Below, piece after piece: positions 1 to 33,048 of a stretch of 33,048 nucleotides of DNA. The DNA lies in the IMG/VR virus record IMGVR_UViG_3300008255_000086, positions 1 through 33,048 of that record; one strand, written 5' to 3'. The translations under genes were made by a program, and so were the position numbers. A model generated the notes under the pieces. The model was not told the origin of the DNA and made no database searches. It worked only from the letters and a program-made list of their open reading frames with translations. Within the stretch, counting starts at the first letter, position 1. Each line of letters begins with the position of its first letter. The stretch comes from a virus (lineage: Duplodnaviria; Caudoviricetes).

Positions 1-123
1 ATTAAATAACATATGTCACTATCACAAGAACAAAAAGATACCATACGAGAGGAGTTTAGAAATTTACAAGAAATAACTCTTGATTATGGGCAATTAGGTA
101 AAACAAAATCTTACCTATTAAAT
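1..123. repeat. Terminal direct repeat, left copy (circular assembly overlap)
   Basis: 1-123 is identical to 32926-33048; the ORF starting at 32938 continues across the join. Confidence 0.97.
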
Positions 124-543
124 GAACCACAACATAATGCAGTGTGTGACTGGTAGCTCAAAAAACTAGACCAAGCATACCAACAAGGAGCAGAAGATAA
201 GGTGGAGGAGATGAACGAAAACACATCAGACGGTTATCATACCTTCAAAGAGTTGTACGAATATAGAAAGATATACAATGCTCTTATCTTTAACGAGTGG
301 GCAAAATCAGAAAAATATGAAGTACATAAAAGTAAAAAGCACTCTGACGGAGAGTTATGTTTTGGAGGTGGCTGGTTCATTGTTGTTGCAGAACTACAAA
401 CAGGGCAGATAAGTAACCATTACGAATTAAACGACTGGGACTTGTTTAAATGTGAAGAACGAGAGATACCAAACACTTTTGACGGACACTCACCAGAAGA
501 TGTTAAAAATCGCATTTTAGAATCATTAAAAGATAATACATAA
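13..543 (+). pseudogene. Probable single gene interrupted by in-frame TAG at 154-156; C-terminal part is the WDGH-like domain
   Basis: ATG at 13 after an A-rich leader (taacatATG). The frame reads ...AVCDW*LKKLDQAYQQGAEDKVEEMNENTSDGYH... continuously into ORF 202-543. Confidence 0.6.
202..543 (+). CDS. WDGH-domain-like phage protein
   Basis: Motifs SDGYHTFKELY, KSKKHSDG, WFIV, GQISNHY, WDLF and C-terminal FDGH match my recollection of the phage WDGH family. Confidence 0.65.
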   Translation: MEEMNENTSDGYHTFKELYEYRKIYNALIFNEWAKSEKYEVHKSKKHSDGELCFGGGWFIVVAELQTGQISNHYELNDWDLFKCEEREIPNTFDGHSPEDVKNRILESLKDNT

Positions 544-549
544 AGATAT

Positions 550-1098
550 ATGGGAAAATACAAAATAATATATGCAGACCCACCTTGGAGTTATAACGAT
601 AAGATGTCGGGACATAGTTTTTCACTTGACCACGAATATATAACTCAAAGTAAAAATTGGATATCAGAATTACCAGTGGGGGGGGTAGCAGATAAAGATA
701 GTGTTTTATTTATGTGGGCAGTATCTCCATTATTACCAGAAGCACTAGAAGTTATGAAATCGTGGGGGTTTAAGTATATTACAGTTGCTTTTGTTTGGAG
801 TAAGCATACAAGAAATAAAAAGAAGGTAAGTAATCTTGGAAGGTGGACTATGGGGAATGTAGAAATTTGCTTGTTAGGTAGAAAGGGGAAACCTCAAAGA
901 ATCTGTAAAAACATAAAACAACTAGTTGAAGCAGAACGATTTAGACACAGTGCAAAACCATCGGAAGTAAGAGATAGAATTGTTCAACTTATGGGTGATT
1001 TGCCACGAATAGAATTATTTGCGAGAGAAAAAACAGCAGGATGGGATGTTTGGGGAAATGAAGTTAAATGCGATATAAATTTACTAGATAACAAATAA
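550..1098 (+). CDS. MT-A70 family N6-adenine methyltransferase
   Basis: IIYADPPW catalytic motif, LFMW, WGFKY, HSAKP, IELFAR, GWDVWGNE. Confidence 0.92.
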   Translation: MGKYKIIYADPPWSYNDKMSGHSFSLDHEYITQSKNWISELPVGGVADKDSVLFMWAVSPLLPEALEVMKSWGFKYITVAFVWSKHTRNKKKVSNLGRWTMGNVEICLLGRKGKPQRICKNIKQLVEAERFRHSAKPSEVRDRIVQLMGDLPRIELFAREKTAGWDVWGNEVKCDINLLDNK

Positions 1099-1102
1099 AC
1101 CT

Positions 1103-1372
1103 ATGAACACACAAGAGATACAAGAGTGGGAAGCAGATGTTCAAAATGTAGTAAACGAAATAAACTACAACTACAATTGTGACTATGTTGGGAATACAAC
1201 TTTATTTGAAATTATCTCAAAAGTCTTAGACCAACAAAAAGCACAGTTAGAAGAAAGACATAAGGGGGAGATAGAACTATATTTTTCTAAACTTGGTGCA
1301 ACTGATAAAACATACGAAATATATCAAGATATTAAAAAAGATGTTTTAAACATACTAAGTAAATATGAATAA
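1103..1372 (+). CDS. Hypothetical protein
   Basis: ORF track; tightly packed in operon. Confidence 0.7.
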   Translation: MNTQEIQEWEADVQNVVNEINYNYNCDYVGNTTLFEIISKVLDQQKAQLEERHKGEIELYFSKLGATDKTYEIYQDIKKDVLNILSKYE

Positions 1373-1520
1373 AGAACAATCCGCAAAATGTACTTGTCAC
1401 CCTAGAAGTTGGATTTTCCTCTTAGGAGAGATTTTATTCGGTGAAACTGGACATACAGCAGAGTGTGACTTGATAGTTGAAAAATACAAACAACTAATAG
1501 ACCACACTAATACATTATGA
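1365..1520 (+). CDS. Hypothetical protein, 51 aa (CxC...H...C, possible metal binding)
   Basis: Hand-translated MNKEQSAKCTCHPRSWIFLLGEILFGETGHTAECDLIVEKYKQLIDHTNTL; overlaps the upstream stop. Confidence 0.55.
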   Translation: MNKEQSAKCTCHPRSWIFLLGEILFGETGHTAECDLIVEKYKQLIDHTNTL

Positions 1521-1526
1521 TATAAT
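1518..1526 (+). promoter_or_regulatory. Extended -10 promoter TGATATAAT, near-leaderless
   Basis: TGnTATAAT ends 8 nt before ATG 1535, at the head of the packaging operon. Confidence 0.65.
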
Positions 1527-1534
1527 AAGAATAT

Positions 1535-1690
1535 ATGGATATAACACAACTAACACACAACGAGATAATGGAACTGTATTCAAAGATACAATCATACCTC
1601 GCAACTAAACGATGGGAAGGTAAAACATCAAAACAGAAATCACAACAAGCATTAAAAGCATGGGAAACTAGGAGAGCTAATAAGAAATAA
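1535..1690 (+). CDS. Small basic protein, 51 aa
   Basis: Hand-translated MDITQLTHNEIMELYSKIQSYLATKRWEGKTSKQKSQQALKAWETRRANKK; fills the gap between the promoter and terS. Confidence 0.65.
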   Translation: MDITQLTHNEIMELYSKIQSYLATKRWEGKTSKQKSQQALKAWETRRANKK

Positions 1691-1692
1691 TC

Positions 1693-2082
1693 ATGCAAGG
1701 TAAAGCATTTACACAAGAGCAAAGAGATGTCATTATCCAAAGTCTACAACCATACTTAGAGATGGGGCTTTCTCGTAACAGGGCTTGTGATTTAATAGGT
1801 TTACCAGCACAGACATTATCTAACTGGGTAAAAGAGGATGAAGCACTTGGGATAAAACTGCAAGGATGGGAAAATGCAATGAATGTATTAGCAACTGCTA
1901 ATATTAAAAGTGCGTTAGAAAAGGAAGCTGAAACAGAGGACACTAGAAAAGAAACAAGTAAGTGGTGGGCTGAAAGAAGAATGAAGGAAGACTTCTCGCT
2001 AAGACAAGAAATGACAGGGGCAGATGGTAAGGAACTAAAAATAACATTTGATTCAGCATTCAAAGATGAATCTACATCCTAA
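1693..2082 (+). CDS. terS: Terminase small subunit (putative)
   Basis: N-terminal HTH (GLSRNRACDLIGLPAQTLSNW), C-terminal EMTGADGKELKI typical of TerS; directly upstream of terL. Confidence 0.8.
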   Translation: MQGKAFTQEQRDVIIQSLQPYLEMGLSRNRACDLIGLPAQTLSNWVKEDEALGIKLQGWENAMNVLATANIKSALEKEAETEDTRKETSKWWAERRMKEDFSLRQEMTGADGKELKITFDSAFKDESTS

Positions 2083-3496
2083 ACAAAAAGAAATAGTATC
2101 AAGTCCAGCAAGATTTAAAGTAATCAGAGCAGGTAGAAAAGGAGGAAAGACAGCAATGGAAGTTGAGGTTATTTGTTATAAGGCAATGGCAAGTGTAAAA
2201 GATTTAAAACTTACTAAGGAAGAGTTTAAATCAGGAAGGAAAGTAATATACATCGCACCTACTCAAACACAATCTAGAACTATTGTATGGTCAGCACTAC
2301 GAACAAGACTTGCAGGAATAGGTAAGTTCAATGAGTCTATGCTACAGGTAAAAGTACCTAATGCAGACGGACAAGAAACAACTATTATGGTTGGAGGATG
2401 GGAAAACAGAGAGAACTATCGAGGACTTACTGATGTTGTGCATATTACAGTCGATGAAACAGACACACTAAGAAACTTCTTTGAGGATTGGCAGGAGATT
2501 TTTAGACCTATGTTCCTCGATACGGGAGGTACGGCAGACTTTATTGGTACACCTAAAAAGGAGAACCCAAACCTTAGAAGACTAGAGAAGTTGGCAGAAA
2601 CACGAGATAACTATGCAGTGTTTCATTTTACATCAAAAGACAATCCACACATTTCACAATCAGAGTTAGCAGAGTTAGAGAAGGACTATGAAAACAATAG
2701 AGATGCGTATAAACAAGAAATCCTAGCAGAATACATTGATAACGAGGGGGCTTTATTTAAATACGATGCACTTGTTGATACTTTCACAAACACCGTAACA
2801 AAGAATGGAAACAAATATCTATTAGTCGATGTTGCAGATGATGGAAGCGATAAAACTATTTTTTCTTTCTGGGATGACTTAGAAGAATACAGACGAGAAG
2901 AATATCTGAACATAAACACTGAGGCAATCATTATGAAGATTAAAGACTTTGCTTCACTAGATAGAATCCCCTACTCACATATAGCAGTCGACGCTATTGG
3001 CGTGGGTGCAGGAGTGGTATCAAACTCCCAAATGTCTGGTGTGGTGGGCTACAAGGGCTCATATGGGGCTATTAAGACAGACCAAGACATTGTACGACTG
3101 CCTAATGTTGGTTATCTACCAAAAGCACCCATTTTAACTACCGACTACAAGAACTTACGCTCTCAATGTATGTTCACCCTTGCCGATATGATAAACAATC
3201 ACAATATCGCTTCACGAGTAGAGGGTAAGTTTAAAGAAATGATTATTGAAGAACTCTCTGTGTATCAAGATGCTTCAACTGGGGATGGTAAACGAATGGC
3301 TACAAAGAAAGAAGATGTTAAGGCGTTGATAGGAAGGAGTCCAGACCATTCAGATACTTGGCAAATGCGTATGTACTTTGTCTTAAAAGAAAAGATGCTA
3401 CCAAATAACACAGAGGAGATGAATAAGATAGTTGAACAGCAGCTACAACAGTTTTCTAAGAACCAGTTTAACCAATCATCTAACAGCGGTAGATAG
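2066..3496 (+). CDS. terL: Terminase large subunit
   Basis: LHPKQ, Walker A AGRKGGKT, YIAPT, Walker B ITVDE, GTP motif, nuclease DVADDGSD, C-terminal GRSPDHSD. Start moved to ATG 2066. Confidence 0.95.
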   Translation: MNLHPKQKEIVSSPARFKVIRAGRKGGKTAMEVEVICYKAMASVKDLKLTKEEFKSGRKVIYIAPTQTQSRTIVWSALRTRLAGIGKFNESMLQVKVPNADGQETTIMVGGWENRENYRGLTDVVHITVDETDTLRNFFEDWQEIFRPMFLDTGGTADFIGTPKKENPNLRRLEKLAETRDNYAVFHFTSKDNPHISQSELAELEKDYENNRDAYKQEILAEYIDNEGALFKYDALVDTFTNTVTKNGNKYLLVDVADDGSDKTIFSFWDDLEEYRREEYLNINTEAIIMKIKDFASLDRIPYSHIAVDAIGVGAGVVSNSQMSGVVGYKGSYGAIKTDQDIVRLPNVGYLPKAPILTTDYKNLRSQCMFTLADMINNHNIASRVEGKFKEMIIEELSVYQDASTGDGKRMATKKEDVKALIGRSPDHSDTWQMRMYFVLKEKMLPNNTEEMNKIVEQQLQQFSKNQFNQSSNSGR

Positions 3497-3497
3497 T

Positions 3498-3509
3498 ATA
3501 TGGTATAAT
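3498..3509 (+). promoter_or_regulatory. Late-type promoter ATATGGTATAAT
   Basis: Extended -10; identical 12-mer at 6566, 12495 and 18775. Confidence 0.75.
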
Positions 3510-3543
3510 AAAGTTAACAAGATTATTATTTAAATTTTTTTAT

Positions 3544-4197
3544 ATGTCAGAATTTAGAGGAGCATTATATGCAAACGGAACAGCATCAGCACAAATCAAG
3601 GCAACAGAAGGTCGTGTGTTTGGGGTTGTTGTAAACTCACACTCATCAGGAACTATTCGTTTCAATGATGGAACAGGTGGAACTACATCAGCGGGAGTTA
3701 AAGCAACTGGAGTACTAACATCATCAGATGTCTTTACAGATGGAGAAACAGTAACTATTGAAGATACAGTGTATACAATGGTGGACACCCTGTCAGGAGC
3801 GGCATACGAAGTTCTGATTGGAGCAAGTGCAGCGGCATCACTAGATAACCTTAAATCAGCAATTAACGCATCAGCGGGAGCAGGAACAACTTATGGAACA
3901 GGAACAGTGGCACACCCAAATGTAACAGCAACAACTAATACAGATACAGCTCAAACAGTTGAAGCATATCGAGTTGGAACATACGGAAATGCAATTACTA
4001 CTACAACAGATGCAGTAGATGTTGCATGGGGAGCAGAAACTCTGGAATCTGGAGCAGAAGCAAATTACCTTGTAACAAATACTTATACTTTCTCAGCAGG
4101 TTCACAAGTATTATACTTTGCAGAACCCATCTCATTTAGACAAGGTATTTATCTGACAGTAGGCGGAACAATTGATTACACAGTGTTGTACAATTAA
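3544..4197 (+). CDS. Putative virion structural protein (Thr/Ala/Gly-rich, beta-rich)
   Basis: Composition and position between terL and portal. Confidence 0.6.
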   Translation: MSEFRGALYANGTASAQIKATEGRVFGVVVNSHSSGTIRFNDGTGGTTSAGVKATGVLTSSDVFTDGETVTIEDTVYTMVDTLSGAAYEVLIGASAAASLDNLKSAINASAGAGTTYGTGTVAHPNVTATTNTDTAQTVEAYRVGTYGNAITTTTDAVDVAWGAETLESGAEANYLVTNTYTFSAGSQVLYFAEPISFRQGIYLTVGGTIDYTVLYN

Positions 4198-4228
4198 CAA
4201 ATAATCCAAAAATCAGTGGAATGATTAA

Positions 4229-6016
4229 ATGGATAAAGAACTCTCAAACCTCATAAAAACACAGGAGAAAGACTATATAAATGGAACTACAACAATATCC
4301 AAGTATGTTGATTATTCAATGTATGAAGATATCCAAAAGATTGAAGCATACTCTAATTCAAAGTTCACATCAGGAGACACAGACGCTCTTGGTAGAGAAA
4401 AACCTTTCTTTAACATCGTAACAAGTGCAACCAATATCTGGTATCGAGCAACTGATATCGACAGAAAGAACATCAAGTTAAGAGCAACAAAAGCAAAGCA
4501 CTGGATTGCATCTTTCTTGGCTAATATAGTCCTTCAAAATTGGATGCGAAAAGATAACTTCGGTGTATTCCTTAACGATTGGGGATATTCACTTTCTAAG
4601 TACGGTTCATCAGTAACCAAGTGGGTAGAAAAAGACGGAAAACTCCATAGAGCAGTTGTTGATTGGAATAAACTTATTGTTGACCCAGTAGACTTTTACC
4701 AAAACCCTGTTATTGAGATACTAGAACTCACACCCGCTCAAATCAAAAAGAATCCTTCGTATGACAAAGACCAAGTGAAAGCACTTATTGATACTGTTGC
4801 TACACGAGAAAACCTAGACGGTCAACCCAAGGATAATAAGACTGGATATATTAAACTCTATGAGATTCATGGAGAACTTCCACTTTCATACATTACAGGC
4901 AAACCAGAAGACGAAGATACATACGAACAACAAATGCATGTTGTATCTCTCCAAGAAACAAAAGACGGAGAAAAAGAAACCTTCTCACTCTATTCAGGTC
5001 GAGAGGCTAACAATCCATACTTTATTACTCATCTTATCAAGGAGGAGGGCAAAACACTCGCTATGGGGGCTGTTAAGTACCTATTCGAGGCACAATGGAT
5101 GACCAACCACACAGCAAAGAATATTAAAGACCAACTAGACCTTGCTTCAAAGCTAATTTTCCAAACATCAGACGGGAACTTTGTTGGACAAAACGCACTT
5201 AATGCTATTGAAACAGGACAAATCCTAATTCACCAAATGAATCAACCTCTTTCAACTGTTCCTAACGGTTCACACGATATCTCACAACTCCAAGCCTTCC
5301 AACAACAATGGAAACAAAACGGTAATGAAATGACGGGTATTTCAGAGGCTATGCAAGGTGCTACACCTAAATCAGGTACAGCATGGAGACAAACAGAAGC
5401 AATTCTTCAAGAGTCACACTCACTCTTTGACCTTATGACACAAAACAAAGGACTTGCTATTGAAGAAATGATGAGAGAGTATGTTATTCCTTTCATCAAG
5501 AAACAACTCAACAATTCAGAAGAAATTACAGCAATACTAGAAGCTCACGATGTAGAGAAAATTGATAAACTATATATTAAATCAGAAGTTACTAAGTTTG
5601 CTAAGGAAGAAATTAAACAACAACTACTTAATGGAGAAATCCCACTACCAGTAGACACACAAGGTATCGAACAAGACATACAAGCACAACTATCAGAACT
5701 AGGAAATCAAAGATTCTTTAAACCATCTGAAATAGAAGACAAGACATGGAAAGAAATATTTAAAGACTTTGAATGGGAAGTAGAAGTAGATGTTACAGGA
5801 GAATCAAGTGCAGCAAGCGAAAACCTCCAAACACTTGTAACTCTATATTCAAACCTTATCCAATCAGGAAACATGGATAATGCTAACAAGGTTATGAAGA
5901 AAATACTAGAAATCACACAAGCCTTCTCACCAGTAGAACTTATGGAAATGAAAGCACCTGCTCCACAGGTAGCACCAACTCAACCATTACCAGAAATGCC
6001 CGTTGAAACAACATAG
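4229..6016 (+). CDS. Portal protein (P22/podovirus-like head-tail connector)
   Basis: 595 aa mostly helical protein after terL; TGISEAMQG...TA motif typical of podoviral portals. Confidence 0.8.
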   Translation: MDKELSNLIKTQEKDYINGTTTISKYVDYSMYEDIQKIEAYSNSKFTSGDTDALGREKPFFNIVTSATNIWYRATDIDRKNIKLRATKAKHWIASFLANIVLQNWMRKDNFGVFLNDWGYSLSKYGSSVTKWVEKDGKLHRAVVDWNKLIVDPVDFYQNPVIEILELTPAQIKKNPSYDKDQVKALIDTVATRENLDGQPKDNKTGYIKLYEIHGELPLSYITGKPEDEDTYEQQMHVVSLQETKDGEKETFSLYSGREANNPYFITHLIKEEGKTLAMGAVKYLFEAQWMTNHTAKNIKDQLDLASKLIFQTSDGNFVGQNALNAIETGQILIHQMNQPLSTVPNGSHDISQLQAFQQQWKQNGNEMTGISEAMQGATPKSGTAWRQTEAILQESHSLFDLMTQNKGLAIEEMMREYVIPFIKKQLNNSEEITAILEAHDVEKIDKLYIKSEVTKFAKEEIKQQLLNGEIPLPVDTQGIEQDIQAQLSELGNQRFFKPSEIEDKTWKEIFKDFEWEVEVDVTGESSAASENLQTLVTLYSNLIQSGNMDNANKVMKKILEITQAFSPVELMEMKAPAPQVAPTQPLPEMPVETT

Positions 6017-6046
6017 TGGGCAGTTATCAACTAAAAAATCAGAGAT

Positions 6047-6562
6047 ATGAATAAAAACAAGATGAGGTTCTCAGAAGCAGAAATCTCTTTGATACAAGCA
6101 ACTTTCAAAGATGACGATGCACTGATTGAACTACGAAAGCACTTCTTACAAGTTAAAGACTCAAAGAAGTTTACTACAAAGGCGGTTAAGGCTCTTATTG
6201 CTAAGACCTTTTTGCCACAAATCGACCCAGAAGCACCACTTAATCAAATAGTGGACTTCAACCTAATTACAGCAGTACGAGATAAAGAGATTGACTCTGC
6301 GTACCAAGCAGTATTAGTACAAAAGATTGTTATTGATTACTTCCAAGACAGATTAGATGCACTTGAAGGAAAATCAACAAACAAGATTCTATTTAAAGAC
6401 TTGGACACAATCACAGAAGACAAAGAAAAAACAGTTATGAACTTTATCGCTCGACAATCAATTGTTTCACTTATTGAGTCAGGACTATCTCAGTTAAATG
6501 TCCTTGCTAATCAATCAATGGAAGATTTGCTAAAAGCTTTGGAGAAGAACAGTTCAAAATAA
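6047..6562 (+). CDS. Hypothetical protein in head module
   Basis: ORF track; between portal and scaffold. Confidence 0.75.
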   Translation: MNKNKMRFSEAEISLIQATFKDDDALIELRKHFLQVKDSKKFTTKAVKALIAKTFLPQIDPEAPLNQIVDFNLITAVRDKEIDSAYQAVLVQKIVIDYFQDRLDALEGKSTNKILFKDLDTITEDKEKTVMNFIARQSIVSLIESGLSQLNVLANQSMEDLLKALEKNSSK

Positions 6563-6565
6563 CCA

Positions 6566-6581
6566 ATATGGTATAATTAAA
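6566..6581 (+). promoter_or_regulatory. Late-type promoter ATATGGTATAATTAAA
   Basis: 16-mer identical at 12495 and 18775; upstream of scaffold and capsid genes. Confidence 0.75.
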
Positions 6582-6634
6582 TTATAAACATAGTCCACTA
6601 AAGGACTTTAAAAAACGAATAATTAGACAAAACT

Positions 6635-7186
6635 ATGACAAATGAAGAACAAGAGGTTATCGACTCACAAAACGATACTGAGGAAACAGTAACTGACAAT
6701 GAAGAGGAACTAGAAATAGACCTTGACGAAGAAGTGGAAGAAGATGTTGACGCTCTTAAAAAAGAACTCGCAACATTGAAAGCTCAAAAGGCACATTGGA
6801 AGAAGAAAGCGAATACTCCAAAAGAGGATTCACCAAAATCAGAGAAAAACGAGTCTAAAAACTCAGACATCTCGACTACCGATATGTACTCTTTAATTAA
6901 GGCTGATGTAGCACCAGAAGATATTGCAATCGTTCAAAAGTTTGCACGAACAGAGGGTGTATCAATACAAGAAGCATTAAAAGACAGTGTACTTAAAAGT
7001 ATTCTTGATAAACAAGTTGAAACAAGGAAGACTTCACAGGCTACCAGTACTAGTGCGACACGAAAAAGTGTTGGACAGGTATCGGAAGAAACTCTTTATG
7101 AAACTGCTCGAACAGGTAAAATGCCTGAATCTGATGCAGACTTCAAAAGACTTGCAGAAGCTCGACTCAATCGTTTCAACAAATAA
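6635..7186 (+). CDS. Capsid scaffolding protein (putative)
   Basis: Very acidic N-terminus plus coiled coil, immediately upstream of the capsid gene. Confidence 0.7.
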   Translation: MTNEEQEVIDSQNDTEETVTDNEEELEIDLDEEVEEDVDALKKELATLKAQKAHWKKKANTPKEDSPKSEKNESKNSDISTTDMYSLIKADVAPEDIAIVQKFARTEGVSIQEALKDSVLKSILDKQVETRKTSQATSTSATRKSVGQVSEETLYETARTGKMPESDADFKRLAEARLNRFNK

Positions 7187-7224
7187 AAACCAGTGGGTTA
7201 ATAAAATTATAACCCAAAAATAAA

Positions 7225-8079
7225 ATGGCAAATACCATCGCATCACGAGTTTATCGTGACAAATATCGAAGGGCAACACTAGATACATTACTAAGACGAG
7301 CTCTTATTGCAGAAAAAGTTTGTGCAGTAGATAGTTCAGATGTAAAACGAATTCAATCACCTTACAGTTCAACTCCAACAGCAGTAGTTCAAGCAATCGC
7401 AGGTACATATACACCAGCAGAGTACACTACAACTGATGACACATTGACTGTAACAGATGAATTCATCGTTTCAGAACACATCTATGACTTTGAAGAAGTA
7501 CTAACACAATTCGACATTTTCGCAGCACGAACAGAACAACAAATGTTTGAAGTGGCTAACAAAATCGACAAATTCGTTCTTAACAACCTTTGTGAAGATG
7601 CAACAGGTGCTTACACTACTCCAGCAGGAGGGTTCTCAGCAGCAAACATCAACACAATCATGTCTAATCTTGCAGCTAAAGTAGCAGGATTTGCAGACGC
7701 TTACAACGGACTTTTCCTTGTAATCGAAAACACAGAAGTAGCAGGATTTGTTCAAGCACAAGCAACAAACGGATTCTCATTCTCAGATATGGCTCTTAAA
7801 AACGGATTCATGAACTCATACATGGGTATCGACATCCATGTAACACGAGCAGGAACTTTCGCAGATGAAACTCTTGGAACAACAACTTACACAAACGCTG
7901 GACACCGAGTATTCGGAGTTAAGAATGTGACAACATACGCTTCACCACGAGGAGTACGATTCGAAGAAAAATCAGTTTCAGGTAAAACTGGACTTGAAGT
8001 AGTTACTTGGGGATACATTGGATTCAAACTATGGGCTCCAAAAACAGACCTCATTGTTGACATCACAGTATCAGCATAG
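7225..8079 (+). CDS. Major capsid protein (HK97 fold, P22 coat-like)
   Basis: 284 aa; VANKID helix, GFMNSYMGIDIHVT and YIGFKLW motifs; strongly biased codon usage; follows scaffold. Confidence 0.85.
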   Translation: MANTIASRVYRDKYRRATLDTLLRRALIAEKVCAVDSSDVKRIQSPYSSTPTAVVQAIAGTYTPAEYTTTDDTLTVTDEFIVSEHIYDFEEVLTQFDIFAARTEQQMFEVANKIDKFVLNNLCEDATGAYTTPAGGFSAANINTIMSNLAAKVAGFADAYNGLFLVIENTEVAGFVQAQATNGFSFSDMALKNGFMNSYMGIDIHVTRAGTFADETLGTTTYTNAGHRVFGVKNVTTYASPRGVRFEEKSVSGKTGLEVVTWGYIGFKLWAPKTDLIVDITVSA

Positions 8080-8156
8080 TTATACACCCCTTTTGTGGGG
8101 GTAGTGGTCACAGTTTACCCACTGATTCTGTGACTACTACTCCCCCCGAAGGACTA
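8077..8156 (+). ncRNA. Structured 3' element after capsid gene with anti-leader loop
   Basis: Stem 8101-8113/8128-8140 (13 bp, one G-U) extended by GGGG/UCCC and CCUUU/GAAGG; closed by UAGU (stop codon)/ACUA; 14-nt loop UUUACCCACUGAUU. Confidence 0.75.
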
Positions 8157-8169
8157 ATATAAAATAATT

Positions 8170-8322
8170 ATGGCAACAAAGAAAGCAACAAAGAAAGTAG
8201 AAGAAAAAGTGGAAAAAGTAGTAAATTCAAAACTAGCAGAACTCATTGAAAAATATAAAGTTCAAAACCCTGCAAAGTATGAATTGAAGAAAGCAGAATT
8301 AGAAGCTAAACTCAATAAATAA
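8170..8322 (+). CDS. Small Lys/Glu-rich protein, 50 aa
   Basis: Hand-translated MATKKATKKVEEKVEKVVNSKLAELIEKYKVQNPAKYELKKAELEAKLNK. Confidence 0.75.
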   Translation: MATKKATKKVEEKVEKVVNSKLAELIEKYKVQNPAKYELKKAELEAKLNK

Positions 8323-8324
8323 TT

Positions 8325-8582
8325 ATGGCAGTACCTAATGGATTAGACCCACAATTTGGTGGAGTAGCAGGTTCGGGAACTGACATTGCTACAACAGCAG
8401 GAGGAGCAAAAGTACAAAATATCGGACTTGGTGGAATTGGTCTGTATATTGGTTCAGGAGCACCAACTGTTTCAGCAATTAAAGGTTCTCTATATATCCG
8501 AACAGATGGTTCATCATCATCAACTCGACTATATGTGAACAACGGAACAACAACTTGGGTTGCTGTAACAACAGCATCTTAG
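8325..8582 (+). CDS. Small virion protein (decoration/fibre-like)
   Basis: GSGAPTVSAIKGSLYIRTDG...RLYVN...W motif common in phage structural/fibre proteins. Confidence 0.65.
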   Translation: MAVPNGLDPQFGGVAGSGTDIATTAGGAKVQNIGLGGIGLYIGSGAPTVSAIKGSLYIRTDGSSSSTRLYVNNGTTTWVAVTTAS

Positions 8583-8625
8583 TTTCCACTCAGCCTCTCT
8601 ATATGGGAGGTTGGACTGGTAACTA
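8580..8625 (+). other. Intergenic hairpin starting on the TAG stop codon
   Basis: UAGUU/AACUA, CCA/UGG and 10-bp inner stem 8590-8599/8605-8614; no U-tract follows. Confidence 0.65.
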
Positions 8626-8635
8626 AAATATCAAT

Positions 8636-9373
8636 ATGAGCATACAGTTTTCAAACACAACTACAAAGGCAGGAATTTTACAAAGAATCGAAGATGCTTG
8701 TGGATTTAACGATGGAGATATTACAGGTAACTCAGTACGACTTGCTAAATTCACAGCAAAAGTAAACTCAGCAGTAGATGAAGTGACCTCTATTGCCCTC
8801 AAATCGGCTGCTAGTTGGCAGTATGATGACTCTAACCATACAGACTACCCAATCATGACTACAGACCTCGTATCAGGGCAACAAGACTATTCGTTTATAT
8901 CAGATGGTTCAGGAAACTTGGTGTTAGATATTTACAAGGTGATGATTAAACTCCCAGACGGAACTTGGGTAGAAATTGACCCAGTAGATAGAAACTTACA
9001 AGAAGAAACTATGGACTCTTTTGATAACACAGTTTCAGGAACTCCAACACGATACGACAAACTCGGTAACGGAATCTTTTTAGATAATGTCCCAGATTAT
9101 AACTCAGAAGAAGGACTTAAAGTCTACATCAATCGGGAAAGTACATACTTCCTAACAACAGATACTACAAAGAAAGCGGGATTTGTAGGATTGTTTCATG
9201 ATTACCTCTATTTAAAACCTTCTTACGAGTATGCACGAGATAAAGACCTCTCAAATGTTGCTCGTTTGGAGAAAGATGTTGTGTTGATGCAAGAAGCAAT
9301 CAGACAGCATTATGCAACACGAGAGAGAGATATTAAAAGGAAAATGACACCATTAACAACAAATACAAGATAA
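8636..9373 (+). CDS. Head-tail adaptor / tail tubular protein A-like
   Basis: TDLVSGQQDYS, SGTPTRY and FHDYL motifs resemble podoviral adaptor proteins; position after capsid. Confidence 0.65.
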   Translation: MSIQFSNTTTKAGILQRIEDACGFNDGDITGNSVRLAKFTAKVNSAVDEVTSIALKSAASWQYDDSNHTDYPIMTTDLVSGQQDYSFISDGSGNLVLDIYKVMIKLPDGTWVEIDPVDRNLQEETMDSFDNTVSGTPTRYDKLGNGIFLDNVPDYNSEEGLKVYINRESTYFLTTDTTKKAGFVGLFHDYLYLKPSYEYARDKDLSNVARLEKDVVLMQEAIRQHYATRERDIKRKMTPLTTNTR

Positions 9374-9374
9374 C

Positions 9375-9842
9375 ATGATTAAAGAAACATTAAAAAAACT
9401 ACAAGGAACATTCCACTTTGAACTAAGAGATAAAGAAGGAAACCTTAAAGATACATGGGAAGTAAAAAACCTAGTAACAAATGCAGGATTTGCACAACTT
9501 GCTTTACTTGCAGGAGATGCTTCTGCAACACCGTTCACTTACCTAGCAGTAGGAACATCAGCAACAGCACCAGCAGTAACTGATACAACTCTCAATGCAG
9601 AAATAACTGATTCAGGGCTTGAGAGGGCTTCTGGGACTGTTTCACGAGTAACTACAACCGTAACAAACGATACATACCAAATCACTTATACTTGGACAGT
9701 ATCAGGTTCTAAGACCATTGAAGAAGTTGGAGTATTCAACGATGCTTCAGCAGGGACAATGCTGTCACACGCACTCACTACTTCAAAAGCAGTTACATCA
9801 GGAGAAACACTAACGGGTCTATATAAACTGCAGATTTCTTGA
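9375..9842 (+). CDS. Tail fibre/collar-type structural protein
   Basis: KNLVTNAG...YLAVGTS...DTTLNAE...EVGVFN pattern typical of tail-collar/fibre N-terminal modules. Confidence 0.65.
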   Translation: MIKETLKKLQGTFHFELRDKEGNLKDTWEVKNLVTNAGFAQLALLAGDASATPFTYLAVGTSATAPAVTDTTLNAEITDSGLERASGTVSRVTTTVTNDTYQITYTWTVSGSKTIEEVGVFNDASAGTMLSHALTTSKAVTSGETLTGLYKLQIS

Positions 9843-9848
9843 TAGAAT
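9840..9848 (+). promoter_or_regulatory. Extended -10 (TGATAGAAT) for the HNH gene
   Basis: Overlaps the upstream TGA stop; ends 8 nt before ATG 9857, the same spacing as at 1518 and 12495. Confidence 0.45.
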
Positions 9849-9856
9849 AAAGGTAT

Positions 9857-10414
9857 ATGAGATATAAGCAATATATAAAGAAAGATTGTGGACATTGCAA
9901 AATATCTTTTGAGGTACCACCAAGGAATGCACACAGAATATTTTGTTCCATAACATGTTCAAACGCAAAAGGAAAATGGCTTGGGAAGAAAAGAAGTCAA
10001 GAAACTATTGAGAAAATCAGCAAGACAAAGACTGGGAACTCGTTCGCAAACTCTGGTTCATTTAAAAAAGGACAAACACCATGGAATAAAGGAAAAATAT
10101 ATGAAGCAATCCTTGGAGAAAATCACCCAAATTGGAAAGGAGGAGTTACAGACATCAACAAGAAAATAAGACACAGTATAGAGTACAACATTTGGAGAAA
10201 GGCAGTGTACGCAAGAGATAACTGGACTTGCCAACATTGTAAAGTAAAGCAAAGATTTCCAGTAGCACACCACATTAAAACCTTCAAAGACTACCCAGAA
10301 CTTAGGTTTGATGTAGATAACGGACTAACCTTATGCCGTTCGTGTCACAAAAAAGTACACACAGAAATAGGTTGCAAAACAAAATTTACTAAAAGATTAT
10401 TAACAAACGCATAA
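9857..10414 (+). CDS. HNH homing endonuclease with NUMOD3-like DNA-binding region
   Basis: CxxC...FCSxxC, KRSQETIEKIS, GENHPNWKGG, RDNWTCQHC...HHI...NGLTLCRSCHKKVH. Confidence 0.88.
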   Translation: MRYKQYIKKDCGHCKISFEVPPRNAHRIFCSITCSNAKGKWLGKKRSQETIEKISKTKTGNSFANSGSFKKGQTPWNKGKIYEAILGENHPNWKGGVTDINKKIRHSIEYNIWRKAVYARDNWTCQHCKVKQRFPVAHHIKTFKDYPELRFDVDNGLTLCRSCHKKVHTEIGCKTKFTKRLLTNA

Positions 10415-10415
10415 T

Positions 10416-10877
10416 ATGGCAACAATAAAACAAACATACGAATCATCAGACACACTTACAATAACCATTGCATCATTAGCTAACAGTTCTGGTCGTTGTT
10501 CTACTGCACTTGATAACACATCAAACCTAGATATCACAGCAGATGTTGGAGTCAAAGTAAAAACAAACGCATCAGGTACATCAGCAACTGGTTATGTATC
10601 TGTATATCTAGTTCGGTCTTACGATGGAACTTCTTATGATGATGCTTTTGCTGGTTCAGATGCAGCCTTCACACCTGTAAACGCAACACTACTTGGAACA
10701 CTCAACACGGTAGCAAACGCAACTACTTACTACAAAACATTTGATGTTGGAGAACTTGGACTCACACTCCCTCAAAAATGGGCTATTGCAATCGTGAACT
10801 CATCAGGTGCAGCACTTGACTCAACAGCAGGAAACCACGAAATCAAGACAACTCGTAAATATTATTCAGTAGTCTAA
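10416..10877 (+). CDS. Putative tail structural protein
   Basis: Beta-rich, Ser/Thr/Ala-rich; in tail module. Confidence 0.6.
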   Translation: MATIKQTYESSDTLTITIASLANSSGRCSTALDNTSNLDITADVGVKVKTNASGTSATGYVSVYLVRSYDGTSYDDAFAGSDAAFTPVNATLLGTLNTVANATTYYKTFDVGELGLTLPQKWAIAIVNSSGAALDSTAGNHEIKTTRKYYSVV

Positions 10878-10887
10878 CTAAAATGCT

Positions 10888-12495
10888 ATGAGAAATACAT
10901 CAGCATTTCAACCTAACCTAAGTGACTCTCTTAATCAGGGGTTAGTTTCATATTGGAAGTTAGACGAATCATCAGGGAATGCTTCTGATAGTGTTGGTAG
11001 TAATACTGGAACAAACACCAATGTAACTTATTCAACAGGAAAAATAAATAATGGTGCAGTATTTAATGGTACAAGTGCTAAGTTGGTGTCAACAATAAGT
11101 AAGGGAGCAGGAGATGAAACGGTCTCTTTTTGGTTTAATTCTGGTTCATTGTCTGGTACTAGATGGATTTTTTCAAACTGGGTTAGTCCATTTAGTTTTC
11201 TTATATATACTTCCAGCACAACACTAAACCTGTCTACAAGAAATGCCGCAAACACAGTAACTCTTAATGTCAGTGCTGGAACAATATCAACGGGTACTTG
11301 GTATCATGTGGCATACACCAGAATATCTGGTTCTGTGCAGTGGTATCTAAACGGTGTTGCGACAGGTTCAGCACAAGCATCGGCAAATAATGGGTGGACT
11401 GGTAATACTGTAATTGGTTCTACGGGAACAAGTGATTGGTTTAGTGGTACGGTAGATGAAGTTGGTTGGTGGAATCGTGCCTTGTCTGCCGCAGAAATCA
11501 CAGCCCTATACAACTCAACAGCAGGAACAACATATCCATTAAGGTCATATCCATCTTCTACCAAAGCATACTACCCACTTAATGGAAATGCCAACGATTA
11601 CAGCGGAAACCAAAACACAGGAACACCGACTGACATCACTTACCCACAAGGAAGATTTGGACAGGCGGCGAAGTTTAATGGGACAAACAGTCAAATAGGC
11701 ATAGGAACTGGATGGTCTTTTAATAATGCAACCTTTACCACTGTTGTGTGGATGAGATGTACAGAGACTGGCTCTACTGACACTCGTCCTGTTCTGGGAC
11801 AAGGTACTAGCCAATCAACTAATAATCTTTTAGAAATCGGAAGAAGAGCATCTAATGGCAAGTTTACTTGTGCATTTTATGCAAACGACTTAGACTCAAA
11901 CACATCGGTATCAAGTAAAGGCGATTGGGAGTGTTGGATTGTTACCTATAACTCAAGTTCTCGGGAACGAATAATATATAGAAATGGTGTGCGAGATGCA
12001 TCAGATACAGCATCAGCTAACTTCAATGGTTCTGGTACGGTCTATATTGGTTCCTCTAAGTTTGTAACCCCTCACTATTTTTTGGGTAGTATAGATGAAG
12101 TTATCATTGAAAACAGAGTTTGGACAGCAAAAGAAGTAGAAACATATTATAGAAAGAGTATGTTGAATTATAAACAAAACATATTTGCTCGTTTCTTACA
12201 ATCATTCTCAATCTCTGAATCACTCTCACTAGCAGAAACAACATCAGCACTTAGAGCAAGAAACTTCACAACATCAGAATCACTCTCACTAGCAGAAACA
12301 ATCACAGCATTAAAAGGTATTTCATTTACTATTGCAGAGAGTCTAGGACTTGTAGAAGCATATAGTTACGCACGGACTTGGGTATTTAGTATTGCAGAGA
12401 GTTTGGGATTGGTGGAGGTTAAAGCACAGGTAAAGAAGAAGTGGTTAAATGCTACAAAAACAGTATCTAGTTGGACAAATAGAAATAAGAACTAA
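10888..12495 (+). CDS. Tail fibre/adhesin with two LamG (concanavalin A-like) domains
   Basis: GLVSYWKLDE, WYHVAYT, FSGTVDEVGWWNRALS; second copy YYPLNGNAND...GSIDEVII. Confidence 0.88.
   Translation: MRNTSAFQPNLSDSLNQGLVSYWKLDESSGNASDSVGSNTGTNTNVTYSTGKINNGAVFNGTSAKLVSTISKGAGDETVSFWFNSGSLSGTRWIFSNWVSPFSFLIYTSSTTLNLSTRNAANTVTLNVSAGTISTGTWYHVAYTRISGSVQWYLNGVATGSAQASANNGWTGNTVIGSTGTSDWFSGTVDEVGWWNRALSAAEITALYNSTAGTTYPLRSYPSSTKAYYPLNGNANDYSGNQNTGTPTDITYPQGRFGQAAKFNGTNSQIGIGTGWSFNNATFTTVVWMRCTETGSTDTRPVLGQGTSQSTNNLLEIGRRASNGKFTCAFYANDLDSNTSVSSKGDWECWIVTYNSSSRERIIYRNGVRDASDTASANFNGSGTVYIGSSKFVTPHYFLGSIDEVIIENRVWTAKEVETYYRKSMLNYKQNIFARFLQSFSISESLSLAETTSALRARNFTTSESLSLAETITALKGISFTIAESLGLVEAYSYARTWVFSIAESLGLVEVKAQVKKKWLNATKTVSSWTNRNKN
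12202..12420 (+). repeat. Four 60-bp (20-aa) tandem coding repeats FxxxESLxLxE
   Basis: gaatcactctcactagcagaaaca at 12217 and 12277; attgcagagagt at 12331 and 12391. Confidence 0.85.
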
Positions 12496-12510
12496 TATGG
12501 TATAATTAAA
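12495..12510 (+). promoter_or_regulatory. Late-type promoter ATATGGTATAATTAAA, near-leaderless
   Basis: TATAAT ends 8 nt before ATG 12515. Confidence 0.75.
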
Positions 12511-12514
12511 CAAT

Positions 12515-12997
12515 ATGAACCCTGAAATCTCTCAACTAAAAAATCAAATAGCAGAACTCCAAAAGAAAGTAGATGCACTGTATAATCCAGCAACTATTTC
12601 AGAAGTGTTTGTTGGAGCATTGGTGGCGAGAGGATTTCTTAGATATGACAACACCAAAATAATAACTTTCACAAATCCTTCAGGGAAAGACTTTTACTCA
12701 ATATTTGCAAAGTATGCTAACGAGAATATTGCTGTTTCGATTGAGGCTCAAAGCAACTTCATCAAAATAGACTCGATAAATACATCAACGGATGTGCTAA
12801 CAAGTAATAATCATGGATTAAGTAATGGTCAAACAGTTTATTTTGCGACAACAAACACCCCTCCCACGGGAGTTAGTCTATCTGTCTCCTATACCATATC
12901 TAGTGCGACAACAAACACTTTCAAGTTAGATTTTGGGGGTTCTCCGATAAACATAACATCGATTGGCTCTGGGAATCATTATATAAGACCACAATAA
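12515..12997 (+). CDS. Putative tail protein (N-terminal coiled coil, C-terminal beta domain)
   Basis: NHGLSNGQTVYF...YTISSATTNTFKL...GSGNH; a similar module recurs inside the next gene. Confidence 0.6.
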   Translation: MNPEISQLKNQIAELQKKVDALYNPATISEVFVGALVARGFLRYDNTKIITFTNPSGKDFYSIFAKYANENIAVSIEAQSNFIKIDSINTSTDVLTSNNHGLSNGQTVYFATTNTPPTGVSLSVSYTISSATTNTFKLDFGGSPINITSIGSGNHYIRPQ

Positions 12998-12998
12998 C

Positions 12999-15074
12999 AT
13001 GTTCAAAATACCCACAGAAAACAAACAAGTAACTCAAACAAACGAATCCGATAAAGACGGTATTATTTACCGCACAAAGAACATTGACCTTAGTGAAAAG
13101 GGCTATATTAAGCTTTCAGATAGAACAAGAATACTGGCAGACAGTACAACACTAACGGATTTATCTGCATCAGCTCTTCCTGTTATGGCTTTTGGAGCTG
13201 CTAACTCAACACTGTACGCTATTTCAAATAAAAATATTTATAAATCAGGAGTAGTTCAATATTCGAATACGGTTATAAATTGGACAAAAGATGCAGAGGT
13301 AGATGTTCCCACATTAAATGCCAGCGATAATGATATTCTTTCGGTTCGTATGAGAGTGGGTAGTAGTACAACAAACTGGGTTATAGTGGCTAATTCGTCA
13401 GGGAATCTTTATGCAGGAAGCAATTTTAATGATTGGGAAACAATGACCCTTGTGTCAGGGAATGCTTATACTATTGCTGTTTTCGAAAATTTAAATTCGT
13501 TAGCGTACGCAGATGATGATACCGTGAGTCTAATAAGTCTTTCAACAGGCTCAATGACACCAACTATTACCCTTCAACTACCAGTTGGGCGTTATCAGAT
13601 AACCTCAATGGATTGGGCAAACAATAGACTATACATAGGGACTTATTCCAGAGATACTGGGAAAGCACTATTGTTTGAATGGGATGGGCTTACAACACAA
13701 GCCAATACTGCATATAATGTTGGAGCTGGTTCAGTGTATTCTGTGACCAAGTATCAATCGGGAGTTGCTTGTGTTACTTCAATGGGTGAAATCTTCTATT
13801 GTAGTAGTGGATTAAGCAAGCTTGCCTCATTCCCCAACTTCTTTGAAAAGAAAGAACTTTCATTAAGTAGGGGTATCAATGCACCTATTTTAAGGCGAGG
13901 AGTGATAGCTGACGGAGATGACCTATATATATCAGTAAACTCACACAGGAGCAGAAGTGAAGAGGTGGACGGGCAAAGGCAACCATACAACTTTCCTTCT
14001 GGAGTATGGGTATATAATCCAAAAACGGGGCTAAATCTAAAGCACACTATTGGTCAATCCAGTGAGCCCGTAACCAATGCAATCACAACAGGAAATGTAA
14101 ACACAGGAACTGGAGTTATAACTGTCGCAGGAGCAACCGTACCAACAACAGGCACACCTTGTTTTTATTACTCAGGTGCAACTTCTCAAGGGATAGGAGG
14201 ACTCAAATCATCAAATAGATATTTTGTAATCAATGTGAGTGGCACAACCTTAAAACTTGCATCAACTTACGCAAACGCTATTGCAGGGACAGCAATTACA
14301 TTAACAAGTACTGGATTGGATACACAGTTTATAACTTTTAACTCTAACGCAGACTTTGGAGGAATAAATAATAAATATGGAGGTCTTGCACTTATTAGAG
14401 AAATAAACCCTCTTTTCACGACTTCAAGTGGAACAATTAGTAACCTGCTTATAGGTGGATGTGTTCAAGGTGCAACTTCAACAACATCTAATGTTACATC
14501 CATCCATGCAACCCAAAAGTTTCAGGAGAACAGAGGTGTATTTGAAACTCCAAAGCTAGAATCGCAGGAAATAAAAGATATGTTTACCAGTGTAGTAACA
14601 AAGTGGAAGAAAACCTTAAAACCAGAAGACAAAATTATTATTAAATACCGAACAGAAGACAATACACTTCGAGATAGTTACATAGTTTCAAACCCAACAA
14701 TCACTTGGGTGGATTCGACTTCTTATACAACAACGGAGGACATATCTGGGGTGGTAATTGGAAATGAGGTAGAAATTATTAGTGGTGCAGGTGCTGGTTA
14801 TCTTGCTCATATCACCAACATTGAAGAAAGTGGTGGGACATATACGGTGACTATCGATGAGGTAATTGAGAATATTTCAGCTAATGATAAAGCAGCGGTC
14901 ATTTACACTAACTACAACAAATTAACAGCAATAACTGCAATGGAAGACATCGTAAACTCTGCTTCTATTGGTGCTACTGGTTCGTGGATTCAAATAAAGA
15001 TAGAGCTGAGGGGAATCAATTTCAAGCAAGAAGAATTAATTATCGGTAACAACGAACACACACCAGTGTTATAA
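12999..15074 (+). CDS. Tail nozzle / DNA stabilisation protein (P22 gp10-like beta-propeller, putative)
   Basis: 691 aa with propeller-like repeats, C-terminal SWIQIKIELRG; precedes the ejection proteins. Confidence 0.6.
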   Translation: MFKIPTENKQVTQTNESDKDGIIYRTKNIDLSEKGYIKLSDRTRILADSTTLTDLSASALPVMAFGAANSTLYAISNKNIYKSGVVQYSNTVINWTKDAEVDVPTLNASDNDILSVRMRVGSSTTNWVIVANSSGNLYAGSNFNDWETMTLVSGNAYTIAVFENLNSLAYADDDTVSLISLSTGSMTPTITLQLPVGRYQITSMDWANNRLYIGTYSRDTGKALLFEWDGLTTQANTAYNVGAGSVYSVTKYQSGVACVTSMGEIFYCSSGLSKLASFPNFFEKKELSLSRGINAPILRRGVIADGDDLYISVNSHRSRSEEVDGQRQPYNFPSGVWVYNPKTGLNLKHTIGQSSEPVTNAITTGNVNTGTGVITVAGATVPTTGTPCFYYSGATSQGIGGLKSSNRYFVINVSGTTLKLASTYANAIAGTAITLTSTGLDTQFITFNSNADFGGINNKYGGLALIREINPLFTTSSGTISNLLIGGCVQGATSTTSNVTSIHATQKFQENRGVFETPKLESQEIKDMFTSVVTKWKKTLKPEDKIIIKYRTEDNTLRDSYIVSNPTITWVDSTSYTTTEDISGVVIGNEVEIISGAGAGYLAHITNIEESGGTYTVTIDEVIENISANDKAAVIYTNYNKLTAITAMEDIVNSASIGATGSWIQIKIELRGINFKQEELIIGNNEHTPVL

Positions 15075-15075
15075 T
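15067..15075 (+). promoter_or_regulatory. Extended -10 TGTTATAAT
   Basis: Overlaps the upstream stop; ends 10 nt before ATG 15086. Confidence 0.55.
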
Positions 15076-15085
15076 ATAAATACAT

Positions 15086-16963
15086 ATGGATTTTTTAAAA
15101 AACCTTTTTAGTGGCTCAAAACAAAGTACTCCCAAAAGTACAGATTTTAATAGTTTTATGAGTAACTACACTCAACCAACAACAAACTACAACAAAGTGG
15201 GCAATCAACCTGTTGTTAGTAATGCTCCAAATATAAGTACACAAACTGGACCGAAATACATTTCACCAACTGCATCAAGTTCACCAGTAAATCTTCCCAC
15301 TATCAAAAGACAACCAGTTTCAACAACTATCCCCGCTTCAAGTCTTTCAACAGAAACAACACCTATTCCAGATTTTAGCTTTGCACCGACTACAAGTAAT
15401 GTTATGGACACACTGCCTGTTTTTGGTTCAGAAGACACAGAACAAAAGGCGACTTCATCAAAGCCAAAGACTCTTCAAGAATCAGTACAAGAGAGACTTG
15501 CCACACAACTTTCAGGTGGTTCTGCAATAGACACTTCTGCTATAAGAGAGCAGCTGCAAATTGACCAAAAAAGAAAACGGTCAAAAGATTTGGAAAATGC
15601 TATTTTACAAAAACAACAACAAGTACAAAAACAAGTTGAAGCACTGGAGAAAAACCCAGAAGGAGTTTTTGGGGGTGCTCTCAATGCACAAATAAATAAA
15701 CTTTCACGAGAAGCATCACGAGAACTTGCAGACCTTTCTATTGCGTATAAGATTGCAAATGATGATTACCAAGGAGTACAATCTACTTTACAGGCATACG
15801 AGAAAGACTTGAAAGACCAAAGAGACTATGAACTCCAAGTTATGAATCAAGCAATGGACTTCCTACAAAACGATTTATCTGAATCTGAAAAGATGCAAAT
15901 TCAACAAAACTTTAAACTCCAAGAGATTGATTATGAAAATCAGTTCAAGGAACTGGCGTCGTCTCAAGAAATAGCACAACAACAAGCACAAGCACAGCCT
16001 TGGGTTACCGCTATCTCAAATGGAACAACTCAACTTAAAGATGTTCCAAAAGAACTCCAAACATCAGTTGTTTCACTTATGAACCAATCAGGTGTAGTAG
16101 ACCCAACAACTAAAGCAAAAACACAATCAGACCTTAGTCTTGCAGATAATTTGTTTGAGTTGATTAACGACCCAGCACTTGGAGCATCAACGGGCTTTCT
16201 TGGAAGTAGATTACCGAGTCTTAAAACCCTCACAGGTGCTACAACAGACTTTAAACGAGCCTTTGAACAGGTTAAAGGGGCTCTTACTGTTGGTAACTTA
16301 GGGCTTATGTCAGGAGTATTGTCTGAAACTGATATTAAGATTCTTGCAGATGAAGCAACTAAACTAAACCTAGACCTTTCAAAAGATGAATTTATCAAAG
16401 AGGCAAAGAATTTACACAGTCTATATGTTTCAAAGATTATAGAAAAACCTTTTGTTGATGTTCAGACAAAAAAACAAGTTTTGACAGATAAAATCTTGTT
16501 AGATGACCCGAACAAATCAGATGAAGAAGTAGCAGAAGAAGTAAATACTTTAATTAAAGCATACTTACCTCAAACCTCTTTTAATTCGGCTGGAAATGCC
16601 TCAGCTTCCGTACAAATACCTCAATCAAGTAGATTGGCGTATGTAAACAATAACCCAGCAAATCTTAGGTTTGCAGGGCAATCAGGAGCGACAGAGGGAG
16701 AAGGTGGATTTGCACGATTCAACTCACCACAAGAAGGATATAATGCTCTTTTAAGACAAATCGAGTTAGACAAATCACGAAATCTATCTGTTTCAAAGTT
16801 TATCAATAAGTTTGCTCCCCCAACAGAAAACGATACGAACAGTTACATTAACTTTGTTGTAAATAGTCTGGGAGTAAGTCCAACAACAAACATATCGCAG
16901 ATACCAACACCACAACTTGCAAAAGTTATGGCATTAAAAGAATCATCAACTAAAATCGCATAA
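15086..16963 (+). CDS. Internal virion/DNA ejection protein with C-terminal lysozyme-like domain
   Basis: Low-complexity N-terminus, Q-rich coiled coil, C-terminal NNNPANLR...FARFNSPQEG...FAPPTENDTNSY (RNNNPGN-type muralytic motif). Confidence 0.7.
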   Translation: MDFLKNLFSGSKQSTPKSTDFNSFMSNYTQPTTNYNKVGNQPVVSNAPNISTQTGPKYISPTASSSPVNLPTIKRQPVSTTIPASSLSTETTPIPDFSFAPTTSNVMDTLPVFGSEDTEQKATSSKPKTLQESVQERLATQLSGGSAIDTSAIREQLQIDQKRKRSKDLENAILQKQQQVQKQVEALEKNPEGVFGGALNAQINKLSREASRELADLSIAYKIANDDYQGVQSTLQAYEKDLKDQRDYELQVMNQAMDFLQNDLSESEKMQIQQNFKLQEIDYENQFKELASSQEIAQQQAQAQPWVTAISNGTTQLKDVPKELQTSVVSLMNQSGVVDPTTKAKTQSDLSLADNLFELINDPALGASTGFLGSRLPSLKTLTGATTDFKRAFEQVKGALTVGNLGLMSGVLSETDIKILADEATKLNLDLSKDEFIKEAKNLHSLYVSKIIEKPFVDVQTKKQVLTDKILLDDPNKSDEEVAEEVNTLIKAYLPQTSFNSAGNASASVQIPQSSRLAYVNNNPANLRFAGQSGATEGEGGFARFNSPQEGYNALLRQIELDKSRNLSVSKFINKFAPPTENDTNSYINFVVNSLGVSPTTNISQIPTPQLAKVMALKESSTKIA

Positions 16964-16964
16964 T

Positions 16965-18725
16965 ATGAACCCAGAAGAATTACAAAAAATACAAGAGTTG
17001 CAAAAAAAATACGGATTAAGTGGTGGTAACTTTTCAGAACCACAATCAGAAATACAATCTGATGTTGCTTTGGTACAGTCAAGACGAAAAGCAATTAAGG
17101 GAAACAAAGGATTTATTGCTGACCTTAAAGGAATTGGTACTGGAATAAAAGAGGACTTAACAAAACGAGGTGAGAATATAGAAGAAATATCTACACTTGA
17201 AAAACAAGGACAAGGTACTGGTACTTCCCTATTTCAAAAATTTGGTCAAGTTGCAGGCGGTGTATCTGATGTTATTGGTCAAACATTTATGGGGGGTGTT
17301 AAAGCACTCACGCCACAACCTATTCAAGAAGCAGTAGGGGAAACTGTACAAACAGGAGTTGAAAAAGTAGTTGATACAGATATTGCACAATCCATTATTC
17401 AGAAGTATCAAAATGCAGACCCAACAACTCAAAAAAACATTGATGCATTACTCGGTATCGGTTCTCTAGCAACAGATGTATTGGGAGCAGGTCTTGCAAA
17501 AAAACCAGTTACACAAGCAGTTAAAAAGGGAATAGAGACTGGTGGAGATGTAATTCAGGCAACGGGAAGAGCAATAGAACCAGTTACTAATATTGCGAAA
17601 GGGACAGTGGCAGGTGTTCAAAACTTAGGGCAAAAAGTTGCAGATGTTCCTTCAAGGATTGGAGCAAATCTAGCAGAACAAACAGCAAAACGAGCAGATA
17701 TAAAATCTCTAAATAATCCAGTAGTTCAAAAGGCTGCCAGAGAGGGTATTGAGGTTACAGACTTACAGACAGTTAGACAAATCCCAAGGGCAGAGCGACC
17801 AGCACTCAAAAAACTTGCAGATACAGTTAAAAACTTTGCAGACGGGAAAACGAAAGTAAGTCCTTTTGAAGTTGTTGGTACACCTATTGTTAAAAGACTA
17901 AAAACTCTTGATAATCAAGTTAAGGGTTTTTCAAGACAACTTGATTCTGTGGCAGAAGGTCTAAAAGGACAGCCGATAAATAATATGGGTTCAGTATGGC
18001 AAACAGTAAGCGATGGTCTAAATAGATTAAAAGTCGGAGTCGCAGATGATGGAAAACTCAACTTTACAGGTTCTCAACTTGAAGGACTTGGTAAAAGTGG
18101 AGATGTGGTAAGCAATGTGTTCAACCGAATCAATCGAGCAAATGATGCTTCTGATTTACATATTCTAAAAAAGTTTATCGATGAAAATGTTTCGTATGGA
18201 AAACGAGTAGAAGGATTGTCGGGAGAAGCAGAAAAACTTCTTAAAGAATGGCGAAGAACCATCGATGCAATTCTGGATGCTCAATTTCCATCATACAACA
18301 AAGTAAACACTGAGTTGTCAAAACGAATACAACCGCTCAATGACCTAAAAGACTTGCTTAAAAATGCAGATGGGCTTGATTCTGATTTGCTTTCCCAAAA
18401 GGCTGGTATTCTTGCACGAAGAATTACAAGTGCATCTCCTTCTAATCCAGAAATTAAACAAATACTAAGAAACTTAGATAAACTTACTGGTAAAAAGGGT
18501 CAGACTCTACTAAGTACAGAACGACTACAAGACTTCTACAACATACTTAACAAGTATTACGACATCGCCCCAAAAACAGGATTTCAAAATCTTGTTAAAG
18601 AGGGTGTAGAAGGCGGAACCACGGCTATCGGTCTCGTAACTGCACCAGCAAAGAAATTGGTGGGTCAAACAGATGCTGTAAGACGAAAGGCTTTTGAAGA
18701 CGCTCTTACAGAATTGTTTAAGTAG
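16965..18725 (+). CDS. Internal virion/DNA ejection protein (putative)
   Basis: 586 aa helical, Gly/Ala-rich; position typical of podoviral ejection proteins. Confidence 0.6.
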   Translation: MNPEELQKIQELQKKYGLSGGNFSEPQSEIQSDVALVQSRRKAIKGNKGFIADLKGIGTGIKEDLTKRGENIEEISTLEKQGQGTGTSLFQKFGQVAGGVSDVIGQTFMGGVKALTPQPIQEAVGETVQTGVEKVVDTDIAQSIIQKYQNADPTTQKNIDALLGIGSLATDVLGAGLAKKPVTQAVKKGIETGGDVIQATGRAIEPVTNIAKGTVAGVQNLGQKVADVPSRIGANLAEQTAKRADIKSLNNPVVQKAAREGIEVTDLQTVRQIPRAERPALKKLADTVKNFADGKTKVSPFEVVGTPIVKRLKTLDNQVKGFSRQLDSVAEGLKGQPINNMGSVWQTVSDGLNRLKVGVADDGKLNFTGSQLEGLGKSGDVVSNVFNRINRANDASDLHILKKFIDENVSYGKRVEGLSGEAEKLLKEWRRTIDAILDAQFPSYNKVNTELSKRIQPLNDLKDLLKNADGLDSDLLSQKAGILARRITSASPSNPEIKQILRNLDKLTGKKGQTLLSTERLQDFYNILNKYYDIAPKTGFQNLVKEGVEGGTTAIGLVTAPAKKLVGQTDAVRRKAFEDALTELFK

Positions 18726-18774
18726 ATAAACACATCTAGTTACAACTTCCGAATAAGTAAAGTACACCATGTTG

Positions 18775-18790
18775 ATATGGTATAATTAAA
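18775..18790 (+). promoter_or_regulatory. Late-type promoter ATATGGTATAATTAAA
   Basis: Identical 16-mer; upstream of the lysis block. Confidence 0.75.
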
Positions 18791-18798
18791 CCAACACT

Positions 18799-19152
18799 AT
18801 GACCGAAAAACAAAAGCAAAAACTACTTAAATTAGCAGAAATAGCAGACAAAGGAGAACTCGCAATTGTGGAGTACATTATGGAACTCGAAGAAAAGATT
18901 GATGAGGCTATGCCATCAATTATAAAAGAATTACTATTAAAAATAAAAGGAGATAAGGGTGACAAACACACAGATGAAGAACTAATAGCCCTTATAACAC
19001 CCCTAATACCTCCAGTACAAGACGGAAAGACACCAACACGAGATGAACTACTTTCTCTTATTAAACCTCTTATACCACAAGTAAAAGATGGTGTTTCTCC
19101 TACAAAAGTGGAGATTATTTGGAAGATAACAATATTAATATGCACAACATAG
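18799..19152 (+). CDS. Repeat-containing protein (KGDKGD, LIxPLIPxVxDG), possibly truncated
   Basis: Repeat pattern stops abruptly near 19105; the tail VEIIWKITILICTT looks out of frame. Confidence 0.6.
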   Translation: MTEKQKQKLLKLAEIADKGELAIVEYIMELEEKIDEAMPSIIKELLLKIKGDKGDKHTDEELIALITPLIPPVQDGKTPTRDELLSLIKPLIPQVKDGVSPTKVEIIWKITILICTT

Positions 19153-19463
19153 AAAAAACAGAAGAATTAAAAGCAATAGAAGAACTAAACGAAATAAACA
19201 CTTGTGCAGAAAATGCTATCAATGAATTTCACGCCTTCACTAAAAAAGCATACGATGTGTTTTGGTTTGGTGAAGTAAGTCCAAAAGTGAAAGCTGAACT
19301 TCTGGGAACAGATGCAATCAGAGTGTTTACAGACAGTGCCGAAGCACAAGCATTTATTGCTAGTAAAATGGAAGGATATATCCCACTTGGAGTACCAGAG
19401 GGATATGAAGTTACATTTAATCAAGATGGAAGTGCAATAATCACAGGAGATTTAATTGAATAA
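19140..19463 (+). CDS. Hypothetical protein
   Basis: Start reassigned to ATG 19140 (A-rich leader aatattaatATG), in frame with the ORF-track call. Confidence 0.7.
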   Translation: MHNIEKTEELKAIEELNEINTCAENAINEFHAFTKKAYDVFWFGEVSPKVKAELLGTDAIRVFTDSAEAQAFIASKMEGYIPLGVPEGYEVTFNQDGSAIITGDLIE

Positions 19464-19924
19464 TGAAAACAATCACATTTAATATCCATTCAGGAAATGG
19501 TCTTATATCAAAAGCAATCAAGTGGATAACACTAGGGGATTATTCTCATACATCAGTTGAATTTGGAAAAGACAGATTTGAATCTATTATGGGGAAAGGA
19601 GTGATAATGAACGGACACCAAAAAATCAATATATCTAAAATAGTAGAAAGCTATGAGGTGAAAGTAACTAATGACACTTTTACAGAACTCAAATTATGGA
19701 CAAGACAACAAGTAGGTAAAAAATATGACTACCTTGCTATCCTCTCTTTTATCTCTCCATTGTTTTCAAAACCCCGAATAGGATTGTGGTATTGCTCTGA
19801 ACTGACTTATGTAATCTATGCAAAAGCACGAGGAGTGATGGATTTGATAGAAAATCAGAAAGTAAGCCCTTCGCAGTTTAGGGATATTATTAGGTTGAAT
19901 AAGAAAACGAAGAAGGTATTATGA
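19463..19924 (+). CDS. Permuted papain-like NlpC/P60 (YiiX/YebB-like) protein
   Basis: YSHTSV (His), VGKKYDY and WYCSEL (Cys) in permuted order. Confidence 0.8.
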   Translation: MKTITFNIHSGNGLISKAIKWITLGDYSHTSVEFGKDRFESIMGKGVIMNGHQKINISKIVESYEVKVTNDTFTELKLWTRQQVGKKYDYLAILSFISPLFSKPRIGLWYCSELTYVIYAKARGVMDLIENQKVSPSQFRDIIRLNKKTKKVL

Positions 19925-20214
19925 GTACAGAGGAAACAAAAGTAGCAGTAATGCAAAAAGAAATCAGTTACATTTCAAAGCAAGTTGATACTATTCTTTT
20001 AAAACTTGAAGAAAATGTTCGATTGCACGAAGCTCAAATGAACAGATTGCAAACAGAAATGGATAAAAGATTTGATGGTGTTCATACACGAATAGATACT
20101 AAGGCAGACCAAGCAGAAGTAGATAAAATCAATTCTGTACTTTCTCGGATAAATTGGATTATAATTACAGCAGTTCTCGGAGCATTATTAGCACTTATTA
20201 TAAATTCACAATAA
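19921..20214 (+). CDS. Coiled-coil protein with C-terminal TM helix (holin/XhlA-like candidate)
   Basis: INWIIITAVLGALLALII at the C-terminus; directly upstream of the endolysin. Confidence 0.6.
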   Translation: MSTEETKVAVMQKEISYISKQVDTILLKLEENVRLHEAQMNRLQTEMDKRFDGVHTRIDTKADQAEVDKINSVLSRINWIIITAVLGALLALIINSQ

Positions 20215-20215
20215 T

Positions 20216-20869
20216 ATGATAGAAAAATTCATTCACTCACCAGTTCCTGTTCCACTTGTAATCCATCAATCTTTTGGAGCTAACAGGGCTTGTATTAGTG
20301 AAACAACAGGAAAGACAATTACTTGCGATGGTTTGAACCCGCCAAAAGGATATCGTTCTGTATACTCTAAAATGAAAGGACACAACGGTTTAGATATTGG
20401 AGCTACATCGTGGCAACCTTGTTACAACGCTCAACGAGGTATAGTTGCAGAAGTATCAACTGAAAAAGATAGAGGTCTTGGAGTTGGAGTCATTACTAAG
20501 GATAAATACTTCTGCGAGGAAACAGGTAAACCAGAACACTTTAAAGTACGATACTGGCACTTCTGGGCTAATAATGTAGAGGAAGGTCAAGAAGTAGATA
20601 CGGGGGCATTACTGGGCTTCTGTGGCTCTACAGGGTACTCATCTGGGGTACACTTACACTTAGAAGTTAAACCTGTAAAAGTATCTTGGTCAAAAGGTAA
20701 AATAAAAAGTTACTCAAACATCTTGCAATCTAATGGCTACTTCGGTGCAGTAGACCCAACACCTTATATGTCTGATATATATGTATTAGATTTTATTTCT
20801 GTATGGAAAAAAGTAACAGAAATATCCGCAAGACTCGCTGAGATAGTAGCTGATAAAATAAGAGGATAA
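20216..20869 (+). CDS. M23 family peptidase, probable endolysin
   Basis: HNGLD, YWH, GSTGYSSGVHLHLEV, AVDP. Confidence 0.9.
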   Translation: MIEKFIHSPVPVPLVIHQSFGANRACISETTGKTITCDGLNPPKGYRSVYSKMKGHNGLDIGATSWQPCYNAQRGIVAEVSTEKDRGLGVGVITKDKYFCEETGKPEHFKVRYWHFWANNVEEGQEVDTGALLGFCGSTGYSSGVHLHLEVKPVKVSWSKGKIKSYSNILQSNGYFGAVDPTPYMSDIYVLDFISVWKKVTEISARLAEIVADKIRG

Positions 20870-20870
20870 T

Positions 20871-21047
20871 ATGACAAACGAACAATACATAAAAGACCTT
20901 CAATTCATTAAATGACACTTAGAACATAAAGACACTGAATCTGTATTACAGGTGATAGATATCATCACTAAACGATACGATACAGGCTCAACTATTCCTG
21001 ATATTGTAGACCCTGGAAGTGAGAACTTGTGTGATAGCTGTCAGTAA
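20871..21047 (+). pseudogene. Small protein ending DPGSENLCDSCQ, interrupted by in-frame TGA 20913-20915
   Basis: TAA-T-ATG coupling to the endolysin; the frame stays open for 43 codons past the TGA. Confidence 0.6.
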
Positions 21048-21313
21048 TTACTCCAACCCATAATTTCCCCTGTAATATCATCAGTGAGAATAATACTAGC
21101 GTCATTTAAAGACTTATGTTTTTTCTTTGATTGACCAGCGTGAAATATTGCAAGGTTTATATCCACCTGTTTTTGTATAAAAGCATTTCTATATTCAACA
21201 TAGTCACACTCTGCACAAGTGCTCCAGTCAGAAACCTTTAATACTTCCCCACACTCTTTACAGTAGTGTTTTTTTATAATCTTTTTAATTCCCATTGTTA
21301 AATATTTTATCAT
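21041..21313 (-). CDS. Zinc-ribbon-like hypothetical protein
   Basis: CKECG...CAEC; true start may be the second Met. Confidence 0.65.
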   Translation of the reverse strand: MIKYLTMGIKKIIKKHYCKECGEVLKVSDWSTCAECDYVEYRNAFIQKQVDINLAIFHAGQSKKKHKSLNDASIILTDDITGEIMGWSNY

Positions 21314-21337
21314 GGCTTGTTACATTAACACATAAAG

Positions 21338-21383
21338 TTATACACATGCAATATGTTTGACATTTTTTATTGTTTGTTATACT
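21338..21383 (+). promoter_or_regulatory. DnaA box + TTGACA + extended -10 TGtTATACT
   Basis: TTATACACA 21338-21346, TTGACA 21357-21362, TATACT 21378-21383; ATG 21391 follows after 7 nt. Confidence 0.6.
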
Positions 21384-21390
21384 TAAACTA

Positions 21391-21744
21391 ATGATAACTC
21401 TAAAAGGACAACCACTTTCTACTAATCACATCTATAAGACAACATGTCGAAATGGTTTTGCTTCAATTTATATGTCCAAAGAAGGCAAGGAACTAAAAGA
21501 AGATTATATAAGACAAGTTAAAAGACAATGGAAGGAAGACATCATAAAGGACAATGTATCTCTGTCTTGTGTCGTATACCATAAAGACAGAAGAAATCGA
21601 GACATAGACAATACGAACAAGTTGATTTTCGATTCTCTTTCTGGAATTGTTTTTGAAGACGACAAACAAATTAAGGAACTTTATATAAGAAAAGAAGTTG
21701 ATACACAAAACCCAAGAGTGACTATTGAAATAATGGAAGTATGA
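21391..21744 (+). CDS. rusA: RusA-like Holliday junction resolvase
   Basis: PLSTNHIY, RDIDNTNKLIFDSLSGIVFEDDKQI, NPRVTIEI. Start moved to ATG 21391. Confidence 0.88.
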   Translation: MITLKGQPLSTNHIYKTTCRNGFASIYMSKEGKELKEDYIRQVKRQWKEDIIKDNVSLSCVVYHKDRRNRDIDNTNKLIFDSLSGIVFEDDKQIKELYIRKEVDTQNPRVTIEIMEV

Positions 21745-21967
21745 AAACCAGAAAGCAACTATTAAAAATAGAGATAAATCGTTGCAAGAAAAATCTGAAA
21801 ACTATTACTGACCTCCACCGAATCGCAATCATAAAAGAACATATAGCATATCTTGAAAATGGTCAAAGACCGATATAACAGAAGAATTAGAGAACTCTGT
21901 TTATATACCTGAAAATGTCATACGACAAGCAGACACCAGAAACCAAGACCATGACTTCTATAATTAG
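21741..21967 (+). pseudogene. Hypothetical protein, 45 aa as written (stop 21878), possibly frameshifted at GAAAAT 21855-21860
   Basis: One extra A gives ...AYLEKWSKTDITEELENSVYIPENVIRQADTRNQDHDFYN*, ending just before the next promoter. Confidence 0.4.
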
Positions 21968-21969
21968 GC

Positions 21970-22010
21970 TGTGGAAAAGTGTGTTGAAAACCTTTTAAAA
22001 ATGATATAAT
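21970..22010 (+). promoter_or_regulatory. DnaA-box-like sites + extended -10 TGATATAAT
   Basis: TGTGGAAAA 21970-21978, TGTTGAAAA 21982-21990, TGATATAAT 22002-22010. Confidence 0.6.
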
Positions 22011-22053
22011 AAAAATACACCGAAACCGATAGAAACGCCGAGAAGTACGCCGA

Positions 22054-22539
22054 TTGACCGCCTTGAACCATGCACTTGGAAACAACATTTTACGCCAAAC
22101 AATTAAGTACATAATAATACTTCTGGTCTATTTACTTTTAGCCACATTAACACTACAAGTATCTGCCGCAGAAGCACCGAATGTTGAAACAAACCCGAAT
22201 GATATGGTTCTCGAAGCTCCTTTTGCTTTACCTACTTTAAAAGTTCCTTCTCATAAACAATATGCCTATTATGCAGTCAAAGATAAGTGGGGTGTAAAGG
22301 AATGGAACGCTTTTGATAAAATAATTACCAAAGAGTCTAACTGGAATCACCTCGCTCAAAATCCCACATCAACTGTTTATGGTTATGCTCAATTTTTAAA
22401 TTCAACTTGGGGTTTGGTTGGCTGTAAAAAGACTTCTGACCCTGATGAGCAGATAAGATGTGCAATCCTTTACATTGAAACTGTTTATGGTTCTCCACAG
22501 AAAGCTTGGAGTTTTCATTTACAAAATAATTGGTACTAG
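22054..22539 (+). CDS. Secreted lytic transglycosylase (SLT/Rpf-like lysozyme fold); start uncertain
   Basis: Signal peptide KYIIILLVYLLLATLTLQVSA; catalytic IITKESNWN, AQNPTSTVYGYAQFL..TW, YGSPQKAWSFH...WY. Confidence 0.85.
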   Translation: MTALNHALGNNILRQTIKYIIILLVYLLLATLTLQVSAAEAPNVETNPNDMVLEAPFALPTLKVPSHKQYAYYAVKDKWGVKEWNAFDKIITKESNWNHLAQNPTSTVYGYAQFLNSTWGLVGCKKTSDPDEQIRCAILYIETVYGSPQKAWSFHLQNNWY

Positions 22540-22586
22540 ATATACTTTAATAGTCACATTTAGTGACAAACGCCTCAAAAGTTATT

Positions 22587-22613
22587 ACACTCACAAGCCC
22601 TTGTGGGTGTTTT
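22587..22613 (+). terminator. Rho-independent terminator-like hairpin
   Basis: ACACTCACAA-gccc-TTGTGGGTGT followed by TTT. Confidence 0.55.
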
Positions 22614-22617
22614 AATG

Positions 22618-22658
22618 TGTGGAAAACTTTTTATAAAAAACATTGAAAGTTGTATAAT
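22618..22658 (+). promoter_or_regulatory. DnaA-box-like site + TATAAT promoter
   Basis: TGTGGAAAA 22618-22626; TATAAT 22653-22658. Confidence 0.55.
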
Positions 22659-22664
22659 AAGAAT

Positions 22665-22812
22665 AGAGTTGTTTGTAGAAGGGGGTGAGGTAACTTTCCA
22701 GAGAGTACACCAAACCTAGTCGAGTGTGCTGATACCAAGAAACTAGTTAGGGCAAATCAAGAAGTAATCAGACAAAACCTTGTACTCCTCCCCTCCTGCA
22801 CACAACACGCTC
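22665..22812 (+). ncRNA. Putative structured RNA / long 5' leader (about 145 nt)
   Basis: Closing stem GUUGUUUGUAGAAGGGGG (22668-) with CCCCUCCUGCACACAAC (-22806); internal hairpin AGUACAC/GUGUGCU; starts right after a -10. Confidence 0.6.
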
Positions 22813-22817
22813 ATCAC

Positions 22818-22928
22818 ATGAAAAATCTAATGGACAAAATAACTGACGCAACAGTTATGGCACTTCTTGTCATATTTGTTGTACTTGCAATCACCTACTA
22901 CGCAATCAAAAAAGATGAATCATTGTAA
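22818..22928 (+). CDS. 36-aa single-TM micropeptide
   Basis: MKNLMDKITDATVMALLVIFVVLAITYYAIKKDESL; overlaps the next ATG. Confidence 0.6.
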   Translation: MKNLMDKITDATVMALLVIFVVLAITYYAIKKDESL

Positions 22929-23160
22929 ACGCTGTGGTTCTTCTGAGAATCTCTCAAAACACCACATTTTTCCTGTTTGTTTTTTTGGTAAACAAGGAAA
23001 CGAACTCCTTGTTCCTCTCTGTAAGAATACTTGTCACACGAAAGTCGAAGCATATATTCTTGCAGTTGAATCGTTTGTTGGTCAAAAAAGATTTGGCACA
23101 CGCCACAGACTCAACAAAAAACAGTATCTTGAAATCGCACAGTATCTCAATATTCTATGA
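22915..23160 (+). CDS. Small HNH-fold protein
   Basis: CKRCGSSENLSKHHIFP...LVPLCKNTCHTKV. Start moved to ATG 22915. Confidence 0.75.
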   Translation: MNHCKRCGSSENLSKHHIFPVCFFGKQGNELLVPLCKNTCHTKVEAYILAVESFVGQKRFGTRHRLNKKQYLEIAQYLNIL

Positions 23161-23723
23161 AACTGGTAACTATGCAAAAACTAAGGGAGGTTAAAACTCC
23201 CTACATGAATGATGTAGAGCATATCCATGACTGGATAAGTCCTGTATCAGTCATCGTTAAAGGTATCGTGGAACAAACAGCTGGTCTGATGGTTTCCGAT
23301 ACTCTCATCGCCACTACTCGTATGATGACCGACAAAGATGTTGCCATTGTATTGAGTACGGGCGAAATTGTGAAGGGTGTTCAAGTTGATTATGTCAATG
23401 AAAATCTCCTTCTGTCTTTTTACAGCGTTCCAAAGCAAATGGTTTGGCACAAAACACCAACCAGAATCGAATCAACAACGATTAGTTCGTTTTTGTTTGC
23501 CTATGTCCCTCACAAGAAGTTTCTGTTTTCTAAACTTATTCCTAATCGTGATTCACGAACAAAGGAACATCTTGATGAAACAGGGAGTATTCAAATGGAT
23601 ATAGACAGTATCGAAGACACTAGTGTCGTGGTCGATAGGTTCGGCTATGTCTATGGCATAGGTGTTGGCTCGTGTTTTGACGAGCTGGTCGTTCAACCAA
23701 TAACCCTCAAACAAGCTACATGA
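23157..23723 (+). CDS. Hypothetical protein
   Basis: 188-aa ORF, ATGA-coupled on both sides. Confidence 0.7.
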   Translation: MKLVTMQKLREVKTPYMNDVEHIHDWISPVSVIVKGIVEQTAGLMVSDTLIATTRMMTDKDVAIVLSTGEIVKGVQVDYVNENLLLSFYSVPKQMVWHKTPTRIESTTISSFLFAYVPHKKFLFSKLIPNRDSRTKEHLDETGSIQMDIDSIEDTSVVVDRFGYVYGIGVGSCFDELVVQPITLKQAT

Positions 23724-23890
23724 ACTTCCCTCATCACTGCGACCACGATAATATTCCACCTCAACGCATAGAAATTCAACGCATGTTGTTTATCGAAAGA
23801 AATGGCGTGTGGATATATTGGACTAACCACATGGAGTTTATCGACTCCATTCCTGAACTAGACCTGTCAGAGTCAAAGTTCCTCCATTAA
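23720..23890 (+). CDS. Hypothetical protein, 56 aa
   Basis: Hand-translated MNFPHHCDHDNIPPQRIEIQRMLFIERNGVWIYWTNHMEFIDSIPELDLSESKFLH; ATGA overlap; ends at the terminator. Confidence 0.6.
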   Translation: MNFPHHCDHDNIPPQRIEIQRMLFIERNGVWIYWTNHMEFIDSIPELDLSESKFLH

Positions 23891-23893
23891 CAA

Positions 23894-23917
23894 AACGCCC
23901 CTAGCAATAGGGGTGTT
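23894..23917. terminator. Bidirectional terminator between convergent operons
   Basis: AACGCCCCTA-gcaa-TAGGGGTGTT with flanking A and T tracts. Confidence 0.75.
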
Positions 23918-24111
23918 CATTTTATTTTATATCCAGCTAACCAGTAAAGAGGGTCTTCATGAACAACAGGTTTTTTATATTTGTGTTGTTGTCTGTATCT
24001 CAGATTGGCTTCACTTTTACAATCCTTACAAGGTTGTGACCAACCCCTCACATCTTTTGATTTACACATCTGGTCAATCATCTTTTCTTTTTTACATCTA
24101 CTGCAAATCAT
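23917..24111 (-). CDS. Small zinc-finger protein
   Basis: CSRC...CKDC. Confidence 0.65.
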   Translation of the reverse strand: MICSRCKKEKMIDQMCKSKDVRGWSQPCKDCKSEANLRYRQQHKYKKPVVHEDPLYWLAGYKIK

Positions 24112-24353
24112 ATTTCAAATTTAGCCACCTCCTCATCTTCCCACTCTTTTAATTTTGATTTCAAGAACGCAACATCGTAATTAAGTCTAATGTAAATACC
24201 AAATCCAAGTATTGTTAGTTGAGAGTTGCACGCTTTTAACCATTTCTCGTGTTCTACATAGAACTCAATAAATGTAAAAGTATACCAATTCCATTTTCCT
24301 ATTAGTTGTTTCCAGTCGTTCTTAAATTCAAATATCAGTTCTTTATTTTTCAT
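24108..24353 (-). CDS. Hypothetical protein
   Basis: ORF track; overlapping operon arrangement. Confidence 0.65.
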   Translation of the reverse strand: MKNKELIFEFKNDWKQLIGKWNWYTFTFIEFYVEHEKWLKACNSQLTILGFGIYIRLNYDVAFLKSKLKEWEDEEVAKFEI

Positions 24354-24513
24354 ATGGATTTTTTTTAATTATTTGCTTAATTGCTTTAACTTTCTTCTCT
24401 CCCAAATGCTTTTCCATTCTTTGTTTTAACTTCTCGCAATCATAACAACCTTTTTGGAAGTTTTGCAATGCAAGTTCATAAACATGTGCCAGTTGTGATT
24501 CTGTAAGTTTCAT
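24343..24513 (-). CDS. Hypothetical protein (CxxC)
   Basis: Start reassigned to ATG 24513 (MKLTESQ...). Confidence 0.6.
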   Translation of the reverse strand: MKLTESQLAHVYELALQNFQKGCYDCEKLKQRMEKHLGEKKVKAIKQIIKKNPYEK

Positions 24514-24694
24514 TTTTGTATTCCTCAAATAATTTAACAAACTCTTCGTCTGATAAGTAGAATATATCTGCACACCTGTCGCCCATTTGACCAGTAGGAT
24601 AATCTTTACTCCTGAGCCATTCAAAGAAGTTAAATAATGTCTGACCTATTCTCATTGGTGGAATCGACCAATCTTTAAGATATTGTGTTTGCAT
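24476..24694 (-). CDS. Hypothetical protein
   Basis: MRIGQTLFNF...DIFYLSDEEF, a pattern seen in small phage proteins. Confidence 0.65.
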   Translation of the reverse strand: MQTQYLKDWSIPPMRIGQTLFNFFEWLRSKDYPTGQMGDRCADIFYLSDEEFVKLFEEYKNETYRITTGTCL

Positions 24695-24714
24695 ATTGTT
24701 ACTTGTTAGTGCTT

Positions 24715-24882
24715 TTAAACCCCCCTTTCGAGCCCACTTATGAACCTATCCACATCCCATTCGTAATAACCATAACTTCCGTCTTCCATGATTGGACATG
24801 CTTGTCCCACCATCCACTTGTGGAATGTTTCTAAATCACCACCTGCTTCTAATACTTTATTTTCTGCTTGTTGTTTATTCAT
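24715..24882 (-). CDS. Hypothetical protein, 55 aa
   Basis: Hand-translated MNKQQAENKVLEAGGDLETFHKWMVGQACPIMEDGSYGYYEWDVDRFISGLERGV. Confidence 0.65.
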   Translation of the reverse strand: MNKQQAENKVLEAGGDLETFHKWMVGQACPIMEDGSYGYYEWDVDRFISGLERGV

Positions 24883-25297
24883 TTTGTGATTCGATTAGTA
24901 ACTCCAGCTGTGCCAGTCCTCTCCAACATACCTTTGCAAGATGGTACACACCATCATCATCAACAATTTCTCCCGAAGCGTGGTCAATTAAATGTCTTGT
25001 AAGTGCATCGAGTTGGTCTTTTGATTTACTTCTATCCCAGTGGAGTGGTTGTCCTTCGAGGTGTTGTTTATTTCCAGCAAGACTAGCCCTTGAAACTTCT
25101 GCGAGTGCTTTTGGAAAGTAAGCTAATACTCCTGAAAAAATAGGGGTGTTCTTGCGTTCCTGTGCCTTGTCTACTTCAACTTCTTTTGAGTATCTTCTAA
25201 CTGTGTATAATTCTCCACACTCAATACAACAACCTTCATCGTCTGTATGTACGATGTCTGATGTGTATGGGTCTTTACATGTACATATTTCATTCAT
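24875..25297 (-). CDS. dATP/dGTP diphosphohydrolase-like (DUF5664) protein with N-terminal Cys cluster
   Basis: RKNTPIFSGVLAYFPKALAEVSRAS..GNKQH...LHWDRSKS...ALTRHL...DDDGVYHLAKVCWRGLA. Confidence 0.8.
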   Translation of the reverse strand: MNEICTCKDPYTSDIVHTDDEGCCIECGELYTVRRYSKEVEVDKAQERKNTPIFSGVLAYFPKALAEVSRASLAGNKQHLEGQPLHWDRSKSKDQLDALTRHLIDHASGEIVDDDGVYHLAKVCWRGLAQLELLIESQNE

Positions 25298-25319
25298 AGT
25301 TTTATTTTAATTTATTTAT

Positions 25320-25357
25320 AAAAAAATACCACCAACTTATCAACAGATAAGTGGTGG
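25320..25357 (-). terminator. Rho-independent terminator after phosphoesterase gene
   Basis: CCACC(A)ACTTATC-aaca-GATAAGTGGTGG with an A-run on the + strand (U-tract on the - strand). Confidence 0.65.
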
Positions 25358-25358
25358 A

Positions 25359-26636
25359 TTAAGGAATCGGAACATCTGTAATCACAGGGAGTCCTTGATT
25401 CACAGTGATATACAGATAACCAGAGAGAGAGGAGTAACCCAATCCTTTGGAGTAACTGTTGCCAGTGAAGATAGAAGGTGCGTGAATAATTCTGTGGTTA
25501 AGACCATCTGCAAGTGTCTTTCGAGTATGCAAGTGAGCAAAGATACAGAGGTTAAACAGACCAGCGAATCCATATTGATTGATAATCAGTTCAGGATTTT
25601 TCTTCGAGAGAAGAAGATGACCGTGTGAAGGCACAAACCCACAGTTGTCCATTTTGAAAGGAGCAACATCAGGCGACCATGACAATTTCATTTTGTTTCC
25701 AAAACGAGCGTTGAGGACATAGTGTACCCATTGCACAACTTCTCCGATAGTATCTTCTTTGTTGTTGCTTGAAGTTCGGTCATGATTTCCTGCGAGGAGT
25801 ATAACCTCACCAACATTGTTCACAGATGAGATGAACTTTGTAAGGACTTCAATGACTTGGATAGTGGCTTTGACACCATACCCATACTTCTTGTCGATGT
25901 TCTTCCATGAGTTGATATGATTCAAACCAGTGAAGGATTCGATGAGGTCACCATTGATAACAATAATATTATTCTTTGCTTTTCTCTGGTTCGCATCTTT
26001 TGCAACATGAGCAAGTTTCTTTTCAAGCACTTCATGGTTGAAGGCTGGAAGGTTTCTCTCCGCTTCAATGTCAGCTCCATAGTGCAAGTCAGCGATATGA
26101 ACAATGGCATTACCAATCTTCACATCACGACTCTTCCGTACAACAGGTGCTACTTTACAAGCAGTGATATATTCCAGCAGCTCATTTTCAAATTGATGCC
26201 TTCTATATTCAGCATCTGCGACCACCTTGATTGCTTTTGAGTATGCCTTATTTCTTTGCTTGGTGTCTTCGTGTTCGATGACAGCACGCATGTTTTTGGG
26301 CGAATACTTTTCTGCAATTTTAGATGCTATCATATCACACGCCTCTTTTTCAGAAACAAGCGATAGGGAATATGGACTGAACACATCGGAATCTTTTACA
26401 AGGTCGAAGGTTCGTTTAACAGATTGCCATTGAAGTGCATCAAAACCATGTTTGTTTTGCACCTGTACAGCAGACATATTAAGTCCATGCTTTGAGTATT
26501 CATAGAAGATAGTGTCGAGTTCTTCAACTGTTAGTTCGATAACTCCACGCTTATACTTCCAAGAAACACTCTCTCCGTTGACAAAGAACTTTTCTTCTTG
26601 TTCTTCGACAACAGTTTTTACTGTTTTCTTTTTCAT
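25359..26636 (-). CDS. Calcineurin-like metallophosphoesterase with N-terminal extension
   Basis: ADLH, NGDLIE, GNHDR, SHGH and AHLH motifs in canonical order. Confidence 0.88.
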   Translation of the reverse strand: MKKKTVKTVVEEQEEKFFVNGESVSWKYKRGVIELTVEELDTIFYEYSKHGLNMSAVQVQNKHGFDALQWQSVKRTFDLVKDSDVFSPYSLSLVSEKEACDMIASKIAEKYSPKNMRAVIEHEDTKQRNKAYSKAIKVVADAEYRRHQFENELLEYITACKVAPVVRKSRDVKIGNAIVHIADLHYGADIEAERNLPAFNHEVLEKKLAHVAKDANQRKAKNNIIVINGDLIESFTGLNHINSWKNIDKKYGYGVKATIQVIEVLTKFISSVNNVGEVILLAGNHDRTSSNNKEDTIGEVVQWVHYVLNARFGNKMKLSWSPDVAPFKMDNCGFVPSHGHLLLSKKNPELIINQYGFAGLFNLCIFAHLHTRKTLADGLNHRIIHAPSIFTGNSYSKGLGYSSLSGYLYITVNQGLPVITDVPIP

Positions 26637-26661
26637 TATTTTAGAGTGCTGTTCATTTTTA

Positions 26662-26670
26662 ATTATAACA
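26662..26670 (-). promoter_or_regulatory. Extended -10 TGTTATAAT for phosphoesterase gene
   Basis: + strand attataaca; DnaA-like TGTGGAAAA nearby at 26736-26744. Confidence 0.55.
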
Positions 26671-26812
26671 TCTACTTGCTCTTGACTTTCGTTGATTTAA
26701 TTATAGAATGGATAACTTTTTTGTACACCAAAACCTGTGGAAAACTTTTTTATGAAATATGCGTTCTAAGGGGTGTTTATGTGCTAAATGACTACTTACT
26801 CGTATTTAATAT

Positions 26813-26831
26813 AAAAAGCCCGTATAAGGGC
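26813..26831 (-). terminator. Short terminator-like hairpin
   Basis: - strand GCCC-ttatac-GGGC-TTTTT just after the stop at 26845. Confidence 0.45.
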
Positions 26832-26844
26832 ATTCAGGGGTTAA

Positions 26845-27162
26845 TTACAGTAGATTAGATGCCTTAATGAAGTCCACTTTAATGCTATTCAAGAAATCAA
26901 TATCTTTTGAAGTAAAATTATAACCCGTTCTCGCTAAAAACTTTAAAGAAAGCGATAGTAAAAAAACATGTTCTTTTTGTGTGTGTCCAATATGTGAGTG
27001 ACACTCAGAACAAATCAAACTCGCATTTACAGGAGATGACGACACTCGCCCATAGGTGTGGTTTAATTCTAAACCTTTATCACTCCTTCCACACATCCAG
27101 CACCCATATTCATATAAGAATAAGTTGCGTGTATTTTGAGAAAAAGGGTGCTTTAATTTCAC
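26845..27162 (-). CDS. HNH-fold / NinG-like protein
   Basis: CWMCG...ELNH..GR...N...ICSECHSH. Confidence 0.65.
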   Translation of the reverse strand: MKLKHPFSQNTRNLFLYEYGCWMCGRSDKGLELNHTYGRVSSSPVNASLICSECHSHIGHTQKEHVFLLSLSLKFLARTGYNFTSKDIDFLNSIKVDFIKASNLL

Positions 27163-27662
27163 TAAAATTCAGGGTCATATTCTTCTTGTGGATATTCAAC
27201 CTTTTCAATCTTATCTTCAAAGTGTAAATCTCTTGCAAGGTTATATTCCTGTGCATTAGGCATTTCTTCGCCACGTGACTCTGCAACCCACCTTCTAATC
27301 TTTTCCATATACATAAACGCTTCGTTTGTTTTTACATTGTTATCCATTATTGAGTTTACTATTCTCGTTTCTTTTTTAGAGATTGGATTGTACATATCAG
27401 TTCCATTAAATTCTTCTTTTAAGAACGAGTGTAATTCATCTATTGAATAAGTTTTAAGGTGGTCGTCTAGGTTTTTTATAAAAGGCAACCACGCTCCGAA
27501 GTAAAAGCCCCTAAGTTCATCTGATACAGTTGCCTTTTTCTTTCTAGGTATTATCTCTAAGTAATCTCCATCGTTTTCTTTCAGGTGGTCAATAAACATG
27601 TTGCGTACTTGTGGAGCAAATACCATACCTTTGTTTTTTATTTGTGCAATGAAGCGTTTCAC
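27162..27662 (-). CDS. NinB/YbcN-like recombination protein (putative)
   Basis: RGFYFG...DELHSFLKEEF...YMEKIRRWVAE pattern; acidic PEF tail. Confidence 0.55.
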   Translation of the reverse strand: MKRFIAQIKNKGMVFAPQVRNMFIDHLKENDGDYLEIIPRKKKATVSDELRGFYFGAWLPFIKNLDDHLKTYSIDELHSFLKEEFNGTDMYNPISKKETRIVNSIMDNNVKTNEAFMYMEKIRRWVAESRGEEMPNAQEYNLARDLHFEDKIEKVEYPQEEYDPEF

Positions 27663-27663
27663 C

Positions 27664-27888
27664 TTAGTACAAAGTTAGTCCATTAGTGATAATGAACATC
27701 ACTCCTTGATAGATATAATACCCAACTGCTAGTGTCATGATTGTATATCCTATCTTTTCATACCAAGTTGTTTTAGTTGTTTCACTAAATCCAAAGAAGT
27801 CATCACTATCTACTAGACGAAAGTCTGCTGAGTAATCTCTTTTGTTTAATCTTGTTTTCTTTGTTGCGAAGTCTTTATAGTTTTCCAT
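27664..27888 (-). CDS. Small protein with C-terminal TM helix
   Basis: IGYTIMTLAVGYYIYQGVMFII. Confidence 0.7.
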   Translation of the reverse strand: MENYKDFATKKTRLNKRDYSADFRLVDSDDFFGFSETTKTTWYEKIGYTIMTLAVGYYIYQGVMFIITNGLTLY

Positions 27889-27895
27889 GTTTGTT

Positions 27896-27919
27896 TTGTT
27901 ATTTGTTAATCCTGTCTAC
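27896..27919 (-). repeat. 24-nt leader GTAGACAGGATTAACAAATAACAA, copy 1
   Basis: Identical to 31712-31735 (+). Confidence 0.9.
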
Positions 27920-27925
27920 CTCTAT

Positions 27926-28013
27926 ATAATACACTATCAGTATTTATTGTAAAGTGAGTGAGTGTGGATAACTGTGCATAACTTTTACACAAGAACAAGC
28001 CAGATGATATAAT
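27926..28013. promoter_or_regulatory. Divergent early promoters flanking two tandem DnaA boxes
   Basis: Leftward TTTACA-16-TATTAT (27953-27926); TGTGGATAA 27963-27971 and TGTGCATAA 27973-27981; rightward TGATATAAT 28005-28013. Confidence 0.7.
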
Positions 28014-28018
28014 TAAGA

Positions 28019-28169
28019 GGTAAATAACGAATTGGACAAGAAGTTATTTATTTGATAAGTTGCATTATTCAGAGTCTTGAAAAGAAAGCGGGGAGGGTGA
28101 AAACCCAACGGTTCGCAACTACCGTAAGTCCAACCCTTCTTTCTTTTTAGGACTTTAATTTATTAAAGT
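28019..28169 (+). ncRNA. Structured 5' leader of replication initiator
   Basis: Hairpin 28021-28050; 16-bp stem 28073-28088/28139-28154 enclosing GGGU-GAAA-ACCC and ACGGU/ACCGU hairpins. Confidence 0.7.
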
Positions 28170-28913
28170 ATGGCAAATAACAAACAGCGATACATAAACA
28201 CTCGCTTGTGGAACGATACTTATGTATCAATGCTCGACCCAATAGAGAAACTATTATTCGTCTATCTACTGACGAATGAGCATACAAACATATCAGGAAT
28301 CTATGAGATGCCATTAAAAATAATGGCTGTGGAAACAGGTCTTGATGAATCAATGTTGAAGAAAGTTTTTGGCAGATTAAAGTCAAAAGTGAATTATGTT
28401 GATGGCAGGGTTATAATAAAGAACTTTATCAAACACCAAGAAACAGGAAGTCCGAATGTTCGGAAGGGGATTTTGAATTGTTTAGAAGAATTAAACAAAG
28501 ACTTCTTAAAAGATGTTGTAAACAAAGGAATTTATGTACTCCCTATATACTATATAGATACCCTATGTATACCCTATGTAGAGGGTCGGAACTATTTAGA
28601 TTTAGATTTAGATTCTAATTTAGATTTAGATTCTACGGAACTGCCTCAAAAATCTTCTAAAAAGAAAATAGAAAAGGAACTCTTTGGAGAACTTGAAAAT
28701 GTAAAACTAACAAACGAAGAGTATCAGAAGTTGATTGATAAGTTTGGAGATAAAAATACAAACATACTTATTTTTGAGTTAGATACCTACATAGGTTCAA
28801 AAGGAGATAAATATAAATCTCACTACGCAACCCTGTTGAACTGGGCTAAAAGAAAATGGGAACAACAGGAGGAGAAGAAAATTATCAAAAATAATAACAT
28901 AGCATTTACCTAA
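28170..28913 (+). CDS. Phage replication initiator / replisome organiser (DnaD-like)
   Basis: RYINTRLWND...KLLFVYLLTN...SGIYE N-terminal wHTH; repetitive linker; C-terminal NVKLTNEEYQKL...KYKSHYATLLNW. Confidence 0.8.
   Translation: MANNKQRYINTRLWNDTYVSMLDPIEKLLFVYLLTNEHTNISGIYEMPLKIMAVETGLDESMLKKVFGRLKSKVNYVDGRVIIKNFIKHQETGSPNVRKGILNCLEELNKDFLKDVVNKGIYVLPIYYIDTLCIPYVEGRNYLDLDLDSNLDLDSTELPQKSSKKKIEKELFGELENVKLTNEEYQKLIDKFGDKNTNILIFELDTYIGSKGDKYKSHYATLLNWAKRKWEQQEEKKIIKNNNIAFT
28541..28636 (+). repeat. Iteron-like repeats inside initiator gene (candidate origin)
   Basis: ATACCCTATGT x2 at 28558-28579, related CCCTATAT at 28541; TTTAGA x5 at 28595-28630. Confidence 0.6.
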
Positions 28914-28914
28914 T

Positions 28915-29292
28915 ATGAACTTAAAAGTAAAAGTAATCTGTGGTTTTAGAAAAGACCAACAATACACAATAGACGCAGAAGAATCACACAAAGCATACTA
29001 CCTTTTTTTGAATCCAGAAAAGAGAGGAATATTTAAAAATGGAGTTGCTCTTATTGGAAAAAACATACAATCAATAGAACCAGACTATCACGCAACAATG
29101 GGCTGGAATGAATCACATCAAATTGGTGGTGATGATTGGAATGAAATAAATAAATACAATTTAAAAAACTTAATCTCACACAAACTTGAAGACGCAAAGA
29201 AGGTTGCTAACTTATTAGCAGAAAATCCGAGAGTTTTCGCCCTACCCCTTACAGAAGTAAAACAAACATTACTTGAATCCAGCATAAAATAG
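28915..29292 (+). CDS. Hypothetical protein
   Basis: TAA-T-ATG coupled to the initiator gene. Confidence 0.75.
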   Translation: MNLKVKVICGFRKDQQYTIDAEESHKAYYLFLNPEKRGIFKNGVALIGKNIQSIEPDYHATMGWNESHQIGGDDWNEINKYNLKNLISHKLEDAKKVANLLAENPRVFALPLTEVKQTLLESSIK

Positions 29293-29294
29293 GC

Positions 29295-29336
29295 TGTGGA
29301 TAAACCTTTTGACTATCTCATACACTTTGATATACT
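29295..29336 (+). promoter_or_regulatory. DnaA box + TTGACT-16-TATACT (extended -10)
   Basis: TGTGGATAA 29295-29303, TTGACT 29309-29314, TGaTATACT 29328-29336. Confidence 0.7.
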
Positions 29337-29364
29337 AACTATGTTATTGGATTAACAATAAAAA

Positions 29365-29554
29365 ATGCAATTAAAAGGAACAAAACTTAATGTATACAGG
29401 TACTTGAAAGAAGAACCTCGTAGTCGAGAAAGGAAGAATAAATCTCGTGCATTGGAGAAAAGTACTTGCTGATTACCCAGCATTACGAGGAAGTGACTAC
29501 TTCAAAGGCAAGAAGAAATCACGAGAGAAGGTATTACAAGACTTAAAAGAATAA
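29365..29554 (+). pseudogene. Frameshifted small basic protein
   Basis: Frame 1 stops at 29472; from 29453 another frame reads WRKVLADYPALRGSDYFKGKKKSREKVLQDLKE*, ending 2 nt before the erf start. Confidence 0.6.
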
Positions 29555-29556
29555 AT

Positions 29557-30099
29557 ATGGAAAACTTAATAAAAGAGTTAGTAAAAATTCAAAAGACACT
29601 CAAGGCACCAAAAAATCAATACAACAGTTTTGGTAAATATAAGTACCGAAACTGTGAAGATATACTAAACGCAGTAAAACCTTTGCTACCAGAAAATATT
29701 ACCACTTACACAACCGATGAAATTGTATTAATTGGGGATAGGTACTACATTAAATCATATGCAGTATTTACAGATGGTACAAATAAAGTTGAAGTAAATG
29801 GTTTTGCCCGAGAATCACTTACCAAAAAAGGTATGGACGATTCACAAATTACAGGTACAGCATCTTCATACGCTAGAAAATATGCACTCAATGGATTGTT
29901 TGATATTGACGATTCAAAAGATGCCGATACAGACGAACACACAAACCAAACCAAAGCAGAAATAAACCCTGATTTGTTACTTGTGATAAAAGAAGCAACA
30001 ACCGAAGAAGAACTAAGAAAAATTTGGGAAGAACACAAAACAGTAAAAGGTCTTGGAAAAGAAATAACAAAAAGAAAAAATGAAATTACACAAAGTTAA
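29557..30099 (+). CDS. erf: ERF family single-strand annealing protein
   Basis: KAPKNQYNSFGKYKYR..EDIL, QITGTASSYARKYALNGLF. Confidence 0.9.
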   Translation: MENLIKELVKIQKTLKAPKNQYNSFGKYKYRNCEDILNAVKPLLPENITTYTTDEIVLIGDRYYIKSYAVFTDGTNKVEVNGFARESLTKKGMDDSQITGTASSYARKYALNGLFDIDDSKDADTDEHTNQTKAEINPDLLLVIKEATTEEELRKIWEEHKTVKGLGKEITKRKNEITQS

Positions 30100-30682
30100 A
30101 CAAAGAACTCCTGAATGGTTTGACTTGCGAAAAGAATATCCTTTAACAGCAAGTAATGCACAAGCCATAGGAAACAATGGAAAAGGTCTTGAAACATTGT
30201 GTTGGGATAAACTAGCCGAGATACACTCGAAGACACCAAAAGAACAATACACAAACGAACATTTAGAAAGAGGTATTGAGTTAGAAAACGAAGCACGAAC
30301 CATTTACGCAATGGAAACAGGTAACAAAGTTGAAGAAGTTGGGTTTGTGACTAATGAAGAAATATCAAAAGTTGCAGGTGCAAGCCCAGATGGAATAGTA
30401 AATGAAGATGGGCTTGTAGAAATTAAGTGCTTCGCAGACACCAAACACTTTAAAATGATTGTAAATGGACTTGAAATAGAGTCACAGTATATGTGGCAAA
30501 TGCAAATGCAATTACTTATTACGGGTAGAAAATGGGTAGATTTTGTCGCCTACAACCCAAACTACGACAAATCAATCCTGATTCAAAGGGTTGAGACCGA
30601 TGAAGTTGTGCAAGAGAAGATAAAAACAGGATTGAAGATTGGGGAGAAATTATTAGAAGAAATTAAACAAAAAATAAAATGA
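30080..30682 (+). CDS. YqaJ / lambda exonuclease family
   Basis: QRTPEWF..R, TAS, RGIELE, ASPDG, EIKC, QMQMQL. Confidence 0.92.
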   Translation: MKLHKVKQRTPEWFDLRKEYPLTASNAQAIGNNGKGLETLCWDKLAEIHSKTPKEQYTNEHLERGIELENEARTIYAMETGNKVEEVGFVTNEEISKVAGASPDGIVNEDGLVEIKCFADTKHFKMIVNGLEIESQYMWQMQMQLLITGRKWVDFVAYNPNYDKSILIQRVETDEVVQEKIKTGLKIGEKLLEEIKQKIK

Positions 30683-31089
30683 ATTTAAACAAAACACTTA
30701 TTGCTGGAAACTTAACCCGTGACCCAGAAAAGAAAGCACTGCCAACAGGAAGTAATGTTACAAACTTTTCAGTAGCAGTAAACAGAGTATGGTATAAGGA
30801 CGAACAAAAACAAGAGGCGACCGAATACATAAACATTGTCGCTTTTGGAAAACAAGCCGACACAATCGCACAATACTTTAAAAAAGGTTCTTCTATTTTT
30901 GTTGAGGGAAGGATACAAACACGAAGCTGGGAAGACAAAGAGGGAAACAAGAAATACGCAACAGAAGTTATTATGGAGAACTTTCAGTTTGTAAATTCAA
31001 CGAAGCAAGAAAAACAACCCTTAGAAAAATCAACAGAAGAAATTGAATATCCAGAAGATGATATTTCTCCTGAAGATGTACCATTTTAG
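30679..31089 (+). CDS. ssb: Single-stranded DNA-binding protein
   Basis: LNK..IAGNLTRDPE, VEGRIQTRSWEDKEG, acidic DVPF tail. Confidence 0.96.
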   Translation: MNLNKTLIAGNLTRDPEKKALPTGSNVTNFSVAVNRVWYKDEQKQEATEYINIVAFGKQADTIAQYFKKGSSIFVEGRIQTRSWEDKEGNKKYATEVIMENFQFVNSTKQEKQPLEKSTEEIEYPEDDISPEDVPF

Positions 31090-31192
31090 CGATTAGGCAA
31101 ACATAATTGTTTGCCTACCCTCCGAGAACTTCAAGGACTATTTGTTAATCCCGCTCTGTCTTTATTTCTTAGGGGGTAGATAAACCGTTATG
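31087..31192 (+). ncRNA. Structured 3' element after ssb with anti-leader loop
   Basis: Hairpin 31094-31117 (10 bp); stem 31115-31128/31166-31179; inner stem 31133-31138/31158-31163; 19-nt loop UAUUUGUUAAUCCCGCUCU; UAGCG (stop)/CGUUA (next start) closes the element. Confidence 0.75.
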
Positions 31193-31639
31193 AACAAAAA
31201 ACAAAAATTATTTAAGCATTTAGACGAACATAGATATGCAACCGACAGTGATGTTGCTCGTATTTGGGGTGGAGAACCTAACTGGTCGACAGTAGAAGAA
31301 TATAAACGACAATGGCAAAGACTTGCAAACGACAAGGAGTATTTTGCAGACAAGGAAATATTAGGAATAGAAAAGTGGGGAAGAAAACACCTTGCAGAAT
31401 TGAAAGGTGGACATAGGTATATCAGCAAACTTTTCTATGAAGAACAGAAACCTAGATTCAAAAAAGACTTTTCAAAGCACAGATTTTTCTATAAAGGAAA
31501 TGAACTTTACAATATCAAAGAAGCGGAGTGGTCATTTAGCGGATTTGATTTAAAGGCAAACTGGAAGAATAAGGACGAAGATAATCGAGAATGTTTGGGC
31601 TATTTTTACTTAAAAGACCTAGAAATTTTTGATAAATAA
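31190..31639 (+). CDS. Hypothetical protein
   Basis: ORF track. Confidence 0.7.
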   Translation: MNKKQKLFKHLDEHRYATDSDVARIWGGEPNWSTVEEYKRQWQRLANDKEYFADKEILGIEKWGRKHLAELKGGHRYISKLFYEEQKPRFKKDFSKHRFFYKGNELYNIKEAEWSFSGFDLKANWKNKDEDNRECLGYFYLKDLEIFDK

Positions 31640-31653
31640 GGCTTAAAACTACA

Positions 31654-31705
31654 TGTGGATAACTCAAGTTAAAACACTTGCACCTTTAATACACTATGTT
31701 ACACT
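31654..31705 (+). promoter_or_regulatory. DnaA box + TTGCAC-16-TACACT (extended -10)
   Basis: TGTGGATAA 31654-31662, TTGCAC 31678-31683, TGtTACACT 31697-31705. Confidence 0.65.
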
Positions 31706-31711
31706 ATAAAT

Positions 31712-31735
31712 GTAGACAGGATTAACAAATAACAA
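31712..31735 (+). repeat. 24-nt leader GTAGACAGGATTAACAAATAACAA, copy 2
   Basis: Identical to 27896-27919 (-); begins about 7 nt after the -10 in both copies. Confidence 0.9.
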
Positions 31736-31743
31736 TAAACAAT

Positions 31744-31977
31744 ATGAGTACAGCAAAAAATATTATAGAAGGATTAGAAAACACTATCGGAGTACCAAAC
31801 GCATTTGGTTCAAAAGATATGGATTACGAAGAAGTAAAAGAAACACCACCAGCACTACGACCAACAGGAGTACAGTTTGAACAAGAAGATGTAGAACGAG
31901 AAGACGGCCCAGACTTTGACCGAGATATAGTAGCAGAAGACTTAGCAGATTGGGAAGATGACTCTAACGATATGTAA
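31744..31977 (+). CDS. Small highly acidic protein
   Basis: D/E-rich C-terminal half; first gene after an early promoter. Confidence 0.75.
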   Translation: MSTAKNIIEGLENTIGVPNAFGSKDMDYEEVKETPPALRPTGVQFEQEDVEREDGPDFDRDIVAEDLADWEDDSNDM

Positions 31978-31978
31978 T

Positions 31979-32050
31979 ATGCTCTGGCTCATCATAACAA
32001 TAACTTGGATTCTTGTAGGATTATCAGCACTAATAATTAAGAATAAATAA
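31979..32050 (+). CDS. 23-aa TM micropeptide
   Basis: MLWLIITITWILVGLSALIIKNK; TAA-T-ATG coupled at both ends. Confidence 0.6.
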   Translation: MLWLIITITWILVGLSALIIKNK

Positions 32051-32051
32051 T

Positions 32052-32249
32052 ATGAAAGAAACAACAACACAAGATGCAAGTATTGCAGAAGAATCTAAAA
32101 ACAACATTATCTTCCAAAAGCAAGATGGAGAAGAGGTGCTACGATTCACGGCAGAAGGAGATTTTATTTGGAGAGGAAAAACAGTATACAACGACAAAGA
32201 TTTAGTAGATGCTTTTAGAGATATTGTATTTCACTTAAAGAAGGAATAA
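32052..32249 (+). CDS. Hypothetical protein
   Basis: ORF track. Confidence 0.7.
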   Translation: MKETTTQDASIAEESKNNIIFQKQDGEEVLRFTAEGDFIWRGKTVYNDKDLVDAFRDIVFHLKKE

Positions 32250-32257
32250 TTATTAAC

Positions 32258-32354
32258 GAGGAGTGTAGAGCAGGTGGCTAAGGAGGTTCGTGTGGCATTA
32301 CGACACATTATACTAGTTTGAATCATACTTGAAGCCACCTACCCTGCACTTCTC
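32258..32354 (+). ncRNA. Long intergenic hairpin RNA (about 97 nt)
   Basis: GAGGAGUGUAGAGCAGGUGGCU (32258-32279) pairs with AGCCACCUACCCUGCACUUCUC (32333-32354), with G-U pairs and two mismatches. Confidence 0.65.
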
Positions 32355-32368
32355 ACATAACAATACAT

Positions 32369-32764
32369 ATGGAAACAACAATAAAAATAGAAGATTACTT
32401 AACTCAAGAAGATATTAAGGAAATACTCAAAGAAAAAATTGAGAGATATGTTGATAAGGATATAGAAAATACAATTAAAGTCGCACTTAAATATGCTTTT
32501 CACGAACTTATTAAGCCAGAATACCTTGAAAAATTACCAAGTTTAGTAGATAAGAAATTAGAGGAATTATCTATAAACGACATCATTGGTTACGCAAGTT
32601 CTCATTTTGACGAAAGAGTTCCTGCTAGATTGATTATCACAGATACAGTGAAACAAAATAAAGAAAAAATCGCACAGAAAGTATTGAGTGTAATGGAAGG
32701 AATGGAAGAATATGATGCAAAAGAATTGTGTATTGAAGCATTAAGGAGAGGAGTAAACAATTAA
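32369..32764 (+). CDS. Hypothetical protein
   Basis: ORF track. Confidence 0.75.
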   Translation: METTIKIEDYLTQEDIKEILKEKIERYVDKDIENTIKVALKYAFHELIKPEYLEKLPSLVDKKLEELSINDIIGYASSHFDERVPARLIITDTVKQNKEKIAQKVLSVMEGMEEYDAKELCIEALRRGVNN

Positions 32765-32777
32765 ATTAACAATACAT

Positions 32778-32930
32778 ATGGAAAAAGAAAGAGTTAAAAA
32801 GATTTTAGTTGAATTATACAACGAATATCAAAACGCCCTCATAGAACAGGAAAAGAAAGGTAGAGGTAATTACACAGACCAAGATTTTGATTCGTTATCA
32901 ATGTTTATTACATTTATTCACAACAATTAA
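32778..32930 (+). CDS. Hypothetical protein, 50 aa
   Basis: Hand-translated MEKERVKKILVELYNEYQNALIEQEKKGRGNYTDQDFDSLSMFITFIHNN; shares its leader with 32369. Confidence 0.65.
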   Translation: MEKERVKKILVELYNEYQNALIEQEKKGRGNYTDQDFDSLSMFITFIHNN

Positions 32931-33048
32931 ATAACATATGTCACTATCACAAGAACAAAAAGATACCATACGAGAGGAGTTTAGAAATTTACAAGAAATA
33001 ACTCTTGATTATGGGCAATTAGGTAAAACAAAATCTTACCTATTAAAT
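32926..33048. repeat. Terminal direct repeat, right copy
   Basis: Identical to 1-123. Confidence 0.97.

Follow-up and report, generated by a model that had tools for sequence, protein, structure and literature searches.

A conserved RNA hairpin behind a phage capsid gene covaries with the capsid leader and is a likely translational activator

Results

Genes and RNA elements of the window

The window, that is the whole stretch of 33,048 nt of phage DNA analysed here, encodes a portal protein, a major capsid protein and a single-strand DNA-binding protein (ssb), and the latter two genes are each followed by a long hairpin (Table 1). When the genome was scanned blind, no other long hairpins behind stop codons came up in the window. 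The portal protein found no match in the Pfam and PHROG searches and was recognized by its Atlas clusters. The extended -10-like motif in front of the scaffold and capsid genes also occurs at positions 3501, 12498 and 18778. The leaders are poor in Shine-Dalgarno (SD) motifs, as described in the initial annotation: an SD is found at 4 of the 52 starts, against a background of 12.8%. The host is probably a member of the Patescibacteria (CPR); the CPR assignment made earlier is likely, with some uncertainty. No 16S sequence was found in five MAGs that hold relatives.

Table 1. Positions of genes, RNA elements and target sites in the window.
Feature	Position	Strand	Remarks
Portal-leader hairpin	4204-4234	+	contains start codon; z -1.97
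Portal-leader target tag	4211-4219	+	9 nt complementary to guide loop; 9 nt before ATG
Portal protein	4229-6016	+	Atlas P22/SU10 portal clusters, TM 0.65-0.89
Extended -10-like motif TGGTATAAT	6569-6577	+	precedes scaffold, capsid and element; putative promoter
Capsid-leader target tag	7191-7198	+	8 nt complementary to guide loop; 26 nt before ATG
Capsid-leader hairpin	7194-7216	+	5' arm overlaps tag; 3' arm over A-rich initiation region
Major capsid protein	7225-8079	+	phrog_267, E 7e-9; Atlas capsid clusters, TM 0.79-0.86
Alternative small hairpin	8085-8102	+	self-complementary 5' arm; mutually exclusive with long capsid stem
Capsid element, long imperfect stem	8089-8152	+	begins 10 nt past capsid stop
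Guide loop TTTACCCACTGATT	8114-8127	+	14 nt; covaries with capsid leader
Early-leader target	27900-27912	-	13 nt; 11 nt before ATG 27888; -24.8 kcal/mol with whole element
Replication-initiator leader	28019-28167	+	strongly folded, -49 kcal/mol, z -4.96; separate from both elements
Early-leader target	29349-29358	+	10 nt; 6 nt before ATG 29365
ssb	30679-31089	+	PF00436, E 7e-37
Small hairpin right behind ssb stop	31094-31117	+	centroid structure
ssb element, stem	31116-31178	+	z -3.85; 1/200 shuffles
ssb-element loop TATTTGTTAATCCCGCTCT	31139-31157	+	19 nt
Early-leader target	31719-31731	+	13 nt; 12 nt before ATG 31744; -21.4 kcal/mol with whole element

The capsid element

The fold of the capsid stem with its 14-nt loop (z -5.4) was reached by none of 200 shuffles. 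Of 112 non-redundant relatives, 106 have a long stem no more than 130 nt from the capsid stop, and each genome carries one copy of the element. Both stems had been described as starting on the stop codon, which is incorrect: the capsid stem starts at a median of 10 nt behind it (6-15 nt, 10th-90th percentile), the ssb stem 27 nt behind. From the end of the capsid stem to the next ATG the median distance is 17 nt. Double-sided changes are seen at 17 of the 18 consensus pairs among 38 sequences, and in 99 of 103 the element folds more stably on the plus than on the minus strand. The core of the guide loop, whose family consensus is CCCACCGATT, is strongly conserved: at one position, 97 of 103 sequences have a C. 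Local hairpins of -5 kcal/mol or below are found in 86/103 of the 5' arms versus 11/103 of the 3' arms. Alignment A3 shows no conserved module beyond stem, loop and 5' arm, nor was any module found that would bind ribosomes or factors.

A U-tract, as expected for an intrinsic terminator, follows the stem in only 5/103, and a scan of the window lists no terminator there. Rfam covariance models gave no match in the whole window at E-values up to 1, and no match was found in the literature. Model R1 was used to look for host copies in the class to which the Parcubacteria MAG belongs (121 genomes, about 39 candidates being scored per genome); of the four matches one was the phage contig and three were palindromes without the loop. 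Mimicry of 16S rRNA was also rejected, the loop consensus being unlike the 16S tails examined.

Pairing of the guide loop with leaders

That the capsid loop is antisense to the portal and capsid leaders was noticed earlier; the matches are 9 and 8 nt long. In this genome alone the matches are modest (44/1000 and 31/1000 loop shuffles reach the portal and the capsid match, respectively); the relatives make the case strong. The loops of 76/106 relatives are perfectly complementary to their own capsid leader over 8 nt or more, against 2.5% of shuffled leaders and 0.65% of 1385 coding 60-mers. The two stem arms reach this length in 4/106 and 0/106, and same-sense matches in 0/106. Below eight perfect pairs are 30/106 capsid leaders, and those of L067, L099 and L178 show no clear tag or hairpin. 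The value for cognate loop-leader duplexes is -18.2, that for permuted ones -14.5 +/- 0.26 (0/10000).

When loop and leader were aligned separately (n=103), six of the seven top covarying column pairs fell on a single antiparallel diagonal, and across 10 loop-tag pairs at least 61 independent Watson-Crick compensatory switches were counted. Between sister tips the leader follows 35 of 105 loop differences, compared to 0-12 in shifted registers. The anti-target changes along with the tag: TTCA precedes the ATG in 8/8 TGAA-type leaders, which represent few lineages, versus 2/58 of the TGGG type. Among 146 other leaders of variant-loop phages, 12 carry the phage's own tag and two the consensus tag. 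Loop-leader covariation in relatives had been set beforehand as a test; for the capsid element it is present, and it supports the idea of a private address code.

The conserved core, together with p ~0.03-0.04 for the capsid match in the window alone, might point to a DNA- or protein-binding motif occurring in both orientations, or to chance. The genome-specific compensatory changes, the strand-specific folding (99/103) and the lack of same-sense matches (0/106) largely refute this for the capsid element already, and we regard it as highly improbable.

The capsid tag ends at a median of 26 nt upstream of the AUG. A portal-leader tag is present in 23/83 relatives (0.9 expected), its duplex ending at a median of 11 nt from the AUG. 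Tags are also found downstream and ahead of several genes, and some targets are displayed within hairpin loops. On the opposite strand only 2/341 leaders are targeted (0.32 expected). A tag count before a 50-aa gene (10/66) was discarded since its low-complexity family drew in other ORFs. A search for a partner of the AGTCG loops that some leaders carry found none. In six phages (L017, L020, L021, L022, L087, L159) the element follows another gene, 264-1035 nt downstream, and the capsid leader keeps its tag. G148, whose capsid is distant, shares the stem but not the loop, and its capsid leader does not match the loop that it has.

From 195 capsid loci 28 were left out because of partial or non-ATG starts. 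L017, L074 and L087 were excluded from the portal-tag, opening-cost and covariation counts because the blind fold had picked up the region of an inserted gene; they were retained in the count of complements in 106 leaders.

Predicted opening of the leaders

All energies are nearest-neighbour predictions in which loop topology is ignored. In the window, binding of the loop is predicted to lower the opening cost of the capsid-leader hairpin from 6.8 to 2.6 kcal/mol and that of the portal-leader hairpin from 7.0 to 3.4. For 81 capsid leaders the predicted cost is 7.18 when free versus 3.36 when the spacer is shuffled (p 9e-13); it is 2.95 in the bound state and 6.08 with a control block, drops of at least 1 kcal being obtained in 69/81 versus 37/81. 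Net loop binding has a median of -5.75 kcal/mol and is below -3 in 73/96. The initial annotation does not mention that the capsid tag overlaps a leader hairpin by which the start is hidden.

No opening is predicted for tags before genes of 171 aa (n=13) and 245 aa (n=7), and portal tags pair with downstream sequence no more commonly than in shuffles (10/21, p 0.92). Activation by opening therefore does not explain every target.

The ssb element and the initiator leader

The ssb stem begins behind a separate small hairpin. Its loop is antisense to three early leaders, as was claimed, with matches of 13, 13 and 10 nt; none of 1000 loop shuffles equals these run lengths, and 36/1000 equal the duplex energy. 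The pairing at 31719-31731 can be extended into the 3' stem arm, and the target at 27900-27912 lies on the opposite strand and is thus reachable in trans only. The target leaders are unstructured, with a predicted net binding of -13 kcal/mol.

Model R1 gave no match to the ssb element. No homolog was found in 19 near-complete relatives, which are without detectable ssb, nor among 113 ssb loci, a weak test since some loci were dropped for short flanks and most belong to distant SD-using phages. G148, which shares initiator and ssb, has an HNH-like gene behind ssb and no homolog of the element. Erf relatives were uninformative, and 52 viral matches to an early-leader 16-mer were rejected, as they resembled chance single matches.

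A third pairing, TTGGAC/GTCCAA, had been proposed for the initiator leader. It exists at 28032-28037/28128-28133 with both halves unpaired in the predicted fold; its significance is unsupported, as 36% of shuffles of the region hold such a 6-mer pair. By eye, no equivalent 6-nt pair was seen in four homologous initiator leaders.

Discussion

Sequence comparison shows the stem, the covariation of loop and tag, and a leader hairpin that overlaps the tag and is under selection. The capsid leader combines two features of an anti-antisense activator system, namely an inhibitory hairpin over the initiation region, by prediction, and selected pairing of the guide with the 5' arm of that hairpin. The capsid element is best read as a 3'-located anti-antisense activator of capsid and, more weakly, of portal: a conserved phage RNA and likely translational activator (probability roughly 0.55), which would bind the tag and unfold the hairpin hiding an SD-less start. 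Initiation without SD is described as requiring an unfolded start region (PMC3121790). Pairing would begin where the 5' part of the tag is exposed; the loop would then invade the 5' arm of the leader hairpin over about 9-10 bp and free the A-rich region from -12 to +3. Translation of capsid would start only after the element has been transcribed, whether it acts in cis once the mRNA is complete or in trans with the build-up of copies, and the result would be a delay plus a sharp late switch. Portal would be addressed likewise in about one quarter of the relatives, probably with weaker effect because the duplex ends closer to the AUG.

One proposal of the initial annotation was that terminating ribosomes may be handed back to a start codon. 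Pairing would then hold the leader and the 3' end of the capsid cistron together, and ribosomes would be recycled or delivered to the start, as in plant-virus 3' CITEs. The tight position of the stem behind a stop, the cognate capsid pairing in most relatives and the single element per genome fit this proposal, which is also compatible with hairpin opening. Short intergenic spaces, however, place any element close to a stop, several genes are preceded by tags, which are found downstream as well, and a ribosome- or factor-binding module was not identified. Because the six phages with the element behind another gene still keep the capsid tag, a hand-back is not required, and we think this explanation quite unlikely.

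The element, perhaps after processing, could instead block tagged leaders in the manner of P1 c4 RNA and limit portal and other low-copy proteins. The portal duplex, ending 11 nt from the AUG, would suit such a role. Yet capsid, normally the most abundant protein, is the most conserved target. The capsid leader is a poor fit to pure repression: its tag ends about 26 nt from the AUG and overlaps the inhibitory hairpin, and opening of the start region is the predicted outcome of binding; as an account of the capsid element we consider repression decidedly unlikely. The c4 RNA is a documented case of antisense repression through a loop-displayed complement (PMC12197685), and for the ssb element, with unstructured leaders, sites 6-12 nt from the AUG and a net binding of -13 kcal/mol, the repressor reading proposed earlier is the best fit.

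The ssb element itself, with its 13-nt leader matches, is genuine in this genome. We give about even odds to its being a probably separate, lineage-specific putative trans repressor of the three unstructured early leaders. The single mechanism that had been envisaged for both elements does not agree with the unstructured ssb targets close to the AUG, one of them on the opposite strand, and with the failure to find a homolog.

In G148 the capsid-element stem carries another loop that the capsid leader does not match, and so the stem may serve a function independent of loop-tag pairing. It might guard the 3' end of the mRNA or be a nuclease site, the leader duplex blocking 5'-to-3' decay, and the capsid cistron would be raised above its neighbours. 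Besides G148, the conserved alternative hairpin of the 5' arm (86/103) and the tags without effect on start-site opening are in line with mRNA stability or processing. Such a role leaves the leader hairpin's overlap with the tag, its cover of the start region and its covariation unexplained and finds no terminator U-tract (5/103); we judge it as improbable as repression of capsid.

A joint scheme, unlikely in our view, would loop the late mRNA as a bacterial counterpart of 3' CITEs that feeds ribosomes back, while the ssb RNA shuts early leaders. A phage-private address would then replace the missing SD/anti-SD helix and open the start site, ribosomes would go from the operon end back to the capsid and portal starts, the distance from tag to AUG would set virion stoichiometry, and RNA address codes would time the whole infection in SD-less hosts.

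The capsid element represents an RNA family of uncultured phages for which the evidence of selected long-range pairing, here of a 3' element with its own gene's leader, is unusually clear and spans about 100 divergent genomes. This RNA family suggests how late genes can be gated in translation where an SD to hide is absent. Natural compensatory variants and the small size of the element (~75 nt) make 3'-to-5' communication on a bacterial mRNA testable, and the element would serve as a natural toehold switch that is compact and comes in orthogonal address variants.

Comparison with known systems

DsrA and RprA on rpoS and RNAIII on hla pair with the 5' arm of an inhibitory hairpin and thereby free the initiation region. 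The guide of the capsid element likewise pairs with the 5' arm of a leader hairpin, with predicted freeing. Those regulators are host sRNAs that free an SD, whereas here the guide is a hairpin loop within the late operon of a phage, and no SD marks the start. In the repZ/repA pseudoknot of IncI/IncB plasmids a distant loop pairs just upstream of a start on the same RNA and activates translation. A distant hairpin loop also pairs upstream of a start here, and activation is predicted; the plasmid loop lies ~100 nt upstream and serves one gene, the capsid element ~900 nt downstream, past the stop of its own target.

The CI RNA of P4 is a structured phage RNA with a loop-displayed complement to the mRNA of its own phage. 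The c4 RNA of P1/P7 is described in the same terms and represses antirepressor synthesis (PMC12197685). Both elements share with c4 and CI the display of the complement in the loop of a structured phage RNA, and c4, as far as described, is the closest model for the ssb element. The pairing positions relative to the AUG are -26 for the capsid tag, -11 for portal and -6 to -12 for the early leaders. Unlike c4, the capsid element is predicted to activate structural genes, and it has no Rfam match, C4-type models included.

The ribosome termination structure is a local insulator of re-initiation just past the stop codon (PMC7518266). A stable structure soon after the stop codon is also present in the capsid element, which differs by its sequence-specific loop and distant partner, neither of which belongs to the termination structure as described. 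Plant-virus 3' CITEs join a 3' structure to the 5' leader by long-range pairing and, in the account consulted, bind eukaryotic initiation factors or ribosomal subunits (PMC5712577). Long-range 3'-5' base pairing is shared, as indicated by covariation; a factor-binding module is not evident here, and the host is bacterial. In the Salmonella prophage Gifsy-1, IsrK is reported as a phage RNA that activates a translationally inactive phage mRNA by pairing; it is a terminated 5' sRNA whose target in trans is its own read-through transcript, for one ORF (PMC4825925). Like IsrK, the capsid element is a phage RNA that pairs with phage mRNA and is predicted to activate it; unlike IsrK as described there, it lies 3' of the capsid gene, is without U-tract and addresses the leaders of several virion genes.

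A conserved hairpin behind the capsid gene

The window is a tailed-phage genome of 33,048 nt with genes for terminase, portal, major capsid, tail proteins, initiator, Erf, YqaJ and SSB; the scaffold gene is presumed from position alone. SD-like 4-mers precede 4 of its 52 starts against a background of 12.8%, which bears out the SD-less leaders of the initial annotation, and the first 25 loci of capsid relatives are likewise SD-poor (0-3 per locus). The capsid genes of several loci (L006, L019, L022, L069, L108, L192 and others) have no in-frame ATG where expected and seemingly start at TTG, GTG or an ATA/ATT-type codon.

A blind scan for long post-stop hairpins returned the hairpins behind capsid and ssb and no others. 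Both fold better than shuffles and are, as claimed before, unrelated in sequence. Their stems were thought to begin on the stop codon; they start 10 nt (capsid) and 27 nt (ssb) after it.

Four scans yielded 195 capsid loci including the window, 167 of them with full gene and ATG start. These form 114 clusters at 90% identity, 112 with sufficient flank, and in 106 of the 112 a stem of at least 16 bp lies within 130 nt of the capsid stop. Seventeen of 18 stem base pairs covary (38 sequences), and the fold is better on the mRNA strand in 99/103. An intrinsic terminator was rejected because just 5/103 elements have a U-tract; the capsid element is a sense-strand RNA structure. R1, a model of this element, found one copy in each of 18 of 19 fetched genomes and missed G007. 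Judged by sequence covariation, this is a real phage RNA family. It is apparently undescribed so far: an Rfam search of the window gave no match at E up to 1, and searches of open-access literature turned up no description, although the hairpin may figure, unnamed, among the 8,495 candidate RNAs from IMG/VR in PMC10690425.

Coordinates of the features (window unless a relative's locus is named)
Feature	Position	Remarks
Capsid element	8089-8152	z -5.4
Its guide loop	8114-8127
Tag (loop complement), capsid leader	7191-7198	8 nt paired; reached by 31/1000 shuffles
Tag, portal leader	4211-4219	9 nt paired; reached by 44/1000 shuffles
Further stable post-stop hairpin	8580-8625	before 245-aa gene; z -4.26; no match to capsid loop
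ssb element	31116-31178	z -3.85
Its loop	31139-31157
Initiator leader	28019-28167	-49 kcal/mol, z -4.96; long stem, multibranch head
TGTGGATAA, the DnaA-box consensus	27963, 29295, 31654	upstream of each of three early promoter-like regions with ssb-loop-matching leaders
ORF behind third early leader	29365-29560	ends after 35 codons; may be frameshifted or truncated
Hairpins of HNH-like genes inserted after capsid stop	L022:9004-9085, L087:10580-10650	loop complementary to sequence adjoining inserted gene's ATG; possible local pseudoknot
Long element-like hairpins with tag in loop	L252 near 13119, L087:11649-11710	also in 245-aa-gene leaders of L092, L163, L220
Post-capsid hairpin of G148	L513:2376-2445 (also L432, L514)	loop GGTCG

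Pairing of the loop with leaders

In the window alone the capsid-loop pairings are modest. The covariation test named beforehand was run on relatives, for the capsid element, with the loop set as stem apex blind to leader sequences. The loop matches its cognate capsid leader with 8 or more perfect complements in 76/106 and with 7 or more in 91/106; 30/106 leaders have fewer than 8 pairs. Controls for at least 8 gave 2.5% in shuffled leaders, 0.65% in coding windows, 4 and 0 in stem arms and 0 in the same sense. Cognate duplexes were better than permuted ones in 10000/10000 permutations, a control that ignores relatedness. Three folds that had caught inserted-gene regions were then left out (n=103). 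With loops and leaders each aligned on their own, 6 of the 7 strongest covarying column pairs fell in a single antiparallel register (z 4.1-13). The predicted covariation holds on the capsid tree, where the ten core pairs imply no fewer than 61 independent Watson-Crick switches; across 51 independent tip pairs, 35/105 loop differences are matched by the leader (shifted registers 0-12).

Family-wide, 17/103 capsid leaders carry two or more tag-core copies within 100 nt of the ATG. Seven loci (L007, L060, L104, L132, L173, L181, L215) have another hairpin downstream of the tag, with AGTCG in its loop; a complementary partner loop was sought for these leaders and not found.

Cognate tags also precede portal (23/83; 0.9 expected) and the genes for products of 171 aa (14/89; 1.0), 245 aa (7/75; 1.5) and 217 aa (4/27; 0.1); they are nearly absent before scaffold (1/96) and absent before large terminase (0/66). 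Among 146 other leaders of variant-loop phages, 12 have the phage's own tag and 2 the consensus tag. Across 19 genomes tags occur in 21/833 same-strand (0.56 expected) and 2/341 opposite-strand leaders (0.32 expected), with heuristic starts that missed some known targets, the window's own among them. The element-like hairpins that display the tag in their loop would be suited to loop-loop kissing.

The leader hairpin and a proposed translational activation

The initial annotation overlooked a hairpin that capsid leaders form: its 5' arm coincides with the end of the tag, and its 3' arm directly precedes the AUG. Opening -12..+3 costs a median of 7.18 kcal/mol, and 3.36 with the spacer shuffled (p 9e-13, n=81). 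With the tag bound the cost is 2.95, versus 6.08 when the neighbouring window is blocked instead. Net loop-tag binding, the opening of both partners included, is -5.75 (n=96; window -4.5). The 3' arm follows tag variants in 8/8 against 2/58, from few lineages. In portal leaders (n=21) the effect is similar but weaker, the cost falling from 5.79 to 2.90 with a control value of 4.26, and downstream pairing of their tags is no commoner than in shuffles; in the 171-aa and 245-aa leaders no predicted opening on binding was seen.

Since SD-less initiation requires an unfolded start (PMC3121790), the simplest reading is translational activation by strand invasion. The loop would invade the leader hairpin at the tag and free the start region, a step suggested by folding models only. 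Against this reading stand the 30/106 leaders with fewer than 8 pairs and the phage G148, where the same stem recurs (E 1.6e-4) behind a distant capsid with another loop and without capsid-leader match. The coding strand of G148 has [AG]GTCG 27 times and CGAC[TC] 0 times (overlapping pieces), which suggests a different address or an outside partner.

One of the roles that the initial annotation considered for the elements was to hand terminating ribosomes back to a start codon. Against this speak six phages whose capsid leader retains its tag even though the element lies 264-1035 nt further downstream, after a gene that is inserted or neighbouring. The element may still act as a tether concentrating ribosomes.

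Host

A CPR host is likely. The nearest taxon-named SSBs are from Nomurabacteria and Minisyncoccia. The 19 genome hits are labelled as Patescibacteria groups (7), unlabelled (3) or other taxa (9). Among the last are a Blastocatellia contig of 401 kb, on which nearby genes use SD sites, and an alphaproteobacterial contig of 1.9 Mb, where the element is again complementary to its leader. CCTCC is kept in 9/24 readable 16S tails of the Parcubacteria MAG's class (8 by script, one by eye). As a host feature, the element was not found in 121 genomes searched.

The ssb element and the initiator leader

The ssb loop pairs with three early leaders over 13, 13 and 10 nt, reached by 0/1000 shuffles by run length and 36/1000 by energy; elsewhere the genome has one more site that is equally good. 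Net binding is -13, -13 and -6 kcal/mol, and at two targets pairing is extendable into the element's stem. The targets lack structure and stop 6-12 nt short of the AUG, and one lies on the opposite strand, an arrangement in keeping with repression of early genes in trans, by analogy with the repressor c4 (PMC12197685). No homolog was found among the relatives and ssb loci examined, so the ssb element rests on one genome.

The third pairing proposed initially, TTGGAC/GTCCAA, could form a pseudoknot in the strongly folded initiator leader, yet arises by chance in 36% of shuffles; no equivalent was seen by eye in four homologs. Homologous initiator leaders are structured too, in other ways, and that of the relative G005 bears the capsid-element tag.

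Comparison with known systems

In mode the capsid element probably resembles anti-antisense activators such as DsrA/rpoS and RNAIII/hla, while sitting 3' of its own target. P4 CI RNA is another phage case for comparison, and the repZ pseudoknot is one from plasmids. Further known systems compared are IsrK of the prophage Gifsy-1 (PMC4825925), the ribosome termination structure (PMC7518266) and plant-virus 3' CITEs (PMC5712577).

What the first reader, a model, noticed from the sequence alone, without database searches (positions are those of the whole stretch)
7188..8156. Major capsid gene is bracketed by complementary UTR elements
Seen: the loop 8114-8127 TTTACCCACTGATT has reverse complement AATCAGTGGGTAAA. 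The capsid leader 7188-7201 AACCAGTGGGTTAA matches 12/14, the portal leader 4211-4219 AATCAGTGG matches 9/9, and the leader of gene 6047 has TAGTGGG (6014-6020) and AATCAG (6037-6042). In the capsid leader part of the target is sequestered in a local hairpin TGGGTTA/TAACCCA (7194-7216) ending 8 nt before the ATG, so loop pairing would open it. Inference: a switch that boosts or balances capsid versus portal synthesis.
Basis: partly seen in the sequence, partly recalled or inferred. Interest (0 to 1): 0.85.

Follow-up and report, generated by a model that had tools for sequence, protein, structure and literature searches.

The report
Phage RNA key unlocking capsid translation
In a large family of uncultured phages, a hairpin downstream of the major capsid gene carries a loop that has co-evolved to match the leader of the capsid gene and often of the portal gene, and this long-range pairing likely unfolds the capsid leader to switch on its translation.

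Summary
This 33-kb podo-like phage has a long hairpin after the major capsid (MCP) stop. Its loop (8118-8127) complements the MCP leader (7188-7197). In one genome the match is weak evidence (0.4 expected by chance). Across 74 related phages the 10-bp helix covaries: 29 of 39 double changes in 37 independent tree pairs keep pairing, against 4 expected. The target overlaps a leader hairpin in 65 of 74, and binding is predicted to lower the cost of opening the start region from 8.7 to 3.8 kcal/mol. The loop also matches the portal leader in 21 of 55 loci, about 8 nt from the AUG. The gene-6047 match is weak. These phages rarely use Shine-Dalgarno sequences. Best reading (0.6): a 3' RNA key that likely unlocks MCP translation; whether it helps or damps portal is open. 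Against: no G-U excess in the helix, no RNA data, host unknown. No Rfam match or paper was found. This scan noted loosely similar guide loops in other phage families, not this one.

The parts
8089..8152 (+). Long 3' hairpin (rod) after the MCP stop; 17-bp core 8097-8113/8128-8144
   Evidence: z -5.8. 86 of 90 representative relatives have z<=-3 in the 100 nt after the MCP stop, against 5 of 77, 1 of 68 and 14 of 82 after three other stops; + strand more stable in 77 of 90. One copy in each of the 10 of 11 genomes where the model found it.
8118..8127 (+). Guide part of the apical loop (CCCACUGAUU; family consensus CCCACCGAUU)
   Evidence: Covaries with leader positions; the top 7 APC-corrected MI pairs all lie on the predicted register; 29 compensatory changes against null 4.1.
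8083..8103 (+). Early alternative hairpin H1, exclusive with the base of the rod
   Evidence: H1 of -5 kcal/mol or better in 71 of 74 loci; own arms fit better than swapped arms, p=5e-5; mirror control weak; rod favoured by a median 12.7 kcal/mol.
7188..7197 (+). MCP-leader target, starting just after the scaffold stop; 5' part is an unpaired toehold
   Evidence: Best-pairing leader of 48 ORFs in this genome.
7194..7216 (+). MCP-leader hairpin that takes the 3' part of the target and ends 8 nt before the AUG
   Evidence: -7.3, z -2.0. Target overlaps such a hairpin in 65 of 74 loci; arms fit own locus better, p=5e-5.
7225..8079 (+). Major capsid protein gene (284 aa)
   Evidence: phrog_267 major head protein, E 7e-9; weak T7-like capsid hits in PDB, E 0.02-0.07.
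4204..4234 (+). Portal-leader hairpin: target AAUCAGUGG (4211-4219) with its core in the loop; the outer helix covers the AUG at 4229
   Evidence: -7.7, z -2.7. Same design in 16 of 21 portal leaders that carry the motif.
4229..6016 (+). Portal gene, P22/SU10-like
   Evidence: No PHROG, Pfam or PDB sequence hit. Portal by ESM Atlas features and structure and by Foldseek against BFVD, E 2e-15 to named podovirus portals.
6014..6042 (+). Weak, split match before gene 6047; doubtful target in this genome
6569..6577 (+). Extended -10-like element (TGGTATAAT) before the probable scaffold gene 6635-7186; likely start of a scaffold-MCP transcript
   Evidence: Seen in sequence. -10-like motifs lie within 100 nt of 42 of 67 scaffold starts and 28 of 55 portal starts, against 1 of 46 for gene-6047 homologues. 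Scaffold identity is inferred from position only.

Best explanation
A long hairpin downstream of the major capsid gene displays a 10-nt loop that complements and covaries with the capsid leader, and this pairing likely opens a leader hairpin that would otherwise block the capsid start region, so translation is likely switched on by the mRNA's own 3' part. Shown: complementarity, covariation, conserved hairpins, few Shine-Dalgarno sequences. Inferred steps: (1) H1 forms first and shields the G-rich arm, then the rod forms; (2) the loop docks on the unpaired toehold after the scaffold stop and strips the G-C base of the leader hairpin; (3) about 28 nt of A/U-rich leader become free for a ribosome that needs an unstructured landing site; (4) the same loop captures the portal leader through its looped GGUG core, ending about 8 nt from the AUG. 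The sign of step 4 is open (unlocking about 0.5, damping about 0.4). Either way capsid would be favoured over portal.
For: Loop with own MCP leader -16.4 against -12.9 kcal/mol with other phages' leaders (88 loci, p<1e-5) and -7.9 with random windows. With each side anchored separately, the top 7 covarying column pairs are on register and covariation falls away outside the 10-bp helix (one flanking column at p=0.008). 37 independent tree pairs: 29 of 39 double changes keep pairing, null mean 4.1 (max 12), slid registers 2-5. Held-out distant phages keep pairing with different sequences, e.g. L221 (10 nt, two leader copies) and L222. Opening cost of -18..+13 falls by 1 kcal/mol or more in 66 of 74 and rises in 4. 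Net energy budget is negative in 65 of 74, median -6.2. The MCP leader is the top target in 8 of 11 whole genomes and in the top five in all 11. Exact target-orientation copies: 40 in MCP leaders, 22 in other leaders; loop-orientation copies in other leaders: 0. SD-like motifs at -14..-5 in only 33 of 540 ORFs. Without the H1 arm the nascent loop is predicted mispaired in 45-51 of 74 loci, with it in 19-29. No -10-like excess at the MCP 3' end (2 against 4 of 74), so no sign of a separate promoter.
Against: G-U pairs are not favoured over A-C mismatches in the long-range helix (10 against 9 in MCP leaders, 14 against 15 in other leaders), so the helix itself does not mark the RNA strand. 37 of 52 single-sided changes break a pair. 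The window's own helix has one C-A mismatch. 14 of 88 loci failed the motif filter, and 4 of 18 held-out loci gave no plausible exact target. The accessibility gain is partly built in: freeing any hairpin arm lowers opening cost. Energies ignore loop topology, kinetics and ribosome traffic over 900 nt. A few MCP targets end only 11-17 nt from the AUG. Long-range pairing near start sites was inhibitory in B. subtilis (PMC12697547, passages). Sequence alignment plus RNAalifold recovered only 5 rod pairs, so the rod rests on per-sequence folds.
Confidence: 0.6

Rival explanations
1. The loop is a long-range repressor. It binds leaders once the transcript is complete and blocks initiation, limiting head-protein output, above all portal.
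For: Portal targets end 5-15 nt before the AUG (mode 8), and three gene-6047-type targets end 0-3 nt before it, inside the usual 30S footprint (recalled). A core shown in a hairpin loop is the classic antisense-capture design (recalled). Distal pairing to start regions inhibits translation in B. subtilis (PMC12697547, passages).
Against: MCP targets end a median 28 nt upstream and their binding is predicted to free the start region. MCP, the strongest target, is the protein needed most. Ten MCP leaders use the portal-type layout.
Confidence: 0.14
2. The pairing mainly stabilises or processes the capsid mRNA. The duplex after the scaffold stop blocks 5' decay or a cleavage, the rod is cut by RNase III, and H1 then caps the 3' end.
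For: Precedent: hbs 5'-3' pairing (cited in PMC12697547, passages; mechanism recalled). The target starts a median 3 nt after the scaffold stop. H1 ends where the upper stem begins and is conserved. Similar long hairpins without the guide loop follow later genes.
Against: It does not explain why the target is wired into mutually exclusive, covarying leader hairpins next to start codons. No cleavage data.
Confidence: 0.12
3. The hairpin is a phage-made substitute for the anti-Shine-Dalgarno: it binds a ribosome (for example one terminating just upstream) and places it on GGUGG-bearing leaders.
For: The loop core CACC resembles an anti-SD and is nearly invariant. The portal spacing is SD-like. 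The genes lack SDs. About half of Parcubacteria lack the anti-SD motif (PMC9297842, passages). The 16S gene of a MAG holding one relative ends without CCTCC. Displaced copies mostly still follow a stop codon closely.
Against: The rod has no conserved sequence and spans 60-94 nt. MCP spacing is 23-40 nt in most loci. L221 and L223 drop the CACC core. Core constancy may reflect several targets: 19 of 44 CCACC loops have a portal site, against 1 of 11 others. Host unknown.
Confidence: 0.09
4. The motif is a double-stranded DNA site for a phage protein, present direct in leaders and inverted after MCP; covariation tracks the protein's specificity.
For: Symmetric G-U and A-C counts in the helix.
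Against: The inverted copy sits at the apex of a + strand-biased stem (325 G-U pairs against 32 A-C 1x1 mismatches; 77 of 90). Leader copies sit in covarying hairpins. No inverted copies in other leaders. Many independent co-changes among close relatives.
Confidence: 0.05

Closest known systems
Plant-virus 3' cap-independent translation enhancers (BTE, YSS, TED, kl-TSS; PMC5382211, passages)
   Same: A 3' hairpin loop pairs over a long distance with the 5' leader; for the BTE this pairing is required for translation.
   Different: Those bind eIF4F or ribosomes in eukaryotes. Here the setting is a prokaryotic dsDNA phage, no factor-binding motif is conserved, and the target is half of an inhibitory hairpin.
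Anti-antisense activators DsrA/RprA/ArcZ on rpoS and RNAIII on hla; synthetic toehold switches (recalled)
   Same: Pairing with the 5' arm of an inhibitory leader hairpin frees the start region.
   Different: Those are separate trans-acting RNAs. Here the activator would be a loop in the same operon, downstream of the gene, with no sign of its own promoter.
Bacterial 5'-3' intramolecular pairings: B. subtilis hbs, S. aureus icaR (named in PMC12697547, passages), hok fbi-tac (recalled)
   Same: Distal ends of one mRNA pair and affect expression.
   Different: As I recall them, known cases stabilise or repress single genes. This one uses a displayed loop, addresses several leaders, covaries across a family and is predicted to activate.
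ColIb-P9 repZ pseudoknot (RF01087; title and table row seen in PMC3516145; mechanism recalled)
   Same: A hairpin loop pairs with a leader site next to an upstream gene's stop and switches on translation.
   Different: The repZ loop lies about 100 nt upstream (recalled) and acts on one SD-led gene. Here it lies about 900 nt or more downstream in SD-poor genes. No Rfam match.

Membership tests
3' CITE | 3' loop complementary to the 5' leader, conserved by covariation | tested here: met
3' CITE | Replaces the cap by binding eIF4E/eIF4G or 40S in a eukaryotic RNA virus | tested here: not met
   The genome is a dsDNA tailed phage with terminase, portal and HK97-type capsid genes. Works like one at most.
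Anti-antisense activator sRNA | Target overlaps the 5' arm of a hairpin that covers the initiation region | tested here: met
   65 of 74 MCP leaders; 16 of 21 portal leaders with the motif; predicted structures
Anti-antisense activator sRNA | Separate transcript with its own promoter and terminator | tested here: not met
   -10-like motif in 2 of 74 MCP 3' ends against 4 of 74 mid-gene; no U-tract after the rod in 74 of 74. Release by processing was not testable.
Anti-antisense activator sRNA | Measured increase in target translation | not testable with these tools
   Needs reporter or toeprint
Intrinsic terminator | Stem followed by a U-tract | tested here: not met
   0 of 74 on the + strand and 3 of 74 on the - strand; not called
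Any Rfam 15 family | Score at or above the gathering threshold | tested here: not met
   0 hits in the window and in 10 related loci; only two chance hits at E 2.9-4.6
Fremin 2023 phage candidate structured RNAs | Match to one of the published alignments or models | tested here: inconclusive
   Four motif spellings found in 0 files, but 3 of 6 listed files were not searched and three more were too large to read

The most novel reading that the evidence does not exclude
A phage family whose genes lack Shine-Dalgarno sequences encodes its own anti-Shine-Dalgarno: one hairpin loop after the capsid gene base-pairs with GGUGG-type sites in the capsid, portal and other head-gene leaders and delivers or recycles ribosomes to them, setting head stoichiometry by spacing and pairing strength.
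Probability: 0.1. Interest if true: 0.95.

Novelty: new variant of a known kind. Interest (0 to 1): 0.78.

Why it matters
A 2025 preprint says few long-range interactions in bacterial mRNAs have been reported and names hbs and icaR (PMC12697547, passages). This element gives a covariation-backed natural example across dozens of divergent phages. If it activates, it would be a prokaryotic counterpart of plant-virus 3' enhancers and a natural toehold switch. It also offers a testable answer to how phages without Shine-Dalgarno sequences make hundreds of capsid subunits per dozen portals from shared transcripts. The parts are short and portable, so a compensatory-mutation reporter can decide the question.

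Tried and rejected
Stop-codon readthrough into gene 8170: in frame, but TGA and TAA intervene (read). Intrinsic terminator: no U-tract. Rfam: none. Strict need for the hairpin to follow the MCP stop: rejected, since in 7 loci it lies 296-1067 nt downstream, behind inserted genes, and still matches the leader. Scaffold leader as target: 3 of 67 in the top 5% of random windows. Homologues of 8636: 8 of 48 carry the motif, no cognate excess (p=0.48). In one search the 'random windows' mean for portal (38.2) is a script artefact and was not used, and energy-based cognate tests can be inflated by shared G+C, so pair-count and tree tests were preferred. MAFFT plus RNAalifold of 38 elements gave only 5 pairs; the model built on it served only to count copies. 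Expression: no RNA holder listed. No relative among 50,697 GenBank phages. Host: 13 MAG contigs hold relatives (6 Patescibacteria, 2 DPANN, 2 Bacteroidota, 3 other), 12 of them on short contigs. One lies in a 45% GC block within a 62% GC, SD-using acidobacterial contig. Samples of 400 and 300 further genomes from the phyla of two such MAGs gave none. A record classed as provirus showed no telling host gene among the 14 ORFs scanned. No Foldseek comparison with solved structures was obtained. The tree used was FastTree; the IQ-TREE search did not finish.

Full report
Setting. The window is a complete phage record with direct terminal repeats. The head module runs terminase large subunit 2048-3496, gene 3544, portal 4229-6016, gene 6047, probable scaffold 6635-7186 (by position only) and major capsid protein (MCP) 7225-8079 (phrog_267, E 7e-9). 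The portal had no sequence hit but matches P22/SU10-type portals by ESM Atlas and by an AlphaFold model searched against BFVD. Leaders are A/U-rich: across this and ten related genomes 33 of 540 ORFs have an SD-like motif at -14..-5. The host is unresolved.

Observation. Every quoted sequence is present. The 3' hairpin spans 8089-8152 with a 17-bp core and a 14-nt loop that is unpaired in the centroid (-36.5 kcal/mol, z -5.8). The MCP leader is the only other site within 2 mismatches of the loop's complement, but 0.4 such sites are expected by chance. The single genome therefore proves little. Among 48 called ORFs the MCP and portal leaders rank first and second for pairing with the loop; gene 6047 is third, at background level.

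Relatives. Scans of viral, metagenome and genome collections gave 188 loci including the window, after removing two copies of it. I dropped 35 (25 without ATG at the expected place, 8 short flanks, 2 partial) and reduced the 153 left to 90 representatives below 90% MCP identity. In 86 of 90 the 100 nt after the MCP stop fold at z<=-3, against 5 of 77, 1 of 68 and 14 of 82 after three other stops; the + strand is more stable in 77 of 90. In 88 loci with a stem of 15 bp or more, the apex pairs with its own MCP leader at -16.4 kcal/mol, with other phages' leaders at -12.9 (p<1e-5) and with random windows at -7.9.

Covariation. I anchored leader and loop motifs separately; 74 of 88 loci passed the score filter and 14 were dropped. 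The helix is 10 bp, consensus AAUCGGUGGG with CCCACCGAUU, and the seven best APC-corrected column pairs all lie on its register. On a FastTree MCP tree, 37 independent tip pairs show 39 double changes; 29 keep pairing, against a null mean of 4.1 (max 12 in 3000) and 2-5 for slid registers. Against this, 37 of 52 one-sided changes break a pair. In 18 loci outside the 74, nine have an exact complement of 7-10 nt within 90 nt of the MCP start, five have it 570-690 nt upstream ahead of an inserted ORF, and four have no plausible one. L221 uses an unrelated 10-mer, present twice in its leader. In seven loci the hairpin is displaced 296-1067 nt behind inserted genes and still matches. A model of the element finds one copy in 10 of 11 whole genomes.

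Leader anatomy. The MCP target starts a median 3 nt after the scaffold stop and ends a median 28 nt before the AUG. In 65 of 74 loci it overlaps a local hairpin, whose arms fit their own locus better than others (p=5e-5). Freeing the target lowers the predicted cost of opening -18..+13 from 8.7 to 3.8 kcal/mol; the cost falls by 1 or more in 66 and rises in 4. Duplex energy plus the costs of opening target and loop is negative in 65 of 74, median -6.2, window -5.5. In 47 loci the 3' half is sequestered and the 5' half is a toehold; in 10 the reverse holds. Portal leaders carry the motif in 21 of 55 loci, 5-15 nt before the AUG in 20 of them. In 16 the GGUG core sits in a hairpin loop with the 5' part paired, and they match their own loop better than others (181 of 210 Watson-Crick pairs, p=2e-4). 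In the window that hairpin covers the AUG. Gene-6047 and gene-8636 homologues carry the motif in 9 of 46 and 8 of 48 without cognate excess. Genome-wide, the MCP leader is the top target in 8 of 11 genomes.

The 3' element has a second fold. A short hairpin H1 starting about 5 nt after the stop forms in 71 of 74 loci, with cognate arms (p=5e-5) and only a weak mirror-side control; the long rod beats it by a median 12.7 kcal/mol. Removing its 5' arm roughly doubles the loci in which the nascent loop is predicted to mispair, so H1 may guide folding. A role as pause or as 3' end after processing is not excluded. There is no U-tract and no sign of a promoter for a separate RNA.

Mechanism. Shown: complementarity, covariation, conserved mutually exclusive hairpins, orientation asymmetry (no loop-orientation copy in other leaders). 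Inferred: the loop docks on the toehold, removes the G-C base of the leader hairpin and exposes an A/U-rich landing site. Flavobacterium lacks SDs and tunes initiation by mRNA structure (PMC6847099, start of abstract in listing), which fits if the host behaves alike. MCP synthesis would thus depend on a transcript that reaches past the gene. The scaffold promoter-like element (42 of 67) would supply many short transcripts with only the MCP target. For portal the duplex ends inside the recalled 30S footprint, so it may unlock weakly or damp; I cannot decide. Confidence 0.6. Results against: no G-U excess in the helix (10 against 9 A-C; 14 against 15), only 5 rod pairs from a sequence alignment, models that ignore topology and kinetics, and evidence from B. 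subtilis that distal pairing near starts inhibits (PMC12697547, passages). Rivals are repression (0.14), stabilisation or processing (0.12), an anti-SD substitute (0.09) and a DNA operator (0.05).

Comparison. It works like plant-virus 3' enhancers, where a BTE loop must pair with the 5' UTR (PMC5382211, passages), and like anti-antisense activators (recalled), but fails membership of both. hbs and icaR are the bacterial 5'-3' precedents. For repZ I saw only a title and a table row. Rfam gave nothing. Ten full-text searches listed no paper on this element; the library lacks most subscription papers. The Fremin 2023 catalogue (PMC10690425, passages) was built from IMG/VR intergenic regions and may contain the hairpin alone: its alignment files could not be searched. 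PMC9297842 (passages) reports the anti-SD motif in 48% of Parcubacteria. A patescibacterial phage preprint (10.1101/2024.03.08.584096, passages) had no bearing. Earlier scan notes show no look-alike of this DNA but analogous guide loops in other phage families; these are unchecked leads, one marked as partly fallen.

Verdict. A real, family-wide long-range RNA element, apparently undescribed; new variant of a known kind; interest 0.78. Function is untested.

Noticed in passing
L050, L176, L025, L104, L226, between scaffold and MCP: A 155-176 aa ORF is inserted between scaffold and MCP. The best loop target lies upstream of the insert, 570-690 nt before MCP, and in L050 and L176 MCP has ATA or ATC where Met is expected. 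Possible introns or coupled non-AUG starts.
   Followed up: partly
L111, L119, L120, L058, L048, L022, L024, L137 and others: MCP appears to start with GTG or TTG in about half of the 20 ATG-less loci inspected.
   Followed up: partly
window 8580-8629: A second strong hairpin before gene 8636 (z -4.9). Many relatives have one, some with the H1-plus-rod design but no guide loop; in L063 its loop shows the target motif.
   Followed up: partly
window 6592-6607 and scaffold leaders of relatives: A recurring small leader hairpin, often GG...CC followed by an A-run about 13 nt before the scaffold AUG; not a loop target.
   Followed up: no
L016, L024, L108, L221 MCP leaders: Two or three tandem copies of the target; 8 of 74 filtered loci have more than one.
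   Followed up: partly
window 27896-27926 and 31705-31735: A 31-nt, 94% inverted pair; both copies are leaders of small genes (27888 on -, 31744 on +), likely a duplicated promoter or leader.
   Followed up: no
window 21970-22017 and 22618-22665: Two similar promoter-like blocks beginning with a DnaA-box-like TGTGGAAAA (label recalled); 6 such motifs in the window.
   Followed up: no
L190:2200-2300: The 16S gene in a MAG labelled Saccharibacteria ends without a CCTCC anti-SD.
   Followed up: no
G001:C22, about 20-57 kb (L097, L194): A relative sits in a 45% GC block with an integrase gene at one end, inside a 62% GC acidobacterial contig: prophage or chimeric assembly.
   Followed up: partly
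window 9857-10414: HNH endonuclease gene inside the structural module.
   Followed up: no

What the first reader, a model, noticed from the sequence alone, without database searches (positions are those of the whole stretch)
31087..31192. ssb 3' element: loop antisense to three early-operon leaders, and a stem that joins stop to next start
Seen: loop bases 31139-31151 TATTTGTTAATCC are perfectly complementary (13 nt) to GGATTAACAAATA in the leaders at 31719-31731 (+) and 27900-27912 (-). They also match 10 nt (GGATTAACAA, 29349-29358) in the leader of the element's own transcript. The loop's 3' TCT can extend pairing to AGA in the first two. Those two targets head other predicted transcription units, one on the opposite strand, which implies action in trans for at least that one. 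The closing helix UAGCG/CGUUA places the ssb stop beside the next AUG. Inference: a 3'UTR-derived regulator that coordinates or shuts off early operons, or a re-initiation device.
Basis: partly seen in the sequence, partly recalled or inferred. Interest (0 to 1): 0.85.

Follow-up and report, generated by a model that had tools for sequence, protein, structure and literature searches.

The report
Phage hairpin RNA mirroring early leaders
An uncultured phage, likely of ultra-small (CPR) bacteria, carries a hairpin after its ssb gene whose open loop is the exact complement of the predicted start of three of its own early messages; three related phages keep the same fold and a matching loop-leader pair with different letters, so it likely is an RNA brake on early genes, though no transcript has been seen.

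Summary
The complementarity is real: 13, 13 and 10 nt at the stated places. The targets sit at the predicted 5' ends of three promoters, and a second segment extends two duplexes to 18 bp. Three related phages (G005, L158, G023) carry the same fold: a short hairpin A after a stop codon, overlapping a long stem B that ends just before the next AUG. Each apex matches that phage's own promoter leader with different sequence. It is not an ssb-specific element: none clear in 32 further ssb-bearing genomes, and one copy follows a non-ssb gene. The stop-to-start helix is context-sensitive and absent in relatives, so re-initiation is not supported. Best reading (inferred): stem B is cut by host RNase III, and the released apex represses early operons in trans without Hfq. 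No Rfam match. No reads were available, the elements do not align by sequence, the own-leader pairing here is weak, and the host is inferred. This scan has noted the same anti-leader logic in other phage groups (for example e1-9780649), not on look-alike DNA.

The parts
30679..31089 (+). ssb gene (OB-fold, acidic tail), last of the erf-yqaJ-ssb recombination genes
   Evidence: PF00436 E 7e-37; ERF and YqaJ upstream
31087..31192 (+). structured intra-operon RNA element, from ssb stop to next AUG
   Evidence: fold -31.6, z -3.71; no Rfam match at E up to 5
31094..31117 (+). hairpin A, 10 bp, 4 nt after the stop; excludes the lower part of stem B
   Evidence: probability 0.56-0.66
31102..31191 (+). 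long stem B (about 30 bp with bulges) closing a 19-nt loop at 31139-31157; inferred RNase III substrate
   Evidence: cleavage not tested
31139..31151 (+). 13-nt antisense seed in the loop
   Evidence: 93% unpaired
31157..31161 (+). second pairing segment, 5 bp beyond a 5-nt bulge, complementary to two leaders
   Evidence: 18-bp duplex, -19.1 kcal/mol
31678..31705 (+). predicted promoter (-35 at 31678, 16-nt spacer, -10 at 31700); read by eye, below the scan's threshold
   Evidence: sequence; not listed
31712..31735 (+). target leader 1: predicted +1..+24, duplex covers -30..-13 of the AUG at 31744
   Evidence: leader unstructured
27926..27953 (-). predicted leftward promoter
   Evidence: 10 of 12 consensus matches
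27896..27919 (-). target leader 2 on the opposite strand, same 24 nt as leader 1; duplex covers -29..-12 of the AUG at 27888
29309..29336 (+). predicted promoter of the element's own operon
   Evidence: 10 of 12 matches with TG
29343..29364 (+). own-operon leader, weak target (10 nt at 29349-29358, half hidden in a 6-bp hairpin)
   Evidence: duplex -12.1; 295 of 1197 foreign leaders bind as well
31190..31639 (+). 149-aa ORFan whose start lies at the foot of stem B
   Evidence: only itself among 5.8 billion proteins at near lengths; no Pfam, PHROG or Atlas family

Best explanation
The element is a folded RNA inside the recombination operon whose exposed apex is complementary to the predicted 5' ends of the phage's own early messages, and it likely acts as a delayed antisense brake: host RNase III would cut long stem B, the released apex would pair with the leaders at 31712 and 27919 in trans, and their translation or stability would drop. 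Shown: fold prediction, complementarity, cognate matching in three relatives. Inferred: transcription start sites, host, cleavage, release, repression. After a cut, hairpin A would be left as a protective 3' end of the upstream mRNA, and the next gene would get a short A-rich 5' end. The 18-bp duplex covers about -30 to -12 of the start codons, where ribosomes load on these SD-less, A-rich leaders (inference). Feedback on its own operon is weak in this phage and stronger in G005 and L158.
For: Exact 13/13/10-nt matches and 18-bp duplexes; chance controls. The shared 24 nt begin 6 nt after the -10 hexamer at two promoters whose cores differ. G005, L158 and G023 show the same A/B fold, each with a cognate match: 13 nt (0 of 1202 foreign leaders), 13 nt (0 of 1209), 10 nt (0 of 1213) plus a 25-bp duplex to the rep leader. 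In the cross-matrix each apex binds a leader of its own phage best, except L186. A target-blind fold screen passed 6 of 4868 gene ends; 3 of them have 13-nt own-leader complements. L219 repeats L158's seed in two divergent leaders, one leftward upstream of rep as here. The three window promoters share a separate, orientation-free spacer motif that the element lacks. Patescibacteria sample: RNase III 98 of 101, Hfq 0 of 101, Rho 19 of 101. As DNA only hairpin A is stable.
Against: No RNA data. The elements do not align by sequence, so homology rests on architecture and there is no column-wise covariation. The fold rules were written after seeing these four elements, and G005 and G023 were first found by looking for matches, so the screens are not independent tests. 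The one prospective set, 32 ssb-bearing genomes, gave no clear new case (0; one doubtful 9-nt case, G061). 16 of 18 target-blind long hairpins have no leader match above 9 nt. Binding by the intact element is modest (-6.8 kcal/mol here; -0.8 to -6.0 in relatives, loop-loop contacts not modelled). By energy 18 of 1197 foreign leaders bind the window apex as well as its targets, and L158's pair ranks only 74 of 1209. In G023 the apex also resembles a palindromic DNA motif in two promoter spacers. In G005 and L158 only the own-operon leader is a clear target, which cis pairing explains equally well. The host is inferred; the marker gene was in 1 of 401 Patescibacteria genomes.
Confidence: 0.55

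Rival explanations
1. Same pairing, no processing: the element stays in the long operon mRNA and pairs in cis with leaders on the same transcript (own leader upstream, or the 31712 leader on read-through RNA), tuning translation; any trans effect is secondary.
For: G005 and L158 show only an own-operon target. No terminator-like site was listed between the element and 31712, so that target may lie on the same RNA.
Against: The 27919 leader is on the other strand and keeps the full 18-bp match, while the own leader keeps only 10 nt. L219 also has its seed in a leftward leader.
Confidence: 0.15
2. The element is the receiver: a toehold-like switch in which leader RNAs bind the loop, unzip stem B, let hairpin A form and free the start of the next gene.
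For: Cofolding with the 31712 leader opens B completely and forms A. A and lower B are near equal in energy here (-31.2 and -31.6). B ends 0-17 nt before the next AUG in all four phages.
Against: In G005, G023 and L158 the lowest-energy cofold keeps B shut. The downstream genes are unrelated. The same A/B fold follows the capsid gene without any antisense loop.
Confidence: 0.12
3. The motif is a protein-binding site (DNA operator at +1, or an RNA-binding-protein site) and the copy after ssb is a fourth site or decoy whose place in a loop is incidental.
For: The motif sits at three co-regulated promoters. In G023 the apex shares 7+7 nt with a palindromic spacer motif.
Against: The extra copy is antisense to the transcript and in the apex of stem B in all four phages; the second segment is offset by a 5-nt bulge; G.U pairs occur in the G023 duplex. 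A different motif already fills the operator-like position in the window.
Confidence: 0.08
4. Stem B is only an mRNA processing and stabilising signal, and the leader matches are chance hits picked out by the search.
For: Long hairpins without targets are common in these phages (16 of 18), and part of my discovery route was target-aware.
Against: Three matched leaders in one genome and 13-nt cognate matches in half of the target-blind passes.
Confidence: 0.07
5. A re-initiation device: the closing helix brings the ssb stop next to the following AUG.
For: Helix probability 0.72 in the isolated 106-mer.
Against: 0.13 with flanks; absent in three relatives; a ribosome at the stop is predicted to close the next start.
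Confidence: 0.03

Closest known systems
c4 antisense RNA of phages P1 and P7 (PMC12197685, passages read)
   Same: Phage RNA with complementary sequences in loops that pairs with a phage message near its ribosome-binding region; sequence differences between related phages set specificity.
   Different: No Rfam match. One long stem, lying 1.7-2.4 kb into the operon after a coding gene; targets are the 5' ends of up to three operons, one on the other strand; no antirepressor gene identified.
Processed UTR- or operon-derived sRNAs: RsaC (RNase III, PMC8383071, passages) and prophage DicF (PMC12197685, passages and a reference title)
   Same: Made from within an operon transcript; RNase III release; base-pairing repression, often as negative feedback.
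   Different: Release is only inferred here. The element is between genes and has no terminator. Targets are the phage's own early leaders. Hfq was not found in the likely host phylum.
CI RNA of phage P4 and RNase III sites between T7 early genes (recalled, not tested; searches gave no usable paper)
   Same: A processed RNA from the early transcript that acts back on it (CI); intergenic stems that cut a polycistronic phage RNA (T7).
   Different: CI works through Rho-dependent termination, and Rho was above cut-off in only 19 of 101 Patescibacteria. T7 stems are not known to me to release an antisense RNA.

Membership tests
C4 antisense RNA (Rfam) | Match to the Rfam covariance model | tested here: not met
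   0 matches at E up to 5 in the window; only two sub-threshold eukaryotic hits elsewhere in four related loci
C4 antisense RNA (Rfam) | Complementary sequences exposed in loops | tested here: met
   seed 93% unpaired
C4 antisense RNA (Rfam) | Target is an antirepressor mRNA | tested here: not met
   no antirepressor family among the proteins scanned; the first genes of the target operons have no family
Processed 3'UTR-derived sRNA | Lies 3' of a coding gene without its own promoter | tested here: met
   no plus-strand promoter-like site listed between 29336 and 31286; consensus scan only
Processed 3'UTR-derived sRNA | Ends at the mRNA's terminator (recalled feature) | tested here: not met
   no terminator-like site at the element; the next gene starts at its foot
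Processed 3'UTR-derived sRNA | Released by RNase E or RNase III as a discrete RNA | not testable with these tools
   no reads obtained; RNase III present in 98 of 101 Patescibacteria
Processed 3'UTR-derived sRNA | Represses targets by base pairing | tested here: inconclusive
   cognate complementarity in four phages; no functional data
Cis-encoded antisense RNA (OOP, sar type) | Transcribed from the strand opposite its target at the same locus | tested here: not met
   targets lie 0.6, 1.8 and 3.2 kb away

The most novel reading that the evidence does not exclude
A translation-gated RNA timer in phages of CPR bacteria: a ribosome finishing ssb forces hairpin A into stem B, RNase III then excises an Hfq-free small RNA, and that RNA shuts the early regulon through a leader code that each phage lineage rewrites, which could also set immunity between related phages.
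Probability: 0.2. Interest if true: 0.82.

Novelty: new variant of a known kind. Interest (0 to 1): 0.62.

Why it matters
Almost nothing is known of how phages of CPR bacteria time their genes. I found no paper on an antisense RNA in them (searches; the library lacks most subscription papers). A seed-and-leader pair that changes between phages, in a likely host without Hfq and mostly without Rho, gives a compact and directly testable model of RNA control on SD-less messages, and four natural orthogonal pairs to test it with.

Tried and rejected
Rfam: nothing. Close relatives: none found; ssb and erf searches gave distant phages, the 17-nt leader pattern gave 3 unrelated hits, GenBank phages held only erf-like matches. 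A second leader pattern over viral contigs returned 120 mostly AT-rich loci; the 46 printed cases, part of them cut from view, showed no convincing element. 'General ssb 3-prime element' rejected: of 64 PF-ending genes in the new ssb loci, the 17 with z below -1.8 were read by eye and none had this fold. Loose promoter-first scans were too noisy and one missed the positive control. G020 hits are same-orientation leader hairpins of late promoters. G043 has a similar long stem but no leader target. L186 is kept apart as a possible variant: no hairpin A, 18-bp match across a start codon, not significant in the leader test (33 of 1211) and it binds a foreign leader slightly better. Alignment-based covariation and a covariance model were not attempted after the alignment proved uninformative. 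ssDNA-hairpin reading rejected: stem B is not stable as DNA. No sequencing reads could be examined. PMC3177188 was irrelevant.

Full report
Setting. The window is a whole 33,048-base phage record with terminal repeats. The right end holds rep (28170), a 125-aa gene, erf, yqaJ and ssb. Its genes lack Shine-Dalgarno motifs (1 of 42) and have A-rich leaders. Relatives of the 125-aa gene occur in 5 assembled genomes, 4 of them Saccharibacteria, but in only 1 of 401 Patescibacteria sampled. The SSB is 55% identical to one Saccharibacteria SSB and 41-44% to those of four other Patescibacteria. A CPR host is therefore likely, not shown.

Observation. The 13-mer occurs exactly at 31719 (+) and 27912 (-), and in reverse at 31139-31151; 10 nt of it lie at 29349. 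Only 9 13-mers have three or more copies in the genome; the other 8 belong to a late-promoter-like motif, a repeat in rep and one A-rich word. The region folds at z -3.71 with the seed open. Shuffled apices reach 13 nt 0 of 20000 times.

Where the targets lie. Each target follows a sigma-70-like promoter, with a G 6 nt after the -10 hexamer (the promoter at 31678 is read by eye). The 24 nt shared by two leaders start at that G, while the promoter cores differ. A second segment of the element (31157-31161) adds 5 bp across a 5-nt bulge, giving 18 bp and -19.1 kcal/mol, over -30..-12 of the start codons. The own-operon leader gives 10 bp and is not special by energy (295 of 1197 foreign leaders do as well). 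The three promoters also share a 7-nt motif in their spacers, in either orientation, which the element lacks. So a likely protein operator and the RNA-side motif are separate signals.

Anatomy. Hairpin A (31094-31117) starts 4 nt after the stop, and its 3' arm is also the 5' arm of stem B. The two states are near equal in energy. Blocking the 15 nt at the stop removes A, fixes lower B (0.98) and lowers access to the next start from 0.48 to 0.17. This is the opposite of a re-initiation aid.

Relatives. No close relative was found. Using the 125-aa family and SSB I gathered 114 genomes or loci, 2.57 Mb. G005 has the A/B fold after an unrelated gene with an SSB-like acidic tail; its apex carries a 13-nt complement of its own operon's leader, the best non-self duplex in 38.7 kb. 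L158 has it after a non-ssb gene, again with 13 nt to its operon leader. G023 has it after a 95-aa acidic-tailed gene, with a 25-bp duplex to the rep leader and 10 nt to a second leader. Foreign leaders matching as well by exact complement: 0 of 1202, 0 of 1209 and 0 of 1213; for the window 2 of 1197. In the cross-matrix these four apices each bind a leader of their own phage best. L219 carries L158's seed in two divergent leaders, but its contig ends before any element.

Controls and limits. A target-blind screen for long intergenic stems kept 18 of 523 gaps; 2 (window, L158) have 13-nt leader matches and 16 have 9 nt or less; G005, G023 and L186 were added by hand. A target-blind A/B screen passed 6 of 4868 gene ends: three with 13 nt, two with none (one follows the window's capsid gene) and one doubtful 9-nt case; it missed G023. 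Its rules were written after I had seen the four elements. The 32 genomes fetched afterwards gave no clear case, so the element is patchy and not tied to ssb. The four elements do not align; common descent is inferred from position and fold, and convergence is possible. In G023 the apex also resembles a palindromic motif in two promoter spacers, which I cannot explain. No reads could be examined.

Mechanism. Stem B is a long irregular duplex. In 101 Patescibacteria genomes RNase III was found in 98, Rho above cut-off in 19 and Hfq in none (incomplete genomes). The simplest reading is that RNase III cuts B, leaves A to protect the upstream message, and frees the apex. A freed apex binds the two strong leaders at -13.6 kcal/mol against -6.8 for the intact element. 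The same A/B fold without an antisense loop after the capsid gene fits a general processing signal that was co-opted. Pairing near the 5' end of SD-less messages would hinder ribosome loading or expose them to decay. Every step after complementarity is inference; confidence 0.55. Cis pairing in one long transcript (0.15) and a toehold switch for the next gene (0.12) use the same base pairs, so an RNA-RNA pairing function of some kind has about 0.8.

Comparison. It works like c4 of P1/P7 (loop-borne complementarity, phage-specific pairs; PMC12197685, passages read) and like RNase III-released RNAs such as RsaC (PMC8383071, passages) and DicF. It is not a C4 member: no Rfam match and no antirepressor target. 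P4 CI and the T7 RNase III sites are recalled only. Searches (listings and abstract starts) showed no report for CPR phages; no supplements were read. Earlier notes of this scan describe anti-leader hairpins in other phage groups, unchecked by me; none lay on look-alike DNA.

Verdict. Real, recurrent in a minority of related phages, a new variant of loop-antisense phage riboregulation, untested in the cell. Interest 0.62.

Noticed in passing
window 8077-8172 (+): The same A/B fold follows the major capsid gene, with a short apex and no leader match; long stems also follow capsid-like genes in L305 and L307.
   Followed up: partly
window 27929-27935, 29320-29326, 31689-31695; L297 8536 and 15411: A 7-nt motif in the spacers of the three target promoters, orientation-free, likely an operator. 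G023 has a palindromic spacer motif that its apex and rep leader both resemble with an insert.
   Followed up: partly
window 27963, 29295, 31654: A DnaA-box-like 9-mer (label recalled) precedes the early promoters; it occurs in 29 of 40 related records searched.
   Followed up: no
window 3498, 6566, 12495, 18775: A repeated extended -10 motif before structural-gene blocks, likely late promoters.
   Followed up: no
window 28042-28170 (+): Strongly folded leader of rep (-47.8 kcal/mol) that reaches the start codon; structured rep-type leaders also in L291 and L148.
   Followed up: no
window 29365-29553 (+): A 35-aa ORF heads the recombination operon and a second frame stays open past its stop, which suggests a frameshifted small gene.
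   Followed up: no
window 28594-28632: Hexamer repeat inside rep, iteron-like or coding a low-complexity linker.
   Followed up: no
L024, L029, L030 just 3' of ssb: A different shared structured element; in L029 and L030 part of it (15 and 11 nt) is antisense to the ssb coding region itself.
   Followed up: no
L320, L328, L333 just 3' of ssb: A shared hairpin followed by a promoter-like motif before rep-like genes.
   Followed up: no
L186:1020-1150: Long stem after an acidic-tailed gene whose 31-nt loop pairs 18 bp across a downstream start codon and more loosely with a second one; no hairpin A.
   Followed up: partly
L261 about 14260-14340 and 6303-6370, L262 about 3615-3690 (G020): Late-type promoters with related hairpin leaders in the same orientation.
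   Followed up: partly
L520:11720-11894 (-) (G043): A 48-bp intergenic stem with an open apex and no leader target found.
   Followed up: partly
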